NCBI GenBank assembly: GCA_040954595.2
Contig: CM082580.2
Coordinates: 2,408,783-2,472,782, forward strand
Source: Balanoglossus misakiensis
Lineage: Eukaryota; Animalia; Hemichordata
Direction of reading: 5' to 3'
Length of the DNA stretch: 64,000 nucleotides
Each line of letters opens with the position of its first letter. The stretch's first letter is position 1. Position numbers and translations under genes: made by a program. Shown here one piece after another: positions 1 through 64,000 of the stretch. Below the pieces are notes generated by a model that had not been told where the DNA came from, did not search any database, and saw nothing but the letters and a program-made list of their open reading frames with translations.

Positions 1-999
1 ATCTGGATGGATGAAAATCGGTTGAAGATGAATGACAGTAAAACAGAATTCATATGTTTTGGGTCAAGAGTACATCTGCAGAAGGTTGTGTCGAAGACGT
101 TAACGGTCAATGAATGTGACATCGAACGGACGCCGGTGATAAAATACCTTGGCTTTGATCTCGACGAACATCTGTCGATGAGGAAGAACATCTCGAGGAA
201 GTGCGCAATTGCAGCAGGAAATATACAAAGATTGAAGCTAATTAAACAATACTTGAATCTTGATGCAAGGAAAATCATAGCATCAGGCATGATTCTTTCA
301 CATTTGGACTATGCTAACTCTCTTTATGCAGGACTTCCGGAATGTGACATAAAGAAACTACAGCGGATTCAAAACATGGCAGCTAAGACAATTCTGGACA
401 AAAGTAAATATGACAGTGCCACCGAATGCTTGAAAATTCTACATTGGCTACCTGTGCATCTCAGAATCGATTATAAAATATGTTGTTTAAAGTTTAAATG
501 CAATCGTAATGAAGCACCAGAGTACTTAATATCTATGTTAACTCCATCTGCAGTCAGGCGTGTAGGACTTCGGTCAAGTTGTAATTCTGAAAGTTCATAC
601 GAGATTCCAAGAACATTTCGTAAAACCTTCGCAGATAGGGCATTCAGTGTTCAGGGCCCTAAAAGGTGGAATGGATTACCAATATGATTGAGAAAAGCAG
701 AATCATACAAACAGTTCAAGGCAGACCTAAAAACTTACCTTTTTGGTAAATTCTAGGTGTCTGTTTCCGTTTGTAGCAGCAAGTAAATGAACACCGTTTG
801 GGTCTATTTCACGCTGAACTGTTAGCACTTTGTAGTATGGACACTATTTGTATATTTTCATTTGAGGTTATACGTATTTTTCTCTTCTTTCTGGTAACAT
901 GTTCTCATTTTCTTACTATGTATTTATTGTAAAGCGGATTGGATAATGGTTTTCGTTGACACTTCGCTATATAAATTAACTAATTCTAAATTCTAATTC
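1..999 (+). mobile_element. 3' end of a decayed L2/CR1-group LINE (RT C-terminus, 3' UTR, short-repeat tail)
   Basis: ORF 7-687 has the post-YADD RT signature (LKMNDSKTE, KYLG, SHLDYANSL, LQRIQNMAAK, LHWLP, RAFSVQGPKRWNGLP). There is a premature TGA at 685-687, but the frame continues as ...FKADLKTYLF to TAG at 756. The 3' UTR ends in tgtaaagcgg...ttcgctatataaat plus a TAATTC-like tail, typical of L2-group 3' ends. Confidence 0.9.
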
Positions 1000-3549
1000 A
1001 TGTGCAACAAGTACCACGCTGGCATCCCTTTCATTGACCCCACAATTACGCATGCACATAATTATTGAGTTACGCAGGTGTCGCAGGTAACCCCCGAATC
1101 GGGCGTATTATTTTGGTCCCATACAGCTGCATGTAGCTGCGTGCCACTACGGGCGACCTGATAACCCCCACGGCCATCTGCGGGCCGACCCCCATACTGA
1201 ATGTCCAGTTGCAACGTCACGACTTAAGTAGGAACTTTTGAACGGCAACGAAGCCTGATCTCTGATTATTGCTGGTACAATACTCCCTTCGTGCAAGAAA
1301 ATCACTGGTCTGCTGACGTATTTCGGCCGATTTCCCGAACTAATACCCACTACATGTGACTACCATGCTAATGAAACCTGACTCGCACATTAGCGACTGA
1401 GGGTCAAAGTCCGCTGCCGCAATGTTAACCAGCGTAGCCGGGTCTGGATAGAAACATTTGAACGGCAACAGCTAACAAACTCATCGTAATTCAATAAAAC
1501 GCCCTAACTCAGCCTGAACTCCGATTATGTGTTGTCCCAAAATTCATTCCGTGGAAAATAATCACTGGTCTGTTTACGTATTTCAGCCGATTTCTGGATA
1601 GAAACATTTGAACGGCAACAGCAAACAAACTCAGCGTAATTCAATAAAACGCCCTAACTCAGCCTGAACTCCGATTATGTGTTGTCCCAATATTCATTCC
1701 GTGGAAAATAATCACTGGTCTGTTTACGTATTTCAGCCGATTTTCCAAGGACTACTACTGCAATCCAACAATACGTAATGACGGTCAAAGTCCGATGCCC
1801 CAGTGTTCGTCCTCAGCCCACCAAAAAATGCGAAAAATATTACAAAAATCTTCTTCTCAGAATCGACGTGGCGTAGAACCTTGAAATTTGGCACAGGGGA
1901 TTTTGGCCACATGGTCTACAAAAATCGCGAAAAGAATGTACATGCCCCCATAAACGGGCAAATTAGGTTAATTTGAAAATTTCGCTTGATTATAGCCACC
2001 AAGTCACGTGGCTAATTACAAATTCAAAGGGCAGGTGCACCAGTACTCATGGGCCCCAACCACCGTGCCAAATTTGGTAGGCGCAGCTGCCGGAATTTCA
2101 AAGAAAAACGGGCGCAAAAAACGACTCAAGAAGAAAGCAGAAATATAGCTGCAAGCAGCGATGACGGGCACAAGCTTAAGCCGAAGGTCAAAGGTCATAT
2201 GTGGTCACCCAAAATTTGGGCAAACGTTTTGATCCCAATACTAGTCCAGGTTCAACAGAAACCAGACCTCTAGCCCTATTGGATTGTCTGAAATTAGATA
2301 TGCGCATAATTAATGATGTAAAGTGTAAGACTCCATTAATAGTTCGATCCATCCGAACACAAATGCTGTACCTGTTCTGGATGCCGAGATACAGGAAAGT
2401 AGGTCAAAGGTCACCTGAGGCCACCCGAAAGTTGGGCAAACATTTTTGACCCCATACTAGTCCAGGTCCAACAAAAACCAGACCTCTAGCCCTATTGGTT
2501 CGCCTAGAATTAGATATGCACATAATTAATGAGGTAAAGTATAAGGCTCCATTAGGATTTCCATGCCTCCAAATGCCAAGGCTGTATCTGCGTGGGTTGC
2601 CGAGATATGGTAAAGTAGGTCAAAGGTCACCTGAGGTCACCCAAAATTTGGCAAGAAATTTTAACCCCATACTGGTCCATGTTCAACAAAAATCAAACCT
2701 CTAGCCCTATTGGCTAGCCTGGAATTAGGTATGCACATAATTAATGAGTTAAGCAGGTGTCACAGGTGACCCTTAAATCTGGCTTCTTATTTTGGTCCCA
2801 TCCACCCAAACACAAAAGCTGTACCTGCTCTGGATGCCGTGATATGTGGAAGTAGGTCAAAGGTCACCCAAGGTCACCCAAAATTTGGGCAAAGATTTTT
2901 GATCCCATACTGGTCCATGTCCCACAAGGACAAAACCTCTAGCCGTATTAGTAAGCCTGGAATTAGGTATGCACATAATTAATGAGTTAAGCAGGTGTTA
3001 CAGGTGAGCCCAACATTTTGCCTTTTATTGTGGTCCCATTCTGCTCACGGGCCAATAGAGAGTCACTGTACAGGACCATTGCACAGTCGAAGTGGACATA
3101 GCGTCAAACTTAACTATTGAAAGTATAGGCCTATGGCTGGGTCCAAAAATATGAAAAATAAAAACGTCTTCTTCTCAAAATAGACTTGGCCCACGGCCTT
3201 GACATTTGGCATGTAGGACACTGACCACATGGTCCTAAAAAATGTCCATTCATATGCAAATTAGGTCCATTTGAAAACTTTGCCCATATATGGTCATCAG
3301 GTCACATGACTTATTAAACATTCACAAAGGTACTACACCAGCTCCCATAGGCCTGCACCACTGTGCCAAGTTTGAGATTTGTAGGTTCAGCCGTTTTCAA
3401 GATCTACCTGAGCAAAAAAACTACACAAGAAAAAAAAAAGATGAAAAACCCCAGTAATACCAATAGGGCACAAGCCTGCTTGGTTTGTGCCCTAAAAACT
3501 CCAGCAATAACAGAAGAGGCACAAGCGCCTGAGGGCGCTTGTGCCCCTA
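1000..3549 (-). mobile_element. Small nested pair of HINE/Helentron-like elements (outer divergent copy interrupted by an inner copy at 2143-3494)
   Basis: The inner copy has the same architecture as the large array: GCTGC-AA-GCAGC stem-loop and GGGCACAAGC subterminal repeat at 2143-2176, ~240 bp internal repeats, and a hairpin head at 3464-3494. A second, divergent head at 3515-3549 closes the outer copy. The outer body (1000-2142) shares repeat and 5'-region sequence and is cut on the left by the LINE. Confidence 0.75.
1443..1742. repeat. 150-bp direct tandem duplication
   Basis: ctggatagaaacatttgaacggcaacagc...tatttcagccgatt occurs at 1444 and 1594 with near identity. A more degenerate related segment lies at ~1230-1335. 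Confidence 0.9.
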
Positions 3550-3552
3550 ATT

Positions 3553-3605
3553 AGACAAGACAATACAAGACAAGACAAGACAAGGCAATACAAGACAAGA
3601 CAATA
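3553..3605. repeat. (GACAA)n pentanucleotide microsatellite
   Basis: Imperfect agacaagacaatacaagacaagacaagacaa run read directly. Confidence 0.85.
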
Positions 3606-3869
3606 TAATGTGGATTCCACACAGGGAAATTAATATGCTAAAATGCATTCCATGTATTCCACGTGCACTATATTTATTAGGACTAGAAGTTGGAAACGCT
3701 AATTATTCGACGTGTTCTTATGCTATAAACGATTGCAACTACATCAAGGAAACTGTGCTCCCATTGAATTAGATTTAGTACATCCATGATTAAATGAAAT
3801 TATTAAAAAATAGCGTCAAGGACACTGTGGTTCCATTTGAGGATTACACAGAAATGGGATACACCAGAA

Positions 3870-4762
3870 TAAAAATTACAGGTGACATTGCAAGCAGATA
3901 TGATCTAATCATATAGAAATATGGAATGTACAAAAATTAACAAGGAACATGCCCAATAAACTGTCATGTGTCATGGCAGTCTTACAAGTGGTGCTAGAAA
4001 AATTTATTTTGACCAAAATTGTCTGTACAAACACATGTGACAAGCAACTTCTTTCAGTCAGCCCTAGAACAGACAGACACACACACAGAAAAAAATTGAC
4101 AAAAATTGCAAAAATTTCCCCAATAACAAATGCAAATATTTTTTTACAACATCTTACTAAGGTTACCCTTAGGAACATGCCCACCAAAGTTCAAACCAAT
4201 CTGGCATGCTGTTTTAGAGAGAGAAAAAAATTGACCAAAAATGGCAAAAATTGCTCAAAATTATAAATATGCAAACTTTGCAGCAATTTGAACAAAACTA
4301 TGGTTACTCTGACAACCTATGGGAAGCTTCGTACTAAATTTCAATTAGGCCATTCACTTTCAGAAATGAAGTTTTTTTACCAATTATATGGAAAAATACA
4401 AAAAAAAATTCATAAAAAATAGAAAATCAATAATTTTAACTCAAAACGTGCAGGACTGTTTTAGGTAAACATAAGGTACAATCATGCCAAATTTCAAATC
4501 ATTCTGACCAGTGGTTGTTGAGATTTTGAGTTTTGACCAATTTCACATTTTCCCAGCTAATTTGCATTTTTTGGCAATGACAACTTCATTTGAATAAACT
4601 CCCATCTACAGCCTGTAATGCATCTGAACACCAAATATCAAGGTTATTCGCGCAGCGGTTTTCAAGTTTTTGATGTGGACGGACATACAGACATACATCC
4701 ATACATACATACAGACGCAACTGATTCCATAAGGTCCCATGGTACATACCAATGGGACCTAA
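3870..4762 (-). mobile_element. Second, unrelated HINE/DINE-1-like non-autonomous element (left boundary uncertain)
   Basis: Terminal hairpin aggtcccat-ggta-ca-tacc-a-atgggacct at 4732-4760 is followed by an A-run and adjoins an (ACAT/ACGG)n microsatellite at 4677-4715. The hairpin-spacer-microsatellite layout and orientation match the large array, but the sequence is different. Confidence 0.55.
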
Positions 4763-4821
4763 AAAATCAATAATACCAATAAAGATACATAATTCTAGAT
4801 ATCAGAGATAAGTAAACAAAC

Positions 4822-4897
4822 TTTCTCTCTCTCTCTCTTTCTCTCTCTTCCACTGTCTCTCCCTCTCTTTCTCTCTCTCCCTCCCCTTTTCTCTCGC
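4822..4897. repeat. (CT)n-rich microsatellite (intronic)
   Basis: Imperfect CT dinucleotide run read directly. Confidence 0.9.
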
Positions 4898-4951
4898 TCA
4901 TGATTTCTTCCCCATTTTCTCCGGCTACTAGCAATGAATCAAAATACTCAC

Positions 4952-5112
4952 CCCTGAATAGAGAAGTAATTTGTTTGTGTTTCCCGGTTCAAGTCTACGT
5001 AGGGACTGTCCACCAATCGTTCTTTGCTGAACCAATCCGTCTTAGTGCTGTCCGTGCCGTTGAATATGAAGTAAGTCACTTCACTGCCCTCCGTGTACAA
5101 CGCCACCTTCAC
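4952..5112 (-). CDS. Exon 3 of an uncharacterised secreted protein
   Basis: ttacag acceptor and GTGAGT donor. It enters in phase 0, matching exon 2, and translates open as VKVALYTEGSEVTYFIFNGTDSTKTDWFSKERLVDSPYVDLNRETQTNYFSIQG. It is missing from the ORF track. The gene continues to the left, probably beyond the window. Confidence 0.85.
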
Positions 5113-5219
5113 CTGTAATATAAAAATGCCATCAGCGTGAGATGCTTAATCTAGTATGCAGGGGTTTGAAACAATCATTCAATTTGACGACGAGGCGTTT
5201 TGTAATGGCGCCTTTTCAG

Positions 5220-6018
5220 TGAAATTTCCTTTACATGAAAAATTGATATTTGTTTCCCTCCACTCTGTAGTTTATAGACCTGTTTTACAATGGCATTGCA
5301 TGAAAAGTTGTGATTTTTGCCAAATTTTACTTTTTTTACATAAATCGGTAGATCTATTACTGATCCACATTCTGGATAATGCGTCTTGGCGGAAATGGTG
5401 CATAATCACCCAAAAATAGCACTTTTCTGAATGAGTCCACAGCTTAACAAATAGGTGTCAACAATGCAAAATGGCCGTTTTCCCAGTTTGCATTTTCGCT
5501 GCTCTTGACAACTTCAGAAGAATTTAGCTTCGCTCTGCGTTGGCCGAATTTGTTCGAATTTTAACAGGGGATTGTGTATGGCCCATCCAACAAAACGATT
5601 TTTTAGTCGATAAAGTGTCCCTGGCGGGAATAAACTCCGATTCAATACAACTCACCGTGAATTTGATCAAATTTTCTAGAAATCTAACTTTCAAACGCTG
5701 TTACTCCTCAATGGAAGCAGATAACGCAAAACTAAATTACCGATTTTTTGCACGTGTACTCTAGTTTCGAATGACATATTAAGATGCATGATGCATGGTC
5801 AACTTTTTTACCTAAATTAAATTGAATGACATAATATCAAAAATGGGTTTTTAACCCAAACGCCACCGTTCCCGGGGTTTAATAATATATGCAACTCAAA
5901 CAAAAGTTCAAAAACTCAGCTTCCAGAATACATATGGTTTATGGGGGTTTTACCGTTGTCTTTGATGAGAAATAGGCCTCTGAAAAAGTCTTGACGGTTT
6001 CGTGCAATGCAACCTTAA
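5220..6018. mobile_element. Possible truncated non-autonomous DNA transposon (Kolobok-like end) in an intron
   Basis: The right end ...gtgcaatgcaacc-TTAA resembles the YY-TTAA terminus of Kolobok elements. No matching left TIR was found, so the boundaries are approximate. Confidence 0.35.
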
Positions 6019-6162
6019 TCCAGGTACTATGTTGGCACTCTTTCCCTTGGTATTTTTTCTTTACTTGTTCTTTTTTTATGTGTGTGCTTCTCTTGTATAC
6101 TCAGTTAATGTTGAGTCTCTTTCCATAATATAATGAGAATACAAATAGAAAACACATCTTAC

Positions 6163-6344
6163 CAGTTCGATGTCGAGGTAGCTCCAGTTATCAACGTGTG
6201 CACTCTTGTAATGTTGTGGAAACGAGTTGTCTAAATACATTGCTTCTTTGTTATCTTCATTTACTGGATGGCCTTCAGTCCATAAATTGTACAAGTCGCC
6301 GCCGATGTCCTCGACTCCCTTGAAAACCAAAGTCCATTCCAAAT
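6163..6344 (-). CDS. Exon 2 of an uncharacterised secreted protein
   Basis: ttacag acceptor and GTAAGA donor. It enters in phase 1, matching exon 1, and encodes DLEWTLVFKGVEDIGGDLYNLWTEGHPVNEDNKEAMYLDNSFPQHYKSAHVDNWSYLDIEL (within ORF 6076-6342). Confidence 0.85.
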
Positions 6345-6577
6345 CTGTAACAAAGCGGACGTGAATTTCAGATCAAGGCAAACTACAACATTTCAGTCGC
6401 ATTTATCGCGCTAAATAGCCCCTCTCCGATAAGTTTGGGACTTCTTCGGTGATGTAGAGGTGTGATTTTGTCCACCGACCGGGCTGTCTGTTGTCGACAT
6501 CAATTTCAAACACTCCACCAATTGATGACATGTGAACGACATGAATAAACAAAATAGGCCAAATAAAATCCACTTAC

Positions 6578-6662
6578 CGCAGCCTCCTTCCGCGATTCGA
6601 AAACAGCATATTACAGAGAAGAGCCAAAAAGCCATACAAGTCATGTAACCGTGTGGTTGCAT
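6578..6662 (-). CDS. Exon 1 (signal peptide) of an uncharacterised secreted protein
   Basis: ATG at 6662, then MQPHGYMTCMAFWLFSVICCFRIAEGGC, a hydrophobic core followed by small residues. A perfect GTAAGT donor in phase 1 is compatible with exon 2. Confidence 0.75.
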
Positions 6663-7357
6663 TGATGTCTATCGCGATCTGCCTTCGTCGCTCCCTTGGT
6701 TTGTATGTGGAGTACTTGATCAACGCCGTTCCATAAGTACTACAAGATGTTCGTCTCTTTGAAAAGGGGTTTTGAACCCATCACCTGGGGCCCTGCGTAT
6801 ATAACGCCATCGGGCGTGGAATGTGATATGGTCCATGGTAAGCTTTGATTATTCATACCAGTAAGATGAAAGGGGGATTTAAAAATGATATGGGGACGAT
6901 CGATGTCTCGTTCCAGGCAACAGTTATTCTATAAAGCAATACTCCGAGGAAACCGGATCACCCTTTCCTTTGTCATAGGTAGGATTAAACGAGAAATAAA
7001 GCCTTTATGTTTTCTAAGTGGGTTCTTACTGTTTTGCCAAAAGCAAGAAATCCATAAGGACACTGCATATGCCTGACCATACGAATACGAGAACTTTCCA
7101 TTAGGGGTACAAAAATGTATTAAATTCCAATTTCCCCAAACCGTACAGCTTTTAAGTATACACAGGGCCTTCAATTGGCTGCCTGTGACCATGCGCAGAA
7201 TGCCCTAGTGACACACTCACTTTAAGTTAAACGGACTTACTGGGATCTTTGTCCACGGTTTAATTTCTGTTACTTAATAGACGCTCCGCGCCGCAGCGCA
7301 CTCACAGCGATTTCCCAAAAGCACGCTCTCAGTCTGGAAGTCTCCCCCCCCCCCCCG

Positions 7358-7406
7358 GGCAAACCACAGTCCCTCAATCACATAGATAGAGGGACTGTGG
7401 GCAAAC
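7358..7406. mobile_element. 35-bp palindromic mini-insertion or footprint with 7-bp target duplication
   Basis: GGCAAAC + cacagtccctc-aatcacatagata-gagggactgtg + GGCAAAC. Confidence 0.7.
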
Positions 7407-10379
7407 ATTACACTGTGTACTAATGGTTGCTATTCTGCCGAAGACCATCACTCGGAGGCAGAAATGCATCCCTCTATATTTCCAGAATAAGTGGAAGATT
7501 TATAGCAAATTAAAACCATTTCCCACGCAGCATGAAATTCCTGAGCCCATTGTTCATTACAAGTCCAAAGGAAGGGTCGCGCGCGTAGCTGGAGATTGAA
7601 ATAATCTTTCCTTTCTGCAATTAAATTACTGATATCAGTCTCGAAACAGTCAACTCGTGTCGCTTTGTCCATGGCATGACATTCACATTGCATTCACAAC
7701 AGACTCCATTAGGTCACTAACAATTCATCATCTTGCCTCTGATTTTAGTTGAATTCTTCAAAAAAGTCCGCATCCCTTAATTCATTTGCATCGGTTATGA
7801 TGCGCGTCCAAGGCAACAGCTGGATCTCATCATTTATCAACAATACAAATCAAGTATTCAAGTATAGTTAGCAAAACCAGTTTATTGCTTATAAATCGTT
7901 CATAGAGATTAAAAATGTGTTACAAAAATAGCCTCAAAGGAGATATCATATTATGTACAATGCACCGTGTGAAAAGTCAGTTTTAGTTGGTTTAAAGGAT
8001 AGGTGCAGCGAGTGTGACTTTCGTGCACGACTCGCTAAAATGATCATGATTTCTCTGACGAGTGGAAAAGACATATCCAAACTTTTTTTAAGAAACATGA
8101 AATCCAACTTGGATTGCAATACAAACTCAGTCATTTCCAGTAATTTTCATGCACGGCATAATATCAAACTGTACCGAGTGAAGTCGTGACACGTGTTTGT
8201 AGAATAACTGCACTCGTGTTTGTGCGTTTGAGTGTGCCACTGTCCGTGTGACCAACTACTTTGGGTTGGCGCATGGCCTTCCGTGAATTCTTTGGCACTC
8301 AAAGGAAAATATTGTACATCGCAATCTAGTACAGTCGGACATCACTTCATGATGTATTGACGTCAGTAATAAAAGAGGATAAATACAAATATTATATATG
8401 CAGTTCTGAGTTTGCGGCACAATTAGTGGAGCGGCCAAACCCCAATTTTCATGGCGATTGTGCATTTTGTGATAAAAGCACCAAACTTGGCTCAGATGTG
8501 TGTTACTGTGTACTAAGCAAATTCAGATAGCGAGCCACTTAATATCTGTTAACGGGTAGCCATGGCAATCATTTTTCAAAATGGCCGCCACTACATTAAA
8601 CTTTCCCACAAAATAACGACTAAAGAACACCAAGGTAATTTCAGATTATGATATTTAAAACCAGAAACTATAGAAAGGGTGATTTGCAAAGTATTTGTGG
8701 TCACCGAAATAGTTATAAATACAGAATAAAGGATAAAAAACAGTTTAATGTCTACAGTGGAGCGGCATAACAGATCGATTTTGCATTTTGTGATAAAAGC
8801 ATCAATCTTGGCTCAGATGCGGTTAATGTGTACTAAACAAATTCAGATAGCGAGCCACAATATCTGTTGATGAGTTTCTATGGCAACCATCTTTTCATTT
8901 TTTTTTCAAAATGGCCGCCAATACAGATAATCTCACCCACAAAATAACAATTATAAAACACCAAAATAAATTCATATTACAATATTTGAAACAAGAAACT
9001 GCTCAAAGAGTAATTTTCAAAATATTTATCGTCACTAAACTAGTTATAGGGGTAAATACAGGATCTAGATTCAGTCACTAGAGAAATTCAAGTTTGGTAA
9101 TAACCCTGGTTACAACAAACTTAGTTAAAACACTGTATAACCATAGATATATTAAAATAGTGGCCTGGCATAAACAAAATTTTCATAAGATTTGGGCATT
9201 TTGTGATAAAAGTTTAACAAGTAAAGCTCAGTTGATTCGTTATTTTCCCCATAAAAATATCTTTGATGAACAAAATTCCAAATTTAGTCAACCCAGGAAA
9301 AAACGGCATCTTGTTTCTCAACCTTATAAATTGATCTGACCAGTTTGAATCAGTGCAGAATCTAGCTTTTTATCTTCATCAAATGATTCATGCAAATAAT
9401 TTAAAGAATCACTTCCCCATAAGATGGTGGCAGAAAGCCAGTATCATGACAGTCGATTGGTTTGTTAAAGTTACTATAGAAACTAACTATGTCTAGGTTG
9501 CATGTACATAGATAGATGTTAGGAATCAAAATCAAAATCTGTTTCAAACTTTTCATCCAATACTTGTCCTTCGGAAAGCGTTTTGATGAAGTTGCTTGAA
9601 GTGCTTTGTATTGCTCATGTTATCGATAATTTTAATTGCACCTTGATCATAATAGTCAGCAGTTCTGTTTTGACATGTTATTTTGTGTATTTTTGAACCC
9701 CCAAAATCAAATAATAAAATGATAAAGTGAAAATAAGCTTCAAAACACCAAAAGTCTTCAGGATCACAGCTTTTCTGTAAAGAGTAATTACTTCATGCTA
9801 TTAAATGAAATGAAGCTTTCCGTAATATCTCTTGGAAAGTCAGATCTTTACACATTGAGATATTAGAATGGAAGTACATTCCAAGTGACTTGTTGGGAGC
9901 CTTGGGCCACCTAATCCCAGAAAATTGCAATAAGACCTGCTTTTCCATTTACCAATCTATTAACGTTTCAGCAATTCGACTTTAGTTTCTTTAATTTCCT
10001 ATGGCATTTTGACAAACATCAACGCCCCGAAAAAACGTTGTCAACGCTGCGGTCGCGATTGTGGTCGAAACAAAGCCGACATTTTCGCATGGTTCGTTAC
10101 CCGGGGTCCATTGCGTTTGAGGCCCTATGTGTATGTCTGTCGACCAATAAACGCGACGGCCGCGGACTCAGTTTGGATCAACGTCTATTTCGGGCAGTGG
10201 ACTCTCCTATCAAGTTGATAAGGAAATTTTACCAGTCACGAGTAAGCCAAGCCCACATCCGTGTGCAATTCGAATATATCGGTGATCTGTTTATGATTAT
10301 CATTAGCTAAGGTGGTAAACTGTTGTGATTCATATGTGTAATTTACGTACTGCAAGTTAAATATCGCAATTAGCCTAAT

Positions 10380-10406
10380 GTTTGACCATAGACAGTATGG
10401 TTTGAC
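10380..10406. mobile_element. 13-bp footprint with 7-bp target duplication
   Basis: GTTTGAC + CATAgacagTATG + GTTTGAC. Confidence 0.6.
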
Positions 10407-10761
10407 TTCTAGAGGAGCACCTATTAATCCGAGAACAAAGGGATTAAAAGTTATGCCTTTAAATTGTGTTTTGATAACTTACCTACCCCTATAAGTAGTT
10501 TAGTAACCATAATATCTTTGTAAATCAGTCTTTCCACAGTTCCTTGTATCAAATATAGTAATCTAAATTTATTTTGGTGTTTACAGTTGTTATTTGGTGG
10601 GTGAAATTATCTGTATTGGTGGCCATTTTGAAAAATTGGTTGCCATGGAAACTCATCAACAGATATTTAGTGGCTCGCTATCTGAATTTGTTTAGTACAC
10701 ATTAACACACATCTGAGCCAAGTTTGGTGATTTTATCACAAAATGCACAATCGCTATGAAA

Positions 10762-13700
10762 ATTAAAGCTGCAAGCAGCATTGTCCGGGCCCAAGCTTTA
10801 TTATCTGATCTGATTATTAGATATGCACATAATTAATAAGTAGAAACATAATGCTGTGTTTTAGCAAATGAAATATCAAGGTTATATCTATGTTTGGTGC
10901 TGATATAGTGTTAAGTAGGTCAAAGGTCATCCAGAGGTCACCCACAATTTGGGCAGAAAATTTTGACCCATAGTGGTCCATGTCCATCAAAAACCAGACC
11001 TCTAGCCCTTTTGGTTAGCCCGGAATTAGGTATGCACATAAATAATGCGTAAAGCAGGTGTCACAGGTGAGCCAAAACTTTGGCTTTTAATTATGGCCCC
11101 ATACCTCCAAATGCCCAGACTGTACCTGCTTTGGATGTCGAGATATGCAAAAATAGGTCAAAGGTCATCTGAGGTCACCCAAAATTTGGGCAGAAAATTT
11201 TGACCCAAAGTAGTCCATGTCCAACAAAAACCAGACCTCTAGCCCTTTTGGTTAGCCCGGAATAAGGTATGCACATAAATAATGAGTTAAGCAGGTGTCA
11301 CAGGTGACCCAAAACTTTGGCTTTTCATTATGGCCCCATATCTCCAAACGCCAAGGCTGTATCTGCTGTGGATGTCGAGATATACAAAAATTAGGTCAAA
11401 GGTCACCCGAGGTCACCCAACATTTGGGCAAAATATTTTGACCCCATACTAATCCATGTCCAAAAAAACCAAACCTCTAGGTCTATTGGTTCATCTGTAA
11501 TTAGGTATGCGCACATTTAATGAGGTCAGCAGAGGTCAAAGGGGTCATGAAAAGTAGCACAATTTTTTGATCACATACAAACCCACATACATGAAAAACC
11601 AAACTTATAGCCCTATTGGTTAGCCTGGAATTAGATATGCAGAAAAACGATGCGTCAAAAGTAGGTCAAAGGTCATTGCCAAAATTACCAAAATATTTAT
11701 AGGTTATTCTTGTCATATGATGATTCATATCCATAAAAAGAATTTCTGTGCTATCAATTTTTAGGCTAGAAAGGGAATTTTTACTTTTTAATCGTTTTTC
11801 ACAAAATCCAATATGGCCGCCATAATCTACGACCAATCACATTCTTCTTCGCAAACTTGATAGACATCTATTTAATGACCACACACACCAAATCTTGTGA
11901 CTCGGTTATCGCCGGTTCTTGAGAAGAAGATTTTTGAAGTTTTACTATGGTTTTTCGAAAATCCAATATGGCCGCCATAATCTTCGACCAATCACAATGA
12001 TCTTCGCAAACTTGATAGACATCAGTTAGGTGACCACATACCCCAAACGGCGTGACTCGGTTATTGCCGGTTCTGGAGAAGAAGATTTTTGAAATTTTGA
12101 CCAGATTTCAGAAAAACAACTGTAGCAAAAAAACTGCAACATTGACAGCAAAATATCCAATTACAAAAATGATGGGCATTAGGTATACTAGCTGCACACC
12201 AAATTTGAGGTCAATCTGACTTGTAGTTTCTGAGATCTGAGATTTGCATTTTTTCAGAAAATCCAATATGGCCGCCAGGTCACGTGACTAATTAAAAATT
12301 CATGGGTTCAATGCACGACTACTCATTGACCTTGACCACTGTAGCAAGTTTGAAAACTGTACCTGCAGTGGTGTCTGAGATCTAGAGCGACAAAGAATTG
12401 ACATAAGAATAAAGAAAGAAAGAAAGACTGAATTAAAGCTGCAAGCAGCATTGTCGGGCCCAAGCGCTGATCTTGAATTATATATGCACAGTATGAATGA
12501 GAAGAAACAGAATTTTCTATCGGATGTATTATCTCATGACATAACAAGGATGTGTGTATTTTTGCTGCTGAAATAGGGTAAAGTAGGTCAAAGGTCACCT
12601 GAGGTCACCCAACATTTGGGAAATTTTTTTTGATCCATACTGGTCCTTGTCCAACAAAAACCAAAACTCTACCTCTATTGGTTCGCCTGTAATTAGGTAT
12701 GTGCATATTTAATGAGGTCAGCAGGTGTCACAGGTGACCCAAAAATGTGGCTTTACATTATGGTCCCATCCTACCAAATGCCATGGCTGTATCTGCTCTG
12801 GATGCTGAGATATGCGAAAGTAGGTCAAAGGTCACCAGAGGTCACCCAACATTTGGGCAAAAAATTTTGTTCCCATAGTGGTACATGTCCAACAAAAACC
12901 AAACCTCTAGCTCTATTGGTTCGCCTGTAATTAGCTATGCGCATAATTAATGAGGTCAGCAGAGGTCAAAGGGGTCATGAAAAGTAGCAAAATATTTTGA
13001 TCACACACTAATCCACATGCATCAAAAACCAAACGTCTAGCCCTATAGGTTAGCCTGGAAATAGATATGCAGAAATAATAACGTGTGAAAAGTAGGTCAA
13101 AGGTCATGTGAAAAATCGCCAAAAAATTGTAACATATTTTAGTCACATGACGATTGATATCCATAAAAAGAGTTTGTATGCTATCAATTTTTAGACTAGG
13201 AAAAGGAATTTCAATTTTTCACTGCTTTTTACAAAATCCAATATGGCCGCCATAATCTTCGACCAATCACAATGCTCTTTGCAAACTTGATAGACATCAG
13301 TGTAGTGACCAAACTCCCCGAATCTTGCGACTCAGTTATCGCCCGTTCTGGAGAAGAAGATTTTTTGAGTTTTACTATGGTTTTTCGAAAATCCAATATG
13401 GCCGCCATAATCTTCGACCAATCACAATGATCTTCGCAAACTTGATAGACATCAGTTAGATGACCACATACACCAAACCCCGTGTCTGGGTTATCACCGG
13501 TTCTGGAGAAGAAGATTTTTGAAATTTTGACCAGATTTCAGAAAAAAAATTGTAGCAAAAAAACTGCAACATTGACAGCATAATTTCCAATTACAAAAAT
13601 GATGGGCAGAAGGTAGTCTACCTGCACGCCAAATTTGAAGTCGATCTGACTTGTAGTTTCTGAGATCTGAGATTTGCATTTTTTCAGAAAATCCAAGATG

Positions 13701-16700
13701 GCCGCCAGGTCATGTGACTAATTAAAAATTCAAGGGATCAATGCACGACTACTCATTGACCTTGACCACTGTAGCAAGTTTCAGAAGTGTACCTGCAGTG
13801 GTCTCTGAGATCTAGAGCGACAAAGAATTGACACAAGAATAAAGAAAGAAAGAAAGAAGAAAGAAAGACAGATTAAAGCTGCAAGCAGCATTGTCCGGGC
13901 CCAAGCTTTATTATCTGATCTGATATTAGATATGCACATAATTAATGAGAAGAAACATAATGCTGTGTTTATCCCATGAAATATCAAGGTTATATCTATG
14001 TTTGGTGCTGATATAGTGTTAAGTAGGTCAAAGGTCACCCAGAGGTCACCCACAATTTGGGCAGAAAATTTTGACCCATAGTGGTCCATGTTCAACAAAA
14101 ACCAGACCTCTAGGCCTTTTGGTTAGTACAGAATTAGGTATGCACATAAATGATGAGTTGAGCAGGGGTCACAGGTGACGCAAAACTTTGGCTTTTCATT
14201 ATGGCCCCATACCTCCAAATGCCAAGGCTGTATCTGCTGTGGATGTCGACATATGCAAAAGTAACTCAAAGGTCACCCAAGGTCACCCAACATTTGGGCA
14301 AAAATTTTTGACCCAATACTGGTCCATGTCCAACAAAAACCAAACCTCTAGGTCTATTGGTGCATCTGTAATTAGGTATGCGCATATTTAATGAGGTCAG
14401 CAGAGGTCAAAGGGGTCATGAAAAGTAGCAAAAATTTTTGATCACATACAAAACCACATACATCAAAAACCAAACTTATAGCCCTATTGGTTAGCCTGGA
14501 ATTAGATATGCAGAAAAATGATGCGTCAAAAGTAGGTCAAAGGTCATTGCCAAAATTACGAAAATATTTATAGCTTATTCTTGTCATATGATGATTCATA
14601 TCCATAAAAAGAATTTCTGTGCTATCAATTTTTAGGCTAGAAACGGAATTTTTACTTTTTAATCGTTGTTCACGAAATCCAATATGGCCGCCAAAATCTT
14701 CGACCAATCACAATGATCTTAGCAAACTTGATAGACATCAGTGTAGTGACCATACTCCCCAAATCTTGTGACTTGGTTATCGCTGGTTCTTGAGAAGAAG
14801 ATTTTTGAAATTTTACTAGGGTTTTTCGAAAATCCAATATGGCCGCCATAATCTTCGACCAATCACAATGATCTTCGCAAACTTGATAGACCTCAGTTTG
14901 GTGACCACATACCCCAAACCCAGTGTCTCGGTTATCACCGGTTCTGGAGAAGAAGATTTTTGAAATTTAAGCCAGATTTCAGAAAAAAAATTGTAGCAAA
15001 AAAACTGCAACTTTGTCAGCATAATTTCCAATTACAAAAATGATGGGCAGAAGGTAGTCTACCTGCACGCCAAATTTGAAGTCGATCTGACTTGTAGTTT
15101 CTGAGATCTGAGATTTGCATATTTTCAGAAGATCCAAGATGGCTGCCAGGTCATGTGACTAATTAGAAATTCAAGGGTTCAATGCACGACTACTCATTGA
15201 CCTTGACCACTGTAGCAAGTTTCAGAAGTGTACCTGCAGTGGTGTCTGAGATCTAGAGCGACAAAGAATTGACACAAGAATAAAGAAAGAAAGAAAGAAA
15301 GAAGAAAGAATTAAAGCTGCAAGCAGCATTGTCCGGGCCCAAGCTCTATTATCTGATCTGATTATTAGATATGCACATAATTAATGAGTAGAAACATAAT
15401 GCTGTGTTTTATCCCATGAAATATCAAGGTTATATCTAGGTTTGGTGTTGACATAGTATTAAGTAGGTCAAAGGTCACCCAGAGGTCACCAATTATTTGG
15501 GCAGAATATTTTGACCCATAGTGGTCTATGTCCAACAAAAACAAGATCTCTAGCCCTTTTGGTTAGCCCGGAATTAGGTATGCACATAAATAATGAGTTA
15601 AGCAGGTGTCACGGGTGACCCAAAACTTTGGCTTTTCATTATGGCCCCATACCTCCAAACGCCAAGGCTGTATCTGGTGTGGATGTCGAGATATGCAAAA
15701 GTAGGTCAAAGGTCACCCGAGGTCACCCAACATTTGGGCAAAATATTTTGACCCCATACTGGTCCATGTATAACAAAAACAAAACCTCTAGGTCTATTGG
15801 TTCATCTGTAATTAGGTATATGCATATTTAATGAGGTCAGCAGAGGTCAAAGGGGTCATGAAAAGTAGCAAAATTTTTTGATCACATACAATCCACATAC
15901 ATCAAAAACCAAACTTATAGCCCTATTGGTTAGCCTGGAATTAGATATGCAGAAAAATGATGCGTCAAAAGTAGGTCAAAGGTCATTGCCAAAATTACCA
16001 AAATATTTATAGGTTATTCTTGTCATATGATGATTCATATCCATAAAAAGAATTTCTGTGCTATCAATTTTTAGGCTAGAAAAGGAATTTTTACTTTTTA
16101 ATCGTTTTTCACAAAATCCAATATGGCCGCCATAATCTTCGACCAATCACATTCCCCTTCGCAAACTTGATAGACATCTGTTTAATGACCACACACACCA
16201 AATCTTGTGACTCGGTTATCGCCCGTTCTGGAGAAGAAGATTTTTGAAGTTTTACTATGGTTTTTCGAAAATCCAATATGGCCGCCATAATCTTCGACCA
16301 ATCACAATGATCTTCGCAAACTTGATAGACATCAGTTAGGTGACCACATACCCCAAACGGCGTGACTCGGTTATCGCCGGTTCTGGAGAAGAAGATTTTT
16401 GAAATTTTGACCAGATTTCAGAAAAACAACTGTAGCAAAAAAACTGCAACATTTACAGCAAAATATCCAATTACAAAAATGATGGGCAGAGGGTATACTA
16501 CCAGCACGCCAAATCTGAACTCGATCTGACTTGTAGTTTCTGAGATCTGAGATTTGCATTTTTTCAGAAAATCCAATATGGCCGCCATGTCACATGACTA
16601 ATTAAGTATTCACAAGTCACTGCACATCTACTCATTGACCTTGACCACTGTAGCAAGTTTGAGAACTGTACCTGCAGCGGTGTCTGAGATCTAGAGCGCG

Positions 16701-18215
16701 AAAGAAGTGAACCAAGAATAAAGAAAGAAAGAAAGAAAGAATTAAAGCTGCAAGCAGCATTGTCCGGGCCCAAGCTCTATTATCTGATCTGATTATTAGA
16801 TATGCACATAATTAATGAGTAGAAACGTAATGCAGTGTTTTATCCCATGAAATATCAAGGTTATATCTATGTTTGGTGCTGATATAGTGTTAAGTAGGTC
16901 AAAGGTCACCCAGGGGTCACCCACAATTTGGGCAGAATATTTTGACCCATAGTGGTCAATGTCCAACAAAAACCAGACCTCTAGCCCTTTTGGTTAACCC
17001 GGAATTAGGTATGCACATAAATAATGCGTAAAGCAGGTGTCACAGGTGACCCCACAACTTTGGCTTTTCATTATGGCCCCATACCTCCAAACGCCAAGGT
17101 TGTACCTGCTTTGGATGCTGAGATATGCAAAAGTAGGTCAAAGGTCATCTGAGGTCACCCAAAATTTGGGTAGAAAATTTTGACCCGTAGTGGTCCATGT
17201 ATAACAAAAACAAAACCTCTAGGTCTATTGGTTCATCTGTAATTAGGTATGTGCATATTTAATGAGGTCAGCAGAGGTCAAAGGGGTCATGAAAAGTAGC
17301 AAAATTTGTTGATCACATACAAATCCACATACATCTAAAACCAAACTTATAGCCCTATTGGTTAGACAGGAATTAGATATGCAGAAATAATAATGCATGA
17401 TAAGTAGGTCAAAGGTCATTGCCAAAATTACCAAAATATTTACAGCTTATTCTTGGCATATGATGATTCATATCCATAAAAAGAATTTCTGTGCTATCAA
17501 TTTTTAGGCTAGAAACAGAATTTTTACTTTTTAATCGTTGTTCACAAAATCCAATATGGCCGCCAAAATCTTCGACCAATCACAATGATCTTCGCAAACT
17601 TGATAGACATCTGTTTAATGACCACACACACCAAATCTTGTGACTCGGTTATCGCCGGTTCTTGAGAAGAAGATTTTTGAAATTTTACTAGGGTTTTTCG
17701 AAAATCCAATATGGCCGCCATAATCTTCGACCAATCACAATGATCTTCGCAAACTTGATAGACCTCAGTTTGGTGACCACATACCCCAAACCGCGTGACT
17801 CGGTTATCGCCGGTTCTGGAGAAGAAGATTTTTGAAATTTTGACCAGATTTCAGAAAAACAACTGTAGCAAAAAAACTGCAACATTGACAGCAAAATATC
17901 CAATTACAAAAATGATGGGTAGAAGGTAGACTACCTGCACACCAAATTTGAAGTCGATCTGACTTGTAGTTTCTGAGATCTGAGATTTGCATTTTTTCAG
18001 AAAATCCAAGATGGCCGCCAGGTCATGTGACTAATTAAAAATTCATGGGTTCAATGCACTACTACTCATTGACCTTGACCACTGTAGCAAGTTTGAGAAC
18101 TGTACCTGCAGTGGTGTCTGAGATCTAGAGCGACAAAGAAGTGAACCAAGAATAAAGAAAGAAAAACCCCAACGAAACCAATACGGGCCCAAGCCTGGCT
18201 TGGCTTGGGCCCGTA
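10762..18215 (-). repeat. Five family-A units (~1.43-1.67 kb each)
   Basis: They begin attaaagctgcaagcagcattgtc(c)gggcccaagc and end in (GAAA)n. They contain ~238 bp repeats and a ~155 bp repeat (aaaatccaatatggccgccataatcttcgaccaatcac). Only the fifth keeps an adjacent head (18182-18215). Confidence 0.9.
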
Positions 18216-19287
18216 AATATAGCTGCAAGCAGCAATGGCGGGCCCAAGCCAACATAGCACATAGCAACATAGCAATAAGCATATCTGCTCTGGATGCCAA
18301 GATATGGAAAAGTAGGTCAAAGGTCACCTGAGGTCATGCAAAATTTGGGCGAGAAATTTTGACCCTATACATGTTCATCAAAAACCAAACCTATAGCCCT
18401 ATTGGTTAGCCTGGAATTAGGTATGCACATAATTAATGAGGTAGGCAGGTGTCACAGGTGACCCCCCAATTTGGCTTTTCAATTTTAGTCCCAACCATCC
18501 AAACGCCAATTCTGTATCTGCTCTGGATGCCAAGATATGGTAAAGTTGGTCAAAGGTCACCTGAGGTCTTGCAAAATTTGGGGAATAAATTTTGACCCTA
18601 TACTGGTCCACGTTCAACAAAAACCAAACCTATAGCCCTATTGGTTAGCCTGGAATTAGGTATGCACATAATTAATGAGATATGCAGGTGTCACAGGTGA
18701 CCCCTATTTTGGCTTTTCAACTTTAGTCCCAACCCTCCAAACGCCAAGTCTGTACCTGCTCTGGATGCCGAGATATAGGAAAGTAGGTCAAAGGTCACCT
18801 GAGGTCACCCCAAATTTGGACAAGAAATTTTGACCCTATACTGGTCTATGTCCCACAAGAACGAAACCTCTAGCCCTCTTAGTTAGCCCAGAATTAGGTA
18901 TGCACATAATTAATGAGTTAAGCAGGTGTTACAGGTGAGCCTAAAATTCTGCCTTTTATTTTGGTGCCATTGTGCTCACTGACCAATAGACACTCACTGT
19001 ACAGGACTTTTGCACTGACCAGAATTCCACAATAAGACATGGACATAGAGGTATAAGTAAAGGTATAAATTTATTTAAAAAATTAATATAAAAAAATCCG
19101 TCGATTTTTCATATTATTTTTTTTCGCTTAAAATTATTGACAAATGCTAGTCTAGCTGCACACCAAAGTTGGAGATGATTGGCCTGACAGATTTTGAGAT
19201 ATGTATGCATATTTATCCAAAATAATATGTGGTCATAGCTTTACTATGGAAAGTATAGGCCCATGGCTTGGTCAAAAAATATGAAAA

Positions 19288-22143
19288 ATTAAAGCTGCAA
19301 GCAGCATTGTCCGGGCCCAAGCTCTATTATCTGATCTGATTATAAGATATGCACATAATTAATGAGTAGAAACATAATGCTGTGTTTTATCCCATGAAAT
19401 ATCAGGGTTATATCTGTTTGGTGCTGATATAGTGTTAAGTAGGTCAAAGGTCACCCAGGGGTCACCCATAATTTTGGCAGAACATTTTGACCCATAGTGG
19501 TCCATGTCCAACAAAAGCCAGACCTCTAGCCCTTTTGGTTAGCCCGGAATTAGGTATGCACATAAATAATGAGTAAAGCAGGTGTCACAGGTGACCCAAA
19601 ACTTTGGCTTTTAATTATGGCCCTATGCCTCCAAACGCCAAGGCTGTATCTGCTGTGGATGTCGAGATATGCAAAAGTAGGTCAAAGGTCACCCGAGGTC
19701 ACCCAACATTCGGGCAAAATATTTTGACCCCATACTTGTCCATGTCCAACAAAAACCAAACCTCTAGCTCTATTGGTTCGCCCGTAATTAGCTATGCACA
19801 TAATTAATGAGGTCAGCTGAGGTCAAAGGGGACATGGAAAGTAGCAAAATATTTTGATCACACACTAATCCACATGCATCAAAAACCAAATGTCTAGCCC
19901 TATTGGTTAGCCTGTAATTAGATATGCAGAAAAATGATGCATCAAAAGTAGGTCAAAGGTCATTGCCAAAATTACCAAAATATTTATAGCTTATTCTTGT
20001 CATATGATGAGTCATATCCATAAAAAGAATTTCTGTGCTATCAATATTTAGGCTAGAAAGGGAATTTTTACTTTTTAATCGTTTTTCACAAAATCCAATA
20101 TGGCCGCCATAATCTTCGACCAATCACATTCCTCTTCGCAAACTTGATAGACATCTGTTTATTGACCACACACACCAAATCTTGTGACTCAGTTATCGCC
20201 GGTTCTTGAGAAGAAGATTTTTGAAATTTTACTAGGGTTTTTCGAAAATCCAATATGGCCGCCTTAATCTTCGACCAATCACAATGATCTTCGCAAACTT
20301 GATAGACCTCAGTTTGGTGACCACATACCCCAAACCGCGTGACTCGGTTATCGCCGGTTCTGGAGAAGAAGATTTTTGAAATTTTGACCAGATTTCAGAA
20401 AAACAACTGTAGCAAAAAATCTGCAACATTGACAGCAAAATATCCAATTACAAAAATGATGGGCAGAAGGTACACTACCAGCACACCAAATCTGAAGTAA
20501 ATCTGACTTGTAGTTTCTGAGATCTGAGATTTGCATTTTTTCAGAAAATCCAATATGGCCGCCATGTCACGTGACTAATTAAAAATTCAAGAGTTCAATG
20601 CACGACTACCCATTGACCTTGACCACTGTAGCAAGTTTGAGAAGTGTACCTGCAGCGGTGTCTGAGATCTAGAGCGACAAAGAAATGACACAAGAATAAA
20701 GAAAGAAAGAAAGAATTAAAGCTGCAAGCAGCATTGTCCGGGCCCAAGCTCTATTATCTGATCAGATTATTAGATATGCACATCATTAATGAGTAGAACC
20801 ATAATGCTGTGTTTTATCCCATGAAATATCAAGGTTATATCTATGTTTGGTGTTGATATAGTGTTAAGTAGGTCAAAGGTCACCCAGAGGTCACCCACAA
20901 TTTGGGCAGAAAATTTTGACCCATAGTGGTCCATGTCCAACAAAAACCATACCTCCAAACGTCAAGGCTGTATCTGTTGTGGATGTCGATATATGCAAAA
21001 GTAGGTCAAAGGTCACCCGAGGTCACCCAACATTTGGGCAAAATATTTTGTCCCCATACTGGTCCATGTATAACAAAAACAAAACCTCTAGGTCTATTAG
21101 TTCATCATCAATTAGGTATGCGCATATTTAATGAGGTCACCAGAGGTCATGAAAAGTAGCAAAAATTTTTTATCACATACAAATCCACATACATCAAAAA
21201 CCAAACTTATAGCCCTATTGGTTAGCCTGGAATTAGATATGCAGAAAAATGATGCGTCAAAAGTAGGTCAAAGGTCATTGCCAAAATTACCAAAATATTT
21301 ATAGCTTATTCTTGTCATATGATGATTCATATCCATAAAAAGAATTTCTGTGCTATCAATTTTAAGGCTAGAAAAGGAATTTTTACTTTTTAATCGTTTT
21401 TCACAAAATCCAATATGGCCGCCATAATCTTCGACCAATCACATTCCCCTTCGCAAACTTGATAGACATCTGTTTAATGACCACACACACCAAATCTTGT
21501 GACTCGGTTATCGCCCGTTCTTGAGAAGAAGATTTTTGAAATTTTACAATGGTTTTTAGAAAATCCAATATGGCCGCCATAATCTTCGACCAATCACAAT
21601 GATCTTCGCAAACTTGATAGACATCAGTTAGGTGACCACATACCCCAAACCGCGTGACTCAGTTATCACCGGTTCTGGAGAAGAAGATTTTTGAAAATTA
21701 AGCCAGATTTCAGAAAAAAAATTGTAGCAAAAAAACTGCAACATTTACAGCAAAATATCCAATTACAAAAATGATGGGTAGAAGGTAGACTACCTGCACA
21801 CCAAATTTGAAGTCGATCTGACTTGTAGTTTCTGAGATCTGAGATTTGCATTTTTTCAGAAAATCCAATATGGCCGCCAGGTCACGTGACTAATTAAAAA
21901 TTCAAGGGTTCAATGCACGACTACTCATTGACCTTGACCACTGTAGCAAGTTTCAGAAGTGTACCTGCAGCGGTGTCTGAGATCTAGAGCGACAAAGAAT
22001 TGACAGAAGAATAAAGAAAGAAAGAAAGAAAGAAAGAAAAACCCCAACGAAACCAATAGGGCCCAAGCGCTGGTATGCGCTTGGGCCCTAAAAACCCCAA
22101 CGAAACCAATAGGGCCCAAGCGCTGGTATGCGCTTGGGCCCTA
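19288..22143 (-). mobile_element. Two family-A units inserted inside a family-B unit
   Basis: The host B sequence tatgaaaaa|taatacttaaaaatc is broken at ~19288 and resumes at ~22144. Two A bodies are followed by exactly two A-type heads (22057-22090, 22110-22143). Confidence 0.92.
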
Positions 22144-25100
22144 ATAATACTTAAAAATCTTCTTCTCAAAATTGGCATGGCCAATGGCCGTGACATTTGG
22201 CAAGTAGGACACTGACCACATGGTCCGCAAAAGTTGCTAAAAGAATTTTGATATCTCCATTCATATGCAAATAAGGCCGATTTGGAAATTTTGCCCATAT
22301 ATGGTCATCAGGTCACGTGACTAATTTAACATTCACAAGGGTACTGCACTAGCTCTCATTGGCCTGCACCATTGTGCCAAATGTGAGATTTGTAGGGTCA
22401 GCCGTTTTAAAGATCTAGCTGGACAAAAAAACGACACAAGAAGAAGAAGAAGAAGTAGAAGAATATAGCTGCAAGCAGCAATAGCGGGCCCAAGCCAACA
22501 TAGCACATAGCACATAGCAAAATGGCAATAAGCATATCTTCTCTGGATGCCAAGATACGGTAAAGTAGGTCAAATGTCAACTGAGGTCATGCAAAATTGG
22601 GGCTAGAAATTTTGACCATATAGTGGTCCATGTTCAACAAAAACCAAACCTATAGCCCTATTGGTTAGCCTGGAATTAGGTATGCACATAATTAATGAGG
22701 TAGGCAGGTGTCACAGGTGATCCCCAATTTTGGCTTTTCAATTTTAGCCCCAACCCTCCAAACGCCAAGTCTGTACCTGCTCTGGATGCCAAGATCTGGT
22801 AAAGTAGGTCAAAGGTCACCTGAGGTCATACAAAATTTGGGCAAGAAATTTTGACCCTATACTGGTCCATGTTCAACAAAAACCAAACCTATAGCCCTAT
22901 TGGTTAGCCTGGAATTAGGTATGCACATAATTAATGAGGTAGGCAGGTGTCACAGGTGATCCCCAATTTTGCCCCTTCAATTTTAGCCCCAACCCTCCAA
23001 ACGCCAAGTCTGTACCTGCTCTGGTTGCCGAGATATAGGAAAGTAGGTCAAAGGTCACCTGAGGTCATACAAAATTTGGGCAAGAAATTTTGACCCTATG
23101 CTGGTCCATGTTCAACAAAAACCAAACCTATAGCCCTATTGGTTAGCCTGGAATTAGGTATGCACATAATTAATGAGATATGCAGGTGTCACAGGTGACC
23201 CCCATTTTGGCTTTTCAATTTTAGCCCCAACCCTCCAAACGCCAAGTCTGTACCTGCTCTGGATGCCAAGATCTGGTAAAGTAGGTCAAAGGTCACCTGA
23301 GGTCATACAAAATTTGGGCAAGAAATTTTGACCCTATACTGGTCCATGTTCAATAAAAACCAAACCTATAGCCCTATTGGTTAGCCTGGAATTAGGTATG
23401 CACATAATTAATGAGGTAGGCAGGTGTCACAGGTGATCCCCAATTTTGCCCCTTCAATTTTAGCCCCAACCCTCCAAACGCCAAGTCTGTACCTGCTCTG
23501 GTTGCCGAGATATAGGAAAGTAGGTCAAAGGTCACCTGAGGTCATACAAAATTTGGGCAAGAAATTTTGACCCTATACTGGTCCATGTTCAACAAAAACC
23601 AAACCTATAGCCCTATTGGTTAGCCTGGAATTAGGTATGCACATAATTAATGAGATATGCAGGTGTCACAGGTGACCCCCATTTTGGCTTTTCAATTTTA
23701 GTCCCAACCCTCCAAACGCCAAGTCTGTACCTGCTCTGGATGCCAAGATATGGTAAAGTAGGTCAAAGGTCACCTGAGGTCATACAAAATTTGGGCAAGA
23801 AATTTTGACCCTATACTGGTCCATGTTCAACAAAAACCAAACCTATAGCCCTATTGGTTAGCCTGGAATTAGGTATGCACATAATTAATGAGATATGCAG
23901 GTGTCACAGGTGACCCCCATTTTGGCTTTTCAATTTTAGTCCCAACCCTCCAAACGCCAAGTCTGTATCAGCTCTGGATGCCGAGATATAGGAAAGTAGG
24001 TCAAAGGTCACCTGAGGTCACCCAAAATTTTGGCAAGAAATTTTGACCCTATACTGGTCCATGTCCCACAAGAACGAAACCTCTAGCCCTCTTAGTTAGC
24101 CCAGAATTAGGTATGCACATAATTAATGAGTTAAGCAGGTGTTACAGGTGAGCCTAAAATTGTGCCTTCTATTTTGGTGCCATTGTGCTCACTGACCACA
24201 AGACAGTCACTGTACAGGACTATTGCACAGACCAGAATTCCACAATAAGACATGGACATAGCTTAACCATAGAGGTATAAGTAAAGGTATAAATTTATTA
24301 AAAAAATTAATATAAAAAAATCCGTCGATTTTTCATACTATTTTTTTTCGCTTAAAATTATTGACAAATGCTAGTCTAGCTGCACACCAAAGTTGGAGAT
24401 GATTGGCCTAACAGATTTTGAGATATGTATGCATATTTATCCAAAATAATATGTGGTCATAGCTTTACTATGGAAAGTATAGGCCCATGGCTTGGTAAAA
24501 AAATAAGAAAAATAATACTTAAAAATCTTCTTCTCAAAATTGGCATGGCCAATGGCCTTGACATTTGGCAAGTAGGACACTGACCACATGGTCCGCAAAA
24601 GTTGCTAAAAGAATTTTGATATCTCCATTCATATGCAAATAAGGCCGATTTGGAAATTTTGCCCATATATGGTCATCAGGTCACGTGACTAATTTAACAT
24701 TCACAAGGGTACTGCACTAGCTCTCATTGGCCTGCACCATTGTGCCAAGTTTGAAATTGTTAGGTTTAGCAGTTTTCCAGATCTACCTCGCCAAAGAAAA
24801 CGACAGAAGAAGAAAAAGAAGAAGTAGAAGAATATAGCTGCAAGCAGCAATAGCGGGCCCAAGCCAACATAGCACATAGCAACATAGCAATAAGCATATC
24901 TGCTCTGGATGCCAAGATATGGTAAAGTAGGTCAAAGGTCACCTGAGTTCATGCAAAATTTGGGCAAGAAATTTTGACCCTATACTGGTCCATGTTCATC
25001 AAAAACCAAACCTATAGCCCTATTGGTTAGCCTGGAATTAGGTATGCACATAATTAATGAGGTAGGCAGGTGTCACAGGTGACCCCCCAGTGTTGCCTTT

Positions 25101-28100
25101 TCAATTTTAGTCCCAACCCTCCAAACGCCAAGTCTGTACCTGCTCTGGATGCCAAGATATGGTAAAGTAGGTCAAAGGTCACCTGAGGTCATGCAAAATT
25201 TGGGCAAGAAATTTTGACCCTGTACTGGTCCATGTTCAACAAAAACAAAACCTATAGCCCTATTGGTTAGCCTGGAATTAGGTATGCACATAATTAATGA
25301 GATATGCAGGTGTCACAGGTGACCCCTATTTTGGCTTTTCAACTTTAGTCCCAACCCTCCAAACGCCAAGTCTGTACCTGCTCTGGATGCCGAGATATAG
25401 GAAAGTAGGTCAAAGGTCACCTGAGTTCACCCCAAATTTGGGCAAGAAATGTTGGCCCTATACTGGTCCATGTCCCACAAGAACGAAACATCTAGCCCTC
25501 TTAGTTAGCCCAGAATTAGGTATGCACATAATTAATGAGTTAAGCAGGTGTTACAGGTGAGCCTAAAATTTTGCCTTTTATTTTGGTGCCATTGTGCTCA
25601 CTGACCAATAGACACTCACTGTACAGGACTATCGCACTGACCAGAATTCCACAATAAGACATGGACATAGCTTAACCATAGAGGTATAAGCAAAGGTATA
25701 AATTTAATAAACAAATTAATATAAAAAAATCTGTCGATTTTTCATATTATTTTTTTCTGCTTAAAATTATTGACAAATGCTAGGCTTGCTGCACACCAAA
25801 GTTGGAGATGATCGGCCTAACAGATTTTGAGATATGTATGCATATTTATCCAAAATAATATGTGGTCATAGCTTTACTATGTAAAGTATAGGCCCATGGC
25901 TTGGTCAAAAAATATGGAAAATAATACTTAAAAATCTTCTTCTCAAAATTGGCATGGCCAATGGCCTTGACATTTGGCATGTAGGACACTGACCACATGG
26001 TCCGCAAAAGTTGCTAAAAGAATTGTGATATCTCCATTCATATGCAAATAAGGCGGATTTGAAAATTTTGCCCATATATGGTCATCAGGTCACGTGACTA
26101 ATTAAACATTCACAAGGGTACTGCACTAGCTCTCATTGGCCTGCACCATTGTGCCAAGTTTGAAATTGGTAGGTTTAGCAGTTTTCCAGATCTACCTCGC
26201 CAAAGAAAATGACAGAAGAAGAAAAAGAAGAAGAAGTAGAAGAAAAACCCCAGTAATACCAATAGGGCACAAGCCTGCTTGGCTTGTGCCCTAAAAATAT
26301 AGCTGCAAGCAGCAATAGCGGGCCCAAGCCAACATAGCACATAGCAACATAGCAATAAGCATATCTGCTCTGGATGCCAAGATATGGTTAAGTAAGTCAA
26401 AGGTCACCTGAGGTCATGCAAAATTTGGGCAAGAAATTTTGACCCTATACTGGTCCATGTTCAACAAAAACCAAACCTATAGCCCTATTGGTTAGCCTGA
26501 AATTAGGTATGTACATAATTAATGAGGTAGGCAGGTGTCACAGTTGACCCCCAGTGTTGCCTTTTCAATTTTAGTCCCAACCCTCCAAACGCCAATTCTG
26601 TACCTGCTCTGGATGCCAAGATATGGTAAAGTAGGTCAAAGGTCACCTGAGGTCATACAAAATTTGGGCAAGAAATTTTGACCCTATACTGGTCCATGTT
26701 CAACAAAAACCAAACCTATAGCCCTATTGGTTAGCCTGGAATTAGGTATGCACATAATTAATGAGATATGCAGGTGTCACAGGTGACCCACATTTTGGCT
26801 TTTCAATTTTAGTCCCAACCCTCCATACGCCAAGTCTGTACCTGCTCTGGATGCCAAGATATAGGAAAGTAGGTCAAAGGTCACCTGAGGTAACCCAAAA
26901 TTTGGGCAAGAAATTTTGACCCTATACTGGTCCATGTCCCACAAGAACGAAACCTCTAGCCCTCTTAGTTAGCCCAGAATTAGGTATGCACATAATTAAT
27001 GAGTTAAGCAGGTGTTACAGGTGAGCCTAAAATTGTGCCTTTTATTTTGGTGCCATTGTGCTCACCGACCAATAGACAGTCACTGTACAGGACTATTGCA
27101 CAGACCAGAATTCCACAATAAGACATGGACATAGCTTAACCATAGAGGTATAAGTAAAGGTATTATTTAATAAAAAAATTAATATAAAAAAATCGGTCGA
27201 TTTTTCATACTATTTTTTTTCGCTTAAAATTATTGACAAATGCTAGGCTAGCTGCACACCAAAGTTGGAGATGATCGGCCTAACAGATTTTGAGATATGT
27301 ATGCATATTTATCCAAACTAATATGTGGTCATGGCTTTACTATGGAAAGTATAGGCCCATGGCTTGGTAAAAAATATGAAAAATAATACTTAAAAATCTT
27401 CTTCTCAAAATTGGAATGGCCAATGGCCTTGACATTTGGCATGTAGGACACTGACCACATGGTCCGCAAAAGTTGCTAAAAGAATTTTGATATCTCCATT
27501 CATATGCAAATAAGGCCGATTTGGAAATTTTGCCCATATATGGTCATCAGGTCACGTGACTAATTTAACATTCACAAGGGTACTGCACTAGCTCTCATTG
27601 GCCTGCACCATTGTGCCAAGTTTGAAATTGGTAGGTTTAGCAGTTTTCCAGATCTACCTCGCCAAAGAAAACGACAGAAGAAGAAAAAGAAGAAGAAGTA
27701 GAAGAAAATATAGCTGCAAGCAGCAATAGCGGGCCCAAGCCAACATAGCACATAGCAACATAGCAATAAGCATATCTGCTCTGGATGCCAAGATATGGTA
27801 AAGTAGGTCAAAGGTCACCTGAGTTCATGCAAAATTTGGGCAAGAAATTTTGACCCTATACTGGTCCATGTTCAACAAAAACCAAACCTATAGCCCTATT
27901 TGTTAGCCTGGAATTAGGTATGCGCATAATTAATGAGATATGCAGGTGTCACAGGTAACCCCCAATTTTGGCTTTTCAATTTTAGTCCCAACCCTCCAAA
28001 CGCCAATTCTGTACCTGCTCTGGATGCCAAGATATGGTTAAGTAGGTCAAAGGTCACTTGAGGTCATGCAACATTTGGGCAAGAAATTTTGACCCTATAC

Positions 28101-31100
28101 TGGTCCATGTTCAACAAAAAACAAACCTATAGCCCTATTTGTTAGCCTGGAATTAGGTATGCGCATAATTAATGAGATATGCAGGTGTCACAGGTGACCC
28201 CCATTTTGGCTTTTCAATTTTAGTCCCAACCCTGCATGCGCCAAGTTTGTACCTGCTCTGGATGCCAAGATATGGTAAAGTAGGTGAAAGGTCACCTGAG
28301 GTCACCCAAAATTTGGGCAAGAAATTTTGACCCCATACTGGTCCCTGTCCCACAAGAACAAAACCTCTAGGCCTATTAGTTAGCCCGGAATTAGGTATGC
28401 ACATAATTCATTTGTTAAGCAGGTGTTACAGGTGAGCCCAAAATTTTGCCTGTTATTTTGGTCCCATTGTGCTTACTGCCCAATAGACAGTCACTGTACA
28501 GGACCGTTGCACAGACCAGAATTCCACACTAAGACATGTACATAGCTTAACTATATAGGTATAAGTAAAAAGGTATACATTTAATTTTAAAAAATTAATA
28601 TAAAAAAATCGGTCGATTTTTCATATTATTTTTTTCACTTAAAATGATTGACAAATGCTAGGCTAGCTGCACACCAAAGTTTGAGATGATTTTGAGATAT
28701 GTATGCATATTTATCCAAAATAATATGTGGTCATAGCTTTACTAAGTAACGTATAGGCCCATAGCTTGGGCGAAAAATATGAAAAATAATACTTAAAAAT
28801 CTTCTTCTCAAAATTGACATGGCCCATGGCCTTGAAATTTGGCATGTAGGACAATGACCCCATGGTCAGCAAAAGTTGCTAAAAGAATTTTGATATCTCC
28901 ATGCATATGCAAATAAGGCCGATTTGAAAATTTTGCCCAAATATGGTCATCAGGTCACATGACTTATTAAACATTCACAAGGGTACAGCTCATGCTCTTA
29001 TTGGCCTGCACCATTATGCCAAGTTTGAAATTTGTAGGTTCAGCCGTTTTCAAGATGTACTTGACGAAAAAAACGGCACAAGAAGAAGAAGAAGAAAAAC
29101 TCCAGTAAAAACAATAGGGCACAAGCCTGCTGGGCTTGTGCCCTAAATATAGCTGCAAGCAGCAATAGCGGGCCCAAGCCAACATAGCACATAGCAACAT
29201 AGCAATACGCATATCTGCTCTGGATGCCAAGATATGGTAAAGTAGGTCAAAGGTCACCTGAGGTCATGCAAAATTTGGGCAAGAAATTTTGACCCTATAC
29301 TGGTCCATGTTCAACAAAAACCAAACATATAGCCCTATTGGTTAGCCTGGAATTAGGTATGCACATAATTAATGAGGTAGGCAGGTGTCACAGGTGACCC
29401 CCAGTGTTGCCTTTTCAATTTTAGTCCCAACCCTCCAAACGCCAAGTCTGTACCTGCTCTGGATGCCAAGATATGGTAAAGTAGGTCAAAGGTCACCTGA
29501 GGTCATACAAAATTTGGGCAAGAAATTTTGACCCTATACTGGTCCATGTTCAACAAAAACCAAACCTATAGCCCTATTGGTTAGCCTGGAATTAGGTATG
29601 CACATAATTAATGAGATATGCAGGTGTCACAGGTGACCCCCATTTTGGCTTTTCAATTTTAGTCCCAACCCTCCAAACGCCAAGTCTGTACCAGCTCTGG
29701 ATGCCGAGATATACGAAAGTAGGTCAAAGGTCACCTGAGGTCACCCAAAATTTTGGCAAGAAATTTTGACCCTATACTGGTCCATGTCCCACAAGAACGA
29801 AACCTCTAGCCCTCTTAGTTAGCCCAGAAGTAGGTATGCACATAATTAATGAGTTAAGCAGGTGTTACAGGTGAGCCTCAAATTGTGCCTTCTATTTTGG
29901 TGCCATTGTGCTCACTAACCACAAGACAGTCACTGTACAGGACTATTGCACAGACCAGAATTCCACAATAAGACATGGACATAGCTTAACCATAGAGGTA
30001 TAATTAAAGGTATCAATTTCATAAGAAAATTAATATAAAAAAATCGGTCGATTTTTCATACTATTTTTTTTCGCTTAAAATTATTGACAAATACTAGGCT
30101 AGCTGCACACCAAAGTTGGAGATGATTGGCCAAACAGATTTTGAGATATGTATGCATATTTATCCAAAATAATATGTGGTCTTAGCTTTACTATGGAAAG
30201 TATAGGCCCATGGCTTGGTCAAAAAATATGAAAAATAATACTTAAAAATCTTCTTCTCAAAATTGGCATGGCCAATATCCTTGACATTTGGCATGTAGGA
30301 CACTGACCACATGGTCCGCAAAAGTTGCTAAAAGAATTTTGATATCTCCATTCATATGCAAATAAGGCCGATTTGAAAATTTTGCCCATATATGGTCATC
30401 AGGTCACGTGACTAATTAAACATTCACAAGGGTACTGCACTAGCTCTCATTGGCCTGCACCATTGTGCCAAGTTTGAAATTGGTAGGTTTAGCCGTTTTC
30501 CAGATCTAGCTGACCAAAAAAACGACAGAAGAAGAAGAAGTAGAAGAATATAGCTGCAAGCAGCAATAGCGGGCCCAAGCCAACATAGCACATAGCAACA
30601 TAGCAATAAGCATATCTGCTCTGGATGCCAAGATATGGAAAAGTAGGTCAAAGGTCACCTGAGGTCATGCAAAATTTCGGCAAGAAATTTTGACCCTATA
30701 CTGGTCCATGTTCAACAAAAACCAAACCTATAGCCCTATTGGTTAGTCTTGAATTAGGTATGCACATAATTAACGAGGTAGGCAGGTGTCACAGGTGACC
30801 CCCAATTTTGGCTTTTCAATTTTAGTACCAACCCTCCAAACGCCAAGTCTGTACCTGCTCTGGATGCCAAGATCTGGTAAAGTAGGTCAAAGGTCACCTG
30901 AGGTCACGCAAAATTTGGGCAAGAAATTTTGACCCTATACTGGTCCATGTTCAACAACAACCAAACCTATAGCCCTATTGGTTAGCCTGGAATTAGGTAT
31001 GCACATAATTAATGAGATATGCAGGTGTCACAGGTGACCCCCAATTTTGGCTTTTCAATTTTAGTCCCAACCCTCCAAACGCCAAGTCTGTACCTGCCCT

Positions 31101-34100
31101 GGGTGCCAAGATATGGTAAAGTAGGTCAAAGGTCACCTGAGGTCATGCAAAATTTGGGCCAGAAATTTTGACCCAATACTGGTCCATGTCCCACAAGAAA
31201 GAAACCTCTAGCCCTCTTAGTTAGCCCAGAATTAGGTATGCACATAATTAATGAGTTAAGCAGGTGTTACAGGTGAGCCTAAAAGTGTGCCTTTTATTTT
31301 GGTGCCATTGTGCTCACTGACAGGACTATTGCACAGACCAGAATTCCACAATAAGACATGGACATAGCTTAACCATAGAGGTATAAGTAAAGGTATAAAT
31401 TTAATAAAAAAATTAATATAAAAAAATCGGTCGATTTTTCATATTATTTTTTTCTGCTTAAAATTATTGACCAATGCTAGGCTAGCTGCACACCAAAGTT
31501 GGAGATGATTGGTCTAACAGATTTTGAGATATGTATGCATATTTATCCAAAATAATATGTGGTCATAGCTTTACTATGGAAAGTATAGGCACATGGCTTG
31601 GTCAAAAAATATCAAAAATAATACTTAAAAATCTTCTTCTGAAAATTGGCATGGCCAATGGCCTTGACATTTGGCATGTAGGACACTGACCACATGGTCC
31701 GCAAAAGTTGCTAAAAGAATTTTGATATCTCCATTCATATGCAAATAAGGCTGATTTGAAAATTCTGCCCATATATGGTCATCAAGTCACGTGACTAATT
31801 AAACATTCACAAGGGTACTGCACTAGCTCTCATTGGCCTGCACCATTGTGCCAAGTTTGAAATTGGTAGGTTTAGCAGTTTTCCAGATCTACCTCGCCAA
31901 AGAAAACGACAGAAGAAGAAAAAGAAGAAGAAGTAGAAGAAAAACCCCAGTAATACCAATAGGGCCCAAGCCTGCTGGGCTTGGGCCCTAAATATAGCTG
32001 CAAGCAGCAATAGCGGGCCCAAGCCAACATAGCACATAGCAACATAGCAATAAGCATATCTGCCCTGGATGCCAAGATATGGTAAAGAAGGTCAAAGGTC
32101 ACCTGAGGTCATGCAAAATTTGGGCAAGATACTTCGACCCTATACTGGTCTGTGTTCAACAAAAAACAAACCTATAGCCCTATTGGTTAGCCTGGAATTA
32201 GGTATGCACATAATTAATTAGGTAGGCAGGTGTCACAGGTGATCCCCAATTTTGGCTTTTCAATTTTAGTCCCAACCCTCCAAACGCCAAGTCTGTACCT
32301 GCTCTGGATGCCGAGATCTGGTAAAGTAGGTCAAAGGTCACCTGAGGTCATGCAAAATTTGGGCAAGAAATCTTTACCCTATACTGGTCCATGTTCAACA
32401 AAAACCAAACCTATAGCCCTATTGGTTACCCTGGAATTAGGTATGCACATAATTAATGAGATATGCAGGTGTCACAGGTGACCCCCAATTTGGTTTTTCA
32501 ATTTTAGTCCCAACCCTCCAAACGCCAAGTCTGTACCTGCTCTGGATTCCGAGATATAGGAAAGTAGGTCAAAGGTCACCTGAGGTCACCCAACATTTGG
32601 GCAAGAAATTTTGACCCTATACTGGTCCATGTCCCACAAGAATGAAACCTCTAGCCCTCTTAGTTAGCCCAGAATTAGGTATGCACATAATAAATGAGTT
32701 AAGCAGGTGTTACAGGTGAGCCTAAAATTGTGCCTTTTATTTTGGTGCCATTGTGCTCACACACCAATAGACAGTCACTGTACAGGACTATTGCACAGAC
32801 CAGAATTCCACAATAAGACATGGACATAGCTTAACCATAGAGGTATAAGTAAAGGTATAAATTTAATAAAAAAATTAATATAAAAAAATCGGTCGATTTT
32901 TCATAGTATTTTTTTTCGCTTAAAATTATTGACAAATGCTAGGCTAGCTGCACACCAAAGTTGGAGATGATCGGCCTAACAGATTTTGAGATATGTATGC
33001 ATATTTATCCAAAATAATATGTGGTCATAGCTTTACTATGTAAAGTATAGGCCGATGGCTTGGGCGAAAAATATGAAAAATAATACTTAAAAATCTTCTT
33101 CTCAAAATTGACATGGCCTATGGCCTTGACATTTGGCATGTAGAACCCGTGCCATATGGCCCACAAAGTATCTTAACAGAATTTTGATATCCCCATTCAT
33201 ATGCAAATTAGGCCGATTTGAAAATTTTGCCCATATATGGTCATCAGGTCACGTGACTAATTAAACATTCACAAGTGTACTGCACAAGCTCTCATTGGCC
33301 TGCACCATTGTGCCAAGTTTGAAATTGGTAGGTTAAGCCGTTTTCCAGATCTAGCTGGCCGAAAAAACGACAGAAGAAGAAAAAGAAATATAGCTGCAAG
33401 CAGCGATGACGGGCCCAAGCTTAAGCCGAAGGTCAAAGGTCATATGTGGTCACCCAAAATTTGGGCAAAACGTTTTGATCCCAATACTAGTCCAGGTCCA
33501 ACAGAAACCAGACCTCTAGCCCTATTGGCTTGTCTGAAATTAGATATGCGCATAATTAATGATGTAAAGTGTAAGACTCCATTAATAGTTCGATCCATCC
33601 AAACACAAATGCTGTACCTGTTCTGGATGCCGAGATATAGGAAAGTAGGTCAAAGGTCACCTGAGGCCACCCGAAAGTTGGGCAAAAAAATTTGACCCCA
33701 TACTAGTCCAGGTCCAAGAAAAAACAGACCTCTAGCCCTATTGGTTCGCCTGGAATTAGATATGCACATAATTAATGAGGTAAAGTATAAGGCTCCATTA
33801 GAAGTTCCATGCCTCCAAATGCCAAGGCTGTATCTGCGTTGGTTGCTGAGTTATGGTAAAGTAGGTCAAAGGTCACCTGAGGTCACCCAAAATTGGGCAA
33901 GAAATTTTAACCCCATACTGGTCCATGTTCAACAAAAATCAAACCTCTAGCCCTATTGGCTAGCCTGGAATTAGGTATGCACATAATTAATGAGATAAGC
34001 AGGTGTCACAGGTGACCCCCAATTTTGTCTTTTCAATTTTAGTCACAACCCTCCAAACGCCAAGTCTGTACCTGCTATGGATGCCGAGATATAGGAAAGT

Positions 34101-37100
34101 AGGTCAAAGGTCACCTGAGGTCACCCAAAATTTGGGCAAGAAATTTTGACCCTATACTGGTCCATGTCCCACAAGAACGAAACCTCTAGCCCTGTTAGTT
34201 AGCCCAGAATTAGGTATGCACATAATTAATGAGTTAAGCAGGTGTTACAGGTGAGCCCAAAATTTTGCCTTTTATTTTGGTGCCATTGTGCTCACTTACC
34301 AATAGACAGTCACTGTACAGGACTATTGCACAGACCACTATTCCACAATAAGACATGGACATAGCTTAACTATAGAGGTATAAGTAAAGGTATAAATTTA
34401 ATAAAACAATTAATATAAAAAAATCGGTCGATTTTTCATATTATTTTTTTCCACTTAAAATTATTGACAAATGCTAGGCTAGCTGCACACCAAAGTTGGA
34501 CTTGATCGGCCAAACAGATTTTGAGATATGTATGCATATATATCCATAATATGTGGTCATAGCTTTACTATGAAAAGTATAGGCCCATGGCTTGGGCGAA
34601 AAATATGGAAAATAATACTTAAAAATCTTCTTCTCAAAATTGAGCTGGCCTATGGCCTCGACATTTGGCATGTAGAACCCTGGCCATATGGTCCGTAAAA
34701 CTTGCTAAAAGAATTTTGATACATCCATTCATATGCAAATTAGGCAGATTTGAAAATTTTGCCCATATATGGTCATCAGGTCACATGACTAATTAAACAT
34801 TCACAGGGGTACAGCTCTAGCTCTCATTGGCCTGCACCATTGTGCTAAGTTTGAAATTGGTAGGTTCAGCCATTTTCCAGATCTAGCTCGCCAAAAAAAC
34901 GACACAAGAAGAAAAAAAAAAAAAAAATATAGCTGCAAGCAGCAATAGCGGGCCCAAGCCAACATAGCACATAGCAACATAGCAATAAGCATATCTACTC
35001 TGGATGTCAAGATATGGTAAAGTAGGTCAAAGGTCAACTGAGTTCATGCAAAATTTGGGCAAGAAATTTTGACCCTATACTGGTCCATGTTCAACAAAAA
35101 CCAAACCTATAGCCCTATTGGTTAGCCTGGAATTAGGTATGCACATAATTAATGAGGTAGGCAGGTGTCACAACTGACCCCCAATTTGGCTTTCCAATTT
35201 TAGTCCCAACCCTCCAAACGCCAAGCCTGTACCTGCTCTGGATGCCGAGATCTGGTAAAGTAGTTCAAAGGTCACCTGAGGTCATGCAAAATTTGGGCAA
35301 GAAATTTTGACCCTATACTGGTCCATGTTCAACAAAAACCAAACCTATAGCTCTATTGGTTAGCCTGGAATTAGGTATGCACATAATTATTGAGATATGC
35401 AGGTGACACAGGTGAGCGCCAATTCGGCTTTTCAATTTTAATCCCAACCCTCCGAACGCCAAGTCTGTACCTGCTCTGGATGCCAAGATATGGTAAAGTA
35501 GGTCAAAGGTCACCTGAGGTCATGCGAAATTTGGGCAAGAAATTTTGACCCTATACTGGTCCATGTTCAACAAAAACCAAACCTATAGCTCTACTGGTTA
35601 GCCTGGAATTAGGTATGCACATAATTAATGAGATATGCAGGTGTCACAGGTGATCCCCATTTTGGCTTTTCAATTTTAGTCACAACCCTCCAAACGCCAA
35701 GTCTGTACCTGCTCTGGATGCCGAGATATAGGAAAGTAGGTCAAAGGTCACCTGAGGTCACCGAAAATTTGGTAAACATTTTTGACCCCATACTAGTCCT
35801 TGTCACACAAGAACAATACCTCTAGCCCTATTAGTTAGCCCGGAATGAGGTATGTGCATAATTAATGAGTTAAGCAGGTGTTACAGGTGAGCCCAAAATT
35901 TTGCCTTTTATTTTGGTCCCATTCTGCGCACGGGCCAATAGACAGTCAGTGTACAGGAACATTGCACAGACCAGAATTCTACAATAAGACGTGGACATAG
36001 CTTAACCATAGAGGTATAAGTAAAGGTATAAATGTCATAAAAAAATTAATATAAAAAAATCGGTCGATTTTTCATATTAATTTTTTTCGCTTAAAATTAT
36101 TGGCAAATGCTAAGCTACCTGCACACCTTGGAGTTGATCGGCCCAACATATTTTGAGATATGACTGCATATTCATCCAAAATAAAATGTGGTCAAAGCTT
36201 AACTATGTATAGTATAGGCCGATGGCTTGGCCGAAAAATATGAAAAATAATACTTAAAAATCTTCTTCTCAAAATTGACAAGGCCTATGGCCTTGACATT
36301 TGGCATGTAGAACCCTGACCACATGGTTCACAAAAGTTGCTAAAAGAATTTTGATATCTCCGTGCATATGCAAATAAGGCCGATTTGAAAATTTTGCCCA
36401 TATATGGTCATCAGGTCACATGACTTATTGAACATTCACGAGGGTACTGCACCAGCTCTCATTGGCCTGCACCATAGTGCCAAATTTGAGATTTGTGGGT
36501 TCAGCAGTTTTTCAGATCTACCTGGCCGAAAAAAGTGCCCAAGAAGAAGTAGAAGAAAAAAGCCAACAATACCAATAGGGCACAAGCCTGTGGGGCTTGT
36601 GCCCTAAAAAACCCCAGTAAAAACAATAGGGCCCAAGCCTGCTGGGCTTGGGCCCTAAATATAGCTGCAAGCAGCAATAGCGGGCCCAAGCCAACATAGC
36701 ACATAGCAACATAGCAATAAGCATATCTGCTCTGGATGCCAAGATATGGTAAAGTAGGTCAAAGGTCACCTGAGTTCATGCAAAATTTGGGCAAGAAATT
36801 TTGACCCTATACTGGTCCATGTTCAACAAAAACCAAACCTAAAGCCCTATTGGTTAGCCTGGAATTAGGTATGCACATAATTAATGAGATATGCAGGTGT
36901 CACAGGTGACCCCCCATTTTGGCTTTTCAATTTTAGTCCCGACCCTCCAAACGCCAAGTCTGTACCAGCTCTGGATGCCGAGATATGGTAAAGTAGGTCA
37001 AAGGTCACTTGAGGTCATGCAACATTTGGGCAAAAAATTTTGACCCTATACTGGTCCATGTTCAACAAAAACCAAACCTATAGCCCTATTTGTTAGCCTG

Positions 37101-40100
37101 GAATTAGGTATGCGCATAATTAATGAGATATGCAGGTGTCACAGGTAACCCCCAATTTTGGCTTTTCAATTTTAGTCCCAACCCTCCAAACGCCAATTCT
37201 GTACCTGCTCTGGATGCCAAGATATGGTTAAGTAGGTCAAAGGTCACTTGAGGTCATGCAACATTTGGGCAAGAAATTTTGACCCTATACTGGTCCATGT
37301 TCAACAAAAAACAAACCTATCGCCCTATTTGTTAGCCTGGAATTAGGTATGCGCATAATTAATGAGATATGCAGGTGTCACAGGTGACCCCCATTTTGGC
37401 TTTTCAATTTTAGTCCCAACCCTGCATGCGCCAAGTTTGTACCTGCTCTGGATGCCAAGATATGGTAAAGTAGGTGAAAGGTCACCTGAGGTCACCCAAA
37501 ATTTGGGCAAGAAATTTTGACCCCATACTGGTCCCTGTCCCACAAGAACAAAACCTCTAGGCCTATTAGTTAGCCCGGAATTAGGTATGCACATAATTCA
37601 TTAGTTAAGCAGGTGTTACAGGTGAGCCCAAAATTTTGCCTGTTATTTTGGTCCCATTGTGCTCACTGCCCAATAGACAGTCACTGTACAGGACCGTTGC
37701 ACAGACCAGAATTCCACACTAAGACGTGTACATAGCTTAACTGACAAATGCTAGGCTAGCTGCACACCAAAGTTTGAGATGATTTTGAGATATGTATGCA
37801 TATTTATCCAAAATAATATGTGGTCATAGCTTTACTAAGTAACGTATAGGCCCATAGCTTGGGCGAAAAATATGAAAAATAATACTTAAAAATCTTCTTC
37901 TCAAAATTGACGTGGCCCATGGCCTTGAAATTTGGCATGTAGGACAATGACCCCATGGTCAGCAAAAGTTGCTAAAAGAATTTTGATATCTCCATGCATA
38001 TGCAAATAAGGCCGATTTGAAAATTTTGCCCAAATATGGTCATCAGGTCACATGACTTATTAAACATTCACAAGGGTACAGCTCATGCTCTTATTGGCCT
38101 GCACCATTATGCCAAGTTTGAAATTTGTAGGTTCAGCCGTTTTCCAGATGTACTTGACGAAAAAAACGGCACAAGAAGAAGAAGAAGAAATATAGCTGCA
38201 AGCAGCAATAGCGGGCCCAAGCCAACATAGCACATAGCAACATAGCAATAAGCATATCTGCTCTGGATGCCAAGATATGGTTAAGTAGGTCAAAGGTCAC
38301 CTGAGGTCATGCAAAATTTGGGCAAGTAATTTTGACCCTATACTGGTCCATGTTCAACAAAAACCAAACCTATAGCCCTATTGGTTAGCCTGAAATTAGG
38401 TATGTACATAATTAATGAGGTAGGCAGGTGTCACAGGTGACCCCCAGTGTTGCCTTTTCAATTTTAGTCCCAACCCTCCAAACGCCAATTCTGTACCTGC
38501 TCTGGATGCCAAGATATGGTAAAGTAGGTCAAAGGTCACCTGAAGTCATACAAAATTTGGGCAAGTAATTTTGACCCTATACTGGTCCATGTTCAACAAA
38601 AACCAAACCTATAGCCCTATTGGTTAGCCTGAAATTAGGTATGTACATAATTAATGAGGTAGGCAGGTGTCACAGGTGACCCCCAGTGTTGCCTTTTCAA
38701 TTTTAGTCCCAACCCTCCAAACGCCAATTCTGTACCTGCTCTGGATGCCAAGATATGGTAAAGTAGGTCAAAGGTCACCTGAGGTCATACAAAATTTGGG
38801 CAAGAAATTTTGACCCTATACTGGTCCATGTTCAACAAAAACCAAACCTATAGCCCTATTGGTTAGCCTGGAATTAGGTATGCACATAATTAATGAGATA
38901 TGCAGGTGTCACAGGTTACCCACACTTTGGCTTTTCAATTTTAGTCCCAACCCTCCATACGCCAAGTCTGTACCTGCTCTGGATGCCAAGATATAGGAAA
39001 GTAGGTCAAAGGTCACCTGAGGTAACCCAAAATTTGGGCAAGAAATTTTGACCCTATACTGGTCCATGTCCCACAAGAATGAAACCTCTAGCCCTCTTAG
39101 TTAGCCCAGAATTAGGTATGCACATAATTAATGAGTTAAGCAGGTGTTACAGGTGAGCCTAAAATTGTGCCTTTTATTTTGGTGCCATTGTGCTCACCGA
39201 CCAATAGACAGTCACTGTACAGGACTATTGCACAGACCAGAATTCCACAATAAGACATGGACATAGCTTAACCATAGAGGTATAAGTAAAGGTATTATTT
39301 AATAAAAAAATTAATATAAAAAAATCGGTCGATTTTTCATACTATTTTTATTCGCTTAAAATTATTGACAAATGCTAGGCTAGCTGCACACCAAAGTTGG
39401 AGACGATCGGCCTAACAGATTTTGAGATATGTATGCATATTTATCCAAAATAATATGTGGTCATGGCTTTACTATGGAAAGTATAGGCCCATGGCTTGGT
39501 AAAAAATATGAAAAATAATACTTAAAAATCTTCTTCTCAAAATTGGAATGGCCAATGGCCTTGACATTTGGCATGTAGGACACTGACCACATGGTCCGCA
39601 AAAGTTGCTAAAAGAATTTTGATATCTCCATTCATATGCAAATAAGGCCGATTTGGAAATTTTGCCCATATATGGTCATCAGGTCACGTGACTAATTTAA
39701 CATTCACAAGGGTACTGCACTAGCTCTCATTGGCCTGCACCATTGTGCCAAGTTTGAAATTGGTAGGTTTAGCAGTTTTCCAGATCTACCTCGCCAAAGA
39801 AAACGACAGAAGAAGAAAAAGAAGAAGAAGTAGAAGAATATAGCTGCAAGCAGCAATAGCGGGCCCAAGCCAACATATCACATAGCACATAGCAACATAG
39901 CAATAAGCATATCTGCTCTGGATGCCAAGATATGGTAAAGTAGGTCAAAGGTCACCTGAGGTCATGCAAAATTTGGGCAAGAAATTTTGACCCTATACTG
40001 GTCCATGTTCAACAAAAACCAAACCTATAGCCCTATTGGTTAGCCTGGAATTAGGTATGCACATAATTAATGAGGTAGGCAGGTGTCACAGGTGATCCCC

Positions 40101-43100
40101 AATTTTGGCTTTTCAATTTTAGTCCCAACCCTCCAAACGCCAAGTCTGTACCTGCTCTGGATGCCAAGATCTGGTAAAGTAGGTCAAAGGTCAGCCGAGG
40201 TCAAGCAAAATTTGGGCAAGAAATTTTGAACCTATACTGGTCCATGTTCAACAAAAACCAAACCTATAGCCCTATTGGTTAGCCTGGAATTAGGTATGCA
40301 CATAATAAATGAGATATACAGGTGTCACAGGTGACCCCCATTTTGGCTTTTCAATTTTAGTCACAACCCTCCAAACGCCAAGTCTGTACCTGCTGTGGAT
40401 GCCGAGATATAGGAAAGTAGGTCAAAGGTCACCTGAGGTCACACAAAATTTGGGCAAAAATTTTTGATCCCATACTGGTCCATGTCCCACAAGAACAAAA
40501 CCTCTAGCCCTAATAGTTAGCCCGGAATTAGGTATGCACATAATTAATGAGTTAAGCAGGTGTTACAGATGAGCCCAAAATTTTGTCTTTTATTTTGGTC
40601 CCATTCAGCTCACGGGCCACTAGACTGTCACTGTGCAGGACAATTGCACAGACGTGGACATAGCGTCATAGCTTAACTATAGAAAGTAAAGGCCTATGGC
40701 TGGGTCCACAAATATGACAAATAATATTTAATAATCTTCTTCTCAAAATAGACTTGGCCCACGGCCTTGACATTTGGCATGTAGGACACTGACCACATGG
40801 TCCGCAAAAATTGCTAAAAGAATTTTGATATCTCCATTCATATGCAAATTAGGCCCATTTGAAAACTTTGCCCATATATGGTCATCAGGTCACATGACTT
40901 ATTAAACATTCACGAGGGTACTGCACCAGCTCTCATAGGCCTGCATCACTGTGCCAAGTTTGAGATTTGTAGGTTCAGCCGTTTTCAAGATCCTATTGGG
41001 CAAAAAAACTACACAAGAAAAAGAAGAGGATGAAAAACCCCAGTAATACCAATAGGGCCCAAGCCTGCTGGGCTTGGGCCCTAAATATAGCTGCAAGCAG
41101 CAATAGCGGGCCAAAGCCAACATAGCACATAGCAACATAGCAACATAGCAATAAGCATATCTGCCCTGGATGCCAAGATATGGTAAAGTAGGTCAAAGGT
41201 CACCTGAGGTCATGCAAAATTTGGGCAAGAAATTTTGACCCTATACTGGTCCATGTTCAACAAAAACCAAACCTATAGCCCTATTGGTTAGCCTGGAATT
41301 AGGTATGCACATAATTAATCAGATATGCAGGTGTCACAGGTGACCTCCATTTTGGCTTTTCAATTTTAGTCCCAACTCTCCAAACGCCAAGTGTGTACCT
41401 TCTCTGGATGCCGAGATATAGGAAAGTAGGTCAAAGGTCACCTGAGGTCACCCAAAATTGGGCCAAGAAATTTTTACCCTATACTGGTCCATGTCGCACA
41501 AGAACGAAACCTCTAGCCCTCTTAGTTAGCCCAGAATTAGGTATGCACATAATTAATGAGTTAAGCAGGTGTTACAGGTGAGCCTAAAATTTTGCCTTTT
41601 ATTTTGGTGCCATTGTGCTCACTGACCAATAGACAGTCACTGTACATTGCACAGACCAGAAGAATTCCACAATAAGACATGGACATAGCTTAACCATAGA
41701 GGTATAAGTAAAGGTATAAATTTAATAAAAAAATTAATATAAAAAAATCGGTCGATTTTTCATATTATTTTTTTTTGCTTAAAATTATTGACAAATGCTA
41801 GGCTTGCTGCACACCAAAGTTGGAGATGATCGGCCTAACAGATTTTGAGATATGTATGCATATTTATCCAAAATAATATGTGTTCATAGCTTTACTATGT
41901 AAGGTATAGGCCCATGGCTTGGGCGAAAAATATGAAAAATAATACTTAAAAATCTTCTTATCAAAATTGACATGGCCTATGGCCTTGACATTTGGCATGT
42001 AGAACTCTGGCCATATGGTCCGTAAAACTTGCTAAAAGAATTTTGATATGTCCATTCATATGCAAATAAGGCCAATTTGAAAATTTTGTCCTTATATGGT
42101 CATCAGGTCACGTGACTAATTATACATTCACAAGGGTACTGCACTAGCTCTCATTGGCCTGCACCATTGTGCCAAGTTTGAAATTGATAGGTTTAGCCGT
42201 TTTCCAGATCTACCTGGCCGAAAAAACGACAGAAGAAGAAGAAGAAGAAGAAGAAAAAGAAATATAGCTGCAAGCAGCAATAGCGGGCCCAAGCCAACAT
42301 AGCACATAGCAACATAGCAATAAGCATATCTGCTCTGGATGCCAAGATATGGAAAAGTAGGGCAAAGGTCACCTGAGGTCATGCAAAATTTGGACAAGAA
42401 ATTATGACCCTATACTGGTCCATGTTCATCAAAACCCAAACCTATAGCCCTATTGGTTAGCCTGGAATTAGGTATGCACATAATTAATGAGGTAGGCAGG
42501 TGTCACAGGTGACCCCCAATTTGGCTTTTCAATTTTAGTCCCAACCCTCCAAACGCCAAGTCTGTACCTGCTCTGGATGCCAAGATCTGGTAAAGTAGGT
42601 CAAAGGGCACCTGAGGTCATGCAAAATTTGGGCAAGAAATTTTGACCCTATACTGGTCCATGTTCAACAAAAACCAAACCTATAGCCCTATTGGCTAGCC
42701 TGGAATTAGGTATGCACATAATTAATGAGATATGCAGGTGTCACAGGTGACCCCCATTTTGGCTTTTCAATTTTAGTCCCAACCCTCCAAACGCCAAGTC
42801 TGTATCAGCTCTGGATGCCGAGATATAGGAAAGTAGGTCAAAGGTCACCTGAGGTCACCCAAAATTTTGGCAAGAAATTTTGACCCTGTACTGGTCCATG
42901 TCCCACAAGAACGAAACCGCTAGCCCTCTTAGTTAGCCCAGAATTACGTATGCACATAATTAATGAGTTAAGCAGGTGTTACAGGTGCCCACAAGACAGT
43001 CACTGTACAGGACTATTGCACAGACCAGAATTCCACAATAAGACATGGACATAGCTTAACCATAGAGGTATAATTAAAGGTATAAATTTCATAAGAAAAT

Positions 43101-46100
43101 TAATATAAAAAAATCGGTCGATTTTTCATATTATTTTTTTTCGCTTAAAATTATTGACAAATACTAGGCTAGCTGCACACCAAAGTTGGAGATGATTGGC
43201 CAAACAGATTTTGAGATATGTATGCATATTTATCCAAAATAATATGTGGTCTTAGCTTTACTATGGAAAGTATAGGCCCATGGCTTGGTCAAAAAATATG
43301 AAAAATAATACTTAAAAATCTTCTTCTCAAAATTGGCATGGCCAATGTCCTTGACATTTGGCATGTAGGACACTGACCACATGGTCCGCAAAAGTTGCTA
43401 AAAGAATTTTGATAACTCCATTCATATGCAAATAAGGTCGATTTGAAAATTTTGCCCATATATGGTCATCAGGTCACGTGACTAATTAAACATTCACAAG
43501 GGTACTGCACTAGCTCTCATTGGCCTGCACCATTGTGCCAAGTTTGAAATTGGTAGGTTTAGCAGTTTTCCAGATCTACCTCTCCAAAGAAACGACAGAA
43601 GAAGAAGAAGAAGTAGAAGAAAAACCCCAGTAATACCAATAGGGCCCAAGCCTGCTGGGCTTGGGCCCTAAAAACTCCAGTAAAAACAATAGGGCCCAAG
43701 CCTGCTGGGCTTGGGCCCTAAATATAGCTGCAAGCAGCAATAGCGGGCCCAAGCCAACATAGTACATAGCACATAGCAACATAGCAATAAGCATATCTGC
43801 TCTGGATGCCAAGATATGAGTTAAGCAGGTGTTACAGGTGAGCCTAAAATTTTGCCTTTTATTTTGGTGCCATTGTGCTCACTGACCAATAGATAGTCAC
43901 TGTACAAGACTATTGCACAGGCCAGAATTCCACAATAAGACATGGACATAGCTTAACCATAGAGGTATAGGTAAAGGTATAAATTTAATAAAAAAATTAA
44001 TATAAAAAAATCGGTCGATTTTTCATATTATTTTTTTCCGCTTAAAATTATTGACAAATGCTAGGCTAGCTGCACACCAAAGTTGGAGATGATCGGCCTA
44101 ACAGATTTTGAGATATGTATGCATATTTATCCAAAATAATATGTTGTCATAGCTTAACTATGTAAAGTATAGGCACATGGCTTGGGCGAAAAATATGAAA
44201 AATAATACTTAAAAATCTTCTTCTCAAAATTGACATGGCCTATGGCCTTGACATTTGGCATGTAGAACCCTGGCTATGTGGTCTACAAAGCATCTGAACA
44301 GAATTTTGATATCTCCATTCATATGCAAATTAGGCCGATTTGAAAATTTTGCCCATATATGGTCATCAGGTCACATGACTTATTAAACATTCACAAGGGT
44401 ACTGCACCAGCTCTCGTTGGCCTGCACCATTGTGCTAAGTTTGAAATTGGTAGGTTCAGCCGTTCTCCAGATCTACTTGACAAAAAAAACGGCACAAGAA
44501 GAAAAAGAAGAAAAACTCCAGTAAAAACAATAGGGCCCAAGCCTGCTGGGCTTGGGCCCTAAATATAGCTGCAAGCATCAATAGCGGGCCCAAGCCAACA
44601 TAGCACATAGCAACATAGCAATAAGCATATCTGCTCTGGATGCCAAGATATGGTAAAGTAGGTCAAAGGTCACCTGAGTTCATGCAAAATTTGGGCAAGA
44701 AATTTTGACCCTATACTGGTCCATGTTCAACAAAAACCAAACCTATAGCCCTATTGGTTAGCCTGGAATTAGGTATGCACATAATTAATGAGATATGCAG
44801 GTGTCACAGGTGACCCCCCATTTTGGCTTTTCAATTTTAGTCCCGACCCTCCAAACGCCAAGTCTGTACCAGCTCTGGATGCCGAGATATGGTAAAGTAG
44901 GTCAAAGGTCACTTGAGGTCATGCAACATTTGGGCAAAAAATTTTGACCCTATACTGGTCCATGTTCAACAAAAACCAAACCTATAGCCCTATTTGTTAG
45001 CCTGGAATTAGGTATGCGCATAATTAATGAGATATGCAGGTGTCACAGGTAACCCCCAATTTTGGCTTTTCAATTTTAGTCCCAACCCTCCAAACGCCAA
45101 TTCTGTACCTGCTCTGGATGCCAAGATATGGTAAAGTAGGTCAAAGGTCACTTGAGGTCATGCAACATTTGGGCAAGAAATTTTGACCCTATACTGGTCC
45201 ATGTTCAACAAAAAACAAACCTATAGCCCTATTTGTTAGCCTGGAATTAGGTATGCGCATAATTAATGAGATATGCAGGTGTCACAGGTGACCCCCATTT
45301 TGGCTTTTCAATTTTAGTCCCAACCCTGCATGCACCAAGTTTGTACCTGCTCTGGATGCCAAGATATGGTAAAGTAGGTGAAAGGTCACCTGAGGTCACC
45401 CAAAATTTGGGCAAGAAATTTTGACCCCATACTGGTCCCTGTCCCACAAGAACAAAACCTCTAGGCCTATTAGTTAGCCCGGAATTAGGTATGCACATAA
45501 TTCATTAGTTAAGCAGGTGTTACAGGTGAGCCCAAAATTTTGCCTGTTATTTTGGTCCCATTGTGCTCACTGCCCAATAGACAGTCACTGTACAGGACCG
45601 TTGCACAGACCAGAATTCCACACTAAGACGTGTACATAGCTTAACTATATAGGTATAAGTAAAAAGGTATACATTTAATTTTAAAAAATTAATATAAAAA
45701 AATCGGTCGATTTTTCATATTATTTTTTTCACTTAAAATGATTGACAAATGCTAGGCTAGCTGCACACCAAAGTTTGAGATGATTTTGAGATATGTATGC
45801 ATATTTATCCAAAATAATATGTGGTCATAGCTTTACTAAGTAACGTATAGGCCCATAGCTTGGGCGAAAAATATGAAAAATAATACTTAAAAATCTTCTT
45901 CTCAAAATTGACATGGCCCATGGCCTTGAAATTTGGCATGTAGGACAATGACCCCATGGTCAGCAAAAGTTGCTAAAAGAATTTTGATATCTCCATGCAT
46001 ATGCAAATAAGGCCGATTTGAAAATTTTGCCCAAATATGGTCATCAGGTCACATGACTTATTAAACATTCACAAGGGTACAGCTCATGCTCTTATTGGCC

Positions 46101-49100
46101 TGCACCATTATGCCAAGTTTGAAATTTGTAGGTTCAGCCGTTTTCAAGATGTACTTGACGAAAAAAACGGCACAAGAAGAAGAAGAAGAAATATAGCTGC
46201 AAGCAGCGATGACGGGCCCAAGCTTAAGCCGAAGGTCAAAGGTCATAAGAGGTCACCCGAAATTTGGGCAAGAAATTTTGACCCCCATACTGGTCCGTGT
46301 CCCACAAGAACAAAATCTCTAGCCCTATTGGTTCGCCTACAATTAGGTATGCGCATAATTAATGAGATAAAGTGTAAGGCTCCATCAGGAGTTCCATCCC
46401 TCCAAATGCCAAGGCTGTATCTGCTGTGGATGCCGAGATATGGTAAAGTAGGTCAAAGGTCACCTGAGGTCACCCAAAATTTGGGCAAAAAATTTTGACG
46501 CCATACTGGTCCATGGTCAGCATAAATCAAACCTCTAGCCCTATTGCTTAGCCTGGAATTAGGTATGCACATAATTAATGAGATAAGCAGGTGTCACAGG
46601 TGACCCCAATTTTGGCTTTTCAATTTTAGTCCCAACCCTCCAAACGCCAAGTCTGTACCTGCTCTGGATGCGGAGATATAGGAAAGTAGGTCAAAGGTCA
46701 CCTGAGGTCACCCAAAATTTGGGCAAGAAATTTTGACCCTATACTGGTCCATGTCCCACAAGAACGAAACCTCTAGCCCTCTTAGTTAACCCAGAATTAG
46801 GTATGCACATAATTAATGAGTTAAGCAGGTGTCACAGGTGACCCCCAGTGTTGCCTTTTCAATTTAAGTCCCAACCCTCCAAACGCCAAGTCTGTACCTG
46901 CTCTGGATGCCAAGATATGGTAAAGTAGGTCAAAGGTCACCTGAGGTCATACAAAATTTGGGCAAGAAATTTTGACCGTATACTGGTCCATGTTCAACAA
47001 AAACCAAACCTATAGCCCTATTGGTTAGCCTGGAATTAGGTATGCACATAATTAATGAGTCAAGCAGGTGTTACAGGTGAGCCCAAAATTTTGCCTTCTA
47101 TTTTGGTCCCATTCTGCTCACTGGCCAATAGACAGTCATTTTACAGGACCATTACACAATAAGACGTGGACATAGCTTAACTATGGAGGTATAAGTAAAG
47201 GTATAAATTTAATAAAAAAATTAATATAAAAAAACCGGTTGATTTTTCATATTATTTTTTTTCGCTTAAAATGATTGACAAATGCTAGGCTAGCTGCACA
47301 GCAACTTTGGAATTGATCAGCCGAACAGATTTTGAGATATGACTGCATATTCATCCAAAATAATATGTGGTCATAGCTTAACTATGTATAGTATAGGCCA
47401 ATGGCTTGGGCGAAAAATATGAAAAATAATACTTAAAAATCTTCTTCTCAAAATTGACATGGCCTATGGCCTTGAAATTTGGCATGTACAACCCTGGCCA
47501 TATGGTCCGTAAAAGTTGCTAAAAGAATTTTGATATCTTCATGCATATGCAAATAAGGCCGATTTGAAAATTTTGCCCATATATGGTCATCAGGTCACAT
47601 GACTAATTACACATTCACAAGGGTACTGCACGAGCTCTCATAGGCCTGCACCATTGTGCCAAATGTGAGATTTGTAGGTTCAGCCGTTTTCACGATCTAG
47701 CTGGACAAAAAAACGACACAAGAAGAAGAAGAAGAAGTAGAAGAATATAGCTGCAAGCAGCAATAGCGGGCCCAAGCCAACATAGCACATAGCACATAGC
47801 AACATAGCAATAAGCATATCTGCTCTGGATGCCAAGATATGGTAAAGTAGGTCAAAGGTCAACTGAGGTCATGCAAAATTTGGGCAAGAAATTTTGACCC
47901 TATACTGGTCCATGTTCAACAAAAACCAAACCTATAGCTCTATTGGTTAGCCTGGAATTAGGTATGCACATAATTAATGAGATATGCAGGTGTCACAGGT
48001 GAGCGCCAATTTGGCTTTTCAATTTTAATCCCAACCCTCCAAACGCCAAGTCTGTACCTGCTCTGGATGCCAAGATATGGTAAAGTAGGTCAAAGGTCAC
48101 CTGAGGTCTTGCGAAATTTGGGCAAGAAATTTTGACCCTATACTGGTCCATGTTCAACAAAAACCAAACCTATAGCTCTACTGGTTAGCCTGGAATTAGG
48201 TATGCACATGATTAATGAGATATGCAGGTGTCACAGGTGATCCCCATTTTGGCTTTTCAATTTTAGTCCCAACCCTCCAAACGCCAAGTCTGTACCTGCT
48301 CTGGATGCCGAGATATAGGAAAATAGGTCAAAGGTCACCTGAGGTCACCCAAAATTTGGTAAACATTTTTGACCCCATACTAGTCCTTGTCACACAAGAA
48401 CAATACCTCTAGTCCTATTAGTTAGCCCGGAATGAGGTATGCGCATAATTAATGAGTTAAGCAGGTGTTACAGGTGAGCCCAAAATTTTGCCTTTTATTT
48501 TGGTCCCATTCTGCGCACGGGCCAATAGACAGTCAGTGTACAGGACCATTGCACAGACCAGAATTCTACAATAAGACGTGGACATAGCTTAACCATAGAG
48601 GTATAAGTAAAGGTATAAATTTCATAAAAAAAATTAATATAAAAAAATCGGTCGATTTTTCATATTATTTTTTTTCGCTTAAAATTATTGGCAAATGCTA
48701 AGCTACCTGCACACCAAAGTTGGAGTTGATCGGCCCAACAGATTGTGAGATATGACTGCATATTCATCCAAAATAAAATGTGGTCAAAGCTTAACTATGT
48801 ATAGTATAGGCCGATGGCTTGGCCGAAAAATATGAAAAATAATACTTAAAAATCTTCTTCTCAAAATTGACAAGGCCTATGGCCTTGACATTTGGCATGT
48901 AGAACCCTGACCACATGGTGCACAAAAGTTGCTAAAAGAATTTTGATATCTCCATGCATATGCAAATAAGGCCGATTTGAAAATTTTGCCCATATATGGT
49001 CATCAGGTCACATGACTTATTGAACATTCACGAGGGTACTGCACCAGCTCTCATTGGCCTGCACCATTGTGCCAAATTTGAGATTTGTGGGTTCAGCAGT

Positions 49101-51058
49101 TTTTCAGATCTACCTGGCCGAAAAAAGTGCCCAAGAAGAAGTAGAAGAAAATATAGCTGCAAGCAGCAATAGCGGGCCCAAGCCAACATAACACATAGCA
49201 ACATAGCAATAAGCATATCTGCTCTGGATGCCAAGATATGGTAAATTAGGTCAAAGGTCACCTGAGTTCATGCAAAATTTGGGCAAGAAATTTTTACCCT
49301 TAACTGGTCCATGTTCAACAAAAACCAAACCTATAGCCCTATTGGTTAGCCTGGAATTAGGTATGCACATAATTAATGAGGTAGGCAGGTGTCACAGGTG
49401 ACCCCCAATTTTGCCTTTTCAATTTTAGTCCCAACCCTCCAAACGCCAAGTTGGTACCTGCTCTGGATGCCAAGATATGGTAAAGTAGGTCAAAGGTCAC
49501 CTGTGGTCATACAAAATTTGGGCAAGAAATTTTGACCCTATACTGGTCCATGTTCAACAAAAAACAAACCTATAGCCCTATTGGTTAGCCTGGAATTAGG
49601 TATGCACATAATTAATGAGGTAGGCAGGTGTCACAGGTGACCCCCAATTTTGCCTTTTCAATTTTAGTCCCAACCCTCCAAACGCCAAGTTGGTACCTGC
49701 TCTGGATGCCAAGATATGGTAAAGTAGGTCAAAGATCACCTGTGGTCATACAAAATTTGGGCAAGAAATTTTGACCCTATACTGGTCCATGTTCAACAAA
49801 AAACAAACCTATAGCCCTATTGGTTAGCCTGGAATTAGGTATGCACATAATTAATGAGGTAGGCAGGTGTCACAGGTGACCCCCAATTTTGCCTTTTCAA
49901 TTTTAGTCCCAACCCTCCAAACGCCAAGTTGGTACCTGCTCTGGATGCCAAGATATGGTAAAGTAGGTCAAAGGTCACCTGAGGTCATACAAAATTTGGG
50001 CAAGAAATTTTGACCCTATACTGGTCCATGTTCAACAAAAACCAAACCTATAGCCCTATTGGTTAGTCTGGAATTAGGTATGCACATAATTAATGAGATA
50101 TGCGGGTGTCACAGGTGACCTTCATTTTGGCTTTTCAATTTTAGTCCCAACCCTCCAAACGCCAAGTCTGTACCTGCTCTGGATGCCGAGATATAGGAAA
50201 GTAGGTCAAAGGTCACCTGAGGTCACCCAAAATTTGGGCAAAAAATTTTGACCCTATACTGGTCCATGTCCCACAAGAACGAAACCTCAAGCCCTCTTAG
50301 TTAGCCCAGAATTAGGTATGCACATAATTAATGAGTTAAGCAGGTGTTACAGGTGAGCCTAAAATTGTGCCTTTTATTTTGGTGCCATTGTGTTCACTGA
50401 CCAATAGACAGTCACTGTACAGGACTATTGCACAGACCATAATTCCACAATAAGACATGGACATAGCTTAACCATAGAGGTATAAGTAAAGGTATAAATT
50501 TAATTAAAAAAATAATATAAAAAAATCGGTCGATTTTTCATATTATTTTTTTTCGCTTAAAATTATTGACATATGCTAGGCTAGCTGCACACCAAAGTTG
50601 GAGATGATTGGCCTAACAGATTTTGAGATATGTATGCATATTTATCCAAAATAATATGTGGTCATAGCTTTACTATGGAAAGTATAGGCCCATGGCTTGG
50701 TCAAAAAATATGGAAAATAATACTTAAAAATCTTCTTCTCAAAATTGGCATGGCCAATGGCCTTGACATTTGGCATGTAGGACACTGACCACATGGTCCG
50801 CAAAAGTTGCTAAAAGAATTGTGATATCTCCATTCATATGCAAATAAGGCGGATTTGAAAATTTTGCCCATATATGGTCATCAGGTCACGTGACTAATTA
50901 AACATTCACAAGGGTACTGCACTAGCTCTCATTGGCCTGCACCATTGTGCCAAGTTTGAAATTGGTAGGTTTAGCAGTTTTCCAGATCTACCTCGCCAAA
51001 GAAAATGACAGAAGAAGAAAAAGAAGAAGAAGTAGAAGAAAAACCCCAGTAATACCAA

Positions 51059-51189
51059 TAGGGCCCAAGCCTGCTGGGCTTGGGCCCTAAAAAGCCAACA
51101 ATACCAATAGGGCACAAGCCTGCTGGGCTTGTGCCCTAAAAAACCCCAGTAATACCAATAGGGCCCAAGCCTGCTGGGCTTGGGCCCTA
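51059..51189 (-). repeat. Stack of three displaced 5' hairpin heads
   Basis: 31-bp palindromes at 51059, 51108 and 51159, separated by ~19 bp A-rich spacers. Confidence 0.9.
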
Positions 51190-53343
51190 AAAACTCCAGT
51201 AAAAAATATAGCTGCAAGCAGCAATAGCGGGCCCAAGCCAACATAGCACATAGCAACATAGCAATAAGCATATCTGCTCTGGATTTGGAAAAATATGTCA
51301 AAGGTCACCTGAGGTCATGCAAAAATTTGGGCAAGAAATTTTGACCCTATACTAGTCCATGTCCGACAAAAACCAAACCTATAGCCCTATTGGTTAGCCT
51401 GGAATTAGGTATGCACATAATTAATGAGATATGCAGGTGTCACAGGTGACCCCAAATTTTGTCTTTTCAATTTTAGTCCCAACCCTCCAAACGCCAAGTC
51501 TGTACCTGCTCTGGATGCCAAGATATGGTAAAGTAGGTCAAAGATCACCTGAGGTCATACAAAATTTGGGCAAGAAATTTTGACCCTATACTGGTCCATG
51601 TTCAACAAAAACCAAACCTATAGCCCTATTGGTTAGCCTGGAATTAGGTATGCACATAATTAATGAGATATGCAGGTGTCACAGGTGACCCCCATTTCGG
51701 CTTTTCAATTTTAGTCCCAACCCTCCAAACGCCGAGTCTGTACCTGCTCTGGATGCCAAGATATGGTAAAGTAGGTCAAAGGTCACCTGAGGTCATACAA
51801 AATTTGGGCAAGAAATTTTGACCCTATACTGGTCCATGTTCAACAAAAACCAAACCTATAGCCCTATTGGTTAGCCTGGAATTAGGTATGCACATAATTA
51901 ATGAGATATGCAGGTGTCACAGGTGACCCCCATTTCGGCTTTTCAATTTTAGTCCCAACCCTCCAAACGCCAAGTCTGTACCTGCTCTGGATGCCAAGAT
52001 ATAGGAAAGTAGGTCAAAGGTCACCTGAGGTCACCCAAAATTTGGGCAAGAAATTTTGACCCTATACTGGTCCATGTTCAACAAAAACCAAACCTATAGC
52101 CCTATTGGTTAGCCTGGAATTAGGTATGCACATAATTAATGAGGTAGGCAGGTGTCACAGGTGATCCCCAATTTTGGCTTTTCAATTTTAGTCCCAACAC
52201 TCCAAACGTCAAGTCTGTACCTGCTCTGGATGCCAAGATCTGGTAAAGTAGGTCAAAGGTCACCTGAGGTCAAGCAAAATTTGGGCAAGAAATTTTGAAC
52301 CTATACTTGTCCATGTTCAACAAAAACCAAACATATAGCCCTATTGGTTAGCCTGGAATTAGGTATGCACATAATTAATGAGATATACAGGTGTCACAGG
52401 TGACCCCCATTTTGGCTTTTCAATTTTAGTCCCAACCCTCCAAACGCCAAGTCTGTACCTGCTCTGGATGCCGAGATATAGGAAAGTAGGTCAAAGGTCA
52501 CCTGAGGTCACCCAAAATTTGGGCAAGAAATTTTGACCCTATACTGGTCCATGTCCCACAAGAACGAATCCTCTAGCCCTCTTAGTTAGCCCAGAATTAG
52601 GTATGCACATAATTAATGAGTTAAGCAGGTGTTACAGGTGAGCCTAACATTTTGCCTTTTATTTTGGTGCCATTGTGCTCACTGACCAATAGATAGTCAC
52701 TGTACAGGACTATTGCACAGACCAGAATTCCACAATAAGACATGGACATAGCTTAACCATAGAGGTATAAGTAAAGGTATAAATTTAATAAAAAAATTAA
52801 TATAAAAAAATCGGTCGATTTTTCATATTATTTTTTTCCGCTTAAAATTATTGACAAATAATAGGCTAGCTGCACACCAAAGTTGGAGATGATCCGCCTT
52901 ACGGATTTTGAGATATGTATGCATATTTATCCAAAATAATATGTGGCCATAGCTGTACTATGTAAAGTATAGGCCCATGGCTTGGGCGAAAAATATGAAA
53001 AATAATACTTAAAAATCTTCTTCTCAAAATTGACATGGCCTATGGCCTTGACATTTGGCATGTAGAACCCTGGCCATATGGTCCACAAAAGTTGCTCAAA
53101 GAATTTTGATATCTCCATTCATATGCAAATAAGGCCGATTTGAAAATTTTGCCCATATATGGTCATCAAGTCACATGACTAATTAAACATTCACAAGGGT
53201 ACTGCACTAGCTCTCATTGGCCTGCACCATTGTGCCAAGTTTGAAATTGGTAGGTTTAGCAGTTTTCCAGATCTACCTCGCCAAAGAAAACGACAGAAGA
53301 AGAAAAAGAAGAAGAAGTAGAAGAAAAACCCCAGTAATACCAA

Positions 53344-53714
53344 TAGGGCCCAAGCCTGCTGGGCTTGGGCCCTAACAATAGGGCCCAAGCCTGCTGGGCT
53401 TGGGCCCTAAAAACTCCAGTAAAAACAATAGGGCACAAGCCTGCTGGGCTTGTGCCCTAAAAACTCCAGTAAAAACAATAGGGCACAAGCCTGCTGGGCT
53501 TGTGCCCTAAAAAGCCAGTAATACCAATAGGGCCCAAGCCTGCTGGGCTTGGGCCCTAAAAAACCCCAGTAATACCAATAGGGCCCAAGCCTGCTGGGCT
53601 TGGGCCCTAAAAAACCCCAACGAAACCAATAGGGCCCAAGCGCTTGCTTGCGCTTGGGCCCTAAAAATACCAACGAAACCAATAGGGCCCAAGCCTGGCT
53701 TGGCTTGGGCCCTA
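53344..53714 (-). repeat. Terminal stack of eight displaced 5' hairpin heads (CRISPR-like in appearance, not CRISPR)
   Basis: Palindromes start at 53344, 53379, 53429, 53479, 53528, 53579, 53630 and 53683. The first six are B-type (CTGCTGG loop) and the last two are A-type (ccaacgaaaccaa spacer). Confidence 0.92.
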
Positions 53715-54613
53715 ATTAGGGTTTGGCCGCTCCACTAAATGGAGTAACTAAACTTTCCCCTTTTCAACTGTACCCGCCGCCGCGCCGTTCCTCAATGCAA
53801 AACCCCCTAGTCTGCTACAGGTAACAAAACCACTTAACTCGATATTAAAAAATAGTGACCAGTACACAGTACCAAAACCGATTAATAATACGCAGCAATG
53901 TTCTAGATAAACAAAAGGCACAATATAAATCTTTGTTATGGTGTATAAATGTGAAGATTAAAAAAACTGAGGAACGCCAAAATTCTCGTTCCGCGGGAAA
54001 TAACAAGTACTGATTTGTCGCCTGAGAAACACACTCATCCTGCTTTTCAGGCGTTTATACAGATTGTCTGTGACCTGACTGTTAGAATATCATAGTTTGC
54101 CCTGAATGAAATCAAATCAGATATTTCCATGCCAATCCTTACAGCAGGATTACAACGGTACTGCATTACACTGACGTCATAAGAATTCACTGGAACAAAT
54201 GACATCGTAGTTGCCATGAAGGATGGCGGGATTTGTTTGTCGCTATTCAAAATGGCGGCTTTTAGCCGACTCAGTAAATGTTGCTTTAACAGAGAAAGGG
54301 GCTTTAGTGTACTGAGTGAAATACCAAATAAATGTAAGTTTATGATATCAATTATTCTGAATTTAATCGGGTTGAAAGGGAAACAGGGTATATCTTTTGA
54401 TCAATCGGCTTCCACGGATTCTGAAATTTCCCCTAAAGATGGCGCCAAACAAACAACACTTCTGCGCATGGCCGACGCGATCTTCTTTCCAGTTAGTTCT
54501 TCTCCTTCTACGAAAGAGAGAGAAAAAGAGGTTTATATAGTTGACAACAATGACAGTCTTTCAACTAATCATTGTTCTGTACACACGTGCTTATCACAAA
54601 CCTTTTTTGGAAG

Positions 54614-57227
54614 TATAATAATAATAATAATATTTAATTCTTAAAAAACGCTTTCCATGTAAAAAGACATCCCAAAGCGCTGTACATCGCTGCTTAAAAA
54701 TACAAAGACAAGTAAAATGCTAAAAATGTATAATAAAAAAATAGACAATGGTTAAAAATGGATAAAAAAGTCATTCCCTGAATAAAAACGTTTTAAGGCG
54801 GGATTTAAAAACATTAAAATTCTCACTGCTACGGAATGGAACCGGTAGCTTATTCCACAACCGTGGTGCTCCTGTAGAGAATGACCTGTCACCATAAAAG
54901 ACTGTGTTAACTTTGGGATGATCAAGAATAAAAGAACAATCAGTTGTAGAACGAAGGTTACGGACAGAAGAACGAACATTTATGAGCTCCTTCCGGTACG
55001 ACGGAGCCATATTATTTAAAACTTTGTAGGTTAAACAAAGAATTTTAAAATCAATCCGTTTCTGTATAGGAAGCCAGTGCAATCTCTTAAGTAGTGGTGT
55101 AATATGTTCTGTTTTCCTGCTTTTAGTGACTAAACGTGCAGCGGCATTCTGAATAGACTGTAACTTATTGATTTGATAATTTGGCAGACCATAAAGAAGG
55201 CTGTTACAATAGTCTAACCTAGAAGTTACAAAAGCATGAACAAGTTTTTCAGTTGATTCTTGGTCTAGACAATTCCGGATTTTACTAATCCTCCACAAAG
55301 CAAAAGACGCTGATTTACACAAAGTGGAAATATGTGATGTCATGGTCATCGTAATATCAAATGTGACACCGAGGTCAATCACTGTAGGTGATGAATGGAC
55401 GCTGATATCCCCGACTTGTACATCACACTCTCGTGGTCGGTCCCTATCGCCAAACTTAGAAGAGAATCTAATAACTTCGGTCTTACTATCATTAAGTACA
55501 AGCATGTTATCATGCATCCACTGGCGAATTTCACTTATACAGTTCTCAATAATTTTACTCGGGACGCAATCACGAGAGCAAACAATATATAACTGAGAGT
55601 CATCAGCATAAAACATACTTTGTAGACTGTGTTTATCTATAATGTCCTCAAGCGGAGTCGTATACAAACTAAATAAAACCGGTCCCAAGACAGAGCCCTG
55701 GGGAACGCCACAATCCAGCGGTTGTGCCTCCGACATCACCGACCCAATACGTACTCTCATTGTTCTGCCTTGTAAATATGAAGTAAACCAGTTGAGAACG
55801 GTACCCTGGATACCAAACCTATGACGTAGTCTATGAATCAAGATGTTGTGGTCGATGGTATCGAAGGCGGCTGACAAATCAAGAAGAATTAAAATAACAT
55901 CATCCCGACGATCTAGAGCCCGTAGCACATCGTTTTGGACTCGAATGAGCGCAGTCTCAGTACTGTGACCTTGTCGATAAGCAGACTGACATTTAGCGTA
56001 CAAGTTGTTACTGCACAGATACGAATTAATATAAGTTGAAATAACACTGACTTCTCAATCAACTTAGAGATGCAAGTTAAATTCGACACCGGTCTATAAT
56101 TTTTCAACACATTTTTATCAAGGGTTGACTTCTTTAGTAATGGGCGTACAATCGCCGATTTACATAGGCTGGGAAATACACCAGACTTTAGTGAAGAATT
56201 GATGATACCTGTAATTGCTGGAGATACTTGATGAACACACTGTTTTAGCAATGATGTTGGTATGGGATCATGATATGAGGATTTGGTGGGGAGCGAACCA
56301 ATGAGCTTTTCAACAAAATCAATTGAAACTATTTTGAAAGCACTGAGATCAAAGCTTAAGTCTTTCGGAAAATCACGAGGTGGAACAGATACCAAAGTCT
56401 CACGAATCTTCTTGATCTTAGAAAGGAAGAAATCTGCGAAGGTGTCCGGTAATTTGTTTGAGTCCATATCCGGTGTGGCTGATGCCAACGCGCCCTTAGT
56501 ACCTGCGATCTCATCAATTATACGAAACAACTTCTTGGTATCAGCACACGCAATACGGCTACGATGATAGGATGCATGTGCACCACGTAATCTGGCTGTA
56601 TAGTGGTTTCTCGTGGATTTAAACATTTCTTCATGTACAACCAGGCCTGTCTTCACCCACTGCCTTTCTAACTGACGGAGCTTTTGTCGTAACTTCAGTA
56701 AATCTTCTGTAAACCACGGTGAACGCACTTTGTCCAAAACATATTTCGTGACAACAGGTGCAATGGCATCTTTGTCTCGGCATGATGGGAGGTTGGAATC
56801 TGCCGTAGCACCTGTGTCCGAATACATGTATACCCGGTCGGCTTTTGTTTGCGATGATGGCTAACAATAGTTGGAATTTGGCACCTTGGTTTGGGATGTT
56901 TCCGTCCAGCCTTTCTTCCACGTGGTCTAAACCATTGTTGAGTCTGATTGGTTGAATACACAATTCGAGCTGCATGTGTCCGCACAATAGATGTCCAAAG
57001 CTTCGATGCCATGTTGCCGGAAATGTACCACAGTCACAGCAAGAAATAGCCGACAAAAATATAGCCAACAGAATGCGAAATGCACGGAGTAAAATCAGCA
57101 GTCGCTACCAGGAGTCTTTACACATCCGATGGTAAAAATTCAGCACGGCAAAACGCGAAATAAGCAATAAAAATCACAATAATTTGGAGAGAGCTAAAAG
57201 GCAGCCGATCAACAGCGCCACCAAACA
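54614..57227 (-). mobile_element. L2/CR1-group LINE with frameshifted RT and apparently deleted endonuclease
   Basis: ORFs 55913-56827 (linker: PWF, DPIP, NYRPVSNL) and 54771-56003 (QSAYRQGHSTET, LDLSAAFDTIDH, GVPQGSVLGP, YADD, LHWLP) join through a frameshift near 56010. The 3' UTR has an agcgcttt...aaagcgtt stem and a (TTA)n tail at 54614-54632. The 5' boundary is inferred. Confidence 0.9.
54771..56827 (-). pseudogene. Frameshifted LINE ORF2 reverse transcriptase
   Basis: Two overlapping ORFs carry consecutive non-LTR RT motifs, and the catalytic YADD is intact. Confidence 0.9.
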
Positions 57228-58844
57228 AAGCACGTGCTCAAAATATAGCGATGTAGAAATTACTTTATTTCCTGTTTTGTTGTTGTTGTTTTTTACTCCA
57301 CGATGGATTACTTTTTACACTCGTTGTTTTTTAAACCACCAATCAGGTTTTTGTGTTTTTTACGTATTTTTTGTTAAAAGACATCAATTTTCTATAAAAT
57401 AATGATAAATAATTTTGAAACACTTGGCGCGCCGTAGTTGTACACCACTAATTCTCTCTACCGCGCGCAATGGCGGCTATTGTTTGGTAGTGACGTAATA
57501 GATATAGTCCTTCAGTTGGAGGTCACGCCGAGTCAGGTCACATTTCACTTTTGTTCTCAACAAGGGCAAAGGTCACGCCCGTCGACGACGCAATGAAATG
57601 TTCAGAGGCCTTGCTGTCCACCTTCCATATTGGCCCTGACAAGCTCCAAAATTTTCGCTGACCAGTGTACGCGTACAGGGCAGGGTATGCACACAGTGGT
57701 AATGTCTTTAGCGTGCGTGCAGCGCGACGCCATTTTATCCGCTCAACCAGAGGACAACAATAATGCGTCATGAAGGTCAAGGCCTGGGTGACTGAAAAGT
57801 GTAACCCCGGGCTTACCATCAATAGTAGTGAATTTGGTAACGTATTGAAGGATTGTCTCGATTTCAATGGAAAAAAAGAGGTTTGATTGGCGCCTTGTTG
57901 GAACATGCTTAGGGGCCTATATGACATAATTATATTTTAAGATTTTATGTGTTTTCATTTCTTTTTGAGAAATTGTTTGTGAAAGGGAGTGGCTCTTCCA
58001 AATATTTCTACACTGCCTAACGTAGGGATATTTTTAGTTCAGAGGATGGAAACGGTATTTGTAAAGAATAATATACAAACATTGAATAATGGAAACTATA
58101 TATTTCATCTTTTAAGTTTATATGTATACAATGTGCATATTTGGCAAATGTTCGTTCGCATCATCTTAGTCTTTCGTACTGTTGCTATGTAAAAAAACAA
58201 TGGCAAACGACCGTTGACACCGTCAATAAATCTAAACTACCTACTGAAGGTCAGGTATACTTGCATGACATTTTTATTGTTTTGAATTACTTCCGGCTTA
58301 CCGTGGATCTAAAAACAGCACAGTATCTTATATTGAAATACTGCACCCGTGAATGAAAAAAGAACCACCCGAAAAATAGCGAATTGTAACAGTACAGTAA
58401 AGCGTTATATGGATATTCCTACATCAAAAACCGCCATATAAAGATTCATTTGACATTATGAGCAACAGTCATTCTGCGAAGTAGTTTGGCAATGGCCTAG
58501 TGTGCAATCGTTTTGAGGATGCAGTACTCAAAACGCTTTCAGAACTCGTATTTTTCTGACAATTCTTGAATTCTACCTTGACATACACTTTTGTTTGAAA
58601 CACGAATTTGCCTGTTTTACTAGACGTAACTCCTTATACAACGTAATAATTCGGCACTTACTAATTCTGAGATGAAAATTGAGTTATTATTGATAAATCG
58701 CTGTTAAAATTTCGAACTATAAAATGTGATCCACGCAAAGCAAGTTTTAAAAAATGTAATTCTCATCGACTCCTTCGGCCGATCCATCGTATCATCTTTG
58801 AAACCGCTCAAAATACTTTTCATATTAAAATAAGAATAAACCAA

Positions 58845-60268
58845 AATGGGTATCGACATGGTGCCACCTGAGCACCTGAAGTATGCGCCATACAGAGTCA
58901 GTGTTCTACTTTCCCTCTGTTTCACGGCTATTTTAATTCATGGCATTGTTCCCAAACAATTGATGACTACGGTTTTAGTTCCCATTCCAAAAAACCCAGG
59001 TGGTGACATTTGTGACAAATCTAACTATACATGAGTCCTGTTGCTGTTGCAACAACGATATCTAAACTGTTAGAGAGAGTTTGATTAAATCGCTGTATGG
59101 ATTGCTTAACGACTAGCGAGCACCAGTTTGGATTTAAACCAGGCCATGGTACCGATATGTCAATTTTTGTTCTTAAAGAAATTTTGAATTATTACAAGCG
59201 TTGTAACACTCCTTTTTTTGTCACCTTTATGGATGCATCCAAAGCTTTTGATTATGTTCGTCACGATATTCTTTTGGTAAAACTTTTGGCGAGGGGTGTC
59301 AATCCTTATCTCATTAAGATTTTGTCATTACATTGATTATATAGGCACCAAGATTTTGTGGTGAGATGGAATGGGTTGTTATCTGAACCTTTTCACTCCA
59401 AGAATGGGGTTAAACAGGGTGGAATTACGTCACCTATATTTTTCACAGTTTACTTGGATGATATTAGCAAAAATCTTTCCGCTCTTCCGTATGGCTGCCT
59501 TGTAGGGGACTATAAGGTTAAACTTTTAATTTACGCCGATGATTTAGTTATTATATCTACTAGAGCCTATGGCCAGCAGATGCTTGTTGATACTTGTGGT
59601 CATTATGGCAGCAAAAATTCACTTTTCTTTAATGAGAAAAAGACAGTCTGTATGTTAATTCAACCAAGTATGCGCAGGCTCAGACACGTTCCAATTTATC
59701 TGAACGGCAGAATGCTGAATTATGTCAATGTTTGTAAATATCTTGGTCACCTTATCACGTGTGACCTTAGGGATAATGAGGACATACTAGCTCAAACGCG
59801 CCAATTTTATGTTCGCACTAATGCTATTGTTCGTGATTTTAAATTTGCGTCAATCTCTGTTAAATGTCATTTGTTTTCTGTATTTTGTGATATCCCGTAT
59901 TGCTCTTACTTATGGAGTACTTTTTCTTTGTGTATTTTAATGCAGTTAGGAGAGCTTACTCCCAGGTTTTCGTAAATTGTCTGGTTTTAAACATTCTTTT
60001 ATTCAGAGCAACAGTGCGATGTTTGTTAATCTTTCTATTTTAACTTTTGATGAAATACTCCGAAAGAAATCATTCAGCTTTTTAAGCAGACTCCACCTCT
60101 CAATTAATCCACTTGTAGCCAGTGTTTAATCACTATCAGTGTTCTCAAATAGTGGACTTTGGTAGGTTTGGAGTAGACGATTGTTTTGATGTTTTTATGG
60201 TGTTCAGTTTTGCTATGGATTATTTTATAATCTGAAATAAAGATGTAATAATAATAATAATAATAATA
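58845..60268 (+). mobile_element. 5'-truncated, decayed non-LTR retrotransposon (RTEX-like clade, tentative)
   Basis: ORF pieces 58846-59034, 59097-59336 and 59358-59975 give HQFGFK, FMDASKAFD, NGVKQGG-SP, YADD and KYLGH, interrupted by stops and frameshifts. The element ends ctgaaataaagatg plus (TAA)n. Confidence 0.85.
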
Positions 60269-63200
60269 CTGTACACTCCAAAATACTACATTGTAATTTG
60301 TACACTAACAGTTAACACGAACCTTCGACTAATCGCAGCATAACTGTACTGAAGCTGCACATATTTCAGAATTTATTTTTACCTCAGATAATAAGACTTA
60401 GAGAGTTGTTCCATATGCACTTATTCAGTAATTTCCATACAATCCTGAACAAGTTCTCCAAAAAATCAACGTCACGACTACATTATCATTCTCGGTATAA
60501 CCATAATAAGATCCTTATTTTATATTTGTGAATTCGTTGTCTACATTTTACACTGGAAACACTGAAATCCTATGACAGGTTTCATGATAGCAAACAGTAG
60601 CTTTGTAGAAAGGACAGGTACATGAACCTATACATACCATGTACATCTATTTAGTAATAAACTACATATGGCATTTCTTCAGAGTTTTAATCGTTTATAA
60701 TATACATGTATGCTGTGCAAAGAAAATTTATTTTGTTTTACACACCCACAAGAATTTCACAACGGAGCATTTTTTTTCATTTTCTCTCCTTTTTCTTTGC
60801 AGATTCTCTTTTGTGTGTCATTATGTTAGAAAGTAACATGTTGGTGTAATTTTTAAGTTGGGTCAAAGTTGGCTCTGCGTGGCAGGGCTGTGTGTCTTAC
60901 GTCGATGCCTCCAAACCAATGTGGACCCACTAATTGTTGGACCAAAGCTGGACGTCTGTAGTCTGGGTTTGGGGGTGGGGGAAATGGTTACATAAGTGCC
61001 CGACCTCCGGGGAACTCGGCAAGCTTTATGCAGTGACCTTCTCTGATCTCGGCAATGCAAGTGGAAGTGATTCAAGTCGGGATTTACTGAGCAGTTATCG
61101 GAGAGAACGGAAATGGGAAAAAAATTGGCCTGATTTCTGTTTCCCTCTACGTCCCATTCAGTTCCCACTCAGTTTTCCACAAATGAAATTGTTATGATCC
61201 GATGTGTAGTGTATCAGTTTTTTGCCAACACTGGGAATGTTATCGCTTCCCATGTGCCTGATGCTTACCCTTCGGCAAATGAAGTTTCATTCAGGAGATT
61301 GTCTCCCCACATATTGAAAAATAACCTAGAGACTTTGCTGGGTTATCAGGGATTTGATGACCAAATAAAGGGTGTGTTACATGTATTTAACTGTTGCAAT
61401 ATCAAGTATTCTTTACTATCAATCACGTGATCTGGCCATGGGACCCACGGCGTTGTCATTTCCAGCTGACGGGCATGCAATATTTCAGCATCAAGAAAAG
61501 GTTTTTCCGAGTATGTTTTTACTTTAAAACCGCAACACACGTAACATGTATCGGGTATGTTGCCTCATCAGCCTCATGGAGTTTCGTCTGAATAGTCTTT
61601 GTCTGCACCATGTTGTTGAAGTCGCCAGTTATCTGGAAATTTGAATGCGGACGTTACTGCCGCCTGAGCGCGTCTGACGTCATTTGATATCGAAGAATAG
61701 ATAATGGTATGTTCCCCTTAAAATCCAATCTCAGCCATTTTTTACAGGACAGCAAGGCCAGTGCTGTAGTCATCCATAATTATAAAACCTCATCTTTTGC
61801 ATAATAAATCTTAATCTAGTTTTTTTTAGCCAACAATGTTTATGTTATTAATTTATGAAATTTGGCAAGAGAATTTAAATGCTAATCTGAATGTTTTCAG
61901 TATGTTTGTTTTGTGTGTATACGGCATTGTTCTTGTTTTCAAATCTCTGAGACATGATGAATTGCCCAATATCCGGCTTATAAACTCAACCTATTAGTAT
62001 GTAGTCTTCACTGAATTGTTCAAAATTTGTATTATAGTCCGGACTAAACAGTAAACAGTAACAATGGTAAACAACATGTGCCATTACTACTGACGCATGC
62101 TCCGACAAAGAAACGCGATTTCACCACCCCTTGCGTGAAGAGCGCCACCTCATGTCGAAAATGAACATTGGAAGCCCGGCCGTCGCCAGAAGAATGGGCA
62201 AAATTACACTGAATGGGTTTTCATCGCAGCCATGTCTCCACACACAGCATGCCGACCCGGTCGATGTACAGCCCTGAAGCGAAAAGAACACACTCAGGGC
62301 TTGTCCGCATACATCCTATGCATATCGAACATGGACATAAGTTTGCAACACAATTTTAAAAAAGAACTATATATACCACAGGCTTACATCACTCACCTTA
62401 GATTTTTTTTAAATTATAAAACTAATCTACCTCGTTGTGAAAAGCGTGTTATATTTTAATTCAAACACAGTAATTACGATAACTCCGGTAACATAACTCG
62501 AAAAACACATAAACTGTGAAAAATGTTCAAATTTAACATTTTCTACAGTTTTATGGGTTGTCATAAACCCATGATTTCTTAGTCACTGGGAATACCATAG
62601 CATATTTTAGAAAGATCGTTGTAGTTAAAGTAATGATTTGTTTGAAAATAATTCTAATTTAAAAAAATAATTTTATCTTCCGCCAAGGAATATATTTTCA
62701 TGCGTTAAATGCATATTTTTTATTGTAGAATTGTACTGGCAGTTCTTTGCGTTGAAATTATATAAGTATAAAAAACTATATTTATTTCAAAAACCTTTTC
62801 AGTGTGTCACCGAGTCACTCCAACACATTTAAGCTCATTCACTTCACGTTAATCACTGAAATGTTTACAATTTATGGTAATTATATGGTAATAAGATATA
62901 TGTTAATGTCTCAAAGAGCTACGATAGTTTAACGTTTGACATTTTCATGAAAACACACGCATGCAATCGTGAATCACTGTTTGTCAGGAACACTATATAA
63001 ACGTATATCTAAAACATCATTAAAATCTGCATTCAATCGATTATATGGTCTAAACCATTATACTAAGCATGCCTTCTCTTCTGTTCTTCACATCTCTAGG
63101 CTTCTTGCCTACCAGAGAAGAATGGAAAATAACAGTGATCATTGAGACCACATAAGAAAGCAGAATATTTGTACACATACATGTCTGCGTATTGGTATTA

Positions 63201-63534
63201 GGATCTAGGAGAGTTTGGGTTTGATTGATTTACTATTGAGTGAACCGTATAAATTTGCAGTGAAACGGCCAATAATCAAACTAAAACGTGTCACTTGAAG
63301 CCTTATTTATCCTACCAGCCCGTAATAGTATTTGCGTGCGACTAAAATTTCAATTTGCCGATAGAAAGCTTCCCAAACTGCTTACAGTGAGCACGAGAGG
63401 CCTGAGAGATGCGTAACCATACTTGTCACAACATTACAGACGGCGTCAATCTGACTACGAACGTCCCATGGACTCATATATTACTGGGCAAATGTGGACA
63501 GAAAAAAGCACAATACCGGCAATGTTTGATGATT

Positions 63535-63740
63535 TCAAGGAGGTGTACACACAACACCGACATCTTCATTGTGTTCACAGTTGTGTTCTCCCCATCCAGC
63601 ATGGTCACACTCGGCCAGTTGACTTTCCCCATTGACACATCTGACATCGTCCAGCCATATTGTTGCAACACCTTCGCCGAAGAAGGCCATCTCTTTTACT
63701 TCCCCGCCACTGGTGTATCGATTTGTGTTCCACACAGCAC
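63535..63740 (-). CDS. C-terminal half of a scavenger receptor cysteine-rich (SRCR, group A-like) domain; terminal exon or pseudo-exon
   Basis: [47 protein letters not shown] matches the SRCR consensus (FG.G...IWLD.V.C...E..L..C....WG.HNC.H.ED.GV.C). A stop follows after TPP. The upstream VCRQLG motif is degenerate and no strong acceptor was seen. Confidence 0.8.
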
Positions 63741-64000
63741 AGTCGTGAATGGAAAGACAAGATGACAACATTTTAGAAGTCTATATTTTCTATATTAGCA
63801 TATAAAATTATAGGCGATTACCATTCTGTATGTGTCTCGTTTCTAATATAGTCATAAATCATTTAAACTACCAACGGTTAGTCATTAGCGAGTCTGTTGT
63901 TTTAAAACTTTGTCTCACACAGTCACGCACACATGCAAATACCCATTAAATTGACAATGTCAAACAAAATAAATGTTAACCATTTTCTCCGATTTGATTT

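What the first reader, a model, noticed from the sequence alone, without database searches (positions are those of the whole stretch)
10762..53714. 43-kb self-targeting nested stack of rolling-circle-type elements with a readable insertion order
Seen: about 28 co-oriented bodies and 23 hairpin heads. Most bodies run from their microsatellite directly into the next body's 3' end with no head, while surplus heads pile up further right in groups of 2, 2, 2, 3 and 8. Heads behave like closing brackets: the outermost bodies are family A (10762-16740) and the last two heads (53630, 53683) are family A, about 40 kb away. Established: asymmetric subterminal repeats, a 5' hairpin, a 3' stem-loop, a microsatellite and TT insertion without TSD define Helentron/Helitron2 non-autonomous elements (HINE, DINE-1). 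Inference: each copy carries its own preferred target (T-rich microsatellite and spacer), so the locus is a self-regenerating landing pad that grows by recursive insertion and logs its own history. This is a route to satellite-like arrays that differs from unequal crossover or concatemer integration.
Basis: partly seen in the sequence, partly recalled or inferred. Interest (0 to 1): 0.92.

Follow-up and report, generated by a model that had tools for sequence, protein, structure and literature searches.

The report
Transposons stacked behind each other's heads
Twenty-eight small non-coding Helentron-like transposons fill 43 kb, all facing one way and most joined at one short T-run beside an earlier copy's front-end hairpin, a nested stack likely built by repeated self-targeted insertion that would let one test how these elements pick their targets.

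Summary
Observation confirmed: 28 co-oriented bodies and 23 hairpin heads at 10762-53714. The anatomy fits non-autonomous Helentrons (HINE/HLE2); no transposase lies in the window and no genome was available to seek one. Nesting is directly supported: the two outer flanks rejoin into a repeat with an empty copy nearby, one body and one head spacer are split by inserted copies, terminal T counts balance at 8 of 8 paired junctions, and head types fit body clades 9 of 9 (46 of 200,000 shuffles). I favour hairpin-docked target choice, which is inferred, not shown. Self-insertion near the 5' end is already proposed for fungal FoHeli (up to five 5' ends); my nine literature searches found no 15-deep, position-fixed stack. 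This scan noted similar stacks in other genomes (four unchecked notes). The 'route to satellites' is speculative.

The parts
10762..53714 (-). Whole nested stack: 28 bodies and 23 heads; element sense is the minus strand (5' hairpin head at the right, 3' palindrome at the left). Both ends are ambiguous by one base within A/T runs.
10484..10761 (.). Left part of the host repeat interrupted by the stack
   Evidence: aligns to 8717-8444 at 82% over 276 nt and to 9054-8776 at 85%
53714..53741 (.). Right part of the same host repeat
   Evidence: aligns to 8447-8420 at 93% over 28 nt, abutting the left-flank match
8420..8717 (.). Uninterrupted paralog of the host repeat, in opposite orientation: the empty site
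10762..16740 (-). Four family-A bodies (3' palindromes at 10768, 12438, 13878, 15316), each ending in an AAAG microsatellite that runs into the next body; two 155-bp internal repeats each
16741..18213 (-). Complete family-A element with its own head (18185-18212)
18215..19287 (-). Family-B body 18222, first piece, cut at an internal T5 run
   Evidence: 17 intact copies of this site matched elsewhere in the window
19288..22142 (-). Closed sub-nest inside body 18222: A body 19294, complete A element 20721 (head 22059-22088), head of 19294 (22112-22141)
22143..22461 (-). Second piece of body 18222, resuming at the cut
22462..33386 (-). Family-B bodies 22468, 26302, 29152, 31997 (no adjacent head) alternating with complete elements 24837 (head 26265), 27713 (head 29117), 30553 (head 31962); 238-bp internal repeats
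33387..36655 (-). Closed sub-nest: family-C body 33393 holding complete B element 34932 (head 36578), then its own head 36629
36657..41081 (-). B bodies 36664 and 38195, then complete element 39843 (head 41055)
41083..44559 (-). Closed sub-nest 41090 holding 42267 (heads 43642, 43692), then short complete element 43727 (head 44533)
44561..51204 (-). Four-deep closed sub-nest: bodies 44568, 46196 (family C), 47750, 49156; heads 51061, 51110, 51161; then the first half of the head spacer of 44568 (51189-51204)
51205..53407 (-). Complete B element 51211 (head 53346) inserted in the spacer T-run of 44568's head; spacer remainder and hairpin at 53374-53407
53408..53713 (-). Six further stacked heads (53431, 53481, 53530, 53581 B-type; 53632, 53685 A-type); 11 are expected from the open bodies
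1020..3547 (-). Separate two-element nest: family-C element 2148 (head 3466) inside an older relative (70-73% identical to B bodies) whose head follows at 3516; left limit approximate

Best explanation
The locus is a stack of 28 non-coding Helentron-like (HINE/HLE2-type) elements nested in one orientation, likely built by successive insertions in which a rolling-circle transposase supplied from elsewhere would dock on a resident copy's 5' hairpin and join a new copy into the neighbouring T-run. Shown: the anatomy, the empty outer site, two split hosts, the fixed position (a T5-6 run about 17 nt from the hairpin, 45-50 nt inside the 5' end), a constant number of terminal Ts added per insertion (2 for family A, 3 for B/C), and matching of head types to body clades. 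Inferred: each insertion pushes the resident's head away from its body and brings a fresh hairpin plus T-run, so the target regenerates and the stack deepens (15 levels by stack parse); side-by-side siblings arise by re-use of the same T-run; five heads were later deleted from the 50-bp tandem pile at the right end by slippage or unequal exchange. From published work on relatives, not shown here: a Rep-helicase transposase and a circular intermediate. My odds: nested insertion 0.9, contraction as the main cause of the missing heads 0.65, hairpin docking rather than plain sequence preference 0.5.
For: Empty site: left and right flanks align end to end on one paralog. Body 18222 is cut by A-A-head-head and resumes at the base where 17 intact copies run on; the head spacer of 44568 is cut by 51211. 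Left plus right A-run minus the intact run is 2 in 3 of 3 family-A pairs (1 of 6 permutations) and 3 in 5 of 5 family-B pairs (2 of 120 permutations), and 3 again in the separate nest at 2148. Head type agrees with body family or supported clade in 9 of the 9 scorable of 12 non-innermost heads; 46 of 200,000 shuffles reach this. 17 of 19 nested insertions use the boundary run although bodies hold on average 18 same-strand and 17 opposite-strand runs of 4 or more T; all 28 face one way. 12 of 12 head-to-head linkers lack microsatellite remnants. The 5' hairpin is far more stable than shuffles (z -4.4 to -6.6 in 3 of 3 heads folded). For contraction: the hairpin behind 44568's spacer has the C stem although its sister 27713 (0.43% apart) and the head assigned to sister 36664 have the A stem, as a one-unit deletion would leave; the A budget of host 18222 fits nesting (3, expected 3) and not side-by-side composites (11, expected 9). 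Precedent: FoHeli self-insertion 31-85 nt inside the 5' end.
Against: Strict bracket matching fails in the last cluster; the 9 of 9 score allows skipping there (the shuffles get the same freedom), counts one hybrid spacer as the common type, and 3 of 12 heads had no prediction. The A-budget pairings in the last cluster were chosen after the fact, and for host 36664 nesting and composite models fit equally. Head 53481 has the A stem while the nearest relative of its assigned body has the C stem, so stem type is not a safe marker. Hairpin and microsatellite both border the target run, so the window cannot separate them. One insertion (19294) lies in a T-run about 370 nt from any head and the outermost lies in an unrelated repeat, so a hairpin of this family is not required. 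No autonomous partner was found. The one hairpin-bearing Helitron tested experimentally, Helraiser (HLE1), shows no local hopping. No read or contig spanning the stack was seen.
Confidence: 0.6

Rival explanations
1. Nesting is real but target choice is plain sequence preference: the transposase or its endonuclease domain prefers a T-run abutting a pyrimidine microsatellite, which every copy happens to carry; the hairpin plays no part.
For: HINEs prefer T-rich targets. A Lepidopteran Helitron-like family is reported to disrupt (GAAA)n microsatellites, the family-A repeat here (title only, reference list). Two insertions (10768, 19294) have no family hairpin nearby. Paramecium Helitrons insert with fixed orientation into telomeric repeats.
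Against: No insertion falls inside the microsatellite (12 of 12 linkers clean) although body tails hold on average 13.5 TT steps in the last 45 nt; 51211 used a second T-run even closer to the hairpin; bodies hold about 8 other same-strand runs of 5 or more T each, used once in 19 events.
Confidence: 0.3
2. Part of the stack arrived as composites: replication began at an inner head, bypassed that element's 3' end and carried the next body along (two bodies, one head). The five 'missing' heads never were here and the true depth is less than 15.
For: End bypass is shown for Helraiser and proposed for maize nested Helitrons. Body-body-head blocks recur (22468+24837, 26302+27713, 38195+39843). The A budget of host 36664 fits (12, expected 12). 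The 3' palindrome here folds no better than shuffles, so it may be a weak stop.
Against: A budget of host 18222 is off by 2; the stem type at 53381 fits a one-unit deletion; all five missing heads would sit in the one place where tandem contraction is easiest.
Confidence: 0.25
3. The array came from rolling-circle concatemer integration, homologous integration of circles, or unequal crossing-over of bodies and heads separately.
For: 7 of 8 head-to-body junctions have exactly the 3 Ts that a joined-end circle would have; tandem Helitron arrays are known.
Against: No block duplication: longest exact repeat 561 bp, closest sisters are never neighbours; three families interleave; sisters 27713, 36664 and 44568 are non-chimeric along their length although each borders a head-to-body junction; split hosts and balanced T counts are not expected; the plant arrays have many 5' ends and one 3' end (as summarised), whereas here 3' ends are in excess.
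Confidence: 0.04
4. Misassembly of a high-copy repeat family.
For: The family is very abundant (summed contig depth in array bins is hundreds to thousands of times that of unique bins; not a copy number) and no listed contig spans a whole unit.
Against: Every unit is distinct, flanks rejoin exactly on a paralog 43 kb apart, and distant junctions complement each other to the base; an assembler error would not produce these.
Confidence: 0.03

Closest known systems
HINE / DINE-1 non-autonomous Helentrons (Thomas, Vadnagara and Pritham 2014, PMC4067079; oyster Cg_HINE, PMC7492417; passages seen)
   Same: 5' subterminal repeat with a nearby inverted copy, microsatellite, central tandem repeats, 3' subterminal repeat and palindrome, insertion in T-runs without duplication, variable terminal Ts, no coding capacity.
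   Different: The passages seen describe dispersed copies with a general T-rich preference, not position-fixed recursive insertion behind the resident head; subterminal repeat here is 10-11 nt against 11-15.
FoHeli (HLE2) self-insertion in Fusarium oxysporum (PMC5148889, passages and section 10; PMC13342296, passages)
   Same: Piles of 5' termini explained by insertion of one copy 31-85 nt inside the 5' end of another; up to five 5' termini on one copy.
   Different: There one 3' end carries several 5' ends and nested bodies are mostly inferred; here the bodies are still in place, 28 of them, from three families, with junction-level bracket evidence.
Nested and multi-terminus Helitrons of maize (PMC3288121, passages) and double-LTS HelenXT233 of Xenopus (PMC11417382, passages)
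   Same: Insertion in or near other Helitrons; multiple termini derived from nests; two 5' ends in direct repeat on one HLE2.
   Different: Two to three levels, no fixed site reported in the passages seen; maize elements are HLE1.
Zepp nested LINE clusters of Coccomyxa (PMC3446292, passages)
   Same: Clusters of nested copies up to 42.3 kb, the same size as this stack.
   Different: Retrotransposon, one cluster per chromosome; different chemistry and termini.
Rolling-circle concatemer arrays of plant Helitrons (Xiong et al. 2016; seen only as summarised in PMC12628747 and PMC8268682)
   Same: Long co-oriented arrays of Helitron-derived units with unequal numbers of 5' and 3' ends.
   Different: Those have many 5' ends and one 3' end from one replication event; here 3' ends are in excess, units are unlike their neighbours and heads are displaced by nesting.

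Membership tests
HINE / non-autonomous Helentron (HLE2) | Asymmetric subterminal inverted repeats | tested here: met
   The same 10-11 nt motif lies 1-2 nt from the 5' end and, inverted, about 22 nt from the 3' end; slightly shorter than the 11-15 nt.
HINE / non-autonomous Helentron (HLE2) | Inverted copy next to the 5' repeat forming a hairpin | tested here: met
   13-14 bp stems, z -4.4 to -6.6 in 3 of 3 folded; both arms change together in 7 of the 24 heads listed.
HINE / non-autonomous Helentron (HLE2) | Short 3' palindrome / stem-loop | tested here: inconclusive
   A 12-nt palindrome is exact in 28 of 29 copies but folds no better than shuffles in 2 of 2 ends tested (z 0.26, 1.31).
HINE / non-autonomous Helentron (HLE2) | Microsatellite near the 5' end and central tandem repeats | tested here: met
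   (CTTT)n or (CTT)n after the spacer; 238-bp and 155-bp internal repeats.
HINE / non-autonomous Helentron (HLE2) | Insertion in a T-run without target-site duplication | tested here: met
   Three filled/empty comparisons (outer paralog, internal B site, head spacer) and constant T excess in 8 of 8 pairs. The 4-nt overlap at the outer site is the family-A end itself, present in all hosts. A strict T^T cut at every site needs the terminal Ts to be split variably, as describes.
HINE / non-autonomous Helentron (HLE2) | No coding capacity | tested here: met
   3 stop-to-stop frames of 120 aa or more in the array, none with a Pfam hit; 2 of 11 frames in the window hit RVT_1, both outside the array.
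HINE / non-autonomous Helentron (HLE2) | Autonomous Rep-helicase(-endonuclease) partner with the same termini | not testable with these tools
   No whole genome is held; none in the window.
HINE / non-autonomous Helentron (HLE2) | Circular intermediate with joined ends | not testable with these tools
   Head-to-body junctions with 3 Ts (7 of 8) look like joined ends but are genomic.
Rolling-circle concatemer array | Near-identical adjacent units, many 5' ends per 3' end | tested here: not met
   Best sisters are never neighbours; 28 3' ends to 23 5' ends.
Satellite DNA | Homogenised tandem monomers with block duplications | tested here: not met
   Units 0.8-2.4 kb, three families, longest exact repeat 561 bp; only the head pile is a 50-bp tandem (6.7 copies, 90% matches).

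The most novel reading that the evidence does not exclude
HLE2 transposases choose targets by docking on the 5' hairpin of a resident copy and inserting at the nearest T-run: target choice programmed by the element's own terminal DNA structure, shared across related families. Every copy is then a self-renewing landing pad, animal genomes carry many deep last-in-first-out stacks, and these grow by tens of kilobases within less than allelic divergence time, giving haplotype-specific structural variants and tandem mini-arrays of heads made by insertion alone.
Probability: 0.35. Interest if true: 0.75.

Novelty: new variant of a known kind. Interest (0 to 1): 0.52.

Why it matters
How Helentron/HLE2 elements pick targets is open (PMC4067079 calls for biochemical work). 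This locus gives base-level predictions: one T-run about 17 nt from the resident hairpin, fixed orientation, 2 or 3 Ts added per event. These can be tested by counting in a genome or with hairpin-mutant targets. The stack also dates itself: 17 elements lie inside body 26302, which differs from its sister 38195 by only 9 of 1404 bases, while contigs of the public sample differ from unique flanks by up to 4-5%. If gene conversion is not the cause, some 26 kb were added in less than allelic divergence time, so such stacks should be polymorphic. In practice, nests of this kind break repeat annotation (heads and bodies up to 43 kb apart) and explain the surplus 5' ends seen on other HLE2 elements.

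Tried and rejected
Whole-genome search for solitary copies and an autonomous partner: no genome held. Two exact-pattern scans of metagenome contigs with the 3' ends of families B and A: 0 loci each. Look-alike search among earlier scan windows: 0; none on this genome. Rfam scan of the window: 0 matches. Public runs: three runs of one sample, contigs only, possibly the window's own source, so no independent support. On 4500-23000 they list a family-A head-to-head joint at summed depth 2253 and 6100 against roughly 35-115 and 160-320 for unique contigs, but with only 22-23 letters on the short side, so I take it as a hint that head piles are common, not as evidence; no listed contig bridges the left junction; read support for the right-hand head cluster and for an empty allele remains open. 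A first A-run permutation used a misread value (4 instead of 5 after head 51061) and ignored the 6-A host; it is replaced. Body 33393 was left out of the A-run test because its tail is a 16-A tract, and last-cluster pairs were left out of the permutation. The binomial for site preference (about 1e-20 to 1e-25) assumes independent events and equal runs and overstates the case. Target-site duplication at the outer site was rejected because the overlap is the element's own end. Homologous (Campbell-type) integration was rejected for junctions next to non-chimeric sisters. The family-A tree is too weakly resolved to assign the last two heads. Two open exon-like frames in the left flank gave no Pfam hit. 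The organism was not identified.


Full report
Setting. The window is eukaryotic, probably an animal (inference from exon-like frames at 4975-5113 and 6160-6347 and LINE reverse-transcriptase remnants at 54771-56054 and 59337-59975). No whole genome is held, so nearly all evidence comes from the window.

Observation. A 12-nt palindrome marks 29 body starts, all on one strand, against 0.26 expected; 28 lie in 10762-53714. There are 23 hairpin heads in that span, in groups of 2, 2, 2, 3 and 8 plus six singles. Read on the minus strand each complete unit is: T, a 13-14 bp hairpin (z -4.4 to -6.6 in 3 of 3 folded), a 17-nt spacer, a T5-6 run, a (CTT)n or (CTTT)n microsatellite, a body with 238-bp or 155-bp internal repeats, an inverted copy of the first hairpin arm, the palindrome and a T-rich end. 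Eleven complete units measure 840-2169 bp. Seven bodies are family A, 19 family B and 2 family C by their 3' ends. The array encodes nothing recognisable. This matches the HINE/DINE-1 layout in PMC4067079 and PMC7492417 (passages); the 3' palindrome is conserved but folds no better than shuffles, and the autonomous partner could not be sought.

Evidence that it is a nest. (a) The left flank aligns to 8717-8444 and the right flank to 8447-8420, so both are halves of one repeat with an empty copy nearby. The 4-nt overlap is the family-A terminus, found in every host, so there is no duplication. (b) Family-B body 18222 stops at 19287, is followed by two A bodies and two A heads, and resumes at 22143 exactly where 17 intact copies run on. 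(c) The head spacer of 44568 is split by element 51211. (d) Left plus right A-run minus the intact run is 2 in 3 of 3 family-A pairs and 3 in 5 of 5 family-B pairs (1 of 6 and 2 of 120 permutations); body 33393 (poly-A tail) and last-cluster pairs were left out. A separate two-element nest at about 1020-3547 gives 3 as well. (e) Supported clades in the tree of head-proximal body sequence predict spacer types: 47750 groups with 34932 and gets the same rare head; 44568 and 36664 group with 27713; 31997 with 43727. Of 12 non-innermost heads 9 could be scored and 9 fit; 46 of 200,000 shuffles do as well. The score lets heads be skipped in the last cluster and counts one hybrid spacer as the common type.

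Where the brackets fail. A strict stack reaches depth 15, leaves five bodies open and pairs the last two family-A heads with B bodies. After the split head at 53381, 11 heads are expected and 6 are present, in the right order. Two readings remain: contraction of the 50-bp tandem pile (6.7 copies), or composites made by 3'-end bypass (shown for Helraiser; proposed for maize). For contraction: the hairpin at 53381 has the C stem whereas sister 27713 and the head assigned to sister 36664 have the A stem, as a one-unit deletion would leave, and the A budget of host 18222 fits nesting (3 of 3 expected) but not composites (11 against 9); host 36664 fits both. These pairings are after the fact and stem type misfits once (53481), so I put contraction at about 0.65.

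Not duplication or concatemer. The longest exact repeat is 561 bp and long matches are 95-97% alike except between three dispersed sisters and one further dispersed pair; best sisters are never neighbours and the youngest are non-chimeric end to end. Seven of 8 head-to-body junctions have exactly three Ts, which a joined-end circle would also have, but one such junction joins a pure A to a pure B element, so re-use of the same T-run is the simpler reading; order among such siblings cannot be read.

Target. Of 19 insertions inside a resident, 17 follow the microsatellite directly, one is in the spacer T-run 5 nt from the hairpin and one in an internal T-run. All 12 head-to-head linkers lack microsatellite remnants, so the cut is at the T5-6 run on the boundary, not in the microsatellite. 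Bodies hold on average 18 same-strand and 17 opposite-strand runs of 4 or more T (8 and 4 of 5 or more), almost unused. T-richness alone therefore does not explain the choice. The run is flanked by the hairpin on one side and the microsatellite on the other. I favour docking of the transposase on the resident hairpin, since terminal hairpins are broadly implicated in DNA binding by HUH enzymes (PMC10288648 passage), but this is inference (0.5); a preference for a T-run at a pyrimidine-tract edge is the main rival, and two insertions have no family hairpin nearby.

Timing. Bodies 27713, 36664 and 44568 differ by 6-7 bases in 1.3-1.5 kb, and 26302 and 38195 by 9 in 1404. In the nest reading 17 elements lie inside 26302, so about 26 kb were added after a split of 0.64% (gene conversion could shrink this figure). 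Contigs of the one public sample match the unique flank either almost exactly or with 14-16 differences in 260-360 nt, which suggests 4-5% between haplotypes; the stack should then be polymorphic. The three runs are one sample and may be the window's source. Read support for the right end and for an empty allele remains open.

Comparison. Self-insertion close to the 5' end is already proposed for FoHeli, an HLE2 group, with 31-85 nt repeated and up to five 5' ends (PMC5148889 passages and section 10; PMC13342296 passages). Maize Helitrons nest and gain several termini (PMC3288121 passages); a Xenopus HLE2 has two 5' ends in direct repeat (PMC11417382 passages); Zepp LINEs form nested clusters to 42.3 kb (PMC3446292 passages); oyster loci with shuffled, inserted Helitron parts are described in a review (PMC12628747 passages). 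Also seen as passages: PMC13085455, PMC4778049, PMC8268682, PMC5876387. Xiong 2016 was seen only as summarised, Coates 2010 only as a title. Nine searches gave no paper describing a deep, position-fixed HLE2 stack with intact bodies; the library lacks most subscription papers and I read no supplements (the FoHeli termini tables may hold deeper cases). Four unchecked notes of this scan report like stacks in other genomes; they suggest generality but are not evidence here.

Verdict. The feature is real and well supported. The elements are ordinary HINE-type copies and the principle of self-insertion is known; what is new is the depth, the fixed site shared by three families, and junction-level proof of order. 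New variant of a known kind; interest 0.52, higher if hairpin-docked targeting is shown.

Noticed in passing
window 1020-3547: A second, two-element nest of the same kind: family-C element 2148 inside an older relative (70-73% identical to B bodies, with its own 150-bp tandem repeat at 1443-1743) whose divergent head follows at 3516; T count balances.
   Followed up: partly
heads at 3466, 26265, 29117, 36578, 51110, 53431, 53481: Both arms of the 5' hairpin change together (C-G to A-T pair) in 7 of 24 heads listed, never one arm alone; fits selection on the stem or hairpin-templated correction.
   Followed up: partly
window 33393, 46196, 39843, 2148: Bodies are mosaics: family-C 3' ends occur with different head-proximal parts, and B-ended 39843 shares its head-proximal part with C-ended 2148, pointing to module exchange between families.
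   Followed up: partly
window 8420-9054 and 10484-10761: The host repeat has a 331-bp internal period and an inverted copy 1.4 kb from the interrupted one; the stack sits about 25 nt inside its apparent end. It may itself be a HINE-like element.
   Followed up: partly
window 10759-10764 and 19283-19290: The two family-A insertions outside a head region share a similar target context on the minus strand (W-W-A-T-T then T-T-(T)-C-A-T-A), resembling the element's own 3' end.
   Followed up: no
window 4975-5113 and 6160-6347 (minus strand): Two open exon-like frames of an unidentified gene about 4.4 kb from the stack; no Pfam hit.
   Followed up: partly
window 1-760, 54771-56860 (-), 58840-60150 (+): LINE-like remnants; two frames hit RVT_1; the one at 1-760 was judged by eye only.
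   Followed up: partly
window 22037-22144: The two family-A heads at 22059 and 22112 are identical over 53 bp, so one could be a local duplication rather than the head of 19294; the count of two bodies and two heads inside the split host fits either way.
   Followed up: no
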